Source: Hydrolagus colliei
Taxonomy: Eukaryota
Length of the DNA stretch: 64,000 nucleotides
Reading direction: 5' to 3'
NCBI GenBank assembly: GCA_035084275.1
Contig: CM068756.1
Location: 14,942,001-15,006,000, forward strand
Part shown: positions 1 through 64,000 of the stretch, in pieces
Layout: every line of letters begins with the position of its first letter
How positions within the stretch are numbered: position 1 is the first letter of the stretch
Translations under genes and position numbers: made by a program
The notes under the pieces: model-generated
Database searches by the model: none
What the model saw: only the letters and a program-made list of their open reading frames with translations
What the model was told of the DNA's origin: nothing

Positions 1-86
1 AGATTACAGTGGATTTTTTGTTAACTGTGCTTCAATTTCAACATAAAGACTTAAATAATTAATTTCCAATTCCCTGGCTTTTATAG

Positions 87-203
87 ATCTGGAACAAAAC
101 AGAAAATAATAATCAGGTATATGCCAGTTTGGAGTTTTCTGGCCTGGAGAAAGTAGGAAAACCTAAAAGAAGTGAACCGAATACAATGTATGCTACAGTG
201 CAG
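87..203 (+). CDS. Gene I0 cytoplasmic Tyr-motif exon a (IWNKTENNNQVYASLEFSGLEKVGKPKRSEPNTMYATVQ); 5' part of the gene lies upstream of the window
   Basis: ttttatag acceptor, CAG|gtgag donor, 117 nt, phase 0-0. Carries YASL and the ITSM-type TMYATV. Paralogous to 18063-18179 and 42305-42421. Confidence 0.85.
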
Positions 204-589
204 GTGAGAAAGTGGAAAGGATATTGTAGACCATTTAAAGGAAACATTGATTCTCATTTAGTTCTCACAATCTCATTCACTTGTTACCTGTGAGATGATT
301 ATCAGCACAAAATAATTGGAGGTTCCCTACAATGTAAAGCAATATGTAAAGTAGTCCCATGGACGATATCCAACCATCTAACCCCCGCACACAAACATAT
401 TAATGGATGTTGAGTTCAATAACAAGTGTCTCCATATCAATCATGCATTGAACCAGGTACATTTATAATGCTTATGGTACTAATGAATTGAGATATGGGA
501 AAAACCAAGGTGGAAATTCATATCGGTATTTTCTATGGTGTTTCTGGGTTTTTTACATTGAGCGTGAACTGACTAAATTACCAATACTT

Positions 590-965
590 GTCTTCATTCA
601 ATTCAAGATTCTGGTCCTCACCATTTTAGCTGTCGATGGGCTTGCAACACCCTATATCTGTGACCTCCTCTCTCCCTACCAACCTATCCGCTTCTTCTGC
701 TCAGTGGGCTCCAGCCTGCTCCATGTCCCATAATACCTCCGCCCCACCATCAGTGGCTGAGCCTAATGCCACTATATCTTGCCTGCTTCCTAGTCTGCTT
801 CAATTCCTGCCTGAAAACCTTCCTCATTGATGGTGCCAATAGTCAGTGCTCCCACTCCCCTCCACCCTCCCCAATCCTGACCCCATCTTGCGTCTGATAC
901 GCTGAATGTCCAGCACCTTGGGATGTCCTCCCAACATGAATGGTGCTATCCAAATGTAATTTTAT
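590..965 (+). mobile_element. Old L2 3' fragment (paralog about 18580-18980)
   Basis: FKILVLT...LSPYQP remnant and an L2-type tail ending directly at the exon b acceptor. Confidence 0.7.
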
Positions 966-981
966 TGTTATTGTTTTACAG

Positions 982-1119
982 ACCAAGCAAGGGGCACATG
1001 GTAATAACCTAACATATGCTGCTCTTGATTTTTCTGAGTCCAAGACAACACAAAAACATAACCGCAGTGACACAAATGTAGTGTATGCCGAGATACAGAT
1101 GAGAAAGAACAGCCGATGA
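982..1119 (+). CDS. Gene I0 ITIM exon b (TKQGAHGNNLTYAALDFSESKTTQKHNRSDTNVVYAEIQMRKNSR*), terminal by read-through
   Basis: ttttacag acceptor; canonical ITIMs LTYAAL and VVYAEI. The donor GT of the paralog (19109) is AT here (1099-1100), so the frame runs to TGA at 1117-1119. Confidence 0.85.
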   Translation, partial: TKQGAHGNNLTYAALDFSESKTTQKHNRSDTNVVYAEIQMRKNSR

Positions 1120-1952
1120 CTCTCCGTCATAGCAAACTGTGCTTATTAACACCAATGCTGCGCTGTGTTGCTAGTGTATCACCATTATTCCCAGATGAAA
1201 CTGAAGATCAAGAATTAAAGAATCATGCCAGAGGGAAACACACCATTCTTCCCAATGCAAGAACATTAGATTAAGGAGAAGGAGTTATTAAATTTAATAA
1301 GCCATTTAATAAGATCATGGCTGATCTTCTAATCTAACTCCACCAGCCCATTTTATCCCCATATCCCCATATCCTTCAATCCCTTTATCCAAAGAAATCC
1401 ATCAATTTAATTCTTCAATATGTTCAAGGACTGAGTATCTACTGCCTTTTAGAGTAAACAATTCCACAAATTAACTACCCTCTAAGTAAAGATGTTTTTC
1501 CTCAACATTGTGCAAACAGGCTAACCCTAATCTAAGACTGTGACCCCCTAGTTATAGTTTCTCCAACCAAGGGAAATAGTCTCCCACTGTCTACTCTACA
1601 AGCTGCACTAATTTTTTTCCACAACTATTATCCCAATCTAAAATTTCCATTGGCTCTTCAATCCATTCAATTTTTCCCACTTTAAGTATGTGTCCTTTTC
1701 TTTGTTTACAGAGAATTCAACCTTATTGCCCATCCTTTACGTATAGAATTTGTGATGATCTTAAATATGTGCCCTCCAATAACTGGCAAGCTGTGTTTTG
1801 CTACAAACATCCAAGCAAATCTAGTTCTCCTGCTTGCTTCCCAACTACATGCCTTGACCTTTACTGCGAACTATATCTAGAAAAATATCAGAAGTTTATC
1901 AAAGTTGGACAAAAGGATAAGCTAACAATGTTTCCAAACATTGACTTTACAG

Positions 1953-2093
1953 GCCAAGCAAGAGGCAGCCGCTAACAAGCTGACATACGCTGCCTTCCAA
2001 TTTTCGGCTTCCAAGAAATCAGGAAAACCTACAGACAGTGACAAGAATACAGAGTACGCGAAAGTACAGGTGAACACCAGAAAGGAGCAATAG
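1953..2093 (+). CDS. Gene I0 terminal Tyr-motif exon c (AKQEAAANKLTYAAFQFSASKKSGKPTDSDKNTEYAKVQVNTRKEQ*), probably orphaned
   Basis: tttacag acceptor; LTYAAF and ITSM TEYAKV; TAG at 2091-2093. Paralog of 20000-20140. Confidence 0.75.
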   Translation, partial: AKQEAAANKLTYAAFQFSASKKSGKPTDSDKNTEYAKVQVNTRKEQ

Positions 2094-2169
2094 AATCTAT
2101 CACAACTGAACACACAATGTTATGATAATAGATGCAGATGCTCATTAGAGTGCAGTAAACCCATAATAA

Positions 2170-2486
2170 TAAAACTAATCATGATAACTCTTGCATTTGA
2201 TATAGCGCTGTACATGTCTTCTAGATACCTCAAAGTGCCTCACATAAAATAATGTAAAGTAAATTGACTATCTATTTGTTGGCAAAACACAGCACCCAAT
2301 TGCACACTGCAGTGTGCCACAAACAGCCGTGGATTAAAGTGACCAAATTATTATTGGATTTTTTGGGTGGCATTATTATTAGGTGTGTGGATAAAGGAAA
2401 TTTACACCAGGTTTCACCCTGCCTGGAATCGAACTGAGGTCTCTCGCTTGTAAGGTGAGCGCTCCAACCACTCTAGACAAGACTCC
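2170..2486 (-). mobile_element. tRNA-derived SINE (dominant family of this window; paralog about 20240-20540)
   Basis: A/B-box head, conserved body GTGGGACACTGCTGTGTGCAATTGGCTGCC, AAAGCGCTATATCAAATGCAAGGA(TTA)n tail. Confidence 0.8.
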
Positions 2487-3989
2487 AATCTATCTCTCTT
2501 TCTCTCCGTCACTCTCTCTATCTGTCTCTTGATTTCTCTCAGTCTTTCTCTCTTTCTCCCTCAGATTCTCCCTCAGTCTCTCACTCCCTCTTCTGTGAAG
2601 CGCTTTGAGACATCTAGAAAACATGAAAAAGACTATATCAAATGCAAGGATTATTAGCAGTACAAGTAGTAGTAGAACAATGTTAATCATTCCATTCAAT
2701 GTGGAGTAATGCCCAAGTTGTAAATTGACTCCATATGTTAAACCCACTATAGTTATTTGTGATCTTTAAATATTTTATGTGGTTCCTTTGAGAAAAGTTG
2801 TCCGGGTTACATTTATTTCCAGTTTAAAGTGCTGATCAGTGATAACTTATATTTATCTGATAATATCTTTGGACCCAACTCATGAATTCTTTAATAAAGA
2901 AATAATTATGTATACCACAAGCCTCACAAACATAAACTGTGTCAATTTAAATGGTTTTGGCGTCATACCGTATTGTGTATAATCAGCTTTTTCAAAGTCA
3001 TACCATATCATGTTTTAAGAAATTTTCCAATAAAGATCAATTCTGAAGCATAACTTGTGTGTTGTCTCATTTCATCACGTTGTTTGTTTTCAATATTCAC
3101 CAAATGTGATATGGTTTCTCTTGAAATCTGCTTAATAAAATATTTAATTAGTTAAAAACAGCTCAATTCATACTCCAGTGGTGAAAAGGTTGAGGTGTCG
3201 GTGTTCTTCTCGTGAATTATCTGCGAAAATTGCCTAACAGGAAGTAATTGGGTTTTCTTACCAGTTGTTTTTTGTGGTTGATGATACTGACACTAAATGA
3301 TTCCTGTTTAAGTCTCACACTCACTCTCTGCTGAATACAGAGCGTGGTTTTATGAACTTTTATCCACCATAGGCAGTTTTGCAATATACTGTAGGAGCTA
3401 GGCATCTGTAACTAACAGTTCTGAATTCTACCCATTGGCAGTCTTTAAAACCTAGCTTTTTTTACAATGTAAGATTACTATCAATTAAAATGTGTAGACA
3501 TTAAAATATGTAGACACAACCAGTTTTAATTTTACAGGTGTTACTGGAAACTGGCTTGCAAGACTGTGTTGAAGAATAATGAATGCTAAAACCAATCTAA
3601 CTCGAATTTCAAGCCTGACATTTCCGAATCAATGCAATAAGAGATGGGGACTGACAGTTGAAGAATGAACTAATCGTGCACATCTTCTTGTTCTCTTTTG
3701 TTTGCTGTGTGTGCACTCTACTCAACTCTACATTAGATTGATTTTGAACTAAATTCATTTCTGTTAAGTTCTCTAACACCATTCTTTAACATATAGATTC
3801 TGCAGGACAAGTTTTCTATCACAGTAACTGTGGCATGCAAGATACAAATATTCCTTCTTGTAATACTTCCTGCGTTAGGGACACATTTAGGACACCATGT
3901 TCCTGGCTGACATTCTGGTATGTTGCTGTACTTTCAAAGGTATCGTCATTTGCATGAGAATCTAGGAAGTCTCCCTAAACATCTCCCTA

Positions 3990-4625
3990 AACTTCTCACT
4001 CCTCACAGCTGTACCCCCATCCCCACCCACTGCCCCCCACCCATCTCTGCCCCCTTAGCTCCAGCTTCCTTGTTCCCCCAAGTCCTCCACTGAGTCTGAC
4101 CTCCTCCATGTCCCCGAATCCTCTGCTCCACACTGGCGGCCATGCCTTCAGCCACTATTGCCCCGAGGCTCTGGAATTCCCTTCCTCACTACCTTCGCCT
4201 CGTACCCTTTTCTCAGCTTCAGGTCCCAGCTGAAGACTTTTCTCTTTGACCGCGCCTTTGGTCACCCCTTTGGTCACCTTCCTACCCCTGCATCTGGCTC
4301 GGTCCCGGGATCCGCTATTGTGAAGCGCTCTGAGACACCGGCCGGCGTGGAGGGCACTATATAAATTAAAGTTGTTGTTGTTATTGTTGTTGACCTCCGC
4401 TCCACCATCAGCGGCCATGCTTTCAGGCACTACACCCTGAAAATCTAGAACTCCCACCCTCAACCCCTTTGTCTCAACTCCTCCTTTCCCATCTTCAGGT
4501 TGTACCTGAAAACCATTCTCTTTGACCGTGCTAATGTTCCCCTTCTCTTCTCCCTCACACAGCTTCAGGCTCCGCCACTTCTAAGAGCTCTGAGAAGCCG
4601 CCCTGTTTCATAAATGCAAGTTGCG
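3990..4625 (+). mobile_element. Cluster of old L2 3' fragments, missing from the second duplicate copy
   Basis: LKTFLFDRAF remnant and (GTT)n tails; the paralogous site near 22530 lacks this block. Confidence 0.65.
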
Positions 4626-5888
4626 GTTTTTGTTGACGTGTTCTAACCCAAAGATCCTAATTGGACTGGGAAAAAAAATAGCAAAGGAATGGTGTGTGAC
4701 TCTAACACACACCAGGAACAGAAAAGGGTAAGGTAACACAAGGGAGGATGTTGAAAGTTGAAGGATATTGGTGTGGTTTGAAGTTGTTAAAGTAGATATA
4801 ATTTTGTGCTAAAAATTGAAGGACCAACATTAAAAAAGTGATTACTTCTAGGCAGAGGTATATGCTACGTGTGCAAATGTACATCCGCCCCTGTGTGATA
4901 TTGCATCTTAAATAATCTGTTGTGGGTGCTGCACAGCTTCTAACCAGATATTCAGCATTCAGGGTTTCTTCTAAACATACAAAACCACTTGATCAATCTT
5001 ACTTTTTCACATCTCATACCCTTCTGCTCACACAGCTTTCATTGAACACAATGAACCAATCATATAACACGCTACTTTTACAGACCATGTAAGGAACTTT
5101 TGAAGATTTATTGACATGCCCTGACACAGAGAGAGCAAGTTTGTAAGATAGATGAAAAGCTAAACAGAAACAGAATTATTCCAAGCATCAAGAGGCAGCA
5201 GAATTAGCATAACAGATAGAAACGCTTTTCTGCACACAAAAGTCAAACTGAAATAATCATATGATAGTAACGTGTACCAAATAAATATTCTGAAACATTT
5301 TCTTGCAATATCCTTCATTTCATCACCTATTTATTCACACACTATATTGAACACACTACCCTGTGTTGGTTCACAGCTCTTTAGGGTCAATTGCCCATAC
5401 GTTTCATGGGTTAGCCCAACAATAACAACAACAACAACATTACATTTATAGAGCACCTTTCACAGGCTAAAAATATGCTATTTTCCACAGATCAAACCAT
5501 TTAATTATTATCGGCTAAGTGTTCATCAGGAAATCTTCCGCACACGGATTGGCACAGAACCCAATTCTTTCTCTTGCAAACATCATCACACAAACATTTT
5601 CCATCATTAACTATGGGTTGGGTCACTGCCAAGAAAACCCTTGGGTCCTGATGTCAAATGCAGCGCCCCCCAGTGTCACCTCAACTAGTACCAGGCAGAT
5701 GAGCACAAGCGTTGGCTGGTATTGAGGATGGAAACTTCTCCTGTGTTATATATTTCCGACTGTAAATTCACCACCTGAGGAGACATTGCAATATGTTTTT
5801 CATTTTTTAAAAAGGTTTTACAATGAATATTGTTTTATAGAAGCCTTTACTTGAGGAGTGATTCTATAAGTAAAACATATTACTGGCT

Positions 5889-6477
5889 ATAATAACAACT
5901 TTTCATGTCTTCTAAACGTCTCAAAGCACTTCACAGAATATACTGTGAAGTGAATAGACTGTATACACATGGGCAATATACGGTAGTCAATTGTGCAGTG
6001 TCCCACAAATAGTTGTGGAATTAAATGACCAATTTCTTCTTTTTGAGGGATTATTCTTCGGAATGGGTTTTTAATGAAACTTGTCCAAGGTTTCGCCCTG
6101 CTTGGAATTGAACCCAGGTCTCTCACTTGTAAGGCGAGTGCTGTAACCACTGAGCTACAGGACACTACAATTTTGAAGAGTCCTGTGCCTCAGTGGTTAG
6201 AGAACTCATCCTACAAGCAAGCGACCTGGATTTGTTCCAGGCAGGGTGAATCCTTGAGCTAGTCTCCTTTTTGCACAGGCCTGATAATAATCCCTCGAGA
6301 AAAAACAATAATAATTTGGTCATTTCAATCGACTGTTTGTGGGACACTACTGTGTGCAACAATCGCGGTTCACACATGTATACACAGTCAATTCACTTTA
6401 CAGTACATTCTGTGTAGCACTTTAAGACGTCTAGAATATGTGAAAATTGTTATATCAAATGCAAGGATTATTATTAG
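5889..6477. mobile_element. Head-to-head pair of SINEs (minus 5889-6165, plus 6177-6477); paralog about 23741-24329
   Basis: Two near full-length copies in divergent orientation about 12 bp apart. Confidence 0.85.
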
Positions 6478-7859
6478 ATGCAGCACTGTCAATTTATTTT
6501 AATGTTGACAAATGCAGTCATACTTAATTCTCAACCAAATGATAAAGCTCTTAGACATACAGCAGGAACTTAAAACTGAACCATAATGCCTAACACTTAT
6601 CTTACAACCACATAAACTATTCTCATCATTGGCTTAAAGTTTAGTTCACGGAAACTCATTTTCTCTCAAGCACAGTACATTTGTGATCACTTCAAGTCTT
6701 TTATCTCATATGTTGTGTTCACATTGTCTACGAGGTTGGCTGAAATACGTGTTTGGAAACCACAATATGTTGCAGCAGAGACAAGTGTGCTGCTAACTGA
6801 GCTGAGTTTCCACTAAAGCCACAATGTAATTATTCATTTATCACAATGTGATCACAATGATCTCCCCCTCTATTTATTTCCACCCTGCCCTGAACTCTTC
6901 ACCAAACAGTGGTCACAGTAGTCTCAGCGTTTTGGGACATTCTCCCAACTTGAAAGGCTCTCTATCAATGTAATTTTTTTGTTGTTGTTATTGTCACAAT
7001 ATCTTACGTGCCCACCATCACAGATTTATTGATTATGATTATTCTGTGTGTGCTTCTCTCATCAAAACAATTTTGACCTCACATCTAGGTATTTCTATGA
7101 GTGAACCACATGGATTTTTGTTTATTTCACTTCATTAAAGGAACTACAGAGGATGGCAATAATATACATGATAAAAAATAAATGATCGTATTTATCTGGG
7201 AATGTTTAGCCTTTATTTTCTCCAGCAGCAACGTAAGATACTTAACGCTCAGCTGGACAGGCAACAGAACATTGGGTACAACTTTCACTAGAAGGATAGC
7301 ACTCCCATTACAGGATGTTCTAAAATAAAATTGGTCAATTCAATCCAAGACAGTTTGTGAGATACTGCGGTGTGCAATTGGCTGCCATTTCACCCACAAA
7401 TATACAGTCAATTCACTTTACAGTTTATTCTGTGAAGTGATTTGAGACATCTAGAAGACATGAACAGTGCTACTTCAAATGCTAGGACTATTATGATTAT
7501 TATTATTAAAAGTGGCCATGTTAAGATTGAATCCCCAATGTTCTGTGCTCATAGCGTTATGGAATTAAACAACAATAATTGCTAAAGCTTGACATCTGTA
7601 TCGGTCTTGAATGGTAATTATATGTTCTACACTATCCTATGTTGCTGTGATTCACTCCATGGAAGCAGACTGGCATAACTCCTGATCATGATCCCAAGAG
7701 ACAAGAGTTTAATTGCTGAGGGTATCAAGATAATGGAGAGGAATTTTTGTACTAAATACGATGGAAGTAGAAACGGGAGAACCAGAAGGAAGCAGCTAGG
7801 GTTTGAATGTTTAACATTGATTATTGAGTCACCAAAGATGGAGTGTTCATAACCAAAAG

Positions 7860-8400
7860 AGAGCAAGAAACTTCCCTGTATCCAAGCCATGATCCTCTCT
7901 ACCATCCCTCACCTCCGCAACATTGCCGGACTCTGCCACTAACTCACCTCTCAGTTCGCTGAAACTCTGATTCATCCCTTCATCACATCCAGGCTTGACT
8001 ATGCCAATGCTCTCCTCGTCGACCTTTCCAACTCCACCCTCTGTAGATTCCAGGTCATCCAGAACTCTGCGGACCATGTCCTTTACCACTCCAAATTCCA
8101 TGATGCCATCTTTCCCATCCTCACCCAACTCTATTGTTTCCCTATCACCCAGAGGATTCAAATCAAGATCCTGGTCCTCATTTTCAAAGCCCTCCATGGC
8201 CTAGCACTGCCCTAACTCTGGGACACCCAACCCACTACCAACCTGACTACTCCCTCTGCTTAGGAGTGCCAGCCTGCTCTATGTCCACCGACCCACCTGC
8301 CCCACCATCAGTGAGTGAGCCTTTTACATCTGGAATTCCATCCCGCAGTCCCGTTGGAGTCCATTCTCCCGAGGTGAAAGACACAATATAAATATAATCT
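7860..8400 (+). mobile_element. Old L2 RT C-terminal fragment
   Basis: [10 protein letters not shown]-like and IKILVLIFKALHGL remnants. Confidence 0.7.
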
Positions 8401-8424
8401 TGTTATTGTTGATTTTATAAATTT

Positions 8425-8615
8425 CAGGCAGCATCTATGGAGAAAGCAAGTGAGACAATGATTTAGGTTCACGACCATTCGTCAGATGGACGAAGGGTCA
8501 TTCACCCAAAGCGTTGCCTCACTATCCTTACTCCAGAGATGCTACCTGACCTGCTGAGGGCTCCCAGCGATTTCTGTTTTTGATTCAGATTTCCAGCATC
8601 TGTAGTATTTTGCAT
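8425..8615. mobile_element. Penelope-like inverted terminal repeat remnant (paralog 27362-27550; single arm 50410-50540)
   Basis: Palindrome CAGGCAGCATCTATGGAG...GACC(A/C)TTCGTC / GACGAAGGGTC...CTCCAGAGATGCT(A/G)CCTG. The family assignment is from recalled chondrichthyan repeats. Confidence 0.55.
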
Positions 8616-8619
8616 TTTT

Positions 8620-9375
8620 GATCTAGTTTTCATGTTCGGTTCTGAAGCCAAGGAGGGCACGGGGGATGGGGCAGTGGATTGTCTCCTTAATGGATTTCCA
8701 AACAGGTGGAACGATTGGCTGAAAGCTCTATCAGCTCCCGGGATGGGGCAGATCGATTATTGGGACATGGGATACTTGTATAGTTGTAGAGTGGATGGAG
8801 TAGAAGGACAGTGAGGCCATTTGATCGTGAGGTTAAACATCTCCAGTTGGATTTGCTGGTCCAGGAGAAGGGCTGCACAGAACAGTGGGGTCTCCAGCTT
8901 GTGTATGGAGACGCTGGGAGTCCCCATGAGTTGGGAAGTTGATCGATCAAACCTATATGGAATGACCCCATCAGGGTCCTCGCAGCCCTAGTGAGCTGTA
9001 GGTATTGATTGAGGTGATGTTGGGAAGGTGCCGGAAAGCTAAGGGATTGACAGCCAAGAAGGACATTTGATTTTTGGGTGCCAGTCGTTGTCTGACATAT
9101 GCAGGAACCGATCTCCATGCTCAAACCTATCACACCCGTCCTCACTCGAATTCGTTGGCTTCCCATCACAGAGAGGAACCTGGTTCTCACCTTCCACTTC
9201 AAATGTAATGATTATTTTATTTCATGCTGGACTACAATGCTGGGGTAGTCCAGGAGTTTAATTGAAGTGGGAGCGATGTAAACCGCAATCTTTGCTTCAG
9301 AGATCAGTGTGATATCAAGCCAGCTGAACTTACATTGAAACCACAAAGCCTGTGTATATTTATTACACTATTATT
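8620..9375 (-). mobile_element. Degenerate LINE (L2/CR1) RT fragment; copies near 27570-28320 and 37480-38290
   Basis: ALLLD(LS)-type RT motif remnant; three colinear copies. Confidence 0.55.
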
Positions 9376-11111
9376 ACAAGGCTCTCCCTCTCCCCATCTA
9401 TTTGCTAATGTTCTGTTTTGCTCTGACCATTCCACCTTGCAGTGGGCACTTTGTCTGAGGTGTGGAGCATCACAGAATTATTCATTATAATTATTCTATG
9501 TGGGTTCCTCTCATCGAAAGTGTATGGACGTCACATTGAGATATTGTGTGAGTGAACCACGTGGAGATACCTTTCTTTCACTTCAATAATGAAACTGCAG
9601 AGGGAGGCAACACTACAGAATAGTTTCAGCTGCAAATACATTTCAGTGCGGCATTCATTCTTTCTCTCATCAGTAGGTCAATAGCGATAACAATAATAAT
9701 ACTTCTCGGAGTTGATCACTGGTTTACCAATCTTTGAAACCTGGTGAAAGCGTTTGTCGGGGTTTTATGTACTGTCACTTTACAGTTGGCGAAAACAGAA
9801 GCCAATTTAACGCAGCAATGTACCCACAAACAGACACCAAATACATCACCATTTCTACCAAGAGACTTTCGGCCAAGACACCGGGAGAAAATCACTTCTA
9901 TTTTCCAGCAGCGACGGAGGATATTTTATACCCAGCTGAACTGGCAAACGGGAACCCGGGTAAACATTTCACTCGAAGCAATGCTCCCCCATTAGAGAAT
10001 ATTCCTAAAGTTCTCTTGTCAACGTTTAGCACATAACACTCTGACTGAGCGTCCAGAGGCTGATACAAGCTGCAGGTTAATGCCCATCCTCGCACTTGAC
10101 CTGGTGCCTACAGGAAATGGAAATGTGTTCAAGCGCATTGCTGTTTAGTTAATGACTGTGTCTGTAACAGAGATCAGCAGAGAGAATACACAGTCGATTG
10201 AATAATATCATTCAAAATAATATCTATTACACGGACGTTTAGAATAATTGGCATTGCTCCAAAATCCATAGATTAAAAGTGACGGTTTGTTCTGGCATCA
10301 GCTGAATATAGTGGACTCCGGCACATGTTACATTACAGCTCCTTCAGTCCAGGGCACAGGAGCTGGGATCTCTAACAACAAATTGACACTATGACAATGT
10401 CAGCATCACTTTCTTTACAAATATTTAACGGCGTCACTTCTGGCGGAAATGTGATTGATATTTATCTGTCTGAGAGTCGCACTTTACAATTCATTAGTAT
10501 AATAAAATGAATACAATGCTCATACGGTTAAGCAATGAAATAATATTAATGTGCCTTTAGACAGCGTCCCTCACACGGAGTAGAGGAAATCTCTGCCGCC
10601 CATTTTGGAAAGGAGGGGACGAGAAACAAGCAGGAGGCCAGAGTCAGGCGAGCGGTGGCTGTGGGTGGGGCAGCAGGTCTGGGAGGTGGGGAGGGACGGT
10701 CAGGTCATGCGGGGCTTGTAAACCAGCTTGAGGATCTTGAACACGATCAGTTCTGTGACATGGAGCCAGTGGAGCCTGGCGAGGATTGGTGGGATGGCAA
10801 TACAGAGTTTAAACCTCTCCATTAAACATTGGTTTCAATGATACTATTGAGTTATCCGAACCTGATAAGTCACTGGGTACAGTGTTGGTCACCGCTACAT
10901 GGAGGTTGCTCTAGAGTCAGTCCTGGAGAGAAAAGCAAGGAGAATTATCCAGAGAAGTGTTTGAAGAACAAGCAATCAACAAGGAATTGGTCATCTGGGC
11001 TCCATAGTCTTGAAAATACGACTCATTCGTGTCTCCTAGTGTCTCACTAATATAATAACTTGAATGTACGCCGAAAGTCTGGAAACATGTTATCAAATCA
11101 GAGGGGGAGCC

Positions 11112-11137
11112 CAGCTGCGCCCACAGGGTCAGGAAGT
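11112..11137 (+). promoter_or_regulatory. Candidate leukocyte-type proximal promoter of I1 (E-box CAGCTG, ETS CAGGAAGT); also present upstream of A2
   Basis: Motifs about 90-120 nt upstream of the leader ATG. They are short, so support is weak. Confidence 0.3.
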
Positions 11138-11229
11138 CAAACATCACCCTCACATCTCATCTCAATCAACTCCAACCCCTGGTCACAGACCAGCCACAGC
11201 TTTAGGGTTAGTCTCAGTCACAGATCAGG

Positions 11230-14200
11230 ATGTTGGCGAGTGTTGTGTTTCAGTGTCTGTCTCTCACAGTGTGGATCATTTCTAAAGGTTTGTGACTATT
11301 CATTAGCCCAGTGATCTCAAACACAAAGTGTGTGTCTCTGTCACAGTATTTTGTTTCAAAACAATGTTTGAATTTATTTCTGACAGTTGCTGACGGTACA
11401 TTGATCACAGTAACACAACAACCCGAACAGATCACTGTCAACAGAGGTGAAAATGTGATATTCTACTGCACCATCTCTAGCACAGCGAACGTGAAACTAT
11501 ACTGGTGGAAACAGGGAGAGAGTGAATACATGGTATTGGATCACAAGAAAACATTTGAAGACGACCTTTCTGGAAGGGCCTTCTTCAGTCTCCAGGATGC
11601 AGGTCCTCAGGACTCTGGGATCTATTACTGTTCAGTGGTATTGAAGGGAAATAAAACAATAAATGGAACCGGATCACATTTAACTGTATGTGGTAAGTGA
11701 CATGATAAGGAAGAGATAGTAACTATTAAAGTTACTCAAACTATAACTTACTACCCATATAAGGCCTCTCACTGTTGATAGAGAATCTTCAAGGGCTTTA
11801 TAAAGCCTGAGGATTAGCCAGAGTTCAGACCCAGCTGGGAGGAGAGAGTGGCCGAAAGGAAGGTTAAAGAGACATGTCATCAGGCGGGGTTCGATAGGAG
11901 AGAAGGAAGATAAGAACGATGAATCCTTGTCCTCACCTTTAAAGTCCTCCATGCCCCATCTCTGCGACCTCCTGACCCCCTTCCAACCCACCCACTCCCT
12001 CTGCTCAGTGGACACTGGCCTGCTCCTTTTGTGCCGACCCACCCCACTATTGGTGGGCAAACCTCCAGCCACTCTGCCCCCAACCTCTAGAATTGCATTC
12101 TGGAATGGCCAAATGTGTCCGCAGTTTTCCAGGACATTGCTGATAATAAGAATAATAAGAATGATCCTTAAATTTGATGTAGAGGGTTTCACGTTTTTAT
12201 TTAGAGGTCTCAAGATGCTTCTCAGAATCTACTATCTTGGGCAAGTTTCCTTGCTCCACACACCTGATAATAATCCCTCCAAAAAAAACCACAATAATAA
12301 AATTGGTCATTTTAATCCACGACTGTGTGTGGGACACTGCTGTGTGCAATTGGCTGCCGCGATTCGCCAACAAATATATACAGTCAATTCACTTTGCAGT
12401 GTATTCTGTGAAGCGCTTTGGGACGTTGATAAGATGTGGAAAACGCTGCATCAAATGCAAGGATTATTATTATTATTATTACTATAAAGTGAATTGACTG
12501 CATATACTCAATGTGGACAAAAATAGCAATATGCAATTGTACAAAGCAGTGTCGCACAATCAGTCAAGAATTGAATTGGCTTTTATTACTGTCTGACAGG
12601 AGATTATTATTTTCTTTTGAGGGATTATTATTAGGTGTGTGGAGTAAGGAAACTTGCCCAAAATTTCCCTGCCTGGAATTGAACCCAGGTCTCTCGCTTC
12701 TAAGGTGAGTGATCCAGTCACTGAGCTACAGGATTCCTGATGACAACACAGTCAGCCTGGTTCAGCGGCAGGACCTGGAAAAGTCGAATAGTGACTGGGG
12801 CGGGGATTCATCCCACTGTTAATCCCACATTTCCAAGCTGTAACGTAGCAGGACAAGCAATGGGAAACTTTGCCAGACAGCAATATCAATGGGAAACTAT
12901 GCGGCTTTAGCTGGTTAGACTCCAGGCCTGTTTGTGATCTCCTTCCAATACTTAAATACAAGTTCTTCATTGTTAAAGTTCATTTTTTGTGTCTTCTGTA
13001 AAATGGAAATTGTGTCGTTTACACCAGAACCCAGTTTATATATAAACCTTTATACGTTAGTGGGAACTGACATGAACAATCACCCTGGTGAGATTTGTTA
13101 TTCACTTGATAGTTATAGAGATATATTTCTGTGCACAAATTGCCTGCCCTTCCTTTACAAATACAGCCAATACTCTTCATAGTATGTCCTGCAAAGCGAT
13201 TTGTGATGTGTTTTTATTTTAGCAAATCTTTTTATTCCAGTGCCACCAATTCCACTGAATATTGCAGCCAAATCTCCTCCAAGAGATTCATCTGTGTTTC
13301 TGACGCTCGTTTGTGAAACGGCCGCGTTTTACCCGGAGAATCTCACCTTCATATGGTCTAAAAACGGCACCGAAATTACAACCGGGATAATCAGCACTGA
13401 ATGGCAGAACCCGGAGGGATTGTATGAAGCTTCCAGCTCAGTGGAGGAGACACAGCCTGTCCGGAATGGGACAGTTTATACCTGTCAGGTGTCTCACCTC
13501 AGCCTCCAGACTCCAGCAATTGGCAACTACACGGTTCAGCTTCCACATCAAGGAAGGAATTTTAGTTTCAGTGGTAATTATCATTAACTGTCTTTCACCC
13601 GAATATTTCCTTCTTTTAATTCACATAAAGAATGATAGCTTTATTTCTCAAACGAATTTGCTTCATGTGAAATATAAATCAATTTTACTTTTTTAATGGA
13701 GAATATTTGAATTATTCTGACTGCAAGATAATATCACTTTCCCTTGAACATATTAACAATTCGGATTTCAAACGTGTAATTTCGTATACCAGTATATTGA
13801 AAGCCAACAACAATACAAACAAAATTACATGTATTGAGCACCTTTCACGTCGGGAAGACGTCCCATGGCGCTGAACAGTCAGGTCGGGACCCGAACAAGT
13901 GAGAGGGGCAGGGTAGGGAAGAGGGTCAGGAAACAATGAGGATGGGAGGGAGAGAGTTGGGAAGGCAGCAGAAGGCACGGGCGAAGAGGAGGTCTTTCGA
14001 CCGGCTTTGAAGGAGGTGAGGGAGGGAGAGAGGCGATGGGACTGTGGGATGGAGTTCCAGAGTGTGGGGGCAGAGAGGCTGATAGTCTATCCACCAATGG
14101 TCTGGTGGGTCAGTCGGAGTATATGGAGCAGACTGGAGAACGCTAAATGGAATGGGTGTGGAAGTACATAGCACGATTACTGGTAGGAGAAGACGGGGGT

Positions 14201-17200
14201 ACCATGCCATGAATGACCTTGAAAGTGAGGATGAGGATGTTGAATTCGATCCTCTGGTGGACAGGAGCTAATGCACCAAGGCGAGGGTGGGAGTGATGTG
14301 TTCATAGAGCTTGGTGCGGGTGAGGACATGAACTGCAAAGTTCTGGATGATCTGCAGCTTGTGAAGGGAAGAACCAGGAAGGCCAATGAGGAGGGAGTTT
14401 CCATATCAAGCCTTGATGTATGGCACGTGAATTTATATTGTATTAGTAAATTGTGACTTCTTAGAATCATAGAATATTACAACACAAAAGGAGGCCATTT
14501 GCCCCATTGAGTCTGTGCTGGCTCTTTGAAACGAGCAATTTAATCCTACTCCCCAGCTCTCTCCCCATAACCGTGCAAACCCATCGTCCCCAAATAAATG
14601 TCCACCTCTCTTTTAAAAGTTGTTATCGAATCGGCTTCCACCACTTTTTCAGGCAATGCATTCCAGATTCAAGCAACTCGCTGAGTGAAAACATTTCTCC
14701 TCACCTCCCCTCTGCTTCTTTTTGAAACTATTTTAAATCTGTGACCACAAGTCACTGATACATCCAACAGTAGAAACCGTTTTTCCCTGTTTACTCTGTC
14801 GAATTCCCTCAAGATCTTAAAAACCTCTATTAGGTCTTCTTGTAACCTTCTCTGCTCCAATGAGAATAAACCTAGCCTCTCTAGCCTTTCCTCATAACTG
14901 AAGTCCCTTCATTACTGGTACCATCCTCGTAAATCTCCTCTGCACCATTTCCAATGCCTTAACATCCTTCCTAAAGTGTGTGACCAGAATTGAACTCAGT
15001 GCTCTAGCTGAGGCCTAACCAAAGTTTTATAGAGTTTAGTCAGAACTTCCTGACTTTTGTATTCTATGCCCCAATTTGTAAAACCTAGTATCCCGTATGC
15101 TTGTTTTTTAACAGTTGCTACATGTCACCACTATTTCATCTCACGATCCGTCTTCAATAGCTTTATGTTAACAAAAATTATAAATTTCAGGAATTGTCAA
15201 TTATTCATTTGTTTGAAGTTCATTGGTTCCCCTGGAGCTGCAGATGAGTCTGGATGATAACGCTGCCCATTCCACAGGGCATTGGAGCACTTTGACCTGT
15301 GCCTGGACTGACAATCTTTTAGTAGATGTCTCTAACTACAGCGATCTCCCGAAAAAATAACTAAGATACCTACCACCGATTCCTCTAACCGATAATAAAT
15401 ATAGGTGTATTCACATAAAATATGAAATTAAAAACAATTTGTAATAGTTTCCTACGAAGCACTTTGAGACATCTGCTTGCTGTAATAAGGTGCTAAACCA
15501 AACACAATAATTATTATTTATTATTATTGCCAAGAGGTTTCATTATCTACAGTTGTCTCTCTACAAAATAATTAATTTACTCTTGCATCTCCTTACTGTT
15601 TAGTAAAAGTAATAGAATACCTTTTAAATGGTCAAACATCACCCAATGGCAAAACAGGAAACAAGTCACATGAACATCATGGTTTCCAACTTTTATGCAT
15701 TGTTCTTAACTGGAAAAATATGATATCCTAACTTTTTCTGACAAATTGTTCAATTATTTAAATTGTAAATCATTAGATCACAATGCGCAGATTTCTCTCT
15801 GCTGGTGTCCAGGCCAACAATGCTCGAAATCAAATTGTTGGCTCACTCTATCATTGAGGAGAAATTGGCTGCCGTTTTCACCCACAAATGCACAATCACA
15901 ACATTTTACAGTACGTCATATGAAGTATTTTGAGACGCTTTGACGACGTGATAAGATTTTACATCAATTATGTCATATAATGGATCATTATATTATAATT
16001 ATGATCTTATCTATAATAGGAAATCAGCTGCTCTATTCATTGCTGATCACTGTATCTGCAGTGGGACTGGCTTTTTTGGTTCTTTTGATGTACATTGGAA
16101 AGCGATCAATGTCAAAGAAAATGAAAGGTAAGAGTCAAATGATTTAGTTCTGGTTGGTGCTTGATTTTAGTACAGTGTAAGTGTGAAAGTACTGTAGCCC
16201 TCCAGACAGAGTTTTTCTGTTCGAAAAGGCTGACCCTTAATTTTAAAACTGTGACCCCTGGTTATAGATTCTCCTACCGGGGAAACAGTCCCTCAGTGCC
16301 TACTTTATCTAGCCCTTTAAGAATCTTATGTGTTTCAATAAGATCGCTCCTAATTCTTCTGTACTGTAGAGAATACAGCCCTACATTCAGTTTTTTTCAA
16401 CACTGAAGATTCAATACAAATTTCAGTTATTATATTTCATTCCTTTTAGGGGTACAGAGGAATCAGAATGATTTGAGCCAGCATAGCCAGCAGGTAATAT
16501 GCACACCTATATGTTATTTATAATGATATGAGGATGTTTTCAACATATTTCTTACATGATTGTCCATTTCACTTTGTCATTCAAATTGTGTTCACACCAA
16601 TATGAGGCACCAAAGCAATGCAAGCAACATAAAATACAAGTGAAAAGTTAAGTGTTGCAGTTTGTGATAATAATAATAATAATCTTTGCATTTGATATAG
16701 CGCTTTGCACATCTAATCGACATCTCAAAGCACTTCACAGAATATATGGTAACGTGAATTCATTGTATATTTGTGAGCAAAATGTGGCAGCCAATTTGCA
16801 CAACAGTGTCCCACAAACAGTCGTGGATAGAAATGAACCATTTGTATTATTGTATGTGTTTTGGGACAGATTATTAATAGGTGTAAGAAAATATAGGCAA
16901 TGCAAGCAGGAGATGATGAAATGGTGACTTATATCTCATTGAATTTGAAAACTTCCAATAAACTTTCAACACCTAAATATTAGATACAATAGTTTACACA
17001 TGAAAAACACAACATAATAGTGCATCTGAATAACTTAAAATTGATACATACAATAATATGATTCTGACTGTAATAAATAGAGTGATGCTCATGTGTTCTG
17101 TTGAGAGAACATCACTTCAGGGAGGATGTTGAAAACTTCAATGAAGATTTCCAAGAATAATTTGAGCAGACAGGACAAGTCTGTTTACATTGGAGCAAAG

Positions 17201-20140
17201 AAGGTTGAGATGATTTGATGAAGGTGTACAAAATTGGGAATGATTTTGTTAGGGTGTGAAGAAAGAAGCTATACCCATTATTAAGGGGGTCAGCAAATAG
17301 AGGACATGTATAAAATATGTCATCTGTATAAGAGCGCCTTTCATGTCTGGAGGATGTGATTGTCTAAAGAAGAGTGAAAGGAAACTTTACCAGATTTTTT
17401 CATGCAAGTAGTTGTTTTGGTAAGGTGCTCGAAGCAGAGTCTATGGGAGTTTCAAGAGGGAAGTCGATCGGGACATAAAATATATGCTTTACCGGTCCTC
17501 TAATCTGATAAACAAAAAACAAAAATTATCGACTGAAATGAACAGTTAGATCAGGACCCTGCTGAATTGAGGGAACGGGCAAGCTGATAGGGAGACAGCA
17601 GATCGGAGAGATAGGCGAGGGCAAGGCCGTGAATGTCCTTGAAAGTGAGGATAAGGATCTTAAATTCAAGAGGACAGCGACGAGATATTCCAACTGCTGT
17701 TTTTTATGCATGAACCTAAACGGTAAGAGCAGCAGACTAGACTCCTCGCTAGACATGACAACTGAATGGAATCTGTCTCACGCATCGATTTCCTGTAGAC
17801 AATTGTTGAATCGATCACTACCTGAGAGTTGCCCACTCCCATTCCAGAGAAGGAACTTTTAAATCATTTCCTATGCTTTCTAGACGACCCTAGGAGGCAG
17901 CTGGGTACATGTGGTTTCTTTATTGATGGGTTTGAGCACATGTCTTTACAATTGAGCTGCAGGAGGAACCATGCTGAAGATTTCAATGGATTTCTTTTAA
18001 CTGTGCTTCAATTTCAACATAAAGACTCAAATAATTAATCTCCAATTTCTTGGCTTTTATAGATCAGGCACACGACAGAAGATAATAATCAGGTATATGC
18101 TACTTTGGAGTTTTCAGGCCTGGAGAAAGTAGGAAAACCTAAAAGAAGCGAAGCGAATACAATGTATGCTACAGTGCAGGTGAGAAACTGGAAAGTTATT
18201 GGAGGCCATTTAAAGGGAACCAGAATCAATTAAATTGATGTTTGTTGTTACCTGTGAGATGATTATTAGCACAAAGTAAATGGAGGTTCCCTACGATATA
18301 AAACAATGTGTAAAGTAGTCCCGTGGATGATATCCAACCACCCAACCCCTGCACCTACTCACACAAACATAGTAATGGATATGGAGTTCAATAACAAGTG
18401 TCTCTGTATCAATCATGCATTGAACCAGGTCCTTTTCTAATGCTTATGGCACTGATCATTTGGCATTATCAATTGAGATATGGGAAAAACCAAGGTGGGA
18501 AGTCATATCGGTATTTTCACTGATGTTTCTGTTTTTTTTGCATTGAGATTGAACCAACTAAATTACTAACACAATAATTGTCTCTTTTCAATTCAAGATT
18601 CTGGTCCTCACCATTGTAGCCCTCCATGGGCTTGCCCCACCCTATATCTGTGACCTCTTCTCCCCCTACCAATCTGTCCACTTCTTCCACTCAGTGGACT
18701 CCAACCTGCTCCATCTCCCCCGATCCCTCTGTCCCACAACCCCCCACAACCTCTGGAATTTCATCCTGCAATCTCTCCATCTTGCCCATTTCCTCGTCTG
18801 CTTCAATTCCTGCCTCAAATCCCTCCTTTTTGATGGTGCCATTCATCAGCCCCAATACTCCCTTCCCTTCCCTCCACTCCCAAATCCTGACCCCAGCTGG
18901 GGTCTGATATGCTAAATGTCCAGTACCTTGGGATGTCCTCCCAATGTGAAAGGCGCTATGGAAATGTAATTTTGTTTTTATTGTTTTACAGACCAAGCAA
19001 GGGGCACATGGTAACAACCTAACATATGCTGCTGTTGATTTTTCTGACTCCAAGAGAACACAAAAACATAACCGCAGTGACACAAATGTAGTGTATGCCG
19101 AGATACAGGTGAGAAAGAACAGCAGAGACTTTTTAAGAATATATTGGTTATACTCTCTGTCATATCAACTGTATGCATTAACACCAATGCTGTCCTGCTA
19201 AGTGTATCACCATTATTCCCAGATGAAACTGAAGATCAACAATTATAGAATCGTGCCAGAGGGAAATAGACCATTCCTCCCAATACAAGAACATTAGATT
19301 AAGGACCAGGAGTAGGCCATTCGGCCTATTGAACCAAACCCACCATTCAATAAGATCATGGCTGATCTTCTAATATAACTCCACCAGCCCATTTTATCCC
19401 CATATCCCCATATCCTTCAATCCCTTTATCCAAATTAAATCTATCAATTTCATTCTTCAATATGTTCAAGGACTGAGTATCTACAACCTTTTGGAGTAAC
19501 AAATTCCACAAATTCACGACCCTCTAAGTGAAGAAGTTTTTCCTCATCTTTGTGCAAAAAGGCTGACCCCTAATCTAAGACTGTGACCCCCTAGTTATAG
19601 TTTCTCCAACCAAGGGAAATAGTCTCCCACTGTCTATTCTGCAAGCTGCACTAATGTGTTTTCCACATCTATTATCCCAATCTAAAATTTCCATTGGCTC
19701 TTCAATCCATTCAGTTTTTACCACTTTAAGAATCTGTCCTTTTCTTTGTTTGCAGAAAATTTGACCTTGTTGCCCATCCTTTACGTTATAGAATTTGTGA
19801 TGATCTTAAATATGTGCCCTCCAATAACTGACAAGCTGTATTTTGCTACATACATCCAAGTAAATCTAGTTCTCCTGCTTGCTTCCCAACCACATGCCTT
19901 GACATTTACCGCGAACTATAACTAGGAAAATATCAGTAGTTTATCAAAGTTGGACAAAGCGATAAGATAATAATTTTTTTTCAAACATTGAGTTTACAGG
20001 CCGAGCAAGAGGCAGCCGCTAACAAGCTGACATACGCTGCTTTTGAATTTTCGGCCTCGAAGAAAACAGTAAAACCTAAAGACAGTGACAAGAATACAGA
20101 GTATGCGAAAGTACAGGTGAACAACAGAAAGGAGCAATAG
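11230..20140 (+). CDS. Gene I1: inhibitory VJ-C1-TM Ig-superfamily receptor (SIRP-like), about 407 aa
   Basis: join(11230..11287,11387..11692,13241..13573,16020..16127,16450..16493,18063..18179,18992..19108,20000..20140) = 1224 nt, open frame, GT-AG introns with matching phases (1,1,1,1,0,0,0). Leader MLASVVFQCLSLTVWIISK; V with C-W-YYC and NGTGSHLTV; C1 with LVC/FYP/W/YTCQVSH; uncharged TM LLYSLLITVSAVGLAFLVLLMYI; six Tyr motifs. The model needs the downstream C1 donor at 13574. Confidence 0.85.
11387..11692 (+). CDS. I1 VJ-type Ig V exon
   Basis: ORF 11311..11700; TVTQQP, FYC, YWWKQ, DSGIYYC, NGTGSHLTV; ttctgacag acceptor and G|gtaagt donor. Confidence 0.95.
12195..12735. mobile_element. 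Two SINE copies in the V-C1 intron (plus about 12195-12487, minus about 12560-12735); paralogs about 31145-31695
   Basis: Same family body and (TTA)n tail. Confidence 0.8.
13241..13573 (+). CDS. I1 Ig C1-set exon
   Basis: ORF 13240..13587; LTLVCETAAFYPENLTFIWSKNG...YEASS...YTCQVSH. The 5' boundary is firm; the 3' boundary is inferred because the usual donor reads GA. Confidence 0.9.
13810..14430 (-). mobile_element. L2 3' fragment in the C1-TM intron (orthologous copy about 32980-33595)
   Basis: (AAC)n tail and RT C-terminal remnant. Confidence 0.75.
14460..15130 (-). mobile_element. CR1 LINE 3' fragment
   Basis: ORF 14669..14860 RRLQEDLIEVFKIL...GHRFKI...RRNVFTQRV, typical CR1 ORF2 end; ATTCT-type tail. 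Confidence 0.8.
16020..16127 (+). CDS. I1 transmembrane exon, uncharged TM followed by a basic stop-transfer segment
   Basis: (G)NQLLYSLLITVSAVGLAFLVLLMYIGKRSMSKKMK; 108 nt, phase 1-1, aatag acceptor and G|gtaag donor. Confidence 0.9.
16667..16885 (-). mobile_element. SINE inserted at the acceptor of I1 exon 0
   Basis: (TAA)n tail then family body; absent at the paralogous site 41140-41154. Confidence 0.8.
16897..16983 (+). pseudogene. Disabled ITIM exon 0 of I1 (AMQAGDDEMVTYISLNLKTSNKLSTPKY*)
   Basis: Homologous to the intact exon 41155-41265; in-frame TAG where the paralog has CAG; a SINE sits immediately upstream in the acceptor region. Confidence 0.7.
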
Positions 20141-21058
20141 AATCTATCACAACTGAACAGGATACACACAATGTTACAATAATAGGTGAGGATGCTCATT
20201 AGAGTGCAGTAAACCCATAATAATAAGACTAATCATGATTACCTATAAATTTGATATAGCGCTGTACATGTCTTCTAGACATCTCAAAGTGCTTCACATA
20301 AAATAATGTAAAGTAAATTGACTTTCTATTTGTTGGCAAAACACAGCACCCAATTGCACACAGTAGTGCCACAAACAGTCGTGGATTAAAGTGACCACAT
20401 TATTATTGAATTTGTTTTGCGTGGCATTATTATTAGATGTGCGGATAAAGGAAATTTACGCAAGGTTTCACCCTGCCTGAAATCGAACTGAGGTCTCTCA
20501 CTTGTAAGTCGAGCGCTCCAACCACCCTAGACAAGACTCTAATCTCTCTCTCGTTCTCTCTGTCACTCTCTCTATCTGTCTCTTGATTTCTCTCAGTCTT
20601 TCTCTCTTTCTCCCTCAGACTCTCTCTCAGTCTCTCGCTCCCTCTTGTGTGAAGCTATTTGAGACATCTAGAAGACATGAAAAGGACTATATCAAATGCA
20701 AATTAGTAGTAAAAACAATGTTAATCATTCCATGCAATGTGGAGTAATGCCCAAGTTGTAAATTGATTCCATATGTTAAACACAACTATAGTTATTTGTG
20801 ATCTTTAAATATTTTATGTGGTTCCTTTGAGAAAAGTTGCCTGGTTACATTTATTTCCAGTTTTACGTGCTGATCAGTGATGACTTATATTTATCTGATA
20901 ATATCTTTGGACCCAACTCGTGAATTCTTTAATTAAGAAATAATTATGTATACCACAAGCCTCACAAACATAAACTGTATTCAATTTAAACGGTTTACTG
21001 TATTGTGTATAATCAGCTTTTTCAAAGTCATACCATATCATGTTTTAAGAAATTTTCC

Positions 21059-21064
21059 AATAAA
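21059..21064 (+). terminator. Candidate poly(A) signal of I1
   Basis: AATAAA about 920 nt after the stop; the same site exists in the I0 copy near 3029. Confidence 0.3.
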
Positions 21065-21530
21065 GATCAATTCTGAAGCATAACTTGTGTGTTGTCTCAT
21101 TTCATCACGTTGTTTTTTTTCAATATTCACCAAATGTGATATGATTTCTCTTGAAATCTGCTTAATAAAATATTGAATTAGTTAAAAACAGCTCAATTCA
21201 TACTCCAGTGGTGAAAAGGTTGAAGTGTCGGTGTTCTTCTTGTGAATTATCTGCTAAAATGTGCCTAACAGGAAGTAATTGGGTTTTCTTACCAGTTGTT
21301 TCTTGTGGTTGATGATACTGACACTAAATGTTTCCTGTTTAAATCTCACACTCACTCTCTGCTGAATACAGAGCGTGGTTTTATGTACTTTTATCCACCA
21401 TAGGCAGTTTTGCAATATTCTGTAGGAGCAAGGCGGCTGTAACTAACAGTTCTGAATTCTACCCATTGGCAGTCTTTAAACCTAGCTATTTTTATAATGT
21501 AAGATTACTGTCAATTAAAATGTGTAGACA

Positions 21531-22180
21531 ACAACAACAACAAATTGCACTTATAAAGCGCCTTTCACGTCGGGAGGACGTCCCAAGGCGCTGCACAGGA
21601 GGCGTGTGACCCGAGCTGGGAGGGGAGTGTACGGGGAGGGGTGAAACACGTAGGGGAGGTCGAAAAAATTCTGGGTGGAACAAAAGGAATGGTCAAAGAG
21701 GAAAGTCTTCAAACCGGCCTTGAAAGAGGAAAGGCAAGAAACAAGGCGGAGGGATTGAGGGATGGCATTCCATAGGGTGGGAGCAGAAAAACTGAAGGTC
21801 CGGCCTCCGATGGTGGGGCGGTTCGGGCGGGGGGCTTGGAGCAGGCCACGTCCTGCTGAACGGAGGTTCCGGGTCGGCTTGTAGGGGGAGAGTAAATTGG
21901 TTATGTAGGGCGAGGCAAGGCCATGTAAGGCCTTGAAGGTGAGGACGAGGATCTTGAATTCGATCCTCTGGAGGATGGGGAGCCAGTGGAGACGGGCGAG
22001 GGTGTGGGTTATGTGGTCACGAAGGTGGGTGCGGGATAATACATGGGCTGCAGAGTTTTGGATGACCTGCAGCCTATGAATGGAGGAGCTGGGGAGGCCG
22101 ACGAGGAGAGAGTTTCCGTAGTCCAGCCTTGAGGTGATGTATGCGTGCACGAGTGTTTCGGCAGCGTGGGGGGTAAGACA
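21531..22180 (-). mobile_element. Young 5'-truncated L2-clade LINE (RT C-terminus plus 3' tail), absent from the first duplicate copy
   Basis: ORF 21551..22150 (SRLDYGNSLL...RLHWLPI...RIEFKIL); (AAC)n tail; flanked by AATTAAAATGTGTAGACA at 21513-21530 and 22184-22201. Confidence 0.9.
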
Positions 22181-25100
22181 ATTAATTAAAATGTGTAGAC
22201 ATAATCAGTTTTAATTTTACAGGTGTTACTAGAAACTGGCTTGCAAGACTGTATTGAAGAATAATGAATGCTAAAACCAATCTAACTCGAATTTCAAGCC
22301 TAACATTTCAGAATCAATGCAATAAGACACGGGACTGACAGTTGAAGAATGAACTAATCGTGCACATCTTCTTGTTCTCTTTTGTTAGCTGTGTATGCAC
22401 TCTACTCAACTCTACATTAGATTGATTTTGAACTCAATTCATTTCTGTTAAGTTCTCTAACACCATTCTTTAACATATAAATTCTGCAGACCAAGTTTTC
22501 TATTACAGTAACTGTGGCATGCAAGATACAAAATAGCAAGGGAATGAATCTAACACACACCAGGAACAGAAAAGGGTAAGGTAACACAAGCGAGGCTGTT
22601 GAAAGTTGAAGGATATTGGTGTGGTTTGAAGTTGTTAAAGTAGATATAATTTTATGCTAAAAATTGAAGGACCAGCATTAAAAAAGTGATTACTTCTAGG
22701 CAGAGGTATATGCTACATGTGAATTTGGAGCAAACGTACATCTGCCCCTGTGTGATATTTCATCTTAAATAATCTGTTGTGGGTGCTGCACAGCTTGTAA
22801 ACGGATATTCAGCATTCAGGGTTTCTTCTAAACATACAAAACAACTTGATCAATCTTACTTTTTCACATCTCAATCAAAGCTCACACAGCTTTCATTGAA
22901 CACAATGAACCAATCGTGTAACACGCTGCTTTTACAGATCATGTAAGGAACTTTTGAAGATTTATTGACATGCCCTGACACAGAGAGAGCAAGTTTGAAA
23001 GACAGCTGAAAAACTAAACAGAAGCAGAATTATTCCAAGCATCAAGAGGCAGCAGAATTAGCATAACAGATAGAAACGCTTTTCTGCACACAAAAGTAAA
23101 ACTGAAATAATCATATGATAATAACATATACCAAATAAATATTCTGAAACATTTTCTTGCAATATCCTTCATTTCATCACCTATTTATTCACACACTATA
23201 TTGAACACGCTACCCTGTGTTGGTTCACAGCTCTTTAGGGTCAATTGCCCATAGGTTTCATGGGTTAGCCCAACAACAACAACAACAACGTTACATTTAT
23301 AGAGCACCTTTCACAGGCCAAAAATATGCTATTTTCCACAGATCAAAACATTTAATTATTATCGGCTAAGTATTCATCAGGAAATCTTACGCACACGTAT
23401 TGGCACAGAACCCAATTCTTTCTCTTGCAAACATCATCACACAAACACTTTCCATCATTAACTGTTGGTCGGGTCACTGCCAAGAAACTCCCTTGGGTTC
23501 TGATGTCCAATGCAGCGCCTCCCAGAGTCATCTCAACTAGTAACAGGCAGATGAGCACAAGCCTTGGCTGGTATTGAGGATGGAAACTTCTCCTGTGTTA
23601 TATATTCCCGACTGTAAATTCACCACCTGAGGAGCCATTGCAATATGTTTTTCATTTTTTAAAAAGGTTTTACAATGAATATTGTTTTATAGAAGCCTTT
23701 ACTTGAAGAGTGATTCTATAATTAAAACATATTACTGGCTATAATAACAACTTTTCATGTCTTCTAGACGTCTCAAAGCACTTCACAGAATATACTGTAA
23801 AGTGAATAGACTGTATACACATGGACAATATACGGTAGTCAATTGTGCAGTGTCCCACAAATAGTCGTGGAATTAAATGACCGATTTCTTCTTTTTGAGG
23901 GATTATTTTTCGGAATGGGTTTTTAATGAAACTTATCCAAGGTTTCACCCTGCTTGGAATTGAACCCAGGTCTCTCACTTGTAAGGCGAGTGCTGTAACC
24001 ACTGAGCTACAGGACACTACAATTTTGAACAGTCCTGTGCCTCAGTGGTTAGAGAACTCATCCTACAAGCAAGCGACCTGGATTTGTTCCAGGCAGGGTG
24101 CATCCTTGAGCTAGTCTCCTTGTGCACAGGCCTGATAATAATCCCTCGAGAAAAAACAATAATAATTTGGTCATTTCAATCGACTCTTTGTGGGACACTC
24201 CTGTGTGCAACAATCGCGGTTCACACATGTATACACAGTCAATTCACTTTACAGTACATTCTGTGTAGCACTTTAAGACGTCTAGAATATGTGAAAATTG
24301 TTATATCAAATGCAAGGATTATTATTAGATGTAGCATTGTCAATTTATTTTAATGTTGACAAATGCAGTCATATTTGATTCTCAACCAAATGATAAAGCT
24401 CTTAGACATACAGCAGGAACTTAAAACTGAACCATAATGCCTAACAATTATCTTACAACCACATAGACTATTCTCATCATTGGCTTAAAGTTTAGTTCAC
24501 GGAAACTCATTTTCTCTCAAGCACAATACATTTGTGATCACTTCAAGTCTTTTATCTCATATGTTGTGTTCACATTGTCTACGAGGTTGGTTGAAATACA
24601 TGTTTGGAAACCACAATATGTTGCGGCAGAGACTGAGCTGTTAACTGAGCTGAGTTTCCACTGAAGCCACAATGTAATTATTTATTTATCACAATGTGTC
24701 ACAATGATCTCCCCCTCTATTTATTTCCACCCTGCCCTGAACTCTTCACCAAACAGTGGTCACAGTAGTTTCAGCGTTTTGGGACATCCTCCCAACTTGA
24801 AAGGCCGTCTATAAATGTAATTTTGTTTTTGTTGTTATTGTCACGGAATCGTATGTGCCCACCATCGCAGATTTATTGATTATGATTATTCTTTGCGTGC
24901 TTCTCTCATCAAAACAATTTCGACGTCACATCTAGGTATTTCTATGAGTGAACCACATGGATTTTTGTTTATTTCACTTCATTAAAGGAAATACAGAGGA
25001 TGGCAATAATATACATGATAAAAAATAAATGATCATATTTACCTGGGAATGTTTGGCCTTCATTTACTCCAGCAGTGACGTAAGATTCTTAACGCTCAGC

Positions 25101-25835
25101 TGGACAGGCAACAGAACATTGGGTACAACTTTCACTCGAAGGACAGCACTCCCATTACAGGATGTTCTAAAATAAAATTGGTCAATTCAATCCAAGACTG
25201 TTTGTGAGATACTGCGGTGTGCAATTGGCTGCTATTTCACCCACAAATATGCAGTCAATTCACTTTACAGTTTATTCTGTGAAGTGATTTGAGACATCTA
25301 GAAGACATGAACAGCGCTAATTCAAATGCTAGGACTATTATGATGATTATTATTATTAAAAATGGCCATGTCAAGATTGAATACCCAATGTTGTGTGCTC
25401 ATAGCGTTATGGAATTAAACAACAATAATTGCTAAAGCTTGACATCTGTATCGGTCTTGAATGGTAATCATAGGTTCTACACTATCCTATGTTGCTGTGA
25501 TTCACTTCATGGAAGCAGACTGGTATAACTCCTGATCATGATCTCAAGAGACAACAGTTTAATTGCTGAGGGTATCAAGATAATGCAGAGGAATTTTTTT
25601 ACTAAATACGATGGAAGGAGAAACGGGAGAACCAGAAGGAAGCAGCTAGCGTTTGAATGTTTAACATTGATTATTGAGTCACCAAAAGTGTTCATAACCA
25701 AAAGAGAGCAAGAAACTCCCCTGTATCCAAGCCATGATCCTCTCTACCATCCCTCACCTCCGCAACATTGCAGACTCTGCCACTAACTCACCTCTCAGTT
25801 CGCTGAAACTCTGATTCATCCATTCATCTCATCCA

Positions 25836-26931
25836 ACAACAACAACAACAATTTACATTTATAGAGCGCCTTTCACGTCGAGAGGACGTCCCAAGGCGCT
25901 GCACAGGAGGCGTGTGACCCGAGCTGGGAGGGGAGTGTTTGGGAAGGGGTGAAACACGAAGGGGAGGTAAAAGAGTTCGGGGTGGAACAAAAGGCACGAT
26001 CGAAGAGGAAAGTCTTCAAATCGGCCTTGAAAGAGGAAAGGGAAGAGGCGAAACGGAGGGATTGAGGGATGGCATTCCATAAGGTGGGAGCAGAGAAACT
26101 GAAGTGGGGCGCCTCCGATGGTGGGGCGGTTCGGGCGGGGGGCTTGGAGCAGGCCAAGTCTTGTTGAACGGAGGGTCCGGGTGGGCGTGTAGGGGGAGAG
26201 TAGATCGGTTAAATATGGCGGGGCAAGGCCGTGTAAGGCCTTGTAGGTGAGGACGAGGATCTTGAACTCGATCCTCTAGAGGATGGGGAGCCAGTGGAGA
26301 CGGGCGAGGGTGGGGGTTATGTGGTCACGGAGGCGGGTGCGGGATAGTACACGGGCTGCAGAGTTTTGGATGGCCTGCAGCCTATGAATGGAGGAACTGG
26401 GGAGGCCGATTAGGAGAGAATTTCCGTGATCCAGCCGTGAGGTGATGTACGCGTGCACGAGTGTTTCGGCAGTGCGGGGGGTAAGATAGTTGCGGAGCCT
26501 GGCAATGTTGCACAGATGGAAATAGGCTGTGCCAGTCAAGGCGCAGATGTGGGGGTGGAAGGAAAGTTTTTGATCGAACATGATGCCGAGGTTCCTGATT
26601 GGCTTTGTGAGGTGGAGAGTACAGCCTTGGATGTTGAGGCTGGCAGCGCCCGATGTGCGGAGGCGCTGGCTTGAGCCAATCAGGAGGGCATCGGTCATAT
26701 TCACGTTCAATTGCAAAAAGTTGTCCCTCGTCCACGATTCGATGTCGGACAGACATGCTGTCAGAACATCGATCGTCTGGGGGTTGAGGGATGAGGCAGA
26801 AAGGTACAACTGGGTGTCATGCGCATACATGTGGAAATTTACCCCATGTCTGCGGATGACGTCGCCCAGGGGGACCGTGTAAAGGGTGAAAAGGAGGGGA
26901 CCGAGGACAGAGCCCTGAGGGACGCCGTGGC
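25836..26931 (-). mobile_element. Young 5'-truncated L2-clade LINE of about 1.1 kb, inserted in an older opposite-strand L2
   Basis: [10 protein letters not shown] motif near 26900 and YAHDTQLY (YADD-like) in ORF 26276..26830; (AAC)n tail; empty site near 7990. Confidence 0.9.
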
Positions 26932-29900
26932 TTGACTATGCCAATGCTCTACTTGTCGACCTTTCTAACTCCTCCCTCTGTGGATTCCAGTTCATCCAGA
27001 ACTCTGCGGGCCATGTCCTTTACCAATCCAAATTCCATGATGCCATCTGTCCCATCCTCACCCAACTCTATTGTTTCCCCATCACCCAGAGGATTCAAAT
27101 CAAGATCCTGGTCCTCATCTTCAAAGCCCTCCATGGTCTAGCACTGCCCTAACTCTGGGTCACCCAACCCACTACCAACCTGACTACTCCCTCTGCTTAG
27201 GAGTGCTAGCCTGCTCTATGCCCACCGACCCACCTGCCCCACCATCAGTGAGTGAGACTTTTACATCTGGAATTCCATCCTGCAGTCACTTTGGAGTCCA
27301 TTCTCCCGAGGTGAAAGACACTATATCAATATAATCTTGTTATTGTTGATTTTATAAATTTCAGGCAGCATCTATGGAGAAAGCACGTGAGACAATGATT
27401 TAGGTTCATGACCCTTCGTCAGATGGACGAAGGGTCATTCACCCAAAGCGTTGACTCACTATCCTTACTCCAGAGATGCTGCCTGCCCTGCTGATGGCTC
27501 CCAGCGATTTCTGTTTTTGATTCAGATTTCCATCATCTGTAGTATTTTGCATTTTTGATCTAGTTTTCATGTTCGGTTCTGAAGCCAAGGAGGGCACGGG
27601 GGATGGGGCAGTGGATTGTCTCCTTAATGGATTTCCAAACAGGTGGAACGATTGGCTGAAAGCTCTACCAGCTCCTGGGATGGGGCAGATCGGTTATTGG
27701 TACATGGGATATTGGTATAGTCATTGAGCGGATGGAGTAGAAGAACAGTGAGGCCATTTGATCGTGAGGTTAAACATCTCCAGTTGGATTTGCTGGTCCA
27801 GGAGAAGGGCTGCACAGAACAGTGGGGTCTCCAGCTTGTGTATGGAGACGCTGGGAGTCCCCATGAGTTGGGAAGTTGATCGATCAAACCTATATGGAAT
27901 GACCCCATCAGTGTCCTCGCAGCCCTAGAGAGCGGTAGGTATTGATTGAGGTGATGTTGGGAAGGTGCCGGAAAGCTAAGGGATTGACAGCCAAGAAGGA
28001 CATTTGATTTTTGGGTGCCAGTCGTTGTCTGACATATGCGGGAACCAATCTCCATGCTCAAAACCATCACACCCGTCCTCACTCGACTTCGTTGGCTTCC
28101 CATCACAGAGAGGAACCTGGTTCTCACCTTCCACTTCAAATGTAATGATTATTTTATTTCATGCTGGACAGAGCACTGCAATGCTAGGGTAGTCCAGGAG
28201 TTTAATTGAAGTGGGAGCGATGTAAACGCAATCTTTGCTTCATAGATCAGTGTGATATCAAGCCAGCTGAACGTGCATTGAAACCACAAAGCCTGTGTAT
28301 ATTTATTACACTATTATCACAAGGCTCTCCCTCTCCCCATCTATTTGCTACAGTTCTGTTTTGCTCTGACCATTCCACCTTGCAGTGGGCGCTGCATCTG
28401 AGGTGTGGAGTGTCACAGAATTATTCATTATAATTATTCTATGTGGGTTCCTCTCATCGAAAGTGTTTGGACGTCACGTTGAGCTATTGTGTGAGTGAAC
28501 CACGTGGAGATACCTTTCTTTCACTTCAATAAAGAAACTACAGAGGGAGACAACACTACAGAATAGTTTCAGCTGCAAATACATTTCAGTGCGGCATTCA
28601 TTCTTTCTCTCATCAGTAGGTCAATAGCGATAACAGTAATAATACGTCTCGGAGTTGATCACTGGTTTACCAATCTTTGAAACCTGGTGAAAGCGTTTGT
28701 CGGGGTTTTATGTACTGTCACTTTACAGTTGGCGAAAACAGAAGCCAAATTGACGCAGCAATGTACCCACAAACAGACACCAAATACATCACCATTTCTA
28801 CCAAGAGACTTTCGGCCAAGACACCGGGAGAAAATCACTTCTATTTTCCAGCAGCGACGGAGGATATTTTATACCCAGCTGAACTGGCAAACGGGAACCC
28901 GGGTAAACGTTTCACTCGGAGAAATGCTCCCCCATTAGAGAATATTCCCAAAGTTCTCTTGTCAAAGTTTAGCACATAACACTCTGACTGAGCGTCCAGA
29001 GGCTGATACAAGCTGCAGGTTAATGCCCATCCTCGCACTTGACCTGGTGCCTACAGGAAATGGAAATGTGTTCAAGCGCATTGCTGTTTAGTTAATGACT
29101 GTGTCTGTAACAGAGATCAGCAGAGAGAATACACAGTCGATTGAATAATATCATTCAAAATAATATCTATTACACGGACGTTTAGAATAATTGGCATTGC
29201 TCCAAAATCCATAGATTAAAAGTGACGGTTTGTTCTGGCATCAGCTGAATATGGTGGACTCCGGCACATGTTACATTACAGCTCCTTCAGTCCAGGGCAC
29301 AGGAGCTGGGATCTCTAATAACAAATTGACACTATGACAATGTCAGCATCACGTTCTTTACAAATATTTAACGGCGTCACTTCTGGCTGGAAATGTGATT
29401 GATATTTATCTATCTGAGAGTCGCACTTTACAATTCATTAGTATAATAAAATGAATACAATGCTCATACGGTTAAGCAATGAAATAATATTAATGTGCCT
29501 TTAGACAGCGTCCCTCACACGGAGTAGAGGAAATCTCTGCCGCCCATTTTGGAAAGGAGGGGACGAGAAACAAGCAGGAGGCCAGAGTCAGGCGAGCGGT
29601 GGCTGTGGGTGGGGCAGCAGGTCTGGGAGGTGGGGAGGGACGGTCAGGTCATGCGGGGCTTGTAAACCAGCTTGAGGATCTTGAACACAATCAGTTCTGT
29701 GACATGGGAGCCAGTGGAGCCTGGCGAGGATTGGTGGGATGACGATATAGAGTTTAAACCTCTCCATTAAACATTGGTTTCAATGATACTATTGAGTTTT
29801 CTCAACCTGGTAAGTCGCTGGGTACAGTGTTGGTCACCGCTACATGGAGGTTACTCTAGAGTCAGTCCTGGAGAGAAAAGCAAGGAGAATTATCCAGAGA

Positions 29901-30172
29901 AGTGTTTGATGAACAAGCAATCAACAAGGAATTGGTCATCTGGGCTCCATAGTCTTGAAAATACGACTCATTCGTGTCTCCTCGTGTCTCACTAATATAA
30001 CAATGAATGTACGCCGAAAGTCTGAAAACATGTTATCAAATCAGAGTGGGAGCCCAGCTGCGCCCATAGGGTCAGGAAGTCAAACATCACCCTCACATCT
30101 CATCTCAATCAACTCCAACCCCTGGTCACAGACCAGCCACAGCTTTAGGGTTAGTCTCAGTCACAGATCAGG

Positions 30173-33100
30173 ATGTTGGCGAGTGTTGTGTTTCAGTGTC
30201 TGTCTCTCACAGTGTGGATCATTTCTAAAGGTTTGTGACTATTCACTATCCCAGTGATCTCAAACACAAAGTGTGTGTCTCTATCACAGTATTTTGTTTC
30301 AAAACAATGTTTGACTTTATTTCTGACAGTTGCTGACGGTACATTGATCACAGTAACACAACAACCCGAACAGATCATTGTCAACAGAGGTGAAGATGTG
30401 ACGTTAACCTGCAACATCTCTAGCACAGCGAACATAAAAATACACTGGTGGAAACAGGGAGAGAGTCAATACATTGTATGGGATCACAAGAAAACATTTG
30501 ATGTCGAATTTTCTGGAAGGGCCGTCTTCAAACTCCACGATGCAGGTCTCCAGGACTCTGGGATCTATTACTCTTCAGTGGCATTTAACGGAAATAAAAC
30601 AGTGAATGGAACTGGATCCCGTGTAACTGTATGTGGTAAGTGACATGATAAGGAAGAGATAGTAACTATTATATTTACTCAAACTATAATTTACTACCCA
30701 TATAAGGCCTCTCACTGTTGATAGAGAATCTTCAAGGGCTTTATAAAACCTGAGGATTAGCCAGAGTTCAGACCCAGCTGGGAGGAGAGAGTGGCCGAAA
30801 GGAAGGTTAAAGAGAAATGTCATCAGGCGGGGTTCGATAGGAGAGAAGGAAGATAAGAACGATGAATCCTTGTCCTCACCTTTAATGTCCTCTATGGCCT
30901 TGCCCCCCATATCTGCGACCTCCTGATCCCCTTCCAACCCACCCACTCCCTCTGCTCAGCGGACACTGGCCTGCTCCTTTTGTGCCGACCCACCCCACCA
31001 TCAGTGAGCAAACCTCCAGCCACTCTGCCCCCAACCTCTAGAATTCCATTCTGGAATGGCCAAGTGTGTCCGCAGTTTTCCAGGGCATTGCTGATAATAA
31101 GAATAATAAGAACCATCCTTACTTTGATGTAGAGGGTTTCACTTTTTTATTTAGACGTCTCAAGATGCTTCTCAGAATCTACTATCTTGGGTAAGTTTCC
31201 TTGCTCCATATGCCTGATAATAATCGCTCCAAAAAATAAACACAATAATAAAATTTGTCATTTTAATCCACGACTGTGTGTGGGACACTGCTGTGCGCAA
31301 TTGGCTGCCGCGATTCGCCCACAAATCTATACAGTCAATTCACTTTGCAGTGTATTCTGTGAAGCGCTTTGGGACGTTGATAAAATGTGGAAAACGCTGC
31401 ATCAAATGCAAGGATGATTATTATTATTATTATTACTATAAAGTGAATTGACTGCATATACTCAATGTGGACAAAAATAGCAATATGCAATTGTACAAAA
31501 TAGTGTCGCACAATTCAGAATTGAATTGGCTTTTATTACTGTTTGACAGGAGATTATTATTTTCTTTTCAGGGATTATTATTAGGTGTGTGGTAGTGGAG
31601 TAAGGAAACTTGCCCAAAACTTCGCCCTGCCTGGAATTGAACTCAGGTCTCTCGCTTCTAAGGCGAGTGATCCAGTCACTGAGCTACAGGATTCCTGATG
31701 ACAACACAGTCAGCCTGACTCAGCGGCAGGACCTGGAAAAGTGGACTAGTGACTGGGGGCGGGGATTCATCCCACTTTTAATCCCATATTTCAAAGCTGT
31801 AACCCTGTGGGAAACGCAATGGGAAACTTTGCCAGACAGCAATATCAATGGGAAACTATGCGGCTTTAACTGGTTAGACTCCAGGCCTATTTACAATCTC
31901 CTTGCAATACTTAAATACGAGTTCTTCATTGTTAGTTACAGTCCATTTTTTGTGTTTTCTGTAAAATGGAAATTGTGCCGTTTACACCAGAACCCAGTTT
32001 ATATATAAACGTTTATACGTTAGTGGGAACTGACGTGAACAATCACCCTGGTGAGATTTGTTATTCTCTTGATGGTTGTAGAGAGATATTTCTGTGCACA
32101 AATTGCCTGCCCTTCCTTTACAAATACAGCTAATACTCTTCATAGTATGTCCTGCGAAGAAATTTGAGATGTGTTTTTATTTTATCAAATATTTTTATTC
32201 CAGTGCCACCAATTCCTCTGAATATTTCAGCCAAATCTCCTCCAAGAGATTCATCTGTGTTTCTGACCCTCGTTTGTGAAACGGCCGCGTTTTACCCAGA
32301 GAATCTTACTTTCACATGGTCTAAAAACGGCACCGAAATTACAACCGGGATAATCAGCACTGAATGGCAGAATCCGGAGGGACTGTATGAAGCTTCCAGC
32401 TCAGTGGAGGAGACACAGCCTGTCCAGAATGGGACAGTTTATACCTGTCAGGTGTCTCACCTCAGCCTCCAGACTCCAGGAATTCACATCTACACATATT
32501 GGCAACGTCCACAAGGTAGGAATTTCAGTCTCAGTGGTAATTATCATCAACTGTCTTCGACCTGAATATTTCCTTCTTTTAATTCACATAAAATCCACAC
32601 ATTCTCTTTCAAGGCCAGTTTGAAGACTTTCCTCTTCGACCGTGCCTTTTGTTCCACCCCGCATTTTTCTACCTCCATTTCGTGTCTCACCCCTTCCCAA
32701 ACACTCCCCTCTCAGCTCGGGTCAGACGCCTCCTGTGCAGCGCCTTGGGACGTCCTCCCGACGTGAAAGGCGCTCTATAAGTGCAATTTGTTGTTGTTGT
32801 TTGGTGTAAAGAATGATAGCTTTATTTCACAAATGAATTTGCTTCATGTGAAATATAAATCTTTCACTTTTTTACTGGAGAATATTTGAATTATTTTGAC
32901 TGCAAGATAATATCACTTTCCCTTGAACATATTAACAATTTGGATTTCAAACGTGCATTTCGAATATATTCAATGCCAACAACAACAACAAAAACAAAAT
33001 TACATTTATAGAGCACCTTTCACGTCGGGAAGACGTCCCAAGGCGCTGAACAGTCAGGTCGGGATCCGAGCAAGTGAGAGGAGCAGGGTGGGGGAGAGGG

Positions 33101-33933
33101 TCAGGAGACAATGAGGAGGGGAGGGAGAGAGTTGGGAAGGCAGCAGAAGGCACGACCGAAGAGGAGGTCTTTAGACAGGCTTTGAAGGAGGCGAGGGAGG
33201 GAGCGAGGTGAAGGGAATGTGAGATGGAGTTCCAGAGTGTGGGGCAGAGAGGATGATAGTCCATCCACCAATGGTCGTGCGCGTCGGCGGAGAAGGGCCG
33301 GGGGGGGGGAGGTGACATGGAGCAGACTGGAGCCCACTGAACAGAAGGGGTGGGGAAGTTCATAACAAGATAACAGGTAGGAGATGTAGTGGGGGCAATG
33401 CCGTGAATGGCTTTGAAAGTGAGGAAGAGGATCATGAATTCGATCCTCCGGGGAATGGGAGCCAGTGGAGCTGGGTGAGGGTGGGAGTGATGTGATCGCA
33501 GAGCTTGGTGTGGGTGAGGACATGAGCTGCAGAGTTCTGGATGATCTGCAGCTTGGTGAAGGGAAGAATCAGGAAGGCCGACGAGAAGGGAGTTTTAATT
33601 GTAAAATGATCAGCTCTCAGGATTTATACAATTATTAGTTGAATTAGAATTAGGTAAGTTTTGACATCAATTACGGAGAGTTGATGGTACTGAAAACTCC
33701 ATCAACCAAGCGCAAACGCTGAATCACAACTTGTCCCGCTCCCCAGATTAGTTGATTTAATAAAAACATTTCAGTTAAAAGCAAGTGGCGCAAAGCTCTC
33801 ATGATTCTCTCTTTACTCGGCAGTGTTTAATGTACACGGTTATCTTGGAATATTTCGGTTTGCATTCAGCGCGTTGGTAATATTACTGATGGCCGCCATC
33901 CTTGTGGACTATTTCAAAATGAATCCTGTTTAA
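30173..33933 (+). CDS. Gene A2: activating-type VJ-C1-TM receptor with transmembrane Arg and a very short tail, about 261 aa
   Basis: join(30173..30230,30330..30635,32204..32515,33824..33933) = 786 nt, open, all introns phase 1 GT-AG. TM exon (V)FNVHGYLGIFRFAFSALVILLMAAILVDYFKMNPV*. The F-strand Cys of the V domain is Ser. Confidence 0.8.
32605..32802 (+). mobile_element. Short 3' fragment of the same young L2 family in the A2 C1-TM intron
   Basis: Near-identical to the tails of the two insertions above; (GTT)n end; absent near 13625. Confidence 0.8.
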
Positions 33934-33935
33934 CG
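33824..33935 (+). CDS. A2 Arg-containing TM exon
   Basis: ctctctttactcggcag acceptor in phase 1; hydrophobic run after Arg; TAA at 33931-33933 then CG|gtaag. The same layout recurs at 48011-48116. Confidence 0.85.
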
Positions 33936-33949
33936 GTAAGGCTTATAGA

Positions 33950-34370
33950 ATTACAGAATCATCTAATTTTATGGCACAAAAGGAAGCCATTCGACCGATC
34001 TAGTCTGTGCCGGCTCTTTGAAAAGAGCAACTCCATCCCACTGCCCCGCTTTCTCCCCATAAACTAACAGACCTGTTCTCCCTAAATAAATATCTAATTC
34101 TCTTTTAAAAGCTGTTATCGAATCGGCCTCCATCACCTTTTCAGGCAATGCATTCAAGATTCGAACAACTCGCTAAGTGAAAACATTTCTCCTCAGCTCC
34201 CCTCTGCTTCGTTTTCAAACTATTTCAAATCTGTGATCATCCACCAGTGGAAACAGTTTTTCCTTATTCACCCTGTTAATCCCCTCATCATTTTATAAAC
34301 CTCCATTAGGTCTCCTATCTGTTCTAAAGAGAATAAACCTAGCCTATCTAGCCTTTCCTCATAAGAAATT
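33950..34370 (-). mobile_element. CR1 LINE 3' fragment
   Basis: ORF 33969..34157 NALPEKVMEADSITAFKRELD, typical CR1 ORF2 end. Confidence 0.8.
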
Positions 34371-35154
34371 ACTTTAATTTGAAAATATTCGCAGCCTATA
34401 GAATAACTGAGGGATCAAAAGTGAGTTATTCAAATGTACTGAGGCTGTGCCTTAGATAATTAAAATACAGACATTGGATTGCTATATTGAAGCAATCATT
34501 GCTGTGTTGTACACTTGCTGGAAACATCGAGAAGTAATCATTTCATACAGTAATTAGTCGACAACAATATGAGTATTTTATATTGGAAATTTGGTGTATT
34601 GGAGCTCCCACAAACTTGAATATCAGTTCAATGCTTGGTTGGTATAACGTTCAGCAAATTATGATAGCGGTGCCAGGATAAGCGTCAACCCTAGTGTTAT
34701 CTGCTGTTTCCCTTCAATGCTCTGATCAAGTGTTGATTATGGTTGTCCTATATTTCCTTTCTGATTTCTGAGTTCCCGATCAATATGATTTGACAATCAT
34801 CTAACCACAGGATCGCATCGCATTTTGTAATATAGCTTCTTCTTTCCAGTTATTGTTGAAATCGACGTGTGAGAACAAACGATACCTTCAAACCATAATT
34901 AACGCAGAAACTGGAAATGTAACAGAATCCAAGGCGATGGACAATCCAGAGTTGGCTCCCGCGCTGGTGGTGGGCGCGGAATGGGGTTGGGGCCTTTACA
35001 TCGCTATCTGATATCAAAACTGTAATTTGTGTGTATCAAAATGGGGACCATTATTTTTAAATTTTGACAATTATTCCCTTGTTATAGAAACAAACGACGA
35101 GACATCGCTGGCTGCGGAAAACCTGAAGGACCGAGTGTATGACCAAATGAAGTA

Positions 35155-35160
35155 AATAAA
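35155..35160 (+). terminator. Candidate poly(A) signal of A2 in a putative 3' exon starting at 35088
   Basis: cccttgttatag acceptor at 35087 and AATAAA about 70 nt downstream. Confidence 0.35.
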
Positions 35161-35261
35161 TTGAAGTAATGTGTTAAGTAATATGAGCTCAAGTTCCTGA
35201 TATGTTACCTTGTAAGTATCTCCTTCATATCAATTACAAACTGATTCACGACAGTTACTCA

Positions 35262-36109
35262 TGTTAGAGTTGGTGAAGAACTGGTTAAAATTAGTATAGA
35301 CTGTTAAAAACAGAGAGTGGGCTAGAATGATGCTATGTGATGTTTTTGTATAACTGCTGTAGAAGATAAGGGAAGTTGCTGCACATAGTTTGAGTTGTCA
35401 AGGTCACCATTAGAAACCGGCTAGAACAGACTGCGATAAGAAGAGCTTGTTTGCGAAGAAAGGCAGAGTTGGGTGTAAAAGAGAATGTGAATAAGCACGA
35501 GATTGGCATGAGATGTTCACGTGAACACCATGTGTCCAAGAAAGGATAAAAGTGTTGAGACAAAGGAATAGAGCAGAGACGGAGGAGCAGAAGGAGAAGG
35601 ACCTGATGGAAGATACTGTAATGTGACAGTAGCCAGGCCGCTCTCGAGAAAGGGAAACAACTGATGGAAGAGCTGTAACGTGACAGCAGATCCCCAAAGA
35701 GATCAACACCCCTACTTTTCCCCGAGACCGATTGAGAAGAGGCAAGGAAGAGAAAGGACTATTCCATTTTAACCTGAAGAATGCGTGCCGGGTAGTGTAT
35801 TGGTGTATGAGATTGCATTATGAGAAACCTAGTGTATTTGGGCGTCATCATAACAGATGGATGACAGGTAAACTCCAAAAGTGAAGACTAGGGCGTAATG
35901 CGATATTGAGACCCGAGGTAGAATCGGATAAGAGGGAATAGGCGAAAAGGTTGAACAAAGTAAAAGAAGAATCGAAAGGGAACAGAAGCAATGGAGTGGT
36001 TGGCTTTTGCATGCATTGTAGTCGTTTTATATGCTTTAGTGTCAGCTCAATGAGTATACCTGAATAAACGAATCTGTTTTAAAAGAGACGAGTAATTTAA
36101 TCTCTAACA
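35262..36109 (+). mobile_element. Solo LTR, 848 bp
   Basis: TGTTAGAG...CTCTAACA perfect 8-bp terminal inverted repeat; 4-bp TSD CTCA (35258-35261, 36110-36113); AATAAA near the 3' end. Confidence 0.85.
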
Positions 36110-38601
36110 CTCACACACTGAACGTATTATATTTGCAGATTAATCAATATGGAAGTGTCTTGGCAAACTATTAAGCGTTTCCCTCATCCAGACAACCTGT
36201 ACACGCTAAGAAGCAGCTTTAGGATTCTCACTCGATGTTGAGCGGTTAGTGTGTCTGCACAGGGCTGGGCTCAGCGCACAATCGGAGTCGGGTGAAACTC
36301 ACTGAGAGTTGTCCAACCCGAGGTTGTGACAGGCTCCAATAAAACAGGAAATTATCAATGCAGTTGGCGACACGTGTACACTGTGTGGTCAGGTATATAC
36401 CGTGTGAGAAACCACGGCTTCCAATCCAGCAACAGTCACGCAATGTCACAACAGAACCAGCCAGAGGCCGAGTGAGGGTCGCCGCCACTGTGGGTTTCTC
36501 ACTCCAGAAAAACAAACTCAGCGACAATACAGCAGCGAGAGCCGAGACACAGGTGGGAGACAACACCCGCAGAGAACACAGGCTTGTACAGCAGCTACAG
36601 ACCAGGTTACTGTAGTAACTCACAGCAGGAAACAGTGACACAGACCAACCTGCCCGGCAGTCCCGCCTTGTAAACTTTATTAAAATGTTTCCCACAAAAC
36701 TGCGGGTACTTGTGGCTTTCGTTGCTTGAGGATGTTTCTCCTCGACGTTTTACTGGATATTATTCCCGATTGGCGCAAATCTTTACACACCAGCAACAAA
36801 TATACATTCCGATTATTAAAAGTGACATTGTGTTTTGTGAACATTTTAATAGCGGAGACCAGTGACGATATATCGGGGTTTGCAGCGGTTGTCAATATGA
36901 GCTCCACCTCCTGATGAGTTAAGCACAACCACAGTCACATTCTCGGCCTGTCTCAGTCCAGGGTGAGTATCGCTCGGCATCTGTATCGATCATGAATGCT
37001 GTCCCGCGGTGCTGTGGTTCACTCTCTAGAGACAGACTGACATAACCCCCCAGGAGTGATCTCAGTAAATATCTGTTTAATTGATGGGGGAGCGGACAGG
37101 GCGTCAATACAGTGGAGAGGAATTCTTGTACAAAATATGATAAACTGTGATGAGGAAAGCGGTTGAACCGGGAGCAGGGAGATAAGGTTTGATTGCTTAA
37201 CTTTGATTATTTACTCAACAAAGATTCACAACCGACAGAAAAAAACATTGATCCGGAAACATTTATGGTTCACAGTTCCGCAGCCCCACGTACACAGTAT
37301 TCTGTGAAATCATTAACACTTCTATAGCATATTGTACAAGGTCCAGCTGTGACAAAACAACAACAATAATGTACCTTCACATGTAGCGACTGTCACCTGA
37401 AGAGAGGATCCCAAACCACCTGGTGCTGAGACGCGGGGGGAGAACATGGGGGAGGACAGCTTTACTGTTCGGTTCTGAAGTCAACAACAACATCAACAAC
37501 AAGGTCAGGTGTGGGAAACGGGGGAGGGATTCTCTTTAATAGAGTTCCAAACTGGGGAACCGAGTTTGTGAGAGATCAGGTCCAGGGATGGGGCAGATCA
37601 GTCATTGGGACATGGGATACTTGTGTAGTTGCTGAGCGGATGGAGTACAAGGAGGACAGTGAGGCCATTTTAATCGTGAGATAAACATTCGCAATTGGAT
37701 TTGCTGGGGATTGGAAGCCAGTGAAACCAAACCAGGATGGAGGTGAAGGAGAAGTCCAGGAGAAGGGCTTTAGTCCAGGAGAAGGGCTGCACGGAGCAGG
37801 AGGGTCTGCAGCTTGTGTATGGAGACGCTGGGAGAGCCCGTGAGTTGGGAAGTTGATTGATCAAACCTGGATGGAAAGACTCCATCAGTGTCTCCCCAGC
37901 CATGGAGAGCGGTGGCCACTGATTCAGGTGATGTTGGGAATGTGCCGGAAAGCGATTGACAGCCAAGAAGGACGGCTGTTTTGCGGGGTCAGTCGTTGCC
38001 TGGCGGTTTGTGGGATCCCATCTCCATGCTCAAACCCATCACACCCATCCTCGCCCGAACTCACCGGCTTCCCATCACACAGAGGGTCCCAGTTCTCACC
38101 CTCAACTACAAATGTAATGGTTATTGTATTTCATGCTGGGCAAAGCAACACCGCAATACTAGGGAAGTCCACGAGTTTAATCCAAACGAGTTTGTTCACC
38201 GCAATCTTTGCTTCAGAGATGAGTGTGATATCAAGCCAGCTGAACTTACATTGAAACCACAAAGCCTGTGTATATTTATTACACTGTTATCACACAGCCT
38301 GTCCAGAATGGGACGGTTTATACCTGTCAGGTGCCTCACCTCAGCCTCCAGACTCCAGCAATTGGCAACTACACGGTTCAGTTTCCTCCTCAAGGTAGGA
38401 ATCCAAACGTGTCGGTGTTAACTGTTTCTCACAAGAACATTTCCTTCTTTCGATTTTCACCGCGAAAGTCAGCCATGTAACTTGCTTCATGTAAAATATA
38501 AATCGCTTTCATATTTTAATGGAGAACATTTGAATTGTTGTGAACGCATAATATCACCTACCCTTGAAATGTTAACACTTCGGGTTTCAAACGTTAGACA
38601 T

Positions 38602-39396
38602 TGTTGCGATTCATGAGTTTGTGCGTCTTGTTAAGTTGATGCCTCATGTTAATTCGGCATCAAGGTGTGGACTGTTGCGATTTGTAAAATCAATCCAATC
38701 ATTGTAGGGCATGTATCCAGCCTAATATGGGCATTGCTGGTCATGTGATATTTAGGCGCCAAACAGTGTGTACTTGCCAAAGTAAGCATGGTCAATGGGT
38801 ACAAGGCCAGAGTGAGGTCTTGCAATTGGCTGAGTAACTGTTCTGGGGACACGTGACCGCAAGAGCCTTGACCTTTTTAAAAGCGTCGAGACAAAGGAAT
38901 AAGCGGAGCGGAGACAGAGGAGAAGGACCTGATGGAAGACACTGTAACTGACAGTAGCCAGGCCGCTCTCGAGAAGGAGAAACAACTGATGGAAGATACT
39001 GTAACCGACAGTAGGTTGCAGAGGATAAAGAATCAACCTCTTGCTGGACAGTATACACCACCAAACAGAGCAGAGTATTGGGGTGGACAGTATACACCAC
39101 CAAACAGAGGAGAGTATTGGGGTGGACAGTATACACCACTAAACAGAGGAGAGTATTGGGGTGGACACTATACACCACCAAACAGAGCAGAGTATTGGGG
39201 TGGACACTATACACCACCAAACAGAGGAGAGTATTGGGTTGCAGAGGATAAAGAATCAATCTCTTGCTGGACAGTATACACCATTAAGGGATCCCTGTGT
39301 TTAGTGTCAAGCCCTGACGGGTTAGCCTGAATAAACAACCTGGTTTGATGAGATACGACTCTAGTGCATTTCACTCATTGGTCGAAATCTCTAACA
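38602..39396 (+). mobile_element. Solo LTR, 795 bp, related to the one at 35262
   Basis: TGTT...CTCTAACA; 4-bp TSD ACAT (38598-38601, 39397-39400); shares the GGAGAAGGACCTGATGGAAGA...GCCAGGCCGCTCTCGAGAA block; AATAAA near 39330. Confidence 0.85.
39046..39240 (+). repeat. 39-bp minisatellite, five copies, inside the solo LTR
   Basis: Unit GGACAGTATACACCACCAAACAGAG(C/G)AGAGTATTGGGGT starting at 39046, 39085, 39124, 39163 and 39202. Confidence 0.95.
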
Positions 39397-42300
39397 ACAT
39401 CTAATACATTCTTTCCAAGAACGCGAGTATGAAAGTGAATTTCCATCCCTCAACCTCTTAATTACGAGTTAACATTATGTCCCCCTCTATTTCATCTCAC
39501 GACCCATCTTCAGCACCGCTTTATTAAACAATTTTAAAATGATTTGCTCTCAGGCATTTTACAAAGATGCTTTCATTCAAAACCCAGTCCCACGATTTCT
39601 CTGGAGCCGCAGCTGAGACTGGAAGATGATCCTGTGGATGATGATCTCCAGGATATGTTGTTTCACCCCATAATAGCTCAGCATATTTTCATCCGATCTT
39701 AATTTGGCTGCATTTGGCAATTTTTTATACATGCCTCCATCTGCAGCTGTATCCCCATAAAACAACTAAGATAGCTGCCGCAGATCTACTTTTCTGATAA
39801 TAAATACATTCACCCACAAAATATAGAGTCATAAAAACACTTGGCAACACAGTTTCCTGCGAGGCGCTTTGAGACGTCTGCCTGGTGTAATAAACCGCTA
39901 TGTCAAATGCAAGGATTCTTATTTATTATTATTGTTGTCGAGAGGTTTCGTTGTCCGACATGAAAGGGGCTATACAAATGTAATTCTGTTGTTGTTGTTG
40001 TCTACAGTTGCCTCTCTGTTAAATAATAAACTTTCTCTCTCCCTTACTATTCAGTAGGAAAAAAATCAAATACCTTATTTTAAACGGGTCAAACACAACC
40101 TGATAGAGAAGCAGGAAACAAGTTCCATGAAACATCTCGGTTTCCATTTGTTTTATATATTGTTCTTCAATTTTTTTTAAAATGATCCTAATTTGTGCTG
40201 AAACACATTATTCTTTCTGATGAATTGTGTAATTATTGAAACAGTAAACCACTGGATCACTAGTGTCTAATTCCATTTCTCATCTCACAGTTTCCAAGCC
40301 AACCATCCCACAAATCAAATTGTTGGGTTTACTCTAAGATCACTGTGCCAAAATTGGATGCCGCGATCGCCCCCGAAATACACAATCACAACATTTTACA
40401 CTGCATCATGTGAAGCGTTACGAGAGGCTTTGACCATGCGATAACATTAGCTGGAGTGCTCTGAGACGCCGTCCGGCCTGGAGGGCGCTATATAAATCGA
40501 AGTTGTTGTTGTTGTTGTTATATCAAATACACACTTCATCATATCATTCCTATGATGTCGGCTACAGTAAGAAATAATGAGCTTCCTGAAACATTACCCA
40601 TCACCGGGTCTGCAGTGGGGGGTGCTTTTCTTGGTGCTGTTGGTGTACATGCGAACGCGCTTTCAGTTAAAGAAAATGAAAGGTAAGGTTCAAATTATTT
40701 TGTTTCGGTTAATGGTGAAAGCTTGATTTTAGTACATGTAAGTGTGAAAGTGCTATATCTCTCTGGCAATGCACAGATACAGATTTTCATAGAAAAATAG
40801 AAACTCTGGATGTCCAATTGTTTTTACTCTTATCATTCTTCACTGGAGATTCAGTAAAATTTCAGTTATATTTCTTTCATTTTAGGGGTGCTCAGGAAAC
40901 AGAATGATTGTGACCACTGTACCCAGCAGGTAATATACATCCCAGGCAGTGTTTACTACCCAAAGGGTGATTGATAACATTGAAAAAGATTTTGTTGTTT
41001 ATAACTGGATGAGAATGCTTTTACAATATTTCTTACCTGACTGACAGTTTCACTGTGTCACTCAAAATATGTTCACACCAATATGAGTCATCTGGTCTTG
41101 AGAAAAGACCATATATTTGGGTAAAAGTTGAAAGTTGCAGTTTGTGATTTTCAGGTACTGCCAGGAGGAGATGCTGAGATGGTGATTTATATGACACTGG
41201 ATCTGAAAAGTTCCAATAATCGTTCAAGACCCAAACATCAGGAAGATAGCACAGTTTATGCCAAGGTACATTTGAAAAACATAACATCGACATTTACAAT
41301 CACGCTATTCTAACCGTAAGAGATAGATTGAAGCTCATGTGTTCTGTATTGGACACCTCACTTCAGGAAAGATGTTAGAACATACAGAGAAGAATTGTGA
41401 AATATGGTTTATAGAAACCGTATACAGAAATAAATTATTCCCATTGTTCAGGGAGTCAGCAAGTAGAGGACAAGTATAAGGTGGTCACATGGAGTGAAAG
41501 AAATGTATCTTTTTAAACACAAGGAGTTGTTTTGGTACAATATGAGATGCAGAGTCTGTTGCAAGTTTCAAGAGAGAAGTAGAAAGGTACATGAAAAATA
41601 TGCTTCACCGGGCCTCTACTCTGTTTATACAACCTCGACAAGTTATCCCAAATATTGTTTATTTGTGAGTGGGCCTTGACAGTGAATCCAGAAGGAAGTA
41701 GATAGGTACTTGAAAAATATGCTAACCCTAAACCTAGTCCAATTATTCAGGAACACCATAACTTATTCCCCCACCAAAGAAAATTATGTGCGAGCCTAGA
41801 TAGTTAGTGCATTAATCTAGGCTGCTTGATAGACATCAGAGCTGAATGGAAACTGTCTCACGCATCTCTTTCCAAAAGACAATTGGCGAATCGCACACTA
41901 TCCGAGAGTCTCTCCTGCTTCCCAGACAAGTACGTTGAGGCCATTTGCTGCATCCATGGACAACTCTGGGAGGGAGGTGGGTACCTCTGGGTTCTTATGG
42001 ATGGGTTTGGAACTGAACAATTGTCTTTGCAATTCAGCTGCTGCAGGAGAAGCAATTGAGTATTATTTTTTACCAAAAGACTGAATTAATCATTCGATAA
42101 CAACGTTTAAAAGCAAGGTAGACATTTATTTGGGGAGGACGGGTTTGCGAGGTTATGGGGAGAGAGCTGGGGAGTGGGATAAAATTGTTGTTTTTAAAGA
42201 GCCAGCACAGACTCGATGGGCTGAATGGCCTCCTTTTGTACCATAAGATTCTATGATTCTAAGATTCTATGATAATTAAATTCCAATTACTTGATTTTTT

Positions 42301-43140
42301 ATAGATCAACCAAAACACAGAAGACAATAAGCAGGTAAATGCTGCTTTGGAGTTTTCTGGCCTGGAGAAAGTAGGAAAACCTAAGAGAAGTGATCCAAAT
42401 ACAGTGTATGCCTTGGTGCAGGTGAGAAATCATGAAGGACATTGGAGCCCATTTACAGGGAATCAAAATCAATGATGTGTTGTATTAATTGGTGCAAGAG
42501 CTTATTATTAGATCAAAGGGATGGTAGTTTCCCTACTATACAAAATAATGTGTAAAGTAATGCCATGTTACTTGTCTATCACTGAGCCCAGTGCAGCTAA
42601 ACATCACTGTCAAGTGCATACCTACATTCATTGGCACTGCTTTCCAATTTGAAAACTACCAATGGCCACCAGAATGATTTCCATCTCCCCTCTCCCTGTG
42701 TGCACATACTCACATCAATAGATATAATTTATAAACCAATACTTAGTATAATGGTTGTATTCTCTGTGATAGAGATTGAGTTCTCCCACACCAAATGTTG
42801 TGCTGCTAGTGCACAACCATTATTTCCAGAGGACACTGCAGTTTAACAATCATAGAATCCTGCCAGAGAAGGGAAATAGGCCATTCTTTCCAAACCAAGC
42901 TGCACTCATGTCTTTTCCACACTAGTTAACCCAATCTAAAATTTCCATTGGCTCCTCAATCCATTGAGCTCTTCCTTCATTACAAATTGGTCATTTTCAA
43001 ACCACGACTGTTTGTGGGACACTGCTGTGTGCAATTGGCTGCCGCATTTCACCCACAGATACACAGTAATTCACTTTACAGTATATTCTGTGAAGAGCTT
43101 TGAAACATCGATAAGATGTGAAAAGAGCTATATCAAACAT

Positions 43141-43465
43141 GGAGCTCCTGTGGCTCAGTGGCTAGAGCACTAGCCTTAAAGGTGTGAGACCTATGTTCGA
43201 ATCCAGGCACATCAGAGTGAAACCTTAGGCAAGTTTCCTCTACTCTACATGCCAAATAATAATCCATTAAAAAAAACACAATTTAAAAAAATTGGTCATT
43301 TCAATCCATGGCTGTTTGCGGGACACTGTTGTGCGCAATTGTCTGCTGCATTTCACCTACAAGTATACAGTCATTTCCCTATACAATGTATTCTATGAAG
43401 TGCTTGAGACATCATTAAGATGTGAAAAGCGCTATATCAAATGCAAGGATTATTTATTATTATTG
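43141..43465 (+). mobile_element. Full-length SINE abutting the last I3 exon
   Basis: A box TGGCTCAGTGG, B box GTTCGAATCC, family body and tail. Confidence 0.85.
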
Positions 43466-43899
43466 GTTTTACAGGCCAAGCAAGGGGCAGCTGCTGACAA
43501 ACTGACATGCTGTTTTAGAATTTTCTGCCTCCAAGACAACAAGAAAACCTAAACACAGTGACAAGAATACAGAGTATGCCGAGATACAGGTGAAAAAAAA
43601 CCAGAGTAGCAATAGAAGCCATCACAAACCATGGAACAGGATCCAAATAATCTTACAGTGATAGGTGCAGAAGCTGATTAGAGTTCGGTACAATGTTAGC
43701 CATTTCAATGTGGAAAGTAATCCTGGTTAAATTTATTTCCGGATTAAATACTCATCAGTGATGTTTTGTATGTATCTGATCATGTTGTTAGACCTAACTG
43801 ATGAATTTTTAATTCAGAAATAGTCAATTATACTGCAATAAAGAAACATGTACCATGTTTTGTGAACTTTTCCATAAAGACCAATTCCAAATCATAAAA

Positions 43900-44445
43900 T
43901 GTGTGATTCTATGGTTCCCCTCCATCACAATCCATAAAATCCAACTCATTCAAAACTCTGCCGCCTGCATTCTCACCTGCACCAAACTTCACTCCCCCAT
44001 TACCCTAGACCTTGCCAGACTTCACGGGCTCCCTATCCCAGAGATGATCGATATCAAGATTCTCACCCTTGTCTTCAAAGCCATCATTCCTCTGCACCCC
44101 CCTACCTCTCTGTCCTCCTCTCTCCTCAAACCAGCTTCCGTTGCCTGAGCTCCACTGGATCTGGCTTCCTTCATGTCCCCCGAATCCTCCACTCCACCCT
44201 CGGCGGCCATGCTTTCAGCCTCTACGCCCCGAGGTTCTGGAATTCCCTTCCTCACTCCCTTCGCCTCGCCCCTTCTCTTCCCAGTTTCAGATCCAAGCTA
44301 AAGACCTTCTCTTCGACCGTGCATTTGGTCACCTTTCTGCCCCTGCCCCTGGCTCGGTCCCGGGATCCATTATTGTGAAGCGCTCTGAGACACCGTCCGG
44401 CATGGATGGTGCTATATAAATCAAAGTTGTTGTTATTGTTGTTGA
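43900..44445 (+). mobile_element. L2 3' fragment
   Basis: IQLIQNSAACIL...LARLHGLPI remnant and (GTT)n tail. Confidence 0.75.
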
Positions 44446-45574
44446 TTTCTCCTTTAATCATATTGTTTTTTCAATATTCACCAAATGTGGTATGCGTTAG
44501 CTTGAAATCTGGTTAACAGAATGTCAAATTAGCTCAATTCATCTTCATCGGTGAAAAAAGGCTTCTAACATTCTGTAATTAATGTGTTAAATAATATCTC
44601 AAATTATATTAGCAATATTTGAAACATGTAATGAATTACATATGATGGAAGTTGGTTGTGACTCATTTTACAGTAAAAAAAGACTGTTTATAAACAACAA
44701 ATGGTTTTCAGTCATTAACAGTAATTTTCTTATCGAAAAACCTCAACAATAACAAAATTACATTTATATAGTACCTTTCATGGTTGGTCTGCAGCTGGAG
44801 AGGGAGCTGTGTTACATTTGTTTTTGCAAAGGAACAATCTTGTAAAAAGACAATAGGAGAATGGCTATCTAATGAACTGGATAAAGAGGGGTTGATTTAA
44901 GAAAGAGGAAGGAGAAAGGAACAAATTGGAACTTGGAGTAGTGAACTCCAAGTTCACTAATTCCAGCTTCAGCAGAAAGGGAAGATCAAGACTGAGTGGA
45001 GGAACTCTGGACATACATTAGTGCTTGGATATTGAACTGGGAACTGCACAATAATACCTGGATTAGTGGAACTTAAAGAAAGATCCGCCCAATAAACATG
45101 TAGAAACATAAGACGCTGTTCTGACTTTACCTGAAGTTGTGTCGCTGGAGGTACTGTTAAAGTTAAATATAATTCAGTTTCTCTCGGAGCTGAAGATACT
45201 TCAGACTGAACTGCCAATGTCTCTGAAGCCTGTATGCATTTACAATTCCTCAGTAGGCCGCGTCTCTCAATTCCATGAATGACCAGTGAGAAATCCCACC
45301 TGGGGAACAACAGATTGACACAATTTATGTAGCATTTCAATGACCCCAATTTGGCAAATTGTTGAATTCAGTCTAAACTTTGAAGTTGTTATCTGTAGCT
45401 CTTAAAATAATGTATACAAAACGGGGGCTTCGAAATCAAAGCTGCATTAAAGAATTTGTTGCATTCTGGATGTTCAATAATGCTACATTAGTGTAGTAGT
45501 GTAGTAGATCCAGGCCAACCTACACGCCCCTGAAAAGTATCCTTAGAGGAGGGTTAATGAGGATTCCTTAGAAC

Positions 45575-46364
45575 AAGGGTCCGGCGATATATCGATATAT
45601 CACTAAAACCCGATATAATTTTCATATCGATACGCCGATAAAGGCACTTCAAAAATATCGATATATCGACTTTTCGATATATCGAGGTGAAAATCGGAAT
45701 ACCCAGAATGCTCATCTCTATACACAATGCACAGACCGAGGTGCAAAACTGCCATATTGTATTCATAGTCCTCGAATACAATATACAAGTATGAAAGGGG
45801 TGGGGGTGGGGGTGTGTGGGGAGGGGGGCGAGAGACGGCTGGGGGGGGAGGGGGCGAGAGACGGCTGGGGGGGGAGGGGGAGAGATACGGCTGGGGGGTG
45901 GGGGGGTGGGGGGGAGGGGGAGAGAGACGGCTGGGGCGGGGAGGAAGAGAGAGATGGCGGGGGGTGGGGGGGGAGGGGGAGAGAGACGGCTGGGTGGGGG
46001 TGGGGGGGGAGAGAGATGGTGGGGGGCCGGTGGGAGAGAGGGACGGTGGCGGGGGGGGGTGGGGGGCGAGACGGGGTGGATGTGATAATATAGATACATA
46101 GAGATGGGGGGGATGTGAGAGAGGAGAGAGACACAGAGACACAGACAGAAAAACACAGAGATAGAGAGAGTGAGTGTGAGAGACACAGAGAGAGAAAGAT
46201 ATTTACCTCCTGAGGAGATAGGCCCCGAATGCGCGCACACCCCGAATGCGCACACCTCGCGCATGCGCAGTACGAAAAACCCGAAAATATCGATATTTCG
46301 GTATATCTCGATATGAGCCCATCGATATATCTAAATCAGAAAATTTCTATATCGACGGACCCTA
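45575..46364. mobile_element. Non-autonomous hAT-type DNA transposon (MITE), 790 bp
   Basis: Perfect 8-bp TSD CTTAGAAC (45567-45574, 46365-46372); 17-bp TIRs with 15/17 match (TAGGGTCCGTCGATATA); many ATCGATAT subterminal repeats; G-rich core. Confidence 0.88.
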
Positions 46365-47463
46365 CTTAGAACTTAACTGGTTCAAAAGTGAGATGTTTGG
46401 GAATTGAATGTTGGACCAGAGCCGGGCAGGTCTGAGGATTCCTGGGTCGTGTTGATGATAGCACAGCCAGTCTGACTCATCGGCAAGTCTTAGAAAGGCA
46501 GACCAGTCACTGGGAGGAAGGAATCCTTCCACTGAACTTCTGTTAACCCTGTAAACCAAAGGTGGTCCTAGCAACGGGAGTCAGACAGTGTGATTAATGG
46601 CAAGCTATAAGGTTTTAGCTGGTTAGACTCCAGCAGTTACCTGAACATACACTGTTGGATGCTCAATTCTTGGCTCTTGCCGATTTGCGCCTAAATTCCA
46701 GAAATAGTTAATTGGGGTGTGTCTTTACCGCCTGTGTTGGATGTTCTTAAGCATGGTGTCTGGCACATGCGGAAACCCATCACCATGATAGAGAGAACAC
46801 ACACAAACTGATTTCCACCTACACATGAAAATTAGAGAGATAGATTAATAAAAATAATCCTTACATTTTTGATACAGTGCTCTCCCGTCTAGATTCTTGG
46901 AATGGAATACACATCTGTAGAGAGATGCATCCTGCTTACCGAATTCTGGAAAGTATTAGGTACTGAGCCAAGACTTGGGAACCTCACCCAGTGCATTGGG
47001 TTACCTTCTGGAGTTTCACCAGATAACATTTATGGCTTGCCACTGATATCTCTGTCTGGCAATCTTCCCACTGCTTGTCCAGCGAGGACCACCCTACCCA
47101 TGAGGACTTTGCCTTGCAGGGTTAACAGGACCCAATGCACCCAATGATAGGTCTGATCTCCCAAGTCTTGCTGATGAACAAGGTTGCCTGTGCCTTTATT
47201 AGCGGTGCTCTATAACACTGAGGACCTGCCTGGTTCAGGAACCAAACTAGTGACACCATCACAGGGGCTTCCTCGATTCTGAATTCCGCTGCCAAGCATG
47301 TCAACTTGCAGTTAGCTGAGCTCCAAGAAAACCCCCAGTTACATCCCCTTCCCCCAAGGAGGATAAGGGGGAGGGAATGGTTACAGCACAAATTAATAAA
47401 GTACATTTAATTACAAAGTTTTAAATTTATTCTCTGTCACCAATTCCTCCTCTTGTTATGCAG

Positions 47464-48116
47464 CTATCCCGATACATCAAAAAATACTCTACAAAGTGTT
47501 GGACAGGAACCCGACCACCTCTCTGACTCTAGTTTGTGAAACGGATGAGTTTTACCCAGAAGATATCACTATCACTTGCTATAAAGATGATAAGAACATT
47601 TTGGCTGTGAATACAATCAAACAGCTTGGGAGAGGTGGGAGAGATATAAAGCTTCAAGCTCCGTGGAAGAGACAAAGCCTATCCACAGAGGGACTGTTTA
47701 CACCTGTCTGGTATCTCACCTGAGCCTTGGGACTCTAATCATTGCTATGTACGTTGTTTCTGGTTCTTACCAAGGAAAACTTGTGTTTTTCTTCTAAATC
47801 TTGTTGCTGATGATGTGTTTTCATTGTTGTTATGCACTCCAACACCTCCACCTTGCCCACAATATTAACTGAACAGAATTAACCATCATATCAAGTTCCT
47901 GAGCTATTGAACGCCATGTGCGCTGTGCCATTATCAGTCCTCCAAGAGAAGGATGTTTTATTTCTTGGCAAACACTATATTTGTTATATATTGTTGTATT
48001 TATTTTGCAGCTGCTGATCAGGGGATACAGAGGGCTATGTTAACACTGTGTTTATTGTTGATGCTGTTGTTGACAGTTATCATTGTGGACTAGCATAAAA
48101 CCAACACTATTTGAAG
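47464..48116 (+). pseudogene. Gene A4: activating-type relic (frameshifted C1 exon plus Arg-TM exon)
   Basis: C1 about 47464-47774: LTLVCETDEFYPEDITITCYK...frameshift...YKASSSVEETKPIHRGTVYTCLVSHLSL. TM exon 48011-48116: (A)ADQGIQRAMLTLCLLLMLLLTVIIVD*HKTNTI* then AG|gtaag. No leader or V exon found. Confidence 0.8.
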
Positions 48117-49794
48117 GTAAGACCTTCATTGATTTGTCCTTCTCCCCACCCCCCCCTGCCCCCCACCATCCGCCCCCCCATCCCCACTCCAATGGTCCAC
48201 CCACCATCAACATTTTAAAGCAGTGATTTTGCCTTAAATGCAATTTCATCTTTGATAAAATCACGATAATAATAAGGAATGAAGATGATTTGTTATATTG
48301 GATGATGTTTAGTGGATAAATAATAATTATAGACTAATTCCTGCATTGGATGTAATACCGTAGAATTGAAAAGTCTCAAAAGTTTTACACATGGCAAGGT
48401 CCTTCAAACCATCATAAAGTAAGTTATGTATTTGTTTGCTAACAAGCACTCAGTCACTACACTTCACTGCAGGTTATCCTGCTGTCTGTTTGGCTCAATC
48501 AATGCACATGTCTGGAAAGATGCCATGAAGTTAACCGTTATCCTCTCCGCCAATTTAGGTGGATGCAGCGTACAGGAAGTGGCATCAGTGGCCTCCTGAT
48601 GACCTTAAAGTTGGCCATTTTGTGAGATGGAAAGATAGCTGTGTGCCAGAAACCAGATGTATCGCACTATCTGTTAGCATAGTTCACAGGACTCTAGACT
48701 TATTTTCTAGAATAATCTTTAGAAATGAATGATATCTATCTTTTAAAGTCCTTCACAACCTCGCCCCACCCCACCCTACATCCGTGACCTTCTAACCCTT
48801 TACCAACCTGCCCACCCCCTCCGCTCAGTAGGCTGTGGCCTGCTCCACATCCCCCGACCCATCCGCCCCACCGTTGGCGTGAAGCTTTTGGCCACTCTGC
48901 CCCCAACCCCCGGAACTCCATCCCGCAGTCCCTCCGCCTTGCCCCCCCTCTCCCTGGCCTCCTTCCAGTCCCACCTCAAGACTCTCCTCTTCGATGATCC
49001 CATTGGCAACTTCTAATCCCCCCCCTTCCCTCCCCACCCCCTCAACCCCCTCCTGTCCCCAGCTCGGATTTGACACAGTGACTGCCCAGTGCCTTAGGAT
49101 GCCCTCCTGACATGAAAGGGACTACTGGTATACAAGTGTAATTTTGTTGTTATTGTTGTTGTTTTCCTTAATGTCCTGTTGCTCTGTGTGGTGCAGTTAA
49201 GTGGGGAAAGCAATGTGAAACAAATGATCTGTGTTACGTGAAAAGTTAGACAAAGAACTGGTGTCTATGTATGATATCAATGCAATAAACAAGTTAGGTC
49301 ATCAACTAAACTGGTATAGCTGCTGCCTTTAGGAACAGACCAGCATTGAAACCACGTCTAGCAAATAAAGAAGAAAATAAATGAAGACCAAGAAAAAAAG
49401 AGAAAGCAGAAAACATAAAAATGTTTAATTTGTGCAACCATTCCTTCTGCATAGTTACCCGATTGGTTACCAGGCATAGTTACCAGATTGGTAACTACCA
49501 GTATGCCTTTCTGTATCATGCACATTGCTATATAAAGACTTCCTAATGAAACATCCTGTGTCTGTGGGCGTGTTTATCTTGGTATCTGAAAAATAATTAA
49601 CCCATCTTCTCCAGAATCATTGAAACTTCAGAAGGCAAAGATAACTTTTGAGCCAATATGTTATGCTATTTTCTGGAAATGAACACAATTTCTTTGGTTC
49701 TTGTTTGGGAAACTTGCAAACTTTTGCATTGTATTATTAATGGCCTTTATCTTTTTTTTACCAAGTTGCTTCGCAGTGTTGTAGTGCCATCTGC

Positions 49795-50140
49795 TGCTTC
49801 TTTGCTGAACTACATATTATAATAATAAATAATAATTCTGAAAGTGAATTGACTGTACTGTACAGCCTGTGGAAAGAAGGCAGCAGCCAATTACACATAG
49901 CAGTGTCCCACCTGCATTCATGATTGAGTGACCAAATTATTATTAGAAGTAGTATTATTTTGAAGGGATTATTACCACCTGGGAAAGTTTCCAGCCAATC
50001 AACTAACAACTGGATGTCTACCTACTGCTACTAATAGAGGCCTGTGGAAACTTATCAAATGTTTCTCCCTGCGCAGGAATCAAACCCAGGTCCTGTCGCT
50101 TGCGAGGTGAGTGCTCTAACCACTAAGCTGCAGGCCTCTG
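49795..50140 (-). mobile_element. SINE
   Basis: Family body and head, diverged. Confidence 0.7.
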
Positions 50141-50214
50141 AATAATGTACGCAAAGAGAAAATCTTGCCATTTAATAGATGAAGTTGTAAACAATTATGA
50201 CAAAATTGCATTCA

Positions 50215-50400
50215 CTGAGTTGTGAGTCTGACTCAATTGGCAGTAATCACTTCTGAATCAGAAGGTTGTGCATTTCACTCTAACGCATTGTCGGGGATGT
50301 ACCGCATTGGTAAAGGTGCTGTCCTTCAGATAAGTAAATCCAAGAGTCAGTCTGCATGTTCAGGTGGATGTTAAAAATCTCATGACACTATTCGAAAAGA
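50215..50400 (+). mobile_element. Diverged SINE of a second family (possibly DeuSINE-like)
   Basis: TCTGAATCAGAAGGTTGTG head and CAGGTGGATGTTAAAAATCTCATGACACTATT core, resembling recalled shark SINEs. Confidence 0.4.
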
Positions 50401-51889
50401 TAAACAGAAATCGCTGGGAAGTTTCACACTCAGCGGGTCAGGCAGCATTTATGGAGAAAGGAAACGTGAGTCAACATTTCTGGTCCACAACCCTTCGTCA
50501 GAACTGCAGAACTAGTCATTTACTTCAGCGCTGTTTGACCTGCGCTGTGTGAAGGGCACTGTACTGTATAAATGCAGGTTGTTGTTGTTTATGAAACGCT
50601 GCTGAGGGCAAATTGTCGTTATGTTTGCCTACAATTAAACAGTCACCTTTTTTCACCTCACACTGAAACACGGAAATGAAACACCGAGTAATGCTTTGAG
50701 ATATCTGAATGAGTTGCTACATAAAAATGCAAGATTATTAAACGTTGCCGAGTTGAACATTTCAAAAGCCAGATCATTACATCTACAAAGTCAGGTTCTA
50801 GTTTACTCATTGTATGACTAGTCTTCCTGGAAAATTACACATCTATTTATTCTGACCAGGGTAAGATAAGTAATAGTGAAACATTGCATTCAAATGTCTC
50901 TACAATTTGATCTGAATGATTTACTGTGAGTCAAAGTGTCTTTCCAACCTGGAAATAGCTAAGCAGTTTTTTTAAATGAAAAACTCAAATTTAACCGATT
51001 TGATCAGCCACCAAGGGTTCACTTTAAGTGGTCAACAATATCGGATAAAGGCAGCCCACAGTAAACATTCCATTACACTCAGTACAACACCGCACTCATT
51101 CTAAGAAAACCGTTCGTGCATTTAAAAAGAAACAGTTGTGGTTTCCTGTTTGTTGATGGACAGCTTCTTGAAACTGGTCAAGTCACATAGTTGTGCATTT
51201 CTGTCCACAGTGTATTTTTTGGCAATGTAGAATTTAATAAAGGTGTGTGCTACAAGCACAGAGCTCCACCATTATGAAGCGCTCTGAGACGCCGCCCAGG
51301 GTGGAGGGCGATATATAAATGCAATTGATCACTGTTGTTTTTGTACCTTTAAATCCACTGCTGGCCTACAAATGGCCTACAAGGCAGCAGCTGCGGTTAG
51401 GCTGAGTACACGCAGGCTGAGTACACGCATGCAGAGTAGATTACCATCTTTGAAGTGCTGATGATTTGCCGAAACTTTGACCCAAAGAGCAGCGTGGAAT
51501 GGGATGAAGGAAGAGTGCAATATGAGATTGATCAGTTATAACTGATACTACAAGTTTGAGAGATAAAAAATATTTTCATATTCCAATTGAGGGTAAAGAA
51601 TAGTTGTGAAGTTAGCTGATCTTTCCTCTGCTGTGATAAGATCAGGTGTGGATCAGAGGCCGCTCTAAGGCTGTAAAAACAAATCGCACCCCAGAAACCA
51701 CATCTTTTTGCAACGTTTAAAATTGCAGTGAGTATACGCTCTCACTGCACTCCCACCACAAGCCCTGGCAGGGGCTAGTGCGATCGCCCCCGCTGTGACT
51801 TGGGATTGGGCCAGGGTCTCGCCTGGTTTAAAGATGAGCAAATAAAAGGCGCCAGATGTGAAAGTGGTAACAAAGTGAAGGATTCATAA

Positions 51890-52178
51890 TAATCCTTGCA
51901 TTTGATATAGCGCTTTTCACGCCTTCTACACGTCTCAAAGCATATCCCAAAATAAAATGCAAAGTGAATTGACTGTATATTTGTGGGCAAAACGCAGCAG
52001 TGAATTGCACACAACAGTTTCCCAGAAAGAGTTGTGGATTGAAATAACCAATTTTTTTTTAGGGATTATTATCAGGGGTGTGGAGTAAGGAAACTTGCCT
52101 AAAGTTTCACCCTGACAGGAATTAAACTCAGGTCTCTCGCTTGCGAGGAGAGTGCTGTAACCACTGAGCTACAAGATT
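51890..52178 (-). mobile_element. SINE
   Basis: Family tail, body and head. Confidence 0.8.
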
Positions 52179-55100
52179 TCACCTACCACATCTTGACAGG
52201 CATGTGACAAGGCAAGGCATCACCGAAACCACAAACATTAACTGCTGAAACTTTCCATAAATATACTGACCGAGGTGGAGGAGTTGGTCATAGGGAGATG
52301 GTCGCAGGGAGATGGTCCACCACTCGCAGACTAAAGTACTATATTTATTTTCAATTTAAAACATTTGTCTGAGCATAAAACGTCTGTAAGTAATCTTGCC
52401 CTATGACCAGGTTTAAAGTTCAATGGAAGGGCAGAAATAAAGTCCCAATACTTGTTTTAACGTTGTCCTCCATTGTATTTCATTCACCAACTCTCTTAAA
52501 GATGTTGGGTTACCTAACGGGGATGGCATTATATGGTCGGACTCCAGCAGTTGGCCTAGTTAGGTAACCAGGTATTCCTCCAGGGAGAGTGAGCATTCCA
52601 TTCCAACAATCATATCTCCGCGATTACCACATGTAGGTGGGATGTATTGAAATCTGTTTGGTTTAAATGCTCTTAAGCATGGTGATAGTTTTCTACATGT
52701 GTTAAGTCACCCACCCGACCAAAAAACATCCAGCAATTTCAGAAAATGGGGGGAAAAGCCTTTCTCCATCTATGAGAGCCTCTGTCTGTACCTGCCAGCG
52801 CAGGACAGCAACAGATAGAGGCTTTGGATACAGAAAGGTAGTGTTTTTTTTAAATGCTTTGTTTTTTTTTTAATTGCCACGAGCTGTAATAATGCCAACA
52901 TTCCTATACCAACATCCTACAGACAGCGGAAATTATTTTTAAAAAAACTACAAGACTTACAATTGTCAATTCCTGGGTGTTTTTGACTCATGTTGATAAG
53001 AGAATTACACAAATGTACTGCAATTTTTTTTTAAATGACTAACCTCACACTGCGCACAAATTTAAAATGGTGACGTTAAGACTGTGGGTGGACACTGCGT
53101 CAGAATACCACATGGTAAAAATGGTCTGGGCCTTTCTCTATGTAGCAGAGCCTGTGTCTGTCAATATCCCAGTCAGTCAGCGTCTTTGTGATACTGATAG
53201 GGACAAACAGAAACTCCAACTGATTCAGAGCAGCACCACTACCCCCAATTTGTTTTAAATCAGTTTTATATTATTTGTGCTGCTGCCTGCAATGATGTTC
53301 CACGTGGAGTTACCAGCATCACTGCACAGCAGGAAATTCAAATCAGTGAGAAATATATATGAATATAGATGTTGATCAAAGTTATTTAGGGTAAATTTAT
53401 TCTAGAAAACACCCACATGAGATTATTTTCCTTCCGATTATAAATCTGTTGTGAATAAATTGAGTGAATCGAGTTTAAGTTTAAAAGGTTTTAGATTTTG
53501 AAACGTAATTATTTTAACCTGAACAGTTTAACATTTCACTTTTTTAAATTAACAAATAACCCTGGTGAAATCCTGTATCCACGGTGGCTAAACTGTTGTA
53601 TTCTAAACAAAACACGCGGTCACAAGAAGTCTCTCATTTAATCCCATGTGCAGTTTTATTGACCTGATGAGAGCCAGGCCTGAAATTGCCTTCAGTCCTC
53701 TGGAGATTTGTAGAGAGTTTAAAAAAAGTCCATTCCTACAGTAACTGTTTGTGGAAAGTGCCACATTGATGTCAGGATAGTGTTCTCAGTTCTAATTGCC
53801 GATAAAACAATGATGACACAAACAGGCATAGACATTCTTATGAAGAATAGGCATCGAGTGAGATATGAACAGTAGAGTTACACTCTATCGTAGTAGCACA
53901 TTCAGGAATGGAGTAGACTAAGACAAATGTTTCCCAGTGTATAATTTAACACAGATGAGTGAAATATATCAGTGCAATATACCAAAGGTCAGTCAAACTG
54001 ATCAGTTTAATAGTGTTAAAAGTACCAACATACTCACTGAAGTTTAATACCAAGTACATATCAGAAACGAAAGCACAAAATAATGATGTTAACATGTACA
54101 CCAGCAGCAACTACAGACACACACACACCAGTCAGTGAGAACTATGAAAAAGCAATCACATATCTGACAGAAATAGACCAGTCTGCACGATGTAGCACAA
54201 GAGCAGCCACTGTTCTGCAAAATCTAGCCCAGCATCAGTTTCAGGTCCTGTCATATGCCGAGGTCACAGCTAATTTGGTTGGCTTTTATTTCGCATCGAT
54301 GATACACCTACACCACAGACTTAATCAATCAGTGAGTCAACATTCCTGTTATGGCTGATCTCAGTGCTTAAGCTCCAAACTAACCCCATATTTCTCACTT
54401 TAGCTCATCTTCCCCAAGCAGCTTAGCCCTGTTCGTAATTCAGCCTGAATATTAACAAGCACAACTTGGCAGCTGCTGGCGTTCATTGCATTACATTAAC
54501 AATTAATTAGGAAATGGAAGAGCAGAGGATCAAAACTGAAACTCCTCACCACTCGACTGTATCAGGTTTGTGCTTATGTATTACCCATTGGATGAGCCAA
54601 GCACAGTGTGGACTGATGTTTGATTGAAAGTGCATTATCAAACAAACATTACATTTGGGGAAGAGAATGTAGGGACGTATTAATAATAAAGATTAAGCCT
54701 ATCCCACTTCAAGAATAAAGGCTTTCCCCCCCTCCCTGCCACAGGGTTACAGACGGGACAAGATTAGGAACGAGGCAGGAGGAAATTCAAACCAGGAGCA
54801 CAACTAAGCTTCCTGCAACACTGCATCACACTTCGCGGGCTACCTCAGAACAGCCTAGAGAGGAAAGCAAATTTGAGTTTCATTTTTAAAAGTTGTAAGA
54901 TGCCAGAGCCCCATCAATGCTAGATTAAAAGGTTCATCAGTTTCAACTCTCATATTGCAAGGGATATAGACGAAGGCTCAAATAATTGCTTTCAGGTCAT
55001 TTAACATTCAGCTTGAAGGAACACTGTCTACATCATACAGATCTGGTCTATATCAATAATCACATTTCACCATTTAAATCACAGTAATAATCTAAAGAAG

Positions 55101-55639
55101 TCTACTCAATGGTAAATTGGTTATGGACAGTACAAAACAGGTTACATCGTTAGATAGTAAACTAGCTCCAGCTACCAAGATCAAATTGGTCTGATTGATT
55201 GAAACAATTCCCGCCAAATGAATTAGTTTTCAAGAATTAAAGTATAATTCTGTGCACAAGAGGCTGCACAGGTTTTACGCCTCTCTCTCAGTCTTTTTAA
55301 AATGACTTGTGTTTCTCTACAAGAAGAGCCTATTCTATAGAAGGTGAGTAGGTTTGAAATGATCAATTCTAAGATGTGAGGACAGAGTGAAACAACGTTT
55401 ACCCAAATTTGTGCCACTGTCCCCAAAGTAGAAAGTGCAGGTTGATGAGCCCCTAAGGTTAAAGGTTAGTGTCGTGTGTATATATAGTGCACAAAGTATG
55501 TGAGAGAACATTAAAAGGAGACTTAAATTGGGAAGGAGGGGAAGGCATTACAAGGTGAGACGAGACATTCTATCAATTACTATCAGTTCCAAAATAGTGT
55601 TGCAGTACAACAGGGATCGACAGGGACAACCTGTACAAG

Positions 55640-55645
55640 TTTTAT
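55640..55645 (-). terminator. Candidate poly(A) signal of the GST gene
   Basis: AATAAA on the minus strand about 520 nt downstream of the stop codon. Confidence 0.35.
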
Positions 55646-56167
55646 TGTACTTAAAGAACCTGTTGTCACAGCTGGATAATGGAGCATTCGCCAGCTAGTC
55701 TAATTGCTGCAGGTAGAGGAGATCATGGATGTAGATCTCTTAATTTTCCACAGGGATAATGGGCAAGTCAAAAACAAATGAGTAAAGACACAAAAAATGC
55801 CCTTGAAATTATCAAGAAGTTTTTGAAATGGGCAATTTTGTTTTAACATTGACTTGATGACCATAGCAAGTAGCAATCAGGATAGGCACGGGGCAGCCTC
55901 TCTCCCCCATGTTGACTGAATATAGCTAGTGAAGGAAGCGGTAACATCAACAGCAATCCATCTTTCCCTTTTGTGTGGAAGGTTTAAAAAACACAGATTT
56001 TGAAGCTCAGTTTTGGGCATTAACAAATATTGTAGTCTGGTTTTTTTTGGGTGGGGGGGAAAGACAGAGGAACAAACAAAAGGAAAACACTGAAAGTTAT
56101 TTTTCTGGGGTCAAGCACCTGAAGAATTTGGGAAACACAGGCATTTGAGATTGCTCTTGTTTGAGGC

Positions 56168-59100
56168 TCAGATGTCCTTCAGTATGTCTGAAGTTGGAGC
56201 GCTCTCTTTCCAGTGGGGTGGCCACGAGGCCTGGATACTTGGGCGCTTCTCCAGGCGGTGGTAGTATTCCAGCAGTTTGGGGTACGTCTCTTGTGGTAAT
56301 CTGTGATCGCGAAACAGCAGAGAACAAGGTCAAGGTATTCCACAGAATGTGCATATTGAGAATGTGCAGAATGAGAATAAGACATTTAAGTCTTTAAGTA
56401 ATTACTTAATGATTTAAGTAATAACAAAGTATTTCATAGCATTTGAATGTAGGGGGCTGTTATGTTGGTAAACATGTAGCTTACCTATACCAGCAATACT
56501 ACTAATAATAATAATCCTTGCATTTTGATAAAGAGCTTTTCACATCTTATCGACATCTCAAAGTGCTTTTTAGAATATACTATAAAGTGTGTTGACTGTA
56601 TATTTGTGGGCAAAACAGCAATAAAGTCAATGGCCCAATAAAAAAATTTCCAATCAGATTACAACTGAACTCTCAGTCAAAGAAATTGAAGCCTTTGGAC
56701 CTTCTCCTCCACCACTTCATAAGAATAATAATAATAATCCTTGCATTTGATATAGCGCTTTTCAAATCTTATCGATATCTCAAAGCATTTCACAGAACTT
56801 ACTGTAAAGTGAATTGACTGTATATTTGTGGGTGAAACGGCAATAAAGTCAATGTCCCAATAAAACTTTTGCCAACTAGATTACAACTAGACTCTCAGTC
56901 AAAGAAATTGAAGCCTTTGGACCACCACTTCATAATAAAAACAGTAATAATAATAATCCTTGCATTTGATATAGCGCTTTTTACATCTTATCGACATCTC
57001 AAAGCGCTTCACAGAATTTACTGAAAAGTGAACTGACTGTATATTTGTGGGCGAAATGCGGCAGCCAATTGCACACAGCAGTATTCCACAAACAGTCATG
57101 GATTGAAAATGAATGATTTTATTACAGTAAAAGCCCGTTTATCTGTGACCCGATCAACCTTAACTTCTGTATAACTGGCACCCCAAAAAAAGGTCCCCAT
57201 TTGATTAACCGGATCTTATCTGGCACAATCGCTGTGGTGCATTTTTTCCCCTCGTATTAGTATTTTGTTTGCTGCTACTAGTGCCTGATGGTGGCGCTGC
57301 CATTTTTTTCTCTCACAGAGTACAGTACGATTTTCTCTGAATGCTGCCGAAAGTGCATTTCCGGGTTTGAGAGAGAGGCAGGGAGAGAGAGGGTGAGAGG
57401 GGAAGGGGGGGGAGAGAGAGGGAAAGGGGGTGGGGGCAGAAAGAGAGGGAAAGAGGGCGGGGGAGAAAGAGAGTGAAAGGTGCGGGAGAGAGAGGAGTGG
57501 GAGGGGGAGAGAGAGGTAGGGGAGAGCGAGGGAGTGAGTTGATTAATTTAGATGGAAATTGAGAGGAGTGGACGGGGGGGGGTTGGGTTTGGAGCNNNNN
57601 NNNNNNNNNNNNNNNNNNNNNNNNNNNNNNNNNNNNNNNNNNNNNNNNNNNNNNNNNNNNNNNNNNNNNNNNNNNNNNNNNNNNNNNNNNNNNNNNNNNN
57701 NNNNNNNNNNNNNNNNNNNNNNNNNNNAAGAAAGAAAAAAACGAGAATACCCCTATGATTGCGTGCTGTGTTTATAGACTGTAATCGATATTTATTGCTT
57801 TATTGGTAAGTATCCATACAGTGTTGTTATTATTTAGTCTATTATTAATATGGTATGTTTTAAAAAAATTAATTACGTGATTACGTAATTCTTTTTAAGT
57901 AATTTTTTTTGTGTTAGGTTTTCAGCAGCTGGCCGCCTGAATATCTGGCATGTGGTTTAACCGGCATTGGCCAGATCCCAAGGGTGCTGGATAAATGTGC
58001 TTTTACTGTATTGTGTTTTTTTTTGGCGGGATTATTATTAGGTGTGTGGAGTAAAGAAACTCGCCCAAGGTTTTGCCCTGATCTGCCTGGATTTGAACAC
58101 AGGTCTCACACTTATAAGGCAAGTGCTCTAACTACTGAGCTACAGGACCTCCACAAAACATCATCCTCCAGGACTGGTCTGGTAATATTTAAAACCAGAT
58201 ATTTATAAGTTTCAGCAACATCACCAAACAGTTCAAAACAATCCTTACATTTAAACAATTAACCACTTTGTTCAGTGCAAGTACTTGTTAAAATCCCACA
58301 GATATTGATTAGTCACAGTGTGGCATTGGAATTACATGCAGGGATAAAGAGCTCAGGTCAGTTCAAACTCCAATAGTAAATACCAGGAGCACACAACCAA
58401 AGGGATCTTTGGCAAATGTCAGTCAATGGAAACAGTACTAGTTACTTACGCAAAACGGACAGCGTAGGCCAATTGTGGGAACAGCATCACATCGACCATT
58501 GTGAATTTCTTTCCCATTATGTATGGTTCCGGGGATGCCTGTGGACAGAAGAATCTTTACTGAAGCACATTCTGCAAATATTACAACTGAAAACACAAGG
58601 CAAACCATTCGCAGTTGCAAGGGCATCTCAATATCAACCAAACGATGCCCTTACCAGATACTACTGTCAGCCTAACCTGTGTTCCAAAAGATTTTACCCA
58701 GTGGAAGCCACCTACCTTTGCTTTAGGGTTCACATATTTTTGTCTAAGTCTTGACCTGATTTCAGGCTCCTGACAGTGATGGTAGCCATTGCATTCAGGA
58801 TTCCAGATGAGTTGCCCTGTGCGGCCCTCGCCACTCCAGTGGCCAAAAAGCAATATTCTTCTGTTACTTTACCCGTCGCTGACCATTCCTATGATTCCCC
58901 TTTTCTCCCCTAACCCCACTTCCGTTTGTGGGGCACTGCTGTGCGCAATTTGGCTGCTGTGTTTCGCCCACAAATACACAGTAAATTCTCCTACTCTCCT
59001 TCCCCCTACCCCTCCCCCACTGCTCTGGCCCCTACCGAACTGTTCAGCCCTTGGGATGTCCTCCCGACATGAAAGGCGCAATTTAAATGTAAGTTTTGTT

Positions 59101-62100
59101 TGTTTGTTTGGCTTTGTTTTTCGCTATCCACAACCATTTTTCTTCACCCCTTAACCTGCCATTTTGTCCCATTTACCGCCCACATCTTCTCCAGTGCTGC
59201 CTACCCCTGAACCAGTGCTCTTCCCATTGAACGTATCCCCTAAATATTTCCCTATTTACCCCAGCACCTATCTAGTACACCCCCCACCCCCTCCTCACAC
59301 ATCCCTTTCGAGGGTTCTACTATTGATAGCCATCCAGGTTTGTGAGTACAGTATTTACCTTTTCCATATATCCCTCCCAGAGCTTCATCTCTACAGACAA
59401 TGCCTTTTTGTTCCGCTCCACAGCAGTGTCATGCTGCTCGTTCTCTGGAACCCTCCAGTTGTAATAGATGACGGCGGCTGCAAGAAAAATATAATGCAAT
59501 CGTTTAGAATTAAAACATGATTGACTTGCTGGAATAAGGACTAACCAACTGGAATAGCCCTCGCTCTGAGCATGACTTTGTGTCTCACTTGTCTCCATAT
59601 TCATCTCTCAAATAATAATAATCCTTGCATTTGATATAGTGCTTTCCACGTCTTCTAGACGTCTCAAAGCGCATCACAGAATAGACTGTAAAGTGAATTG
59701 ACTATATATATGTGGCCGAAACGCAGCAGCCAGCTGCACACAGCAGTGTCCCACAAACAGTCGCAAATTGAAATGGCCAATTTTATTATTGTTTTTATTT
59801 TAGGGATTATTATTAGGCGTGTGGAGTAAGGAAACTTGCCCAAGGTTTCACCCTGCCTGGATTCAAACACAGATGTCACACTTGTAAGGCGAGTGTTCTA
59901 ACCCCTGAGCTACAAGACTCCACAAACACTCTGCAATCGTAATCTGTACATCAATAATCAAGTGGTAGCACATTGCTAACTGATAGAGGCGGTGGAACAA
60001 TAACCAACCGTCTGAAAGTTGGTCAGAGTTAAAGTGATCCAAAGCAATACTATTTTATACATAAAGAGTTAAGTTGGTTTGAAGTGAAACCAGGAAACAT
60101 TGCTGTACATGGTATGGTGGTGGAATGCACCGCCTCCAGGCTTTTGAATCAGATCAACTGAGAGAAAAATAAATACTCGAGAAGCAAAATTATCAAGGGA
60201 TGTGGAGCACTCATGAAACAGACAAATAAGCGCAGGGGCAGCTCAAAGTCCAAAGAGTAACATCAAGATTTGGCAAGATTGGCTCCACCCCTCTGCCTCC
60301 TGCCAACATGGCTCTGATTGGCAGAGTGGACTGTCAGTCATTTTCTGAATAAGACCAGCCAATTTTGACAGGATTCAACAACAACAACAAAATTACATTA
60401 TATATTACAATATAGCACCTTTCGCGTGGGGAGGACGTACAAGGCGCTGGATTCGTTGTGAGTCTCTCTACCAAACGGTCATTTGATCCAGTTCTCAAGT
60501 TTCACAAACACCAAACCTATATTATAGTCATCAACACTCTATAGATGTCAATCCAACAGAACAATATATTGGGCAGATCTGTAACCCAGCACCTGGCTCT
60601 ACAAGGTCCCAATTGTGAACCCAAGCAATCCTTCCGAATGGCTATGTTTATAACACCTAGACTTTGTTCCCAATATTAACATTAAGCATGGGTGGGGGAG
60701 GGTTTTAGTCTTTCTAAGTTTCACAGGCAAGAGAGCAGGGCCTTTTCAATCTTCAAGGGAAATATGGAGTTCTATAATCCAAAATCACATTCAGTGGGAC
60801 TTCACCAATTGAGAATGGCTATGTTCATGATACTGTTTGCTGGAGAATGGAGACTACAAGGCAAGGCAAACTCTCCATTTAATTTTAGATGCTCTAGTCA
60901 AACCTTTGTTATGTTAGCTTCAAATCCAGCACCACAGAACTATGTGCAATGGTCAGATTACAGCTTCCAAAGAGAAATTGGGCCAAATATTAAATTTGTC
61001 ATTTCTCACATTGATTGGATTAATTTAAAAACATGATGCTATATTGGGAAAATGATAATAGGACAAGTTTATCATTCTAGAAGGACAAGATCAAATGGCC
61101 TAATGGCCGCCCTCATCCAAATTGAATTAGCAAAAAGGCTTGAAGAGAAACAACGCAACTTTTTAAAGTATCAAAGCTTCCCCCGCCCCCACCTATGCCC
61201 CACACCCCACCCCCCCAACTAAATGTCTCTTCCATTGGAAAATAAAAGTACAGGTTACCCTTTTAGAGAAGGCAATTCACTTCAAAGCACACACATTCCA
61301 GGGATTTGTTCAGTTTGCCTTGGAGGTGGGGGGAAAGAAGGCGTTAGATGAGTCAAATGATTTCTGAAGGATAGTATTTATTTAGACACACTAATTTCTG
61401 TGGAATGGTTCTTTTCCGCCACAGAAGAGCAATTTCTCCTATCTTGACTTACTTAATGCACCCCTCGCTGCTCACTAACCCCCCACCCACACACACCCCA
61501 CCCCTTATAATTGAGGTGTTAAAATAACAACAGGGAATCAACAGGTTAGACATCATAAGGGGCAACGCCTTAATCCCAGTTAGAGTTGAGGTCAGGAGGC
61601 ATTTTGCCGTACAGAGAATTGTGAAGGTACATATCGCCGGTCCCAGAAAGCAGAGAGGCGGAATACGGATGTTATAAGCGGGATAGACAAGAGATTTGGA
61701 CACTCTAGCGCCATGAGCTGCCCCCCTGATGTGAACAGTGCTGTAAACACGTGTATTATATGAGCAAGTTGCTGTGTGTATTTGGAGGAGACCATTCGGT
61801 TTCAGTGCAGTGAGTAGTTGCCTTCAGACTTACCCAGCTTCTCCTGCAGAGTCAGAACCTCGAACGTTCTCTGCAAAACACTGGCCTGTTCACTCGGGCA
61901 GCTGGGGATGAGCTCGGTGCCCTGGGATTTGAACTGATTCTGCGAGAAGGAAAAACACATAATTACTGCTGGGAATAAAGCATTCCCTACTCAGACCTGG
62001 CGTACAGTACACGGTTCAGAGACAGGGTATGGGAGAGGGGAGGGGGCAAGGCACGAGAGAGTACAGAAAACAACAACTTGCATTTACATCATAACCCTTG

Positions 62101-63256
62101 CATTTGATATAACGCTTTACACGTCTCCTAGACGTCTCAAGGCGCCTCACAGAATATACTGTAAAGTGAATTGACTGTACGTTTGTGGGCGAAACACGGC
62201 AGCCAATTGCGCAGAGCAGCGTCCCCACAAAGATTGAAACAACCAATTTATTATTGAGGTTTTTTCCCAAGCGATTATTATCAGGCGTGCGCAGTAAAGT
62301 TTCACAATGCCCGGAATCGAACCCAGGGCTCTCGCTTGGTCTGACGCACTGAGCTATAGCACTCCTGCTCCGCCACCCCTCACCCTGGGGGGCCAGGGTC
62401 TGGGGGGGGGGGGGGGGGCAGGGGGAGTGAATGACTGAATAGTAATCAGCTGAGTGACAAACTGGGCATTCTGCTCCGGCCAGGATTGCTGCACTCCACT
62501 TGACAGTTCACTTGATTTCAATTGGGTTTGACTGAAATTGGGTCATTTCCAAAGGGAGTTGGATAGGTACTTGTAAAGGAAATATTTGCAAGGATATAGG
62601 AAGAGAATCGGGTTTGACTTGATTTGAATTGGGTTTGACAGAGTGGGGGAGACATTTGGGGGGTGGGATGGGGGAGGAGAGTTTGTGGGGATTGGCTTAC
62701 TTCCAAATACATGCAGACTCCATAGGACTCATTCAGGACCACGTCTCCATGGCGGAAGCTGGGCAGCTGGAAACACAGGGACAGGAAGGAAACGGGATTA
62801 CACAAGGGACTCGAACACGATCCGCCAAACAGACAGACAGACAGACAGAACAGAAAATCAGCGCGTTTTCTTCAGAGCTGCAGGTTAAAGCAAGTTTAGG
62901 AGCAGCTGAAATTCACAAAGATTGTACACTAAACATATTGCATTATATATACTGTGTGTACATATAGAGAGGGGGGGGGGGGGGGGGGGGATCACACGAA
63001 CACAATACTAATCCAAACAGTTTTTAAGAAATCTATGGTATAAAACATTGGGATAAAAGGTGTAATAATAATCCTCGCCCCCGGTCACCTGTCCTCTGGG
63101 GTTGATCTCCAGCACTTCCTTGGCTTTGTGCTCCTGCTTCTCGAACGACATGAGCTTGTGTTTGTATCCCGACAGCTGCTTCTCCTCCAGCGCCAGCATC
63201 ACCCTCCAGCAGGGAGGAGAGCCCGAGCCCCAGTACAGCAACATACTGTCAGCCAT
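56168..63256 (-). CDS. gstr: Glutathione S-transferase, rho class, complete six-exon gene, 226 aa
   Basis: complement(join(56168..56300,58450..58538,59359..59477,61834..61939,62701..62766,63089..63256)) = 681 nt, open, GT-AG, phases 0,0,1,0,2. MADSMLLYWGSGSPPCWRVMLALEEK...NPRGQLPSF...LNES...LWEGYMEK...RPSIQASWPPHW matches fish rho-class GST as I recall it. Confidence 0.93.
56500..57105 (-). repeat. Three tandem SINE 3' ends, period about 220 bp, in the last GST intron
   Basis: Repeated (TAA)nTCCTTGCATTTGATA...CTCTCAGTCAAAGAAATTGAAGCCTTTGGACC units starting near 56503, 56725 and 56945. Confidence 0.8.
57596..57727. other. Assembly gap (132 N) next to a purine-rich low-complexity tract
   Basis: Run of N in the sequence. 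Confidence 1.
59612..59922 (-). mobile_element. Full-length SINE in a GST intron (further copies near 57990-58150 and 62090-62365)
   Basis: Family tail, body and A/B-box head. Confidence 0.85.
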
Positions 63257-63371
63257 GGTACCCGCAGCGATCACTAGCTCACTGACTGACTGACTCACTG
63301 ACTAGCTCACTCACTCACTAACTATCTCACTCACTCACTAACCCTTCCCTCAACTCGCGGTGTGCGGCGGC

Positions 63372-63395
63372 TGGGCGGTCAATGCCGCTTATATA
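63372..63395 (-). promoter_or_regulatory. Candidate GST core promoter (TATATAA plus nearby GC box)
   Basis: TATATAA on the minus strand at 63389-63395, about 135 nt upstream of the ATG; GGGCGG nearby; CpG-rich context. Confidence 0.5.
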
Positions 63396-63649
63396 ACTAA
63401 CCCTCGCTGACACGCCCACCTCCCAGCTCCCTCTCTCTCTCCCTCTCTCTCTCACACACTCACACACACACGTACAGGATGACTTGGCATATTCCCATTT
63501 CATCTCCCTGTAAAGCAGGCGGCGCCCTGACCTCTACCTCACACACACACACACACCCACACACACAAGTTTTAAATAATGTAAATGTACAAACGTCTAT
63601 TTTCTCCTAACCTTCGCCAGGTTCCCCGCCCGGCTACGGCGGAGAAATA

Positions 63650-64000
63650 AATAAGAAATAAATGAGAATCCTCGCGTTTGATACAGCGCTTTTCACGTCT
63701 TCGAGACGCCGCAGAGCGCTTCACACAACAGACGGTAAACTACAGCAACGACGACGACGAGACGATGACACTTGTACAGCGGCTTTCACGTCAGGAGGAC
63801 ATCCCAAGGCGATGGACATTCCCCGAGCTGGGGACGGGGAGTGGGGGGAGGGGGAGGGGGGATTTGGGGTGACTGATCGGACCGTCGAACCGGAGGGTCT
63901 TGAGGCGGGACCTTGAAAGAGGCCGGGGAGGGGACGAGGTGGAGGGACTGAGGGAGGGAGTTCCAGAGGTTGGGGGCAGAGTGGCTGAAGGCTGGCCCAC
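63650..64000 (-). mobile_element. SINE tail followed by an L2 3' end upstream of GST
   Basis: TTTGATACAGCGCTTTTCACGTC and L2-type GGACATCCCAAGGCG...GAGTTCCAGAGG. Confidence 0.65.

Follow-up and report, generated by a model that had tools for sequence, protein, structure and literature searches.

In the mammalian paired Ig receptor systems LILRB/LILRA, KIR-L/KIR-S and PIR-B/PIR-A, the genes are clustered, turn over fast and commonly become pseudogenes, and inhibitory members (with ITIMs) neighbour activating members (with an Arg or Lys in the transmembrane segment, TM, and coupled to an adaptor) that have homogenised ectodomains. Hagfish APAR and Xenopus XMIV are germline-joined VJ receptors and, together with NITR and PRARP, occur as activating/inhibitory pairs. 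As described, most of PRARP, NKp30, NITR, CD79, CD8, APAR and XMIV are set apart from the genes studied here by having no C1 domain or other second domains. The TM residue of SIRPbeta1 is a Lys. SIRPalpha recruits SHP-1/2 through an ITIM tail, and SIRPbeta has a basic TM residue, a very short tail and DAP12 as partner (PMC12975943). PRARP, NKp30, NITR, CD79 and CD8 are other germline-joined VJ receptors (PMC11599192). UrIg and UrIg2 are elasmobranch non-rearranging VJ-C1-C2-C3 genes (PMC12227049, PMC10751288); UrIg2 has four Ig domains, of which the amino-terminal ones homodimerise and C2-C3 resembles IgG Fc (PMC12227049).

The window analysed here is a stretch of 64,000 nucleotides of Hydrolagus colliei DNA. 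Between positions 87 and 48093 it holds five gene units in the order I0, I1, A2, I3 and A4, all on the + strand and located where the original prediction had placed them (Table 1). Two units (I1 and A2) appear intact, and three (I0, I3 and A4) are decayed. We consider it probable that the region represents one end of a tandem cluster of Ig-superfamily receptor genes, non-rearranging and of VJ-C1 type, which contains an inhibitory/activating pair with opposing signals. In this reading, each gene encodes a leader followed by single V and C1 domains, the V with its J strand built in, and then has either of two 3' ends. In the inhibitory version, an uncharged TM is followed by a short linker (exon c0) and by as many as four exon repeats of 39 amino acids; each repeat has an ITIM-like xxYAxL and, 23 residues on, an ITIM/ITSM xxYAxV/I. 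In the activating version, a single exon encodes a TM that has an Arg near its outer end and, exactly 17 residues later, an Asp at its inner end, together with a tail 0-8 residues long. Exon c0, the decayed c1 of I1, the AT donor of the middle I0 exon and the YYS of A2 had been overlooked before.

Table 1. Features of the five units (positions in the window; units 1 and 2 are I1 and A2)
Unit	Feature	Position	Strand	Remarks
I0	Tail exon c2 (…NNQVYASLEFSGLEKVGKPKRSEPNTMYATVQ), phase 0-0	87-203	+	AG/GT flanks; DNA 88% identical to I1 tail block
I0	Tail exon c3 (LTYAAL … VVYAEIQ)	982-1098	+	Donor AT in place of GT
I0	Last tail exon c4 (LTYAAF … TEYAKVQVNTRKEQ, stop)	1953-2093	+	
I1	Leader (MLASVVFQCLSLTVWIISK), phase-1 donor	11230-11287	+	19 residues same as A2; C. 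milii P0007 leader near-identical
I1	V exon, germline-joined VJ (…YYCSVVLKGNKTINGTGSHLTVC)	11387-11692	+	Pfam V-set 1-108/109; single exon between leader intron and C1 intron
I1	C1-set exon, phase 1-1	13241-13573	+	Pfam C1-set E 1.9e-12; AG/GT flanks
I1	Deletion scar within C1-TM intron	14400-14463	+	DNA alignment to unit 2
I1	TM exon, uncharged (GNQLLYSLLITVSAVGLAFLVLLMYIGKRSMSKKMK), phase-1 donor	16020-16127	+	Layout as C. milii P0001, P0014
I1	Exon c0 (GVQRNQNDLSQHSQQ), 44 nt	16450-16493	+	tblastn with P0001 c0 segment E 8e-5; flanks ttttag/gtaata
I1	Tail exon c1, decayed (AMQAGDDEMVTYISLNLKTSNKLSTPKY, stop)	16897-16984	+	In-frame TAG; donor lost relative to I3 copy; intact in P0001
I1	Tail exon c2 (QVYATL … TMYATVQ)	18063-18179	+	
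I1	Tail exon c3 (LTYAAV … VVYAEIQ)	18992-19108	+	
I1	Last exon c4 (LTYAAF … TEYAKVQVNNRKEQ, stop)	20000-20140	+	
A2	Leader exon	30173-30230	+	19 residues as in I1
A2	V exon (VJ)	30330-30635	+	72% aa identity to I1 V
A2	C1-set exon	32204-32536	+	94% aa identity to I1 C1
A2	Activating-type TM exon (VFNVHGYLGIFRFAFSALVILLMAAILVDYFKMNPV, stop; ends …GIFRFAFSALVILLMAAILVDYFKMNPV, stop)	33824-33933	+	R-x16-D core as in chimaera/shark proteins
I3	Upstream region	37520-38304	+	Homologous to unit 1 8668-9387
I3	C1 3' relic (…TQPVQNGTVYTCQVPHLSLQTPAIGNYTVQFPPQ)	38292-38395	+	
I3	TM exon, uncharged type, frameshifted	~40569-40683	+	Collinear with unit 1
I3	Exon c0 (GVLRKQNDCDHCTQQ)	40886-40929	+	
I3	Tail exon c1, intact (VIYMTL … TVYAK)	41155-41265	+	
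I3	Tail exon c2 (QVNAAL … TVYALVQ)	42305-42421	+	First Tyr to Asn
I3	c4-like tail exon	43474-43604	+	2-nt deletion, frameshift in first motif; TEYAEIQ retained
A4	C1 exon relic	47464-47762	+	Frameshift near 47600-47625; conserved Trp to Cys; poor donor
A4	Activating-type TM exon (AADQGIQRAMLTLCLLLMLLLTVIIVD, stop; ends …IQRAMLTLCLLLMLLLTVIIVD, stop)	48011-48093	+	Weak DNA homology to A2 exon end

The named family that comes closest in architecture and tail logic is SIRP, which occurs in mammals and birds. Both share an N-terminal V with a J-like strand followed by a C1-set domain, and a paired inhibitory/activating design; the SIRPalpha tail carries two [I/L]TYADL … [T/S]EYAS[I/V]Q modules spaced about as in the modules of the cluster. 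The cluster differs in its TM, with Arg plus a conserved inner Asp, and in its tail of up to four exon repeats. Membership in SIRP was rejected on domain number (one C1 here, two in SIRP). The resemblance to SIRP that had been proposed holds in part: human SIRPalpha is the top solved-structure match for I1 as a single-sequence query (E 5e-20), but in the family-profile query an IgA1 heavy chain, UrIg2 and a chain deposited as CT3 all outscore it among solved structures. Like UrIg, the cluster comes from cartilaginous fish and has a VJ exon that does not rearrange and precedes C1, and UrIg2 is among the best solved-structure matches; unlike UrIg, the cluster genes encode two domains and a TM, exist in both an inhibitory and an activating form, and are members of a large multigene family. 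Clustered paired genes with turnover are also the mark of LILR, KIR and PIR, but the ectodomains there are C2/I-type and here VJ-C1, and beyond the Ig fold we know of no relationship in sequence. PRARP, NKp30, NITR, CD79, CD8, APAR and XMIV likewise have a non-rearranging V with a J-like GxG strand; to our knowledge, none has been reported from chondrichthyans with the tail or TM design of the cluster.

Seven double-tyrosine tail modules, all on the + strand, were counted in the window against none across 100 Markov shuffles, and two R-TM-D exons against a mean of 0.23, with patterns set post hoc in both cases. These counts lie beyond chance. Each of the two exon types also has matches among the proteins of other species. 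Judged by their sequence, both TM types are genuine exons. Pfam recognises the C1-set as well as a nearly full-length V-set domain, and the AlphaFold model of the I1 ectodomain (pLDDT 92) has V-C1 chains as its fold matches. The I1 protein begins with a leader and a V domain of the VJ type, continues with C1 and an uncharged TM, and bears six tyrosine motifs in its tail: LTYAAV, VVYAEI, LTYAAF and TEYAKV, all noted earlier, and additionally QVYATL and TMYATV. Two of the six (QVYATL and LTYAAF) are off consensus. Its frame is open for 407 amino acids across 8 exons, with AG/GT at every splice site, provided that the decayed c1 is skipped, which keeps the reading frame; c0 links the TM exon, which is in phase 1, with the tail exons, which are in phase 0, as in I3. 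Retention of c1 would lead to a stop after one ITIM (VTYISL), with an AATAAA 88 nt downstream of this stop. In A2, 268 amino acids are open across 4 exons with all splice sites canonical, and the C1 exon has an alternative in-frame donor at 32515. The Arg-bearing TM exon ends in a stop 8 codons past the TM-end Asp, which is followed by Tyr where the chimaera and shark relatives have His, and an AATAAA lies nearby at 34085. The second canonical Cys of the A2 V domain is Ser (YYS for YYC). This disulphide Cys is invariant in 13/13 other aligned members, and A2 may thus be en route to a pseudogene.

The paired-receptor logic proposed originally was borne out by the comparison of I1 and A2, in which a near-identical promoter, leader, V and C1 precede an uncharged TM with an ITIM/ITSM array in one case versus an Arg TM with an 8-residue tail in the other. 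Their DNA is 95% identical over about 10 kb and drops to 85%, then 79%, past C1. Promoter, leader and intron DNA is 96-100% identical, and the segment 11133-11282, which covers most of the leader exon, is 100% identical to A2. The V exons differ at 35/306 nt (11%), against 103/2993 nt in the flanks (Fisher p = 1e-8), i.e. three times the neutral flank rate, with dN of 0.141 and dS of 0.072. At the 27 V positions that differ, most compared paralogues carry the I1 residue more often than the A2 residue, which makes the A2 V appear the more derived. In the ectodomain tree I1 and A2 are sisters (99*), and elsewhere activating and inhibitory forms are intermingled.

The remaining units are relics. 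I0 is a tail only, in which read-through of c3 would hit a stop after 6 codons. The upstream DNA of I3 directly abuts the 3' end of C1, meaning that about 4 kb with leader, V and most of C1 was lost, and exon c3 was not found in I3. No V exon was found upstream of the A4 C1 exon, and the A4 TM has an R-D spacing of 18 rather than 16. I3 and A4 are dead genes. With three of the five units plainly broken, this could be a dead or dying edge of a functional family, where no unit, I1 and A2 included, still gives a working receptor and no paired system would operate from this locus. The stop-bearing I1 tail exon with its lost donor, the AT donor in I0, and the missing cysteine and more derived V of A2 would all fit. 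We nevertheless find this unlikely, as the open frames of I1 and A2 are complete with canonical splice sites, their 5' flank and leader have remained 96-100% identical, and the V divergence goes beyond what relaxed constraint alone yields. The relics, the 4-kb deletion, the frameshifts and the mosaic identity show that the local turnover that had been suggested is real. The cluster has probably evolved by tandem duplication, with homogenisation of the 5' halves of neighbours, with V exons that changed in excess or were converted in patches, and with decay, which includes the death of I3 and A4 and the loss of one tail exon from I1 and of a structural cysteine from A2.

The C1-TM intron of I1 aligns with A2 on either side of the activating exon. 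Only about 320 bp (33594-33915 of unit 2, which include the acceptor and the greater part of the activating TM exon) are gone at the scar, and the final ~29 bp of this exon and the DNA downstream are still recognisable. Over 35 bp, I3 aligns collinearly with the DNA that immediately precedes the A2 TM exon, and the homology of A2 to unit 1 extends 430 bp beyond its TM exon before it stops. This could mean that both isoforms once came from a single ancestral gene through a choice between alternative 3' exons, and that I1 and A2 sub-functionalised through reciprocal exon loss. In such an ancestor, an activating TM exon, complete with a stop and poly-A site of its own, would have lain upstream of the exons for the inhibitory TM and tail. 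We see this as possible, if somewhat improbable: the same pattern would result from an unequal crossover, placed downstream of the TM exon, between an activating and an inhibitory neighbour; in the C. milii L001 gene C1 and the inhibitory TM are separated by only 770 bp, without an activating exon; and the relatives' proteins examined included no annotated pair of isoforms that combine a single ectodomain with the two different ends.

All strong homologues are chondrichthyan, the best being from Callorhinchus, in agreement with the cartilaginous-fish host recognised earlier. By sequence, this is a large multigene family throughout Chondrichthyes (sharks, rays and chimaeras), and the view of a lineage-specific system had to be abandoned, since the family and both TM types occur across all three groups. 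In a set of 124 family proteins, 54 have ITIM/ITSM tails and 10, from chimaera to sharks, have the strict activating motif R-x16-[D/N/E]-H. The A2-type TM is found with this spacing in C. milii P0008 (SRFTLSMLLILFLAIIIVDHFRKNPL, stop), and the spacing is invariant in shark P0030, P0032, P0035, P0038, P0042, P0060, P0061, P0092 and P0098. The TM-c0-c1-c2 layout matches residue for residue in C. milii P0001, P0010 and P0014 and in locus L001, and the inhibitory layout also recurs among elasmobranch proteins. The original prediction that annotation may miss the pairing is only half right. NCBI models of relatives do hold both forms, some named SIRP alpha-like and SIRP beta-1-like, but names are indeed inconsistent (tapasin-related, CD276, NCR3LG1-like, PD-L1-like, Ig lambda-like). 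No paper describing the family was found in the literature; apparently it is automatically annotated in public genomes yet undescribed.

Such names ('NCR3 ligand 1-like', 'CD276 homolog', 'PD-L1-like', 'tapasin-related protein-like') would suit ligands that resemble B7-H6 or B7, or accessory molecules of the tapasin kind, rather than signalling receptors, and a V plus C ectodomain also occurs in the B7 family and in tapasin. This seems very unlikely to us. The names derive from similarity and disagree inside one family, B7-H6, B7 and tapasin are absent by name from the best 60 solved-structure matches of both searches, and arrays of 2-8 ITIM/ITSM with a near-tailless partner bearing a conserved intramembrane Arg are hallmarks of signalling receptor pairs. 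Alternatively, A2-type proteins could be signalling-dead decoys or adhesion molecules that compete for ligand, with no adaptor role for the TM Arg, for which there is a precedent in SIRPgamma, which does not bind DAP12 and has a very short tail (PMC12975943). This is doubtful, as chimaera and sharks, lineages that diverged about 420 Myr ago (PMC3964593), have both kept the Arg at a distance of exactly 16 residues from an acidic or amide residue, a conservation that is difficult to account for unless there is an intramembrane partner.

For a pair of signalling receptors, we infer by analogy with SIRPalpha/SIRPbeta, LILRB/LILRA and KIR-L/KIR-S that I1 would signal through SHP phosphatases and A2 through an ITAM adaptor. 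Under near-identical promoters, the two would display related ectodomains. Upon engagement of I1, its tail tyrosines would be phosphorylated and would recruit the SH2 phosphatases SHP-1/SHP-2, so that the cell is damped. The Arg of A2 may pair in the membrane with an Asp of an ITAM adaptor dimer of the FcR-gamma, CD3-zeta or DAP12 type, leading to activation; no adaptor gene is present in the window. As both the inhibitory layout and the activating motif recur across the relatives, the pairing itself is pan-chondrichthyan.

The cluster of five Ig-receptor gene units, inhibitory (I) and activating (A) in the order I0, I1, A2, I3, A4, is confirmed as an observation; opposed signalling by its members is inferred by analogy. 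Six-frame motif, hydrophobicity and tblastn scans recovered every exon of the original prediction, all on the plus strand, and its interpretation as a paired family proved largely right. Neighbouring genes do carry related ectodomains: the leader residues of I1 and A2 do not differ, and identity between the two is 72% in V, 94% in C1 and 84% for the ectodomain as a whole. I1 presents the inhibitory features, an uncharged transmembrane (TM) segment and ITIM/ITSM tail motifs, and A2 the activating ones, an intramembrane Arg with a very short tail, a motif conserved across Chondrichthyes. Seven double-tyrosine modules, all on one strand, were seen versus none in 100 Markov shuffles, and two Arg-TM-Asp exons versus a shuffle mean of 0.23, the patterns of this test having been set after the fact.

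Exons of the receptor units and example copies of a dispersed repeat, positions in the window
Feature	Position	Strand	Remark
I0 tail exons	87-203, 982-1098, 1953-2093	+	gene start left of window
I1 leader	11230-11287	+	
I1 V	11387-11692	+	
I1 C1	13241-13573	+	
I1 TM	16020-16127	+	uncharged
I1 c0 (linker)	16450-16493	+	44 nt
I1 tail exon c1	16897-16984	+	between c0 and c2; in-frame TAG, donor gone
I1 tail exon c2	18063-18179	+	
I1 tail exon c3	18992-19108	+	
I1 tail exon c4	20000-20140	+	
A2 leader	30173-30230	+	
A2 V	30330-30635	+	
A2 C1	32204-32536	+	
A2 terminal TM exon	33824-33933	+	encodes ...GIFRFAFSALVILLMAAILVDYFKMNPV, then stop
SINE-like repeat, example copies	59611-59922, 12236-12481, 31186-31433, 43140-43464, 51886-52176, 56945-57124		

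The I1 model is a predicted open frame of 407 aa in eight exons with canonical AG/GT sites. Its Ig and TM exons are in phase 1 and its tail exons in phase 0-0, and the short exon c0 joins both. This linker was detected solely because Callorhinchus proteins have its 15 residues. Direct splicing from the phase-1 TM exon to the phase-0 tail exons was rejected, as the homologues show the 44-nt c0 in between. Tail exon c1 is intact in I3 and in the C. milii protein P0001. When it is skipped, the I1 frame is kept and the predicted tail contains QVYATL, TMYATV, LTYAAV, VVYAEI, LTYAAF and TEYAKV, of which two are canonical ITIMs (LTYAAV, VVYAEI), two ITSMs (TMYATV, TEYAKV) and two near-misses. When it is included, a stop is predicted after a single ITIM (VTYISL), with an AATAAA 88 nt past this stop. 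Pfam matches V-set over the entire model length, including a J-like G strand, followed by C1-set. AlphaFold folded the I1 ectodomain confidently (pLDDT 92), and a PDB fold search with this model returned only Fab light chains, a result that confirms a generic V-C1 fold and does not discriminate between families. As for the other inhibitory units, the middle tail exon of I0 has AT at its donor site. I3 descends from a complete unit that lost about 4 kb between its upstream region and the 3' end of C1, so that 37520-38304 abuts 38292; frameshifts break its TM exon and its last tail exon, a tyrosine is missing, and a c3 exon was sought in I3 and not found. The C1-TM intron of this relic holds a 39-bp tandem array (39045-39238) with copies 95-97% identical.

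On the activating side, A2 is a predicted frame of 268 aa. The Arg lies in the outer third of its TM, and the tail of 8 residues has no motifs. In its V domain, Ser replaces the second canonical Cys, which is kept in the other 13 of 13 aligned family members. A4 is older (about 71% nucleotide identity in C1): its C1 is frameshifted, its TM exon ends in VIIVD before the stop, and a search upstream of it found no V exon. An alternative in-frame C1 donor (CAAG/GTAGG, the slash marking the splice site) is common to A2 (32515), where it sits 21 nt upstream of the main donor, and the I3 relic (38395), and is not present in I1.

All strong matches in protein searches were chondrichthyan, the first ones outside this class appearing at about E 1e-15. 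The closest are Callorhinchus milii models (61-65% identity), among which P0007 has a nearly identical leader. Relatives with lower scores were found in sharks (Heterodontus, Heptranchias, Scyliorhinus, Chiloscyllium, Mustelus, Carcharodon, Rhincodon, Stegostoma, Hemiscyllium) and rays (Pristis, Mobula, Hemitrygon, Hypanus, Amblyraja, Leucoraja, Narcine). An exhaustive representative search gave 216 matches at E <= 1e-30, some of which are long multi-Ig proteins. The homologous proteins share the V-C1 layout, bar a handful of longer predictions in which domains are repeated, and within each species those family members that were looked up map to a single chromosome. Their automatic NCBI names are mixed: SIRPalpha-like, SIRPbeta1-like, NCR3LG1-like, tapasin-related-like, CD276 homolog and Ig lambda-like. 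C. milii shows this inhibitory layout of TM, c0 and repeated tail exons too, in the proteins P0001, P0010 and P0014 as well as in its cluster locus L001, and ITIM/ITSM tails are present in 54 of 124 family members. The activating exon has matches in C. milii P0008 (…SRFTLSMLLILFLAIIIVDHFRKNPL, then stop) and in shark proteins; the motif R-x16-[D/N/E]-H, with invariant spacing, occurs in 10 of the 124, and looser Arg-TM short-tail forms exist in Scyliorhinus and rays. Exact look-ups of P0001 and P0008 found no record. Since both 3' ends are found in chimaera and elasmobranchs, both are older than the split of these lineages about 420 Myr ago (PMC3964593). The system had been called lineage-specific, which is false given that both ends are pan-chondrichthyan, and true only of individual copies. 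When the two C. milii loci L001 and L002 (scaffold MU249845.1, 15.54-15.69 Mb) were compared with the window, neither was seen to overlap it, and only interspersed repeats (75-90%) and Ig exons matched. Upstream of the annotated C. milii inhibitory-type gene P0089, L002 7114-8047 (MU249845.1, about 15.68 Mb) holds part of a V exon and the relic of an activating-type TM exon, IFCFPLCVFVMLVLAVIIVDCFRIN, in which the Arg is replaced. Activating and inhibitory units thus adjoin in the C. milii cluster too.

Self-comparison of the window revealed a tandem repeat of about 19 kb. Identity is 88% between 1-3500 and 17978-21530 and 95% between 3500-13629 and 22185-32592, and goes down to 85% (13626-14400 versus 32807-33595) and 79% (14463-14897 versus 33955-34364). 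The 95% block of about 10 kb comprises intergenic DNA, promoter, leader, V and C1 of I1 and A2, and stops just past C1. The 3' parts of these two genes are older than this block; an ectodomain exchange is visible here in the window. The ectodomain tree joins I1 and A2 as sisters (99, a starred branch) and has a C. milii inhibitory gene as their next relative. Elsewhere on this tree activating and inhibitory forms are interspersed, the starred branches alone forcing at least 4 and at least 8 label changes, respectively, which indicates that ectodomains were swapped between two ancient 3' ends. Mammalian paired families likewise exchange ectodomains between activating and inhibitory ends. Within the I1/A2 block, divergence peaks in the V exon, with 35 differences in 306 nt (11.4%) versus 103 in 2993 nt (3.4%) in the flanks (11387-11692 compared with 30330-30635, 3-kb flanks, Fisher p = 1e-8); apart from it the duplicate is 96-100% identical. 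Between the two V exons dN is 0.141 and dS 0.072 (dN/dS of about 1.9). Relaxed constraint as the only cause was rejected, because it cannot surpass the neutral rate and the divergence is three-fold over that of the flanks. This leaves diversifying selection on V or a conversion patch from another paralogue. Comparison with paralogues suggests that A2 has the more derived V copy.

The C1-TM intron of I1 aligns to A2 on either side of the A2 TM exon. What the I1 intron (14400-14463) does not have is about 320 bp of A2 (33594-33915), containing the acceptor and most of the activating TM exon, the last 29 bp or so of which are still recognisable in I1. It is conceivable, and in our opinion rather unlikely, that an ancestral gene had both ends in series, that alternative use of 3' exons could switch the output of a single ectodomain from activating to inhibitory or back, and that the pairs of today arose via repeated reciprocal exon loss. 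Alternatively, the scar in the I1 intron could stem from recombination between an activating and an inhibitory gene at a point 3' of the activating exon. To our knowledge, the birth of pairs by reciprocal exon loss has not been described for mammalian families. If true, an ancestor with both ends, together with the pan-chondrichthyan R-x16-D/N-H motif, would trace a non-rearranging VJ-C1 paired system of SIRP-like type back to the base of the cartilaginous fishes.

Among named families, SIRP comes closest in architecture and logic. Its ectodomain consists of one V-set and two C1-set domains (PMC12975943), an arrangement absent here, as I1 and A2 have a single C1 exon between V and TM. In a search of solved structures with the single I1 sequence, SIRPalpha came first (5e-20), followed by UrIg2 (2e-17) and Ig light chains (about 1e-13); with a family profile, the IgA1 heavy chain, UrIg2 and a chain deposited as CT3 outrank SIRPalpha. 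Given this ranking and the missing two-C1 arrangement, we regard the family as SIRP-like in its predicted working and do not assign it to SIRP. A rearranging Ig or TCR antigen receptor, with separate V and J segments joined by RAG, was rejected: V and the J-like strand (NGTGSHLTV) form one continuous exon that ends in the splice donor to C1. UrIg and UrIg2 were rejected as well, since UrIg2 is a four-domain V-C1-C2-C3 chain (PMC12227049) and the present genes have two Ig exons followed by TM exons. The link to B7-H6 or B7 comes from automatic names only; no such chain name was among the best 60 solved-structure matches of either search. A literature search, with incomplete coverage of key immunogenetics work, found no paper on this family or on the pairing of its members.

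The window is vertebrate DNA of about 42% G+C with many SINE/LINE copies and a single assembly gap (57596-57727). A SINE-like repeat of about 300 bp has more than 20 copies in it (78-88% identity), and copies in both C. milii loci are similar (77-90%), as suits a holocephalan source without fixing the species. Two retroelement-like ORF fragments (…LHWLPI…IEFKILVLTFKALHGLAP…), 90% identical, lie on the minus strand between I1 and A2 (21528-22178 and 25836-26486; ORFs 21551-22150 and 26276-26830) and have no Pfam match; akin pieces are located near 13805-14416 and 32977-33594 and in both C. milii loci. Between I3 and A4, a low-complexity purine/pyrimidine-skewed tract (45550-46270) gives spurious long Pro-rich or Gly-rich ORFs on both strands. 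The sole non-Ig gene seen in the window is a GST gene on the minus strand (62518-63298), with a first exon MADSMLLYWGSGSPPCWRVMLALEEKQL… (Pfam GST_N families, E 2e-5) and a probable second exon …LPSFRHGDVVLNESYGVCMYLE; it may serve as a synteny marker to place the cluster.

SIRPalpha and SIRPbeta provide the paired-receptor precedent (PMC12975943). By analogy with them and other paired receptors, the phosphorylated ITIM/ITSM arrays of I1-type receptors would recruit SHP-1/SHP-2, and the outer-leaflet Arg of A2-type receptors would pair with an Asp in an ITAM adaptor dimer. For the conserved inner Asp/Asn-His, a role in fixing the TM register or in adaptor contact is possible. The near-identical promoters of I1 and A2 suggest that both genes may be co-expressed.

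Vertebrate innate immunity has made repeated use of paired inhibitory and activating receptors, which pathogens have presumably helped to shape. Interest in non-rearranging VJ-C1 genes also stems from their kinship with the antigen-receptor precursor (PMC10751288, PMC12227049). Nothing would be overturned: paired receptors of this design are familiar, and public annotation already contains relatives, with misleading names. If our reading is correct, cartilaginous fishes would possess a large SIRP-like VJ-C1 paired family with an ITIM tail built from repeated exons and a strictly spaced Arg...Asp TM motif, conserved since the chimaera-shark split. This would offer a testable system for the adaptor recruited by the TM motif and for ectodomain exchange between the two forms, and would allow testing whether the hyper-divergence of the V exon between neighbours reflects a host-pathogen arms race.

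What the first reader, a model, noticed from the sequence alone, without database searches (positions are those of the whole stretch)
11387..11692. Strong signature of diversifying selection confined to the V exon (I1 versus A2)
Seen, manual codon comparison with 30330-30635: 35 of 306 nt differ, affecting 29 codons, of which 27 change the amino acid and 2 are purely synonymous. In contrast the leader exon is identical, the leader-V intron differs at 4 of 99 nt, and the first 92 C1 codons have 3 nonsynonymous and 7 synonymous differences. The V exon is therefore more diverged than adjacent intron. Inference: ligand-driven (host-pathogen) selection on the binding domain.
Basis: partly seen in the sequence, partly recalled or inferred. 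Interest (0 to 1): 0.8.

Follow-up and report, generated by a model that had tools for sequence, protein, structure and literature searches.

The report
Fast-evolving V domain in paired receptors
Two neighbouring immune-receptor genes of a chimaera-like fish, one inhibitory and one activating, are near-identical copies except for the exon encoding their outer binding domain, which has piled up protein-changing differences; this is a familiar pattern in host-pathogen arms races, seen here in a little-studied gene family.

Summary
The leader is identical, the intron differs at 4/99, and the first 92 C1 codons have 3 nonsynonymous and 7 synonymous differences.

The two genes are tandem copies of a V-C1 immunoglobulin-superfamily receptor. 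The closest solved relative is SIRPalpha, and the closest proteins are an uncharacterised Callorhinchus milii multigene family. I1 has an uncharged transmembrane segment and an ITIM. A2 has an Arg-bearing transmembrane segment and an 8-residue tail. This is a classical inhibitory/activating pair.

The V exon is a sharp divergence peak (11.4%) inside an ~11-kb block that is only ~4% diverged. 'Strong signature' overstates the case:
- Codon-model omega for V is about 2-2.7. From synonymous sites alone it is not significantly above 1 (p 0.07-0.15).
- It is significant only when introns serve as the neutral yardstick (p <= 5e-6), or when V is contrasted with C1 (omega 0.18; p ~ 2-4e-6).

Replacements occurred in both copies, are interleaved along the exon, and sit mainly on beta-strands rather than the tip loops. 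A2 has also lost the canonical Cys that all 57 aligned relatives keep.

Diversifying selection is the best explanation. An unconverted old island, or conversion from an unsampled paralog, cannot be excluded. The result is a new example of a known phenomenon.

The parts
11230..11287 (+). I1 leader (signal peptide) coding exon, ATG at 11230
   Evidence: Identical to 30173-30230. Matches the leader of C. milii P0003. GT donor.
11288..11386 (+). I1 leader-V intron (99 nt)
   Evidence: 4/99 differences from 30231-30329. GT..AG.
11387..11692 (+). I1 V exon (V-set domain with a J-like NGTGSHLTV motif), phase 1 at both ends
   Evidence: Pfam V-set/Ig hits. 35/306 nt and 27/102 aa differ from A2. AG/GT splice sites.
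11435..11680 (+). Diverged core of the V exon; all 35 differences lie here (14% divergence)
   Evidence: First and last differing positions. The unchanged first 48 nt are unlikely by chance (p = 0.002).
13241..13573 (+). I1 C1-set exon plus stalk
   Evidence: Pfam C1-set E = 9e-13. omega = 0.18 against A2. AG/GT sites, in-frame conceptual splice.
16020..16127 (+). I1 transmembrane exon, uncharged (LLYSLLITVSAVGLAFLVLLMYIG)
   Evidence: tblastn with P0001. Splice sites and frame.
16450..16493 (+). I1 small cytoplasmic exon (VQRNQNDLSQHSQQ)
   Evidence: Alignment with the third unit and with P0001. AG/GT sites.
16897..16983 (+). I1 cytoplasmic exon with ITIM VTYISL, ending in an in-frame TAG
   Evidence: tblastn with P0001. 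Translation.
30173..30230 (+). A2 leader coding exon
   Evidence: Identical to the I1 leader.
30330..30635 (+). A2 V exon. It carries C82S (loss of the canonical Cys) and a new N-I-S sequon at residue 29.
32204..32515 (+). A2 C1-set exon. The proximal GT donor is at 32516; an alternative in-phase donor follows 32536.
   Evidence: Pfam C1-set E = 1e-14. Both splice options keep the frame.
33824..33933 (+). A2 terminal exon: transmembrane segment with Arg (YLGIFRFAFSALVILLMAAILV), 8-residue tail, stop codon
   Evidence: tblastn with P0004. Acceptor, frame and stop. This segment has no counterpart in the I1 unit.
2500..13600 (.). Low-divergence (~2-7%) block of the tandem duplicate, paired with ~20590-32590. 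Outside it, divergence rises to 9-25%.
   Evidence: Self-BLAST and sliding-window divergence.

Best explanation
I1 and A2 are adjacent members of a tandem array of V-C1 immunoglobulin-superfamily receptor genes and form an inhibitory/activating pair.

How it most likely arose:
- An ~11-kb stretch covering promoter, leader, V exon, intron and C1 exon was copied or homogenised between the two units. This happened recently enough that non-coding DNA differs by only ~4-5%.
- Since then the C1 domain has stayed under purifying selection.
- The V domain has accumulated about 30 replacement changes against about 4-5 silent ones, in both copies.
- The most likely cause is selection for the two V-domain surfaces to differ, as the counterbalance model of paired receptors proposes. 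In that model the inhibitory receptor changes to escape a pathogen or ligand that exploits it, while the activating copy tracks or diverges.
- The activating copy changed somewhat more and also lost the canonical V-domain disulfide. This suggests constraint on it has recently weakened, as is common for short-lived activating paralogs.

Shown here: gene structures, divergence profile, codon counts, omega estimates, polarisation of changes.
Inferred: that selection rather than an older origin of the V core produced the excess, and that pathogens are the agent.
For: - Gene pair: intact GT-AG conceptual splices give I1 (311 aa, uncharged TM, ITIM VTYISL) and A2 (261 aa, Arg in TM, 8-residue tail).
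- Family: both forms recur in C. milii and other representatives. P0001, P0016 and P0017 carry ITIM tails; P0004, P0028, P0040 and P0051 carry the R...VDHF-type TM.
- The V exon is a sharp peak: 11.4% against 3.7-5.2% for non-coding DNA (p = 2.5e-8 and 9e-6).
- ML dS of the V exon is 0.055-0.068, matching intron divergence (0.054). dS >= 0.20, the level seen between this pair and the third unit, is rejected (p = 0.004-0.014; third-unit divergence).
- With dS fixed at the intron value, omega = 2.7-3.9 and omega = 1 is rejected (p <= 5e-6).
- omega(V) differs from omega(C1) = 0.18 at p = 2-4e-6.
- Even if both copies were wholly unconstrained, only about 12 replacement differences would be expected, against about 30 observed (Poisson p = 1.3e-5).
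- Replacements are split between lineages (13 A2-derived, 7 I1-derived, 7 ambiguous) and interleaved (13 runs against 10.1 expected), not in one tract.
- I1 and A2 are each other's nearest V (73.5% aa) and equidistant from P0003 (57.8% each).
- No mutational signature explains the excess: no AID-hotspot enrichment, and the ts:tv ratio is like that of the flanks.
Against: - Using synonymous sites only, omega > 1 is not significant (p = 0.07-0.15).
- C1 dS is 0.09, and with a neutral level of 0.10-0.12 omega(V) falls to 1.2-1.4 (p = 0.06-0.37).
- The duplicate shows 9-25% divergence outside the central block, so the block may be a later homogenisation that skipped the V core. dS = 0.13 is not rejected (p = 0.07-0.16).
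- Only two DNA sequences are available, so no site or branch models could be run.
- A2's C82S at a position invariant in 57 relatives points to relaxed constraint for part of the signal.
- Replacements are not concentrated in the tip loops, so no binding-site logic supports the claim.
Confidence: 0.55

Rival explanations
1. Unconverted island. I1 and A2 are old paralogs (neutral divergence about 10-15%) whose flanks were later homogenised by gene conversion or unequal crossing-over. The V core kept its older divergence, either by chance or because converted haplotypes were selected against. The introns are then too young to serve as a neutral yardstick, and omega for V is about 1-1.4.
For: - Divergence along the duplicate is 9-22% at 1-1500, 2-7% at 2500-13600, and 8-25% beyond 13600.
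- The V core at 14% resembles the outer level.
- dS fixed at 0.10-0.133 is not rejected (p = 0.07-0.44).
- Both lineages carry derived states, and these are interleaved.
- Exon-limited conversion is documented in paired receptors (PMC5112662).
Against: - The best-fit dS (0.055-0.068) equals the intron value, not the outer value, and dS >= 0.20 is rejected.
- Both edges of the island lie inside a 306-nt exon within an 11-kb block, and no adjacent intron base shares the excess. That is improbable without selection on the coding sequence.
- So even this rival implies selection to keep the two V domains different.
Confidence: 0.2
2. Patchwork gene conversion. One or both V cores received short tracts from other V exons of the array that lie outside the window, importing ready-made replacement differences.
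For: - The locus is a tandem array with at least four units, and the family is large (62 representatives at E < 1e-30).
- A2 shares D23, T25, N29, I38, E60, K68, L74, F86 and V92 with P0003.
- Differences show a weak tendency to cluster (gaps <= 2 nt: 11 against 7.3 expected, p = 0.07).
Against: - Most states shared with P0003 are simply the family consensus.
- About 18 of the 54 I1 and A2 states at the 27 differing positions, spread over 13 of them, are seen in none of the 7 closer relatives.
- A2 is no closer to any known paralog than I1 is (57.8% each to P0003).
- Derived states alternate between the two lineages rather than forming tracts.
- Donors as diverged as the third unit (18-22%) would bring more silent changes than observed (dS >= 0.20 rejected).
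- No third V exon exists in the window.
Confidence: 0.13
3. Relaxed constraint only. The A2 V exon is decaying after losing its structural disulfide, and the excess is neutral drift in a dead domain.
For: - C82S occurs in A2 at a site that is Cys in 57/57 relatives.
- A2 also changed conserved framework residues F26L and L99V, and it carries more derived changes than I1 (13 against 7).
Against: - Neutral drift cannot exceed the neutral rate. About 12 replacement differences are expected even with both copies unconstrained, against about 30 observed (p = 1.3e-5).
- At least 7 changes are on the I1 lineage.
- The A2 reading frame, splice sites and TM exon are intact.
- C1 has omega = 0.18.
- The 13:7 split is not significant (p = 0.26).
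Confidence: 0.07
4. Assembly artefact. A collapsed or chimeric assembly of near-identical array units placed a V exon from another paralog or haplotype into the A2 unit.
For: The locus is a tandem array of ~95% identical units with repeats and a gap at 57596-57727. Such arrays are error-prone to assemble.
Against: - The diverged segment is only 246 nt, with both edges inside an exon and no indels. Mis-joins would not respect exon limits or the reading frame.
- The flanks carry their own scattered unit-specific differences.
Confidence: 0.03

Closest known systems
SIRP family (SIRPalpha / SIRPbeta / SIRPgamma) paired receptors
   Same: - SIRPalpha is the best solved-structure sequence match (2wng, E = 5e-20), followed by SIRPgamma.
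- Both have a germline VJ-type V domain with a G-x-G J-like motif followed by a C1-set domain.
- Both have an inhibitory ITIM form and an activating form with a basic TM residue.
- SIRPalpha's V domain is highly polymorphic at surface residues away from the CD47 site. This is attributed to pathogen pressure (PMC3974974), and it resembles the strand-biased replacements seen here.
   Different: - There is only one C1 exon between V and TM (V-C1, not V-C1-C1).
- Sequence identity is low.
- No orthology or synteny has been shown.
- The ligand is unknown.
- Here the contrast is between paralogs, not alleles.
CEACAM paired receptors (mammals, Xenopus)
   Same: Both are tandem IgSF arrays containing ITIM and activating members. 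In both, gene conversion between pair members is followed by rapid accumulation of nonsynonymous changes on the faces of the N-terminal V-like domain, read as pathogen-driven (PMC5112662; PMC2832619).
   Different: - In CEACAM pairs the N exon is the most similar part and the introns are diverged (exon-limited conversion).
- Here the geometry is inverted: an 11-kb block is similar and the V core is the most diverged part.
- The domain architecture differs (V-C1 here, with a C1-set domain).
Callorhinchus milii uncharacterised V-C1 multigene family (XP_007902894 / LOC103185939, LOC103185940, A0A4W3H454 and others)
   Same: - The architecture is the same, the leader is near-identical to that of P0003, and identity over V-C1 is 50-66%.
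- Both ITIM-tailed and Arg-TM forms are present.
   Different: - No member is identical to I1 or A2.
- The database names are automatic and mutually inconsistent ('opioid-binding protein/cell adhesion molecule homolog', 'class II histocompatibility antigen', 'NCR3 ligand 1-like').
- I found no paper describing the family.
Immunoglobulin light chains and UrIg (V-C1 antigen-receptor-like chains)
   Same: The predicted V-C1 fold superposes best on Fab light chains (Foldseek E ~ 5e-15). UrIg2 is the third-best sequence hit in the PDB.
   Different: V and the J-like segment are fused in one germline exon, so no rearrangement is needed. The protein is membrane-anchored with signalling motifs. TM-scores are only ~0.44 because the angle between the two domains differs.

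Membership tests
Paired inhibitory/activating IgSF receptors (functional class) | Adjacent genes with highly similar ectodomains | tested here: met
   The genes are tandem, ~19 kb apart on the same strand. Flanks are ~95% identical at nucleotide level and the V-C1 ectodomain is 84% identical at amino-acid level.
Paired inhibitory/activating IgSF receptors (functional class) | Inhibitory member: uncharged TM and a cytoplasmic ITIM ([ILVS]xYxx[ILV]) | tested here: met
   The I1 conceptual product has TM LLYSLLITVSAVGLAFLVLLMYIG and the motif VTYISL.
Paired inhibitory/activating IgSF receptors (functional class) | Activating member: basic residue in the TM and a short tail without motifs | tested here: met
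   A2 has TM YLGIFRFAFSALVILLMAAILV containing Arg, the tail DYFKMNPV, then a stop codon.
Paired inhibitory/activating IgSF receptors (functional class) | Activating member associates with an ITAM adaptor (DAP12 / FcR-gamma); both members are expressed on leukocytes | not testable with these tools
   No expression or interaction data are available.
SIRP family | N-terminal V-set domain with a J-like G-x-G motif and sequence similarity to SIRP d1-d2 | tested here: met
   The motif NGTGSHLTV is present. The best hit is 2wng SIRPalpha, E = 5e-20, covering query residues 9-193.
SIRP family | Three-domain ectodomain V-C1-C1 | tested here: not met
   Only one C1 exon lies between the V and TM exons in both genes, and the conceptual splices are in frame without a second C1.
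SIRP family | Orthology (synteny, phylogeny) and CD47 binding | not tested
   No flanking SIRP-region markers were identified in the window. Binding is not testable here.
B7H6 / NCR3LG1 (name attached to relative P0007) | B7-type V-C1 ectodomain with best similarity to B7-family structures | tested here: not met
   The architecture is V-C1, but no B7-family chain appears among the 60 best PDB sequence hits. SIRPs, UrIg2 and antibodies lead the list. The name is an automatic annotation.
Genes under positive (diversifying) selection | dN/dS significantly above 1 judged against synonymous sites | tested here: inconclusive
   omega = 2.2-2.7 with LRT p = 0.15-0.07 for V alone. omega = 1.8-1.9 with p = 0.11-0.07 when V and C1 share one dS.
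Genes under positive (diversifying) selection | Replacement divergence above the local neutral (intron) divergence | tested here: met
   dN = 0.146 against intron divergence 0.038-0.054. The LRT gives p = 5e-6 to 1e-9 and Fisher's test p = 6e-5. This holds only if exon and intron share the same age.
Genes under positive (diversifying) selection | Site or branch-site models on a multi-sequence codon alignment | not testable with these tools
   Only two V-exon DNA sequences are available. DNA of the C. milii relatives could not be fetched.

The most novel reading that the evidence does not exclude
The array may be the cartilaginous-fish representative of an ancient germline VJ-C1 paired-receptor lineage, related to SIRPs and to the stock from which antigen-receptor chains arose. 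In this reading, selection diversifies the beta-sheet faces of the V domain rather than its loops. That would imply ligand or pathogen contact, or chain pairing, through a sheet face. The activating copy would have been caught in the act of being discarded, having lost the canonical disulfide.
Probability: 0.12. Interest if true: 0.6.

Novelty: new member of a known kind. Interest (0 to 1): 0.4.

Why it matters
If the selection reading holds, the counterbalance dynamics of paired receptors would be operating in a holocephalan. In that model an inhibitory receptor is exploited by pathogens and an activating twin answers. These dynamics have so far been described mainly in mammals, birds, frogs and teleosts. 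Finding them here would place this mode of innate-receptor evolution near the base of jawed vertebrates, in a SIRP-like V-C1 family that appears unstudied.

Practically, the result flags a gene cluster whose database names are misleading. It also offers a compact test case for separating positive selection from conversion mosaics: two copies that share 11 kb of flanks.

It does not reveal a new kind of mechanism.

Tried and rejected
1. Paralog DNA. Exact-product look-ups for P0001, P0003, P0010 and for my conceptual I1 and A2 proteins found nothing. No third V exon could be aligned at DNA level, so no site models or GENECONV were possible.
2. More paralogs at protein level. Two further word-index searches, restricted to the A2 V region, returned only P0003 and P0010. 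The representative library gave 62 strong relatives, all at 53% identity or less apart from P0001, P0003 and one hit matching only the V region. These served for conservation analysis only.
3. A third V exon in the window: none found (tblastn). The third unit has lost its leader, V exon and half of C1.
4. Mutational explanations. AID-type WRC/GYW hotspots are not enriched (7/35 against 39/306, p = 0.18). Ts:Tv is 16:19 against 103:78 in the flanks (p = 0.27). The number of double-hit codons is about what chance predicts. Rejected as the cause.
5. Clustering of differences as a conversion signature: weak (p = 0.07-0.19).
6. Are changed sites the family's hypervariable sites? Only marginally (mean entropy 2.50 against 2.07, p = 0.06).
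7. Mapping on a structure. Solvent exposure and face assignment are therefore inferred only from the strand alternation pattern.
8. Literature on this family in cartilaginous fish: nothing found. The UrIg paper (PMC12227049) does not discuss it.
Full report
**1. What the sequence shows**

Window 11387-11692 and 30330-30635 are gap-free homologs that differ at 35 of 306 positions. Both are phase-1 exons preceded by an identical 58-nt leader coding segment (ATG at 11230 and 30173) and a 99-nt intron with 4 differences. Read in frame, 29 of 102 codons differ: 27 change the amino acid and 2 are purely silent. The first 92 codons of the next exon carry 3 replacement and 7 silent differences.

A sliding-window comparison of the two duplicated units shows the V exon as a sharp peak. 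It has 21 and 15 differences per 150 nt, against 0-9 upstream of the exon and mostly 3-11 in the intron downstream. That is 11.4% against 3.7% for 4877 pooled non-coding positions (Fisher p = 2.5e-8) and 5.1% for the two introns (binomial p = 9e-6). The first 48 nt of the exon are unchanged (p = 0.002). The diverged core is 11435-11680, with both edges inside the exon.

**2. What the genes are**

Each exon pair encodes a V-set domain followed by a C1-set domain (Pfam).

[quoted passage not shown] The window therefore comes from a holocephalan or a close relative.
- A search of the representative library finds 62 relatives at E < 1e-30.
- The best solved-structure match by sequence is human SIRPalpha (E = 5e-20), then SIRPgamma and UrIg2.
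- An AlphaFold model (pLDDT 78.6) superposes on Fab light chains.
- The V domain ends in a J-like NGTGSHLTV motif, so it is a germline-joined VJ-C1 chain.

tblastn with the family members, followed by inspection of splice sites, gives intact GT-AG gene models.

- I1 consists of leader, V, C1 (13241-13573), an uncharged TM exon (16020-16127), a small exon (16450-16493) and an exon carrying the ITIM VTYISL (16897-16983). The product is 311 aa.
- A2 consists of leader, V, C1 (32204-32515) and a terminal exon (33824-33933). That exon encodes a TM segment with an Arg, an 8-residue tail and a stop codon. The product is 261 aa.
- The same two tail types recur among the relatives.

The array also holds the ITIM tail of an upstream gene (87-2072), a third unit that has lost its leader, V exon and half of C1 (38292-43613), and a fourth, frame-shifted C1 exon (47469-47779).

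**3. How strong is the selection signal**

Six codons carry two differences each, so path-averaged counts are 4.5 silent and 30.5 replacement changes. Nei-Gojobori gives dS = 0.071, dN = 0.139 and a ratio of 1.95. Pairwise Goldman-Yang likelihood gives omega = 2.2 (F3x4) to 2.7 (equal frequencies).

| Test | Result |
|---|---|
| omega = 1, V synonymous sites only | p = 0.15 to 0.07 |
| omega = 1, V and C1 sharing one dS | omega(V) = 1.8-1.9, p = 0.11-0.07 |
| omega(C1) | 0.18, significantly below 1 |
| omega(V) = omega(C1) | rejected, p = 2-4e-6 |
| omega = 1 with dS fixed at intron divergence (0.038-0.054) | omega = 2.7-3.9, rejected at p = 5e-6 to 1e-9 |
| Both copies fully unconstrained | ~12 replacement differences expected, ~30 observed, p = 1.3e-5 |

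So the V domain has clearly left the regime of purifying selection that governs C1. Its replacement rate exceeds the local non-coding rate. The textbook dN/dS > 1 test is only suggestive.

**4. Is the intron a fair yardstick?**

This is the main weakness. The duplicate is not uniformly diverged: 9-22% at 1-1500, 2-7% from about 2500 to 13600, and 8-25% beyond 13600. The third unit is 18-22% from both copies.

The 11-kb central block therefore looks like a later copying or homogenising event inside an older array. The V core (14%) could be a piece that event skipped.

A profile likelihood for the V-exon dS peaks at 0.055-0.068, which is the intron value. It rejects dS >= 0.20 (p = 0.004-0.014) but not 0.10-0.13 (p = 0.07-0.44). 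C1's own dS is 0.09. At a neutral level of 0.10-0.12, omega(V) would be 1.2-1.4 and not significant.

An intermediate-age island cannot be excluded. However, an island only 246 nt long, with both edges inside a 306-nt exon of an 11-kb block, would itself need selection on the coding sequence to explain it.

**5.

No third V exon exists in the window, and DNA of the elephant-shark relatives could not be retrieved. At protein level:

- I1 and A2 are each other's closest V domains (73.5%). They are equidistant from P0003 (57.8% each), and A2 is slightly further than I1 from most of the other relatives.
- Polarising the 27 replacements with seven relatives gives 13 derived in A2, 7 derived in I1 and 7 ambiguous.
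- The derived states alternate along the exon: 13 runs against 10.1 expected. They do not form a tract in one lineage.
- About 18 of the 54 I1 and A2 states at the 27 differing positions, spread over 13 of them, are seen in none of the seven relatives.

This argues against a simple donor. It cannot exclude unsampled paralogs.

**6. Where the changes lie, and the state of A2**

On the predicted fold, 18 of the 27 replacements lie in beta-strands (49 of the 102 residues are strand; p = 0.03). Only 4 lie in the membrane-distal loops, and the CDR1-like BC loop is unchanged. By the alternation of residues along strands, many would face outward on both sheets (B 25/27/29, E 66/68, C 39, F 85, G 98).

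Human SIRPalpha shows the same pattern. Its many V-domain polymorphisms are surface-exposed, lie away from the CD47 site, do not change affinity, and are attributed to pathogen pressure (PMC3974974).

A2 gains an N-glycosylation sequon (T29N gives N-I-S). More strikingly, A2 replaces the second canonical cysteine (C82S), which is invariant in all 57 aligned relatives. It also has conservative changes at the framework positions F26 and L99. A2's reading frame and splice sites are intact, and its C1 has been constrained. The loss is therefore probably recent or tolerated, but it warns that part of A2's excess may be relaxation.

**7. Mutational causes**

AID-type hotspots are not enriched (p = 0.18), the transition:transversion ratio matches the flanks (p = 0.27), and the number of double-hit codons is close to chance expectation.

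**8. Comparison with known systems**

The behaviour matches the counterbalance picture of paired receptors (reviewed in PMC3533184; Barclay and Hatherley 2008, as cited in PMC3974974). It also matches Xenopus CEACAM pairs, where conversion between pair members is followed by rapid nonsynonymous change on V-domain faces (PMC5112662).

The geometry differs from CEACAM. There the N exon is the conserved island. Here it is the diverged island.

The family works like SIRPs but is not a SIRP by architecture, because it has one C1 domain rather than two. The 'NCR3 ligand 1-like' label on a relative has no support from the PDB search. I found no paper describing the family.

**9. Verdict**

The best reading (confidence about 0.55) is divergent or positive selection on the V-domain surface of a recently homogenised inhibitory/activating pair, with some relaxation in the activating copy.

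The main rivals are an older unconverted V core (0.2) and mosaic conversion from unsampled paralogs (0.13). Both still require selection on V-domain sequences somewhere in the family's history.

This is a new example of a well-known evolutionary pattern in an unstudied cartilaginous-fish receptor family, and its interest is moderate.

Noticed in passing
window 16897-16983 and 18063-20119: The first ITIM exon of I1 ends in an in-frame TAG (16981-16983) after ...VTYISLNLKTSNKLSTPKY. The tail is therefore much shorter than in the C. milii relative P0001. Three further ITIM-type exon-like segments follow (18063-18182, 18968-19129, 19949-20119) and appear stranded unless alternative splicing reaches them.
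   Followed up: partly
window 30573-30575 (codon 82 of the A2 V exon): TGT>TCT replaces the second canonical cysteine of the V fold with serine. The position is Cys in all 57 aligned family members, and A2 gains no compensating cysteine.
   Followed up: yes
window 37773-43613: In the third array unit, upstream-type DNA is joined directly to the 3' half of a C1 exon (junction ~38292-38304). The leader, V exon and 5' half of C1 are deleted. An uncharged TM exon (40607-40684) and ITIM exons (40885-43613) remain just downstream of A2. This could be a pseudogene, or a source of alternative 3' exons for A2.
   Followed up: partly
window 47469-47779: A fourth, more divergent C1-set exon whose two halves lie in different reading frames (shift near 47640). 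It is probably a pseudogene fragment.
   Followed up: no
window 13517-13573 vs 32480-32536: The stalk-coding 3' end of the C1 exon is locally out of register between the copies: the motif ATTGGCAAC is shifted and read in another frame. I1 has GA where A2 has a usable GT donor, so the two genes must use different donors.
   Followed up: partly
window 33600-33950: The ~350-bp segment holding the Arg-bearing TM exon is present only in the A2 unit. The aligned position in the I1 unit (~14404-14450) has no counterpart.
   Followed up: partly
window 1-14900 vs 17978-34364: The tandem duplicate has a layered divergence profile: 9-22%, then 2-7% over ~11 kb, then 8-25%. This indicates a younger copying or homogenising event nested in an older array.
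   Followed up: yes
window 21530-22185 and 25836-26929: Two insertions specific to the second unit carry long minus-strand ORFs that are related to each other (90% identity between 21528-22178 and 25836-26486). They look like interspersed-repeat copies and have no Pfam match.
   Followed up: partly
window 63008-63298 (minus strand): An ORF with a glutathione S-transferase N-terminal domain (Pfam GST_N_2, E = 2e-5). It is probably the first coding exon of a GST-like gene flanking the receptor array.
   Followed up: partly
window 45554-46264: A proline-rich low-complexity stretch gives long overlapping ORFs on both strands. It is probably simple-repeat DNA, not a gene.
   Followed up: no

Follow-up and report, generated by a model that had tools for sequence, protein, structure and literature searches.

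The segment between positions 18063 and 20140 of the window (the whole stretch of 64,000 nucleotides of Hydrolagus colliei DNA analysed here) very probably holds the three exons that end the coding sequence of an intact gene for a SIRP-alpha-like inhibitory receptor, referred to below as I1. As read from the window, the domain order of I1 is leader, V-set, C1-set, an uncharged TM segment, a 44-nt mini exon and a tyrosine tail. The gene appears to be part of a tandem array that repeats about every 18–19 kb, and exons of two paralogues, I0 and I3, were also located in the window. The features of all three are collected in the Table.

Features of genes I0, I1 and I3 in the window (all positions counted from its first nucleotide)
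Gene	Feature	Position	Strand	Description
I0	Exon a	87-203	+	Read in window
I0	Exon b	982-1098	+	Donor after b (1099-1100) AT, not GT
I0	Exon c	1953-2093	+	Intact (unit 1953-2069), VNTRKEQ and stop
I1	Leader exon	11230-11287	+	MLASVVFQCLSLTVWIISK, donor aaag/gtttgt, phase 1; direct reading
I1	V-set exon	11387-11692	+	Germline J-like GTGSHLTV; Pfam V-set E 9.9e-11
I1	C1-set exon	13241-13573	+	Pfam C1-set E 1.3e-11; PDB matches UrIg2, SIRP-gamma, SIRP-alpha
I1	TM exon	16020-16127	+	LLYSLLITVSAVGLAFLVLLMYI, without charged residue; phase 1 to 1
I1	Mini exon	16450-16493	+	44 nt, GVQRNQNDLSQHSQQ; shifts frame to phase 0
I1	Exon 0, dead copy	16897-16982	+	VTYISL retained; in-frame TAG (codon 29); lacks donor and second motif
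I1	Exon a	18063-18179	+	117 nt, phase 0-0, QVYATL and TMYATV
I1	Exon b	18992-19108	+	117 nt, phase 0-0, LTYAAV and VVYAEI
I1	Exon c, terminal unit	20000-20140	+	LTYAAF and TEYAKV, then VNNRKEQ, TAG stop
I3	TM exon remnant	40592-40683 (approximate bounds)	+	Frameshifted relative to I1
I3	Exon 0	41155-41265	+	111 nt, VIYMTL and TVYAK
I3	Exon a	42305-42421	+	First Tyr replaced by Asn (QVNAAL)
I3	Exon c	43475-43589	+	115 nt; 2-nt deletion in first Tyr codon, giving a frameshift and early stop

The receptor gene and its tail exons

The octapeptide GTGSHLTV at the end of the I1 V exon fits a germline-joined J-like motif (G-x-G-x-x-L-x-V). Among PDB chains the C1-set exon matched UrIg2 (7e-17), SIRP-gamma (3e-13) and SIRP-alpha (1e-11). 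UrIg/UrIg2, the best of these matches, was considered as the identity of I1 and rejected, given that UrIg2 consists of a VJ domain and many C1 domains; the UrIg2 paper makes no mention of ITIM or SIRP. A second C1 exon was looked for between positions 13573 and 16020 and was not found.

The three tail exons of I1 translate as IRHTTEDNNQVYATLEFSGLEKVGKPKRSEANTMYATVQ (a), TKQGAHGNNLTYAAVDFSDSKRTQKHNRSDTNVVYAEIQ (b) and AEQEAAANKLTYAAFEFSASKKTVKPKDSDKNTEYAKVQ (c, 20000-20116), the open reading of the last continuing as VNNRKEQ and a stop to position 20140. Their acceptors all end in AG (tttatag/, ttttacag/ and gtttacag/ for a, b and c), and the donors are CAG/gtgaga after both a and b and a weaker CAG/gtgaac after c. 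Translation and splice sites together bear out the preliminary description of three phase-0 exons of 117 nt, each with tyrosines at codons 12 and 35 and with the motifs it had listed. The two tyrosines of a unit are therefore 23 residues apart, with 16 residues across unit borders. Being divisible by three and in phase 0-0 after the mini exon, the exons are symmetric. With ITIM defined as [S/I/V/L]xYxx[I/V/L] and ITSM as TxYxx[V/I], four of the six motifs are canonical (TMYATV, LTYAAV, VVYAEI, TEYAKV) and two are not, QVYATL having Q at -2 and LTYAAF having F at +3. Motifs of the ITSM type are TMYATV in exon a and TEYAKV in exon c of I1, together with TVYAK in exon 0 of I3, where the first residue of the next exon (I) completes it. 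Each exon encodes a bis-tyrosine unit in which an ITSM or ITIM comes 23 residues after an ITIM-like motif, and all of these motifs have Ala at pY+1.

That these exons are duplicates, as had been proposed, is confirmed by their pairwise nucleotide identity of 74–75% (blastn E 1e-9 to 1e-16). Similarity was also looked for between the intron separating a from b and that separating b from c, and none was detectable. Both of these introns contain ATTAAA signals, and a scan for poly(A) signals was uninformative. When I0 and I1 are compared, their exons are 91.5–96.6% identical without indels and their introns 82–91% identical with some 100 gap columns. The ratio dN/dS is 0.38 (one-sided binomial p = 0.024), a value based on just 25 substitutions. 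The units are under constraint, since the exons have stayed 74–75% identical while the a-b and b-c introns can no longer be aligned, and since dN/dS between I0 and I1 is 0.38.

The fourth related exon of the preliminary description, exon 0, was recovered at its expected 111 nt in I3, with the expected motifs. In I1, which had been described as carrying a, b and c with exon 0 disabled, the dead copy is preceded by a purine-rich acceptor tract.

Relatives and age of the units

A profile of the unit, searched against 1.84 billion proteins, gave 23 matches: 21 to cartilaginous fish, one to a teleost and a weak one to an unrelated repeat protein. About half of the 21 carry the NCBI name 'tyrosine-protein phosphatase non-receptor type substrate 1-like'. 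All the relatives are genome-based predicted proteins, and the species of the window has no protein in the searched collections. The tails of tetrapod SIRP-alpha were not reached by the profile at E <= 0.001, so that the case for a tail homologous to that of mammalian SIRP-alpha is made by the motifs and the ectodomain.

Counting cassettes in relatives, a check that the preliminary description had suggested, gave two, three or four units among the predicted proteins of cartilaginous fish, mostly two and sometimes three. The six motifs of I1 are not the record of the family, as one horn-shark (Heterodontus) predicted protein has four units and eight tyrosines; these arise by exact block duplication and, in what is a predicted protein only, could be an assembly artefact. 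Callorhinchus milii XP_007902824, XP_007902894 and XP_007904055 and Heterodontus XP_067906071 belong to the same family and have the tail units and, as read in C. milii, the exon layout of I1, but are 60–80% identical to the window at the amino-acid level and differ in their set of units (mostly two, four in Heterodontus). A search of the literature on SIRP-type receptors in sharks and other cartilaginous fish found nothing relevant; we found no paper describing the SIRP-alpha-like predicted proteins of C. milii or Heterodontus, and a paper on MHC organisation does not treat the genes with SIRP-alpha-like tails.

The individual units can be followed between the two chimaeras. In the closest C. 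milii models, the proteins P0001 and P0003, units of types 0, a, b and c can be recognised, and a mini exon of the size seen in I1 is also present in C. milii L001; another C. milii locus, L002, contains no more than the end of a different gene. In a tree of the units, the window species and C. milii are both represented in clade a, which has support of 100/100, and in clade b, with 100/97. The c units of both species come together (92/68) and are nested with clade a at 89/86, and the 0 units group with support of 86/88. Judged by their sequences, unit types 0, a, b and c are orthologous between the window species and C. milii, and the exon-module tail appears to be old and common to sharks and chimaeras.

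Units a and b would then be ancient duplicates of a terminal-type unit like c, made before the window species and Callorhinchus split. We infer that a copied terminal exon turned internal, the Val codon GTG that follows the closing CAG now providing the GT of a donor. The annotated C. milii gene XP_007902824.2 is laid out in the same way, with a mini exon of 44 nt followed by a unit 0 of 102 nt, an internal unit of 117 nt (CAG/gtgagt) and a terminal unit, and in it the homology of internal and terminal units extends beyond the donor (VSNHGGVVE versus VGANRAAVE). Some similarity past the CAG of the units is seen in the window as well.

A broader proposal, which we consider doubtful, is that the tail of SIRP-like receptors in cartilaginous fish evolves as a copy-number module: the Val codon (GTG) after the CAG of a duplicated terminal exon becomes a donor, the resulting two to four exons set the number of SHP molecules per receptor, and this number changes quickly between paralogues and species, mammals having been frozen at two units fused in one exon.

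Differences in unit number among gene copies

The preliminary description had also proposed that symmetric exons allow inhibitory strength to be tuned by duplication, loss or skipping. The symmetric, duplicated exons on which this was built are present; the differences among the genes look instead like mutational decay, as seen in I3, in the I0 donor and in exon 0 of I1. Gene I0, said to have a and b with c cut off, does have a and b, but its exon c is physically intact with a stop, and the lesion lies in the donor after b. Cutting off of c, by read-through from b to a stop six codons beyond 1098, is one possible outcome of such a dead donor, and skipping of b, giving an a and c tail, another. 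The set 0, a and c without b was correctly assigned to I3, but the gene is a 5'-truncated, frameshifted pseudogene: it has lost the leader and V exons and the greater part of the C1 exon by deletion, and the TM exon, exon a and exon c bear the lesions listed in the Table. As a truncated pseudogene I3 was rejected as evidence of tuning.

An adaptive version of the proposal, in which duplication, loss and regulated skipping of cassettes give graded inhibitory strength across paralogues and isoforms, we consider doubtful. It would account for symmetric exons of 117 nt in phase 0-0, any subset of which stays in frame, and for unit numbers of two, three and four among genes and species; a 0, a and c set recurs in the C. 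milii model P0001. There is a precedent in CEACAM1, in which splicing of the cytoplasmic exon 7 is known to control the ITIM content of the receptor through long and short tails (PMC2490704, PMC4113144), but there skipping of the exon shifts the frame to a short tail, whereas skipping of a unit in I1 would drop one module in frame. Against it, each variant within the window is a lesion, namely the pseudogene I3, the inactive donor of I0 or the disabled exon 0 of I1, and the predicted isoforms of the Heptranchias and Heterodontus relatives, when compared, vary at the N-terminus or by skipping of the C1 exon and show no differences in the tail. The differences between copies in the window are best read as decay in a birth-and-death gene family rather than as demonstrated regulation.

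Predicted docking and comparison with known receptors

I1 resembles mammalian SIRP-alpha (SHPS-1 / PTPNS1) in having a V-set domain with a J-like motif, then a C1-set domain, an uncharged TM segment and paired tyrosine motifs. NCBI automatically names the relatives of I1 SIRP-alpha-like, and the C1 exon of I1 matches PDB chains of SIRP-gamma and SIRP-alpha. The domain order of mammalian SIRPs is V-C1-C1, and I1 differs in having one C1 exon where SIRP-alpha has two. It differs again in its three units with six tyrosines, as against four tyrosines in SIRP-alpha. The earlier statement that six motifs exceed the four of SIRPA holds for a count of tyrosines against mouse SIRP-alpha (PMC9071265), but strictly only four of the six are canonical. 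In I1 every unit occupies a separate phase-0 exon; this arrangement is not common to the mammalian gene, because the ITIMs of mouse Sirpa are all in one exon, exon 8 (PMC9071265).

Tyrosines of the ITIM type followed at about 22–25 residues by an ITSM or ITIM type are shared with PZR/MPZL1, PD-1, BTLA and PECAM-1 (PMC8631942). These receptors have a single pair and unrelated ectodomains, whereas the pair of I1 is a repeated exon module. In PD-1 and BTLA the ITIM and ITSM are spaced by 25 residues, a spacing that is similar in numerous ITIM/ITSM receptors and has been linked to bivalent binding of tandem SH2 domains; a bivalent parallel mode has been described, and Ala at pY+1 favours SHP1 (PMC8631942). 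The 23 residues of I1 fit this spacing, in agreement with the preliminary assignment of an inhibitory-type tail with motif pairs at a distance suited to SHP-1 or SHP-2. The unit profile also gave a weak match to the bis-ITIM peptide of PZR/MPZL1 (PDB 9mq5_B, E 0.038), with both tyrosines aligned and a one-residue gap. From motifs and spacing, SHP-1/2 docking is the function we would predict for the tail. A Src-family kinase would phosphorylate it, and one SHP-1 or SHP-2 molecule would then bind to each unit through its tandem SH2 domains, in the bivalent parallel mode. With three units a receptor could hold as many as three such molecules, or the extra units could add avidity and redundancy.

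It is unlikely that the tail goes beyond SHP docking and works less as a simple inhibitor than as a switch or scaffold, its ITSM and YAxx motifs recruiting SAP/EAT-2-type adaptors, Csk or SHIP. Such a role would suit the three ITSM-type motifs (TMYATV and TEYAKV in I1, TVYAK in exon 0 of I3) and the two first-position motifs that are non-canonical ITIMs, and the ITSMs of SLAM receptors do bind SAP-family adaptors (PMC3958483), but the order of ITIM then ITSM, the 23-residue spacing and the Ala at pY+1 match receptors that recruit SHP (PMC8631942). Very unlikely, finally, is a mature I1 mRNA that uses only some of the units (a alone, or a and c), the rest being leftovers of old duplications: exon 0 of I1 is an example of a unit disabled where it stands, the pyrimidine tract is weaker at the acceptor of c and ATTAAA signals lie within the a-b and b-c introns, but the a, b and c exons of I0 and I1 have good splice sites (with the exception of the AT donor of I0 b), remain open in frame and retain both tyrosines, their orthologues persist in C. 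milii after a long separation in which the intervening introns have lost all similarity, and the gene models of C. milii link units as 0-a-b, b-c and 0-a-c.

I1 is not a new kind of system, and databases already contain unstudied predicted proteins from related species. What the gene adds is that in inhibitory receptors of the SIRP type the docking unit with paired tyrosines would predate the split between sharks and chimaeras, as a discrete exon that has been copied and lost repeatedly, and it offers a concrete case of a terminal exon becoming an internal cassette. In mammalian receptors the effect of pair number is not easily disentangled from that of other variables. Receptors with two, three or four units form a natural series in which one could ask whether phosphatase stoichiometry and the strength of inhibition depend on the number of ITIM/ITSM pairs.

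The SIRP-like gene I1 and its tyrosine-bearing exons

The window holds a tandem array of SIRP-alpha-like receptor genes with a period of about 18–19 kb, in which the copy designated I1 is, upstream of exons a to c, a complete gene (see the table). As the preliminary description claimed, its three 39-codon exons with tyrosines at codons 12 and 35 (each exon encoding one tyrosine pair is henceforth called a unit) are present exactly, judging by translation and splice sites. All three have AG acceptors preceded by a pyrimidine-rich tract, and the 3' boundary of both a and b is CAG followed by gtgaga. In exon c a poor donor, gtgaac, comes after the CAG, and the frame remains open through VNNRKEQ (7 codons) until the TAG at 20138-20140. 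At 74–75% nucleotide identity (blastn E 1e-9 to 1e-16), exons a, b and c are by sequence paralogues. The I1 copy of a fourth unit, exon 0 (from 16897), was rightly described as disabled: it has a TAG at codon 29, its second motif and donor are gone and its acceptor tract is purine-rich. This leaves a predicted tail composed of the mini exon and exons a, b and c, whose six tyrosines are spaced 23, 16, 23, 16 and 23 residues apart.

Coordinates of exons in gene copies I0, I1 and I3, and of an interspersed repeat
Feature	Position	Strand	Remarks
I1 leader exon	11230-11287	+	
I1 V-set exon	11387-11692	+	germline J-like GTGSHLTV motif; Pfam V-set 9.9e-11
I1 C1-set exon	13241-13573	+	single; Pfam C1-set 1.3e-11
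I1 TM exon	16020-16127	+	without charged residue
I1 mini exon	16450-16493	+	44 nt; phase 1 to phase 0
I1 exon a	18063-18179	+	39 codons, frame 1, closing Gln (CAG); Tyr at codons 12, 35
I1 exon b	18992-19108	+	39 codons, frame 1, closing Gln (CAG); Tyr at codons 12, 35
I1 exon c	from 20000	+	39 codons, frame 1, to Gln (CAG); Tyr at codons 12, 35
I0 exon a	87-203	+	at window start
I0 exon b	982-1098	+	
I0 exon c	1953-2093	+	intact
I3 exon 0	41155-41265	+	111 nt
I3 exon a	42305-42421	+	Asn in place of first Tyr
I3 exon c	43475-43589	+	2-nt deletion within first Tyr codon, stop after 25 codons
SINE-like repeat, ~300 nt	2161-2490, 20215-20545, 51886-52182, 59595-59925, others	both	many introns

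The shared features suggest SIRP as the nearest named family: a J-like motif in the V domain, one C1-set domain after it, and a tail of inhibitory type. Mammalian SIRP-alpha has two C1 exons and two tyrosine pairs where I1 has one and three, and I1 places one pair in each symmetric exon, whereas in mouse SIRP-alpha all ITIMs lie in exon 8 (PMC9071265). Our literature search found no description of SIRP-alpha-like genes in cartilaginous fishes. The top solved-structure match of the I1 C1 exon was shark UrIg2 (9dmx_A, E 6.6e-17), with SIRP-gamma and SIRP-alpha ranking below; UrIg2 was rejected as the identity of I1, being a different molecule, and the match may offer a clue to the relationship of SIRP-like and UrIg C1 domains.

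Elsewhere in the window, a diverged C1-set exon at 47469-47758 (44–62% identical in amino acids to that of I1, in a two-piece alignment), near which neither a V exon nor a tail cassette was detected, may belong to another family member or be a remnant. An N run (assembly gap) occupies 57596-57727, and a copy of the interspersed repeat lies just 3' of exon c in both I0 and I1.

Motifs and predicted phosphatase docking

Each unit carries an ITIM-like motif first and then an ITSM (a, c and 0) or an ITIM (b). In a, b and c the residue directly after each tyrosine is alanine, and two first motifs are non-canonical, with Q at -2 in exon a (also in C. milii) and F at +3 in exon c. In PD-1 and BTLA the ITIM and ITSM tyrosines are 25 residues apart, a spacing similar to that of many ITIM/ITSM receptors, and this distance may let the tandem SH2 domains of SHP1 or SHP2 bind 1:1 in a bivalent, parallel manner, with SHP1 favoured by an ITIM with alanine at pY+1 (PMC8631942). 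The unit profile also matched weakly a 33-residue bis-ITIM peptide of PZR/MPZL1 (PDB 9mq5_B, E 0.038), both tyrosines being aligned. From the spacing, the alanine at pY+1 and this match, each unit would most likely dock one SHP-1 or SHP-2 molecule, and I1 would offer three docking sites; other adaptors are also able to bind ITSMs (PMC3958483).

Age, conservation and origin of the units

Four lines of evidence argue that exons a, b and c are functional. A profile of eight aligned units (alignment A2), searched against 1.84 billion representative proteins, gave 23 matches. Cartilaginous fishes (Callorhinchus, Heterodontus, Heptranchias, two Scyliorhinus species, Mustelus and Pristis) supplied 21 of them, of which roughly half bear the NCBI name 'tyrosine-protein phosphatase non-receptor type substrate 1-like'. 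The other two were a teleost protein and a weak, unrelated repeat protein. The former, from Scortum barcoo (P0011), is a multi-Ig receptor with three similar units (NLHYASVEFSN...NVEYAAVKV), which points to either a wider distribution of repeated bis-tyrosine units or convergence.

Two C. milii models have plain orthologues of units 0, a, b and c. In the unit tree, clades a (100/100) and b (100/97) each contain members from both species. Units of type c likewise form one group across the two species (92/68), which nests with clade a (89/86), and the 0 units (86/88) fall within a shark 'first unit' group (85/81), while a, b and c side with a 'second/terminal unit' group. The window shows 60–80% identity to C. 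milii proteins, so it is not C. milii, and together with the shared clades this indicates that the four unit types are older than the split of the two lineages. One of these two models, the Gnomon prediction XP_007904055.1 (P0001), looks like a fusion of two adjacent genes: it opens with the b and c units of the upstream one and carries on through the V, C1 and TM regions of the downstream one to its 0, a and c units.

No similarity was detectable between introns a-b and b-c, although identity among the exons is about 75%. When I0 is compared with I1, exon identity is 91.5–96.6% with zero indels, against 82–91% with about 100 gap columns in the introns. Over a+b+c, dN/dS is 0.38, from 10 synonymous and 15 non-synonymous changes (one-sided binomial p = 0.024), a modest signal.

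The exon layout is family-wide. In the annotated C. milii gene XP_007902824.2, laid out like I1, the TM exon ends in phase 1 and is followed by a 44-nt mini exon, a unit 0 of 102 nt, an internal unit of 117 nt bounded by cacag and by CAG followed by gtgagt, and a terminal unit continuing beyond its closing Gln-Val (CAA GTG). Likeness between internal and terminal units extends past the donor (intron VSNHGGVVE versus terminal-exon VGANRAAVE), and in the window units some similarity also extends beyond the CAG. Internal units would thus have arisen from a duplicated terminal exon, the GTG valine codon after CAG becoming the donor of the new internal exon. The earlier reading of an inhibitory modular tail is well supported.

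Decay of gene copies and unit number among relatives

Exon c was thought to be cut off in I0. The donor after exon b (1099-1100) is indeed AT, not GT, and read-through would append MRKNSR and then stop, but exon c itself is intact; since splice-site mutations can cause exon skipping, an a+c product is at least as likely as read-through. I3 correctly has 0, a and c and lacks b, yet is heavily decayed. At ~38292-38304 (within 38009-38402), sequence homologous to I1 9104-9387, ~2 kb upstream of the V exon, is fused straight to the last third of the C1 exon (homologous to I1 13450-13560), so that I3 lacks the leader, the V exon and the greater part of C1; its TM exon is frameshifted. Together with the dead exon 0 of I1, these defects mean that the cassette differences between copies are lesions.

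Most relatives have two units. Three are found in C. milii P0005, S. torazame P0012 and Heterodontus P0018, and in Heptranchias P0013 the third is partial. A predicted SIRP-alpha-like gene of Heterodontus francisci (XP_067906071-74; P0049, P0043, P0048, P0002) has four units and eight tyrosines, as a two-unit block repeated exactly, which may be an assembly artefact. Thus the six tyrosines of I1 do outnumber the four that mouse SIRP-alpha is reported to have (PMC9071265), as had been proposed, but I1 is not alone in this within the family. Predicted isoforms of Heptranchias and Heterodontus vary at the N-terminus or by C1-exon skipping (Heterodontus X4 skips the C1 domain), and no tail variation was seen in the sets compared. 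The suggestion that inhibitory strength is tuned by duplication, loss or skipping is hypothetical as regulation, and among the window copies the differences are decay; at the evolutionary scale such tuning is plausible, because unit number varies from 2 to 4 among relatives.

What the first reader, a model, noticed from the sequence alone, without database searches (positions are those of the whole stretch)
33824..33935. Hidden Arg-containing TM exon with a conserved stop two bases before the splice donor
Seen: GIFRFAFSALVILLMAAILVDYFKMNPV* then CG|gtaag. The A4 exon has GIQR...IIVD*HKTNTI* then AG|gtaag, so the Arg, the terminal Asp and the stop-NN-donor layout are conserved. Known: Arg near the N-terminal end of the TM is the FcR-gamma/CD3-zeta-pairing signature of LILRA, GPVI, OSCAR, FCAR, NKp46 and NKp30, whereas SIRPB1 uses a Lys with DAP12; a stop this close to the last junction escapes NMD. 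Inference: a SIRP-like ectodomain signalling through an FcR-gamma-type adaptor.
Basis: partly seen in the sequence, partly recalled or inferred. Interest (0 to 1): 0.8.

Follow-up and report, generated by a model that had tools for sequence, protein, structure and literature searches.

The report
Activating-type membrane exon, shark SIRP-like receptor
The flagged 112 bases are very likely a real exon giving the "activating" membrane anchor (buried arginine, seven-residue tail) of an immune receptor gene in a chimaera-type fish, next to a near-identical "inhibitory" twin; this is an ordinary paired-receptor design, but the anchor is shared by sharks and chimaeras.

Summary
Window 33824-33935 has an AG acceptor with a pyrimidine tract. 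It sits in the phase-1 frame that continues the upstream C1 exon. It encodes VFNVHGYLGIFRFAFSALVILLMAAILVDYFKMNPV, then TAA, CG, then gtaagg.

It is the last recognisable exon of gene A2 (leader, V, C1, TM). A2's 5' half is about 95% identical to the neighbouring gene A1, which instead has an uncharged TM exon and an ITIM tail.

The same TM module (Arg, 16 residues, Asp/Glu, usually His) ends RefSeq models in Callorhinchus and six shark species. The Callorhinchus protein stops at the same codon.

In sharks the donor lies in the same alignment column and is used. Indels of 1-2 nt change the frame, so 4-47 unconserved residues come from a downstream exon. Stop-NN-donor is therefore a chimaera-lineage variant of "short tail", not an ancient layout.

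The Arg sits at position 5-6 of the helix, which fits an FcRgamma/CD3zeta-type partner. No adaptor, transcript or downstream exon could be tested here.

Verdict: a new member of a known kind, of moderate interest.

The parts
30173..30230 (+). A2 leader exon (MLASVVFQCLSLTVWIISK + 1 nt), donor gtttgt
   Evidence: It matches the leader of Callorhinchus P0006 and is 100% identical to the A1 leader exon.
30330..30635 (+). A2 V exon with a J-like motif (NGTGSRVTV). The second canonical Cys is replaced (YYS instead of YYC).
   Evidence: Pfam V-set/Ig_3. Against A1: dN 0.141, dS 0.072.
32204..32515 (+). A2 C1-set exon, phase 1 at both ends, donor gtagga
   Evidence: PF07654, E=1.6e-14. dN/dS against A1 is 0.13 over the first 90 codons.
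33800..33823 (+). Pyrimidine tract and AG acceptor of the TM exon
   Evidence: catgattctctctttactcggcag.
33824..33935 (+). The finding: connecting peptide, Arg-bearing TM helix and 7-residue tail, then TAA and CG
33856..33858 (+). Arg codon (CGG), position 5 of the best 21-residue hydrophobic window
33907..33909 (+). Asp codon (GAC) at the cytosolic end of the helix, 17 residues after the Arg
33931..33933 (+). Stop codon TAA, 2 nt before the donor
33936..33941 (+). Donor gtaagg, in the same alignment column as the donors used in shark orthologous exons
34085..34090 (+). AATAAA about 150 nt after the stop, inside a repeat. It is a possible polyadenylation signal if the donor is not used.
   Evidence: sequence only; not tested.
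11230..13552 (+). A1 (the inhibitory twin): leader 11230-11287, V exon 11387-11692, C1 exon 13241-13552
16019..16133 (+). A1 uncharged TM exon (GNQLLYSLLITVSAVGLAFLVLLMYIGKRSMSKKMK)
16450..16983 (+). A1 cytoplasmic exons 16450-16493 and 16897-16983 (ITIM VTYISL, then TAG)
14401..14462 (+). The place in A1 that corresponds to A2 33596-33954. It holds 62 unrelated nt and no TM-act exon.
38292..43616 (+). A3 remnant: 3' half of a C1 exon (38292-38393), a frameshifted uncharged TM exon (about 40607-40699), and ITIM-type exons at 40885-40935, 41152-41277, 42305-42421 and 43506-43616
47464..47757 (+). A4 C1 pseudo-exon: frameshift near 47600-47625, conserved Trp changed to Cys, donor GT lost
48011..48116 (+). 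A4 TM pseudo-exon: Arg codon 48031-33, Asp codon 48088-90, TAG 48091-93, TGA 48112-14, AG, donor gtaaga at 48117

Best explanation
The window is from a cartilaginous fish, most likely a holocephalan. It carries a tandem cluster of non-rearranging V(J)-C1 immunoglobulin-superfamily receptor genes of SIRP-like type.

Gene A2 has a leader (30173), a V exon (30330-30635), a C1 exon (32204-32515) and the flagged exon (33824-33935). It is the activating-type partner of gene A1, which has an uncharged TM exon and an ITIM tail.

Shown:
- The flagged exon supplies a membrane helix with Arg about five residues in from the outer face.
- An Asp sits at the inner face, followed by a 7-residue tail with no signalling motif.
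- The exon belongs to a TM module shared by sharks and chimaeras.
- The donor after the stop is the ancestral donor of that module. Shark gene models splice it to a small terminal exon.
- In the holocephalan copies the frame runs into a stop 2 nt before the donor.

Inferred:
- The downstream exon, if still spliced, is untranslated.
- The Arg recruits an Asp-bearing ITAM adaptor dimer. The depth of the Arg points to an FcRgamma/CD3zeta type.
- Ligand binding by A2 therefore activates the cell, while the same or a related ligand on A1 inhibits it.
For: Exon anatomy and frame.

Family identity:
- Pfam V-set plus C1-set.
- Best solved relatives are SIRPalpha (1.6e-20), UrIg2 (1.9e-18) and SIRPgamma (2e-18).
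- Best protein relatives are Callorhinchus milii and shark models named SIRPA-like or tapasin-related-like.

Homologous TM module: it ends XP_007902896.1 (Callorhinchus), XP_038662024/5 (Scyliorhinus), XP_041048274 (Carcharodon), XP_067905015 (Heterodontus), XP_067853651 (Heptranchias), XP_072403667 and XP_043563377 (Chiloscyllium). The Arg-to-acid spacing is 17 in 8 of 9.

Donor in the same column and used: Scyliorhinus terminal exon SVKD* lies 16 kb downstream; Chiloscyllium and Heptranchias terminal exons were mapped.

Pairing with A1:
- The ~95% nt block ends about 80 nt after the C1 donor.
- A1 has an uncharged TM exon and the ITIM VTYISL.

Selection pattern that fits two working genes:
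- C1 dN/dS is 0.13.
- V dN is 0.141, against an intron divergence of about 0.05 and dS of 0.072.

Family-wide interleaving: on an ectodomain tree, all 8 activating-type members sit apart among 18 ITIM members. Eight changes are needed, and at least 6 are forced by well-supported branches.
Against: - No transcript evidence. The conceptual A2 and A1 proteins are not in the 15-billion-protein collection.
- The A2 V domain has lost its second canonical Cys, and its neighbours A3 and A4 are dead genes. A2 could therefore be freshly disabled.
- The exon downstream of the donor could not be found.
- No adaptor was shown in any cartilaginous fish here. PMC4016189 states that the gamma chain appeared with bony fish.
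- The TM exon has no detectable sequence relative among solved receptor/adaptor complexes.
- One Heptranchias member has Gln in place of the Arg.
Confidence: 0.7

Rival explanations
1. The exon is genuine, but the donor is a fossil. In this lineage the exon is the terminal exon, and transcripts end at a polyadenylation site shortly downstream. On this reading the stop-NN-donor layout has no function, and the NMD argument is not needed.
For: - AATAAA lies at 34085-34090, about 150 nt after the stop.
- No conserved downstream block is shared by A2 and A4 apart from repeats.
- The residues after the Asp are unconserved in length and frame among species, so nothing downstream is needed for the protein.
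Against: - The donor keeps a strong GTAAG in A2 and even in the pseudogene A4.
- The same donor column is used in five shark gene models.
- The AATAAA lies inside a repeat that is also present in A1.
Confidence: 0.3
2. A2 is a recently disabled or non-expressed gene copy. The exon is intact only because too little time has passed for it to decay.
For: - The V domain has YYS instead of YYC, a single TGT-to-TCT change.
- The adjacent copies A3 and A4 are pseudogenes.
- No matching annotated protein exists.
Against: - All four exons are open, with intact AG/GT sites and matching phases.
- C1 dN/dS is 0.13.
- V-exon non-synonymous divergence is about three times the intron divergence, which relaxed constraint alone cannot produce.
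Confidence: 0.2
3. The receptor is activating, but it couples to a DAP12/DAP10-type adaptor rather than FcRgamma/CD3zeta.
For: From established knowledge, Arg is also used by DAP12 or DAP10 partners (mouse Ly49D/H, NKG2D, Siglec-14). SIRPbeta1, the mammalian activating SIRP, uses DAP12. No FcRgamma was found in cartilaginous fish here, and PMC4016189 dates it to bony fish.
Against: - The Arg is at helix position 5-6. From memory, DAP12 partners carry the basic residue mid-helix, whereas FcRgamma/zeta carry their Asp near the outer face.
- From memory, the Arg-x16-acid layout matches human FCAR, NCR1, GP6 and LILRA2.
Confidence: 0.25
4. No adaptor is involved. The Arg and Asp are interfacial (snorkelling) residues, and the protein is a signalling-dead decoy or ligand sink, like SIRPgamma.
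For: - Arg and Asp bracket the hydrophobic core 17 residues apart.
- One family member has Gln at the Arg position.
Against: - Only 16 hydrophobic residues lie between Arg and Asp. That is too few to span the bilayer, so the 4-6 hydrophobic residues before the Arg must be in the membrane, and the Arg is buried.
- The Arg is kept in 8 of 9 intact members across chimaeras and sharks.
Confidence: 0.12

Closest known systems
Mammalian SIRP family (SIRPalpha inhibitory / SIRPbeta1 activating / SIRPgamma)
   Same: - N-terminal V domain with a J-like strand, followed by a C1-set domain.
- SIRPalpha is the best solved relative.
- Inhibitory ITIM members and short-tailed members with a charged TM share near-identical ectodomains in one gene cluster.
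   Different: - Two Ig domains here (V-C1), not three (V-C1-C1).
- The charged residue is Arg near the outer face, not a mid-helix Lys.
- Orthology, synteny and CD47 binding were not tested.
- UrIg2 and SIRPgamma score only about 100-fold worse than SIRPalpha, so 'SIRP-like' describes architecture and is not an orthology call.
FcRgamma/CD3zeta-coupled activating IgSF receptors (LILRA, GPVI, OSCAR, FCAR, NKp46, PIR-A, chicken CHIR-A)
   Same: - Arg in the outer third of the TM helix and a very short tail.
- From my memory of the human sequences, an acidic residue 17 positions after the Arg (FCAR, NCR1, GP6, LILRA2).
- Paired with ITIM-bearing relatives.
   Different: - Different ectodomain type: those are C2/I-set, this is V-C1.
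- The NxxR motif is absent in A2.
- No sequence homology of the TM exon could be shown.
- The adaptor is unproven in cartilaginous fish.
RefSeq models of the same chondrichthyan family (for example XP_007902896.1 Callorhinchus, XP_038662024.1 Scyliorhinus, XP_041048274.1 Carcharodon)
   Same: Same exon order, the same TM module Arg-x16-Asp/Glu-(His), and the same donor column. The Callorhinchus model stops at the same codon.
   Different: - At most 65% identical to A2.
- Shark members read past the donor into a terminal exon.
- They carry misleading automatic names (MHC class II beta-like, tapasin-related-like, NCR3LG1-like).
- My literature searches found no description of the family.
UrIg / UrIg2 (non-rearranging VJ-C1 genes of elasmobranchs; PMC12227049)
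   Same: Germline-joined VJ plus C1 domains. UrIg2 is the second-best solved relative (9dmx, 1.9e-18).
   Different: UrIg2 has nine C1-type domains and forms Fc-like dimers. The paper does not mention ITIMs at all (0 occurrences), and I saw no paired ITIM/Arg-TM organisation in the passages I read.

Membership tests
Activating member of a paired IgSF receptor family | Ectodomain closely related to that of an ITIM-bearing paralogue in the same cluster | tested here: met
   - A2 and A1 share a ~95% nt block from upstream of the leader to about 80 nt past the C1 exon.
- Ectodomain identity is 84% at amino-acid level, and they are sister rows with 100/99 support.
- A1 has the ITIM VTYISL.
Activating member of a paired IgSF receptor family | Basic residue inside the TM helix | tested here: met
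   Arg at position 5 of LGIFRFAFSALVILLMAAILV.
Activating member of a paired IgSF receptor family | Short cytoplasmic tail without signalling motifs | tested here: met
   The tail is YFKMNPV, then a stop.
Activating member of a paired IgSF receptor family | Physical and functional association with an ITAM (or YxxM) adaptor | not testable with these tools
   This needs co-expression and co-immunoprecipitation. The search for a chondrichthyan FcRgamma was uninformative.
SIRP family | V-set domain with a J-like motif, followed by C1-set domain(s) | tested here: met
   Pfam V-set and C1-set. Motif NGTGSRVTV. SIRPalpha is the top PDB hit.
SIRP family | Three-domain V-C1-C1 ectodomain | tested here: not met
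   Only one C1 exon lies between the V and TM exons. Annotated homologues are also V-C1.
SIRP family | Activating member carries a mid-helix Lys (DAP12 partner) | tested here: not met
   A2 has Arg at helix position 5 and no Lys in the helix.
SIRP family | Orthology or synteny with tetrapod SIRP genes; CD47 as ligand | not tested
   No genome-wide eukaryote search or synteny data were available. The only other gene recognised in the window is a GST N-terminal exon.
FcRgamma/CD3zeta-coupled receptors | Arg in the outer third of the TM helix | tested here: met
   Position 5-6 of 21 in 8 of 9 family members.
FcRgamma/CD3zeta-coupled receptors | NxxR motif, as described for LILRA/PIR-A/XFL-type TM segments | tested here: not met
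   A2 has GIFR. Only the Chiloscyllium plagiosum member has NIFR.
FcRgamma/CD3zeta-coupled receptors | Sequence homology of the TM exon to known members | tested here: inconclusive
   A profile of 10 TM exons against all PDB chains gave only chance serpin matches. The segments are too short for a fair test.
FcRgamma/CD3zeta-coupled receptors | The adaptor gene is present in the lineage | tested here: inconclusive
   The human FCER1G query listed only tetrapod proteins, from 150 word-indexed candidates. PMC4016189 dates the gamma chain to bony fish. That CD3zeta is present in sharks rests on my own knowledge and was not tested.
Chondrichthyan Arg-x16-Asp/Glu-His TM module | Phase-1 exon after C1, Arg, 17-residue spacing to Asp/Glu, and a donor 24-26 nt after the acid codon | tested here: met
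   A2 differs only in having Tyr instead of His after the Asp.

The most novel reading that the evidence does not exclude
The Arg-x16-Asp/Glu TM exon is the cartilaginous-fish counterpart, by descent, of the Arg...Glu TM exon of tetrapod FcRgamma-coupled receptors (LILRA, FCAR, NKp46, GPVI). If so, coupling of IgSF receptors to a gamma/zeta-type adaptor would date to the first jawed vertebrates. So would the repeated exchange of ectodomains between ITIM genes and Arg-TM genes: 8 interleaved activating members on the ectodomain tree, with at least 6 switches forced. That is earlier than the bony-fish origin proposed for the gamma chain.
Probability: 0.2. Interest if true: 0.6.

Novelty: new member of a known kind. 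Interest (0 to 1): 0.4.

Why it matters
Paired activating and inhibitory receptors are a recurring outcome of host-pathogen conflict. They have been studied mostly in mammals, birds, frogs and bony fish. This locus shows one such pair caught close to its origin in a chimaera-type fish:
- The 5' halves are about 95% identical.
- The V domain changes faster than neutral.
- The membrane and tail ends are swapped.

The locus also ties the activating end to a TM module shared by chimaeras and sharks. That gives a defined construct (A2 and its Arg and Asp mutants) for asking which ITAM adaptor the earliest-branching jawed vertebrates use.

The stop-NN-donor detail is a lineage-specific way of making a short tail. 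It matters mainly for correct gene annotation, because it implies an intron in the 3' UTR.

Tried and rejected
1. A word search restricted to the TM part of XP_007902896.1 found only the protein itself.

2. DNA look-ups of XP_007902896.1 and of the shorter Scyliorhinus isoform were not on record. The stop-NN-donor layout could therefore not be seen at DNA level in Callorhinchus. The one Callorhinchus locus I fetched (L006) holds only inhibitory-type exons.

3. I considered a single gene that makes both forms by alternative splicing, with TM-act as a cassette exon ahead of a TM-inh exon plus ITIM exons. I rejected it for four reasons:
- The downstream uncharged TM exon belongs to remnant A3 and is frameshifted.
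- A1 lacks the TM-act exon.
- Two shark activating loci hold no ITIM exons.
- A short Callorhinchus isoform clustered with an ITIM form has the uncharged TM.

4. Comparing the regions 3' of A2 and A4 to find the terminal exon gave only transposable-element matches.

5. A profile of the TM exon against PDB gave only chance serpin matches.

6. The human FCER1G query returned tetrapods only, so it says nothing about sharks.

7. Exact look-up of my conceptual A1 and A2 proteins found neither in the collection.

8. Literature searches for a description of this family, or of ITAM adaptors in cartilaginous fish, found nothing specific.

9. My first protein queries carried one spurious Gly at the V/C1 junction (VTVCG-V instead of VTVC-V). 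This does not affect the results.

Full report
**1. The observation**

- A pyrimidine-rich tract ends in AG at 33822-33823.
- The exon runs 33824-33935. It opens with two bases that complete a codon, so it is phase 1.
- It encodes (V)FNVHGYLGIFRFAFSALVILLMAAILVDYFKMNPV.
- It stops at TAA (33931-33933), followed by CG and the donor gtaagg (33936).

The C1 exon upstream ends at 32515, also in phase 1, so the proposed junction 32515^33824 is in frame.

It reads AADQGIQRAMLTLCLLLMLLLTVIIVD, TAG, HKTNTI, TGA, AG, gtaaga.

The two exons align better than 500 shuffles (z = 4.5). Their last 38 nt align without a gap.

**2. What lies around it**

The window is vertebrate DNA with many transposable elements. 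It holds a tandem cluster of immunoglobulin-superfamily genes.

- A0: only the ITIM-type cytoplasmic exons are present, at the left edge (87-2072).
- A1: leader at 11230, V exon 11387-11692, C1 exon 13241-13552, an uncharged TM exon 16019-16133, and cytoplasmic exons 16450-16493 and 16897-16983. The last carries the ITIM VTYISL and then a TAG.
- A2: leader ATG at 30173, V exon 30330-30635, C1 exon 32204-32515, and the flagged exon.
- A3: a remnant made of half a C1 exon at 38292, a frameshifted uncharged TM exon near 40607, and ITIM exons up to 43616.
- A4: a pseudogene. Its C1 exon is frameshifted, has Cys for the conserved Trp, and has lost its donor GT. No V exon is detectable. A TAG follows the Asp of its TM exon.

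A1 and A2 share a block of about 95% nucleotide identity that ends about 80 nt after the C1 donor. Beyond that point only repeat-level similarity remains (85% and 79%). Where A2 has 359 nt that include the flagged exon, A1 has 62 unrelated nt. A2 is therefore an A1-like 5' half joined to a different 3' end.

**3. What the genes are**

Pfam finds V-set/Ig and C1-set domains. The best solved relatives of the ectodomain are SIRPalpha (2wng, 1.6e-20), UrIg2 (9dmx, 1.9e-18) and SIRPgamma (4i2x, 2e-18), ahead of antibody light chains.

The closest proteins in the large collection are Callorhinchus milii models, at no more than 65% identity, followed by shark models. A fetched Callorhinchus locus shares repeat families with the window. 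The source is therefore a cartilaginous fish, most probably a holocephalan. The genes are not any annotated Callorhinchus gene in the collection.

Most relatives have an uncharged TM and several ITIM-like motifs.

**4. The exon is a member of an old TM module**

XP_007902896.1 of Callorhinchus ends ...AISRFTLSMLLILFLAIIIVDHFRKNPL. It has the same Arg, the same Asp and the same tail length as A2 (tblastn E = 3.5e-6 against the window).

A full HMMER scan of 1.84 billion representatives found further members. They come from:
- Heterodontus
- Heptranchias (two members, one with Gln in place of the Arg)
- Scyliorhinus
- Carcharodon
- two Chiloscyllium species

In 8 of 9 sequences that carry the Arg:
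- the Arg is at position 5-6 of the best 21-residue hydrophobic window;
- an Asp or Glu follows exactly 17 residues later;
- the acid is usually followed by His.

A4 has a spacing of 19.

**5. The donor and the stop**

I fetched five shark loci and mapped the models onto them.

In each, the TM exon follows the C1 exon and ends at a GTAAG or GTGAG donor. That donor falls in the same alignment column as the window's donor.

The distance from the acid codon to the donor differs:

| Copy | Distance (nt) | Note |
|---|---|---|
| A2 | 26 | stop before donor |
| A4 | 26 | stop before donor |
| Heterodontus | 26 | no stop |
| Carcharodon | 25 | |
| Heptranchias | 25 | |
| Scyliorhinus | 24 | |
| Chiloscyllium plagiosum | 9 | |

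The exon therefore ends in phase 2, 1 or 0, depending on the species. The models continue into a terminal exon that encodes 4 to 47 unconserved residues. Examples are Scyliorhinus SVKD*, 16 kb downstream and shared by four isoforms, and Chiloscyllium, 22 kb downstream.

Two conclusions follow:
- The donor is an ancestral feature that is in use.
- The residues after the Asp are free to vary.

The stop two bases before the donor is how the holocephalan copies happen to end. It is seen at DNA level only in A2 and the pseudogene A4, and at protein level in one Callorhinchus model.

I could not locate the exon downstream of A2's donor. The regions 3' of A2 and A4 share only repeats. An AATAAA 150 nt after the stop leaves open that the exon is now terminal.

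**6. Is A2 alive?**

In favour:
- All four exons are open, with intact splice signals and matching phases.
- The C1 core shows dN/dS of 0.13 against A1.
- The V exon has dN of 0.141, against dS of 0.072 and an intron divergence of about 0.05. Non-synonymous change faster than neutral is what diversifying selection on a ligand-binding domain produces. Decay alone cannot produce it.

Against:
- The second canonical Cys of the V domain is Ser in A2 (TGT to TCT).
- The neighbours A3 and A4 are dead.
- Neither conceptual protein is in the protein collection.
- There is no transcript evidence.

**7. Family-wide pattern**

I built a maximum-likelihood tree of the V-C1 ectodomain columns from 8 Arg-TM members and 18 ITIM members.
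- Every Arg-TM member sits apart among ITIM members.
- This needs 8 changes of state, and at least 6 are forced by well-supported branches.
- A2 and A1 are sisters with 100/99 support.

The Arg-TM exons are clearly one module, so ectodomains and membrane/tail ends have been recombined repeatedly. This behaviour is known from KIR, LILR/PIR, Siglec, CEACAM and SIRP pairs.

**8. Mechanism**

Shown:
- a type-I V-C1 receptor with a buried Arg, an Asp at the inner face and a 7-residue tail;
- an ITIM-bearing twin next door.

Inferred from established knowledge of receptor-adaptor assembly:
- The Arg pairs with the TM Asp of a dimeric ITAM adaptor.
- The shallow depth of the Arg matches FcRgamma/CD3zeta, whose Asp lies near the outer face, better than DAP12, whose Asp is mid-helix.
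- From my memory of the human sequences, FCAR, NCR1, GP6 and LILRA2 also have an acidic residue 17 positions after the Arg. This is a lead, not a test.

Tests I could run were uninformative:
- The TM profile finds nothing in PDB.
- An FCER1G query returned only tetrapods.
- A 2014 survey dates the gamma chain to bony fish (PMC4016189).

The adaptor claim therefore stands at roughly 0.4. The claim that this is an activating-type TM exon of a paired receptor stands at roughly 0.7-0.8.

**9. Comparison and novelty**

The exon works like the activating members of paired IgSF families.

It is SIRP-like in architecture but fails two SIRP features: it has two domains rather than three, and an outer Arg rather than a mid-helix Lys. 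Orthology was not tested.

It is a clear member of an unnamed chondrichthyan family that RefSeq already predicts under misleading names. My literature searches found no description of that family.

It is a new member of a known kind. The new points are the module's presence in both chimaeras and sharks, and the fresh A1/A2 pair. Interest is 0.4.

Noticed in passing
window 11387-11692 vs 30330-30635: The V exons of A1 and A2 differ at 35 of 306 nt (27 of 102 residues), while the flanking introns differ by about 5%. dN is 0.141 against dS of 0.072. This looks like diversifying selection on the ligand-binding domain of an inhibitory/activating pair.
   Followed up: partly
window 30575-30583 (A2) vs 11632-11640 (A1): A2 has Ser where the second canonical V-domain Cys should be (YYS against YYC in A1 and in all homologues seen). 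It is a single-base change that may destabilise the domain.
   Followed up: partly
window 16897-16983: A1's second cytoplasmic exon has an in-frame TAG right after the first ITIM (VTYISL...PKY*). The further ITIM-type exons at 18063-18179, 18968-19126 and 19982-20119 would then be untranslated, or belong to another transcript form.
   Followed up: partly
window 30624-30635 and 11681-11692: A Cys closes the J-like strand at the V/C1 boundary (LTVC|VPP) in A1, A2 and several Callorhinchus members. Sharks have Tyr there (LTVY|VPP). It may be a free Cys used for dimer formation.
   Followed up: no
window 63008-63298, minus strand: An open first exon of a glutathione S-transferase (MADSMLLYWGSGSPPCWRVMLALEEKQL...; Pfam GST_N_2, 1.9e-5). 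It is the only non-Ig gene recognised in the window.
   Followed up: partly
window 45554-46264: A Pro/Gly-rich low-complexity stretch, open in several frames on both strands. It lies where A4's V exon would be expected. It may mark the event that destroyed A4's 5' half.
   Followed up: no
window 57596-57727: A run of 132 N (assembly gap or masked). I left it untouched.
   Followed up: no
window 13626-14400 / 32807-33595 and 14463-14897 / 33955-34364: Two repeat elements flank the TM-act exon in A2. The same families occur in A1 at only 85% and 79% identity, against 95% for the duplicated block. The second begins about 10 nt after the donor hexamer (aligned from about 33951-33955) and starts ...AGAATCAT..CACAAAAGGA(A/G)GCCATT. 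The A1/A2 recombination breakpoint therefore lies in or near repeats.
   Followed up: partly
P0031 (Heptranchias perlo XP_067853650.1): One shark member of the TM module has Gln where the others have Arg (VVLQLFVG...ILVDH). It may be a member that has lost adaptor coupling.
   Followed up: no
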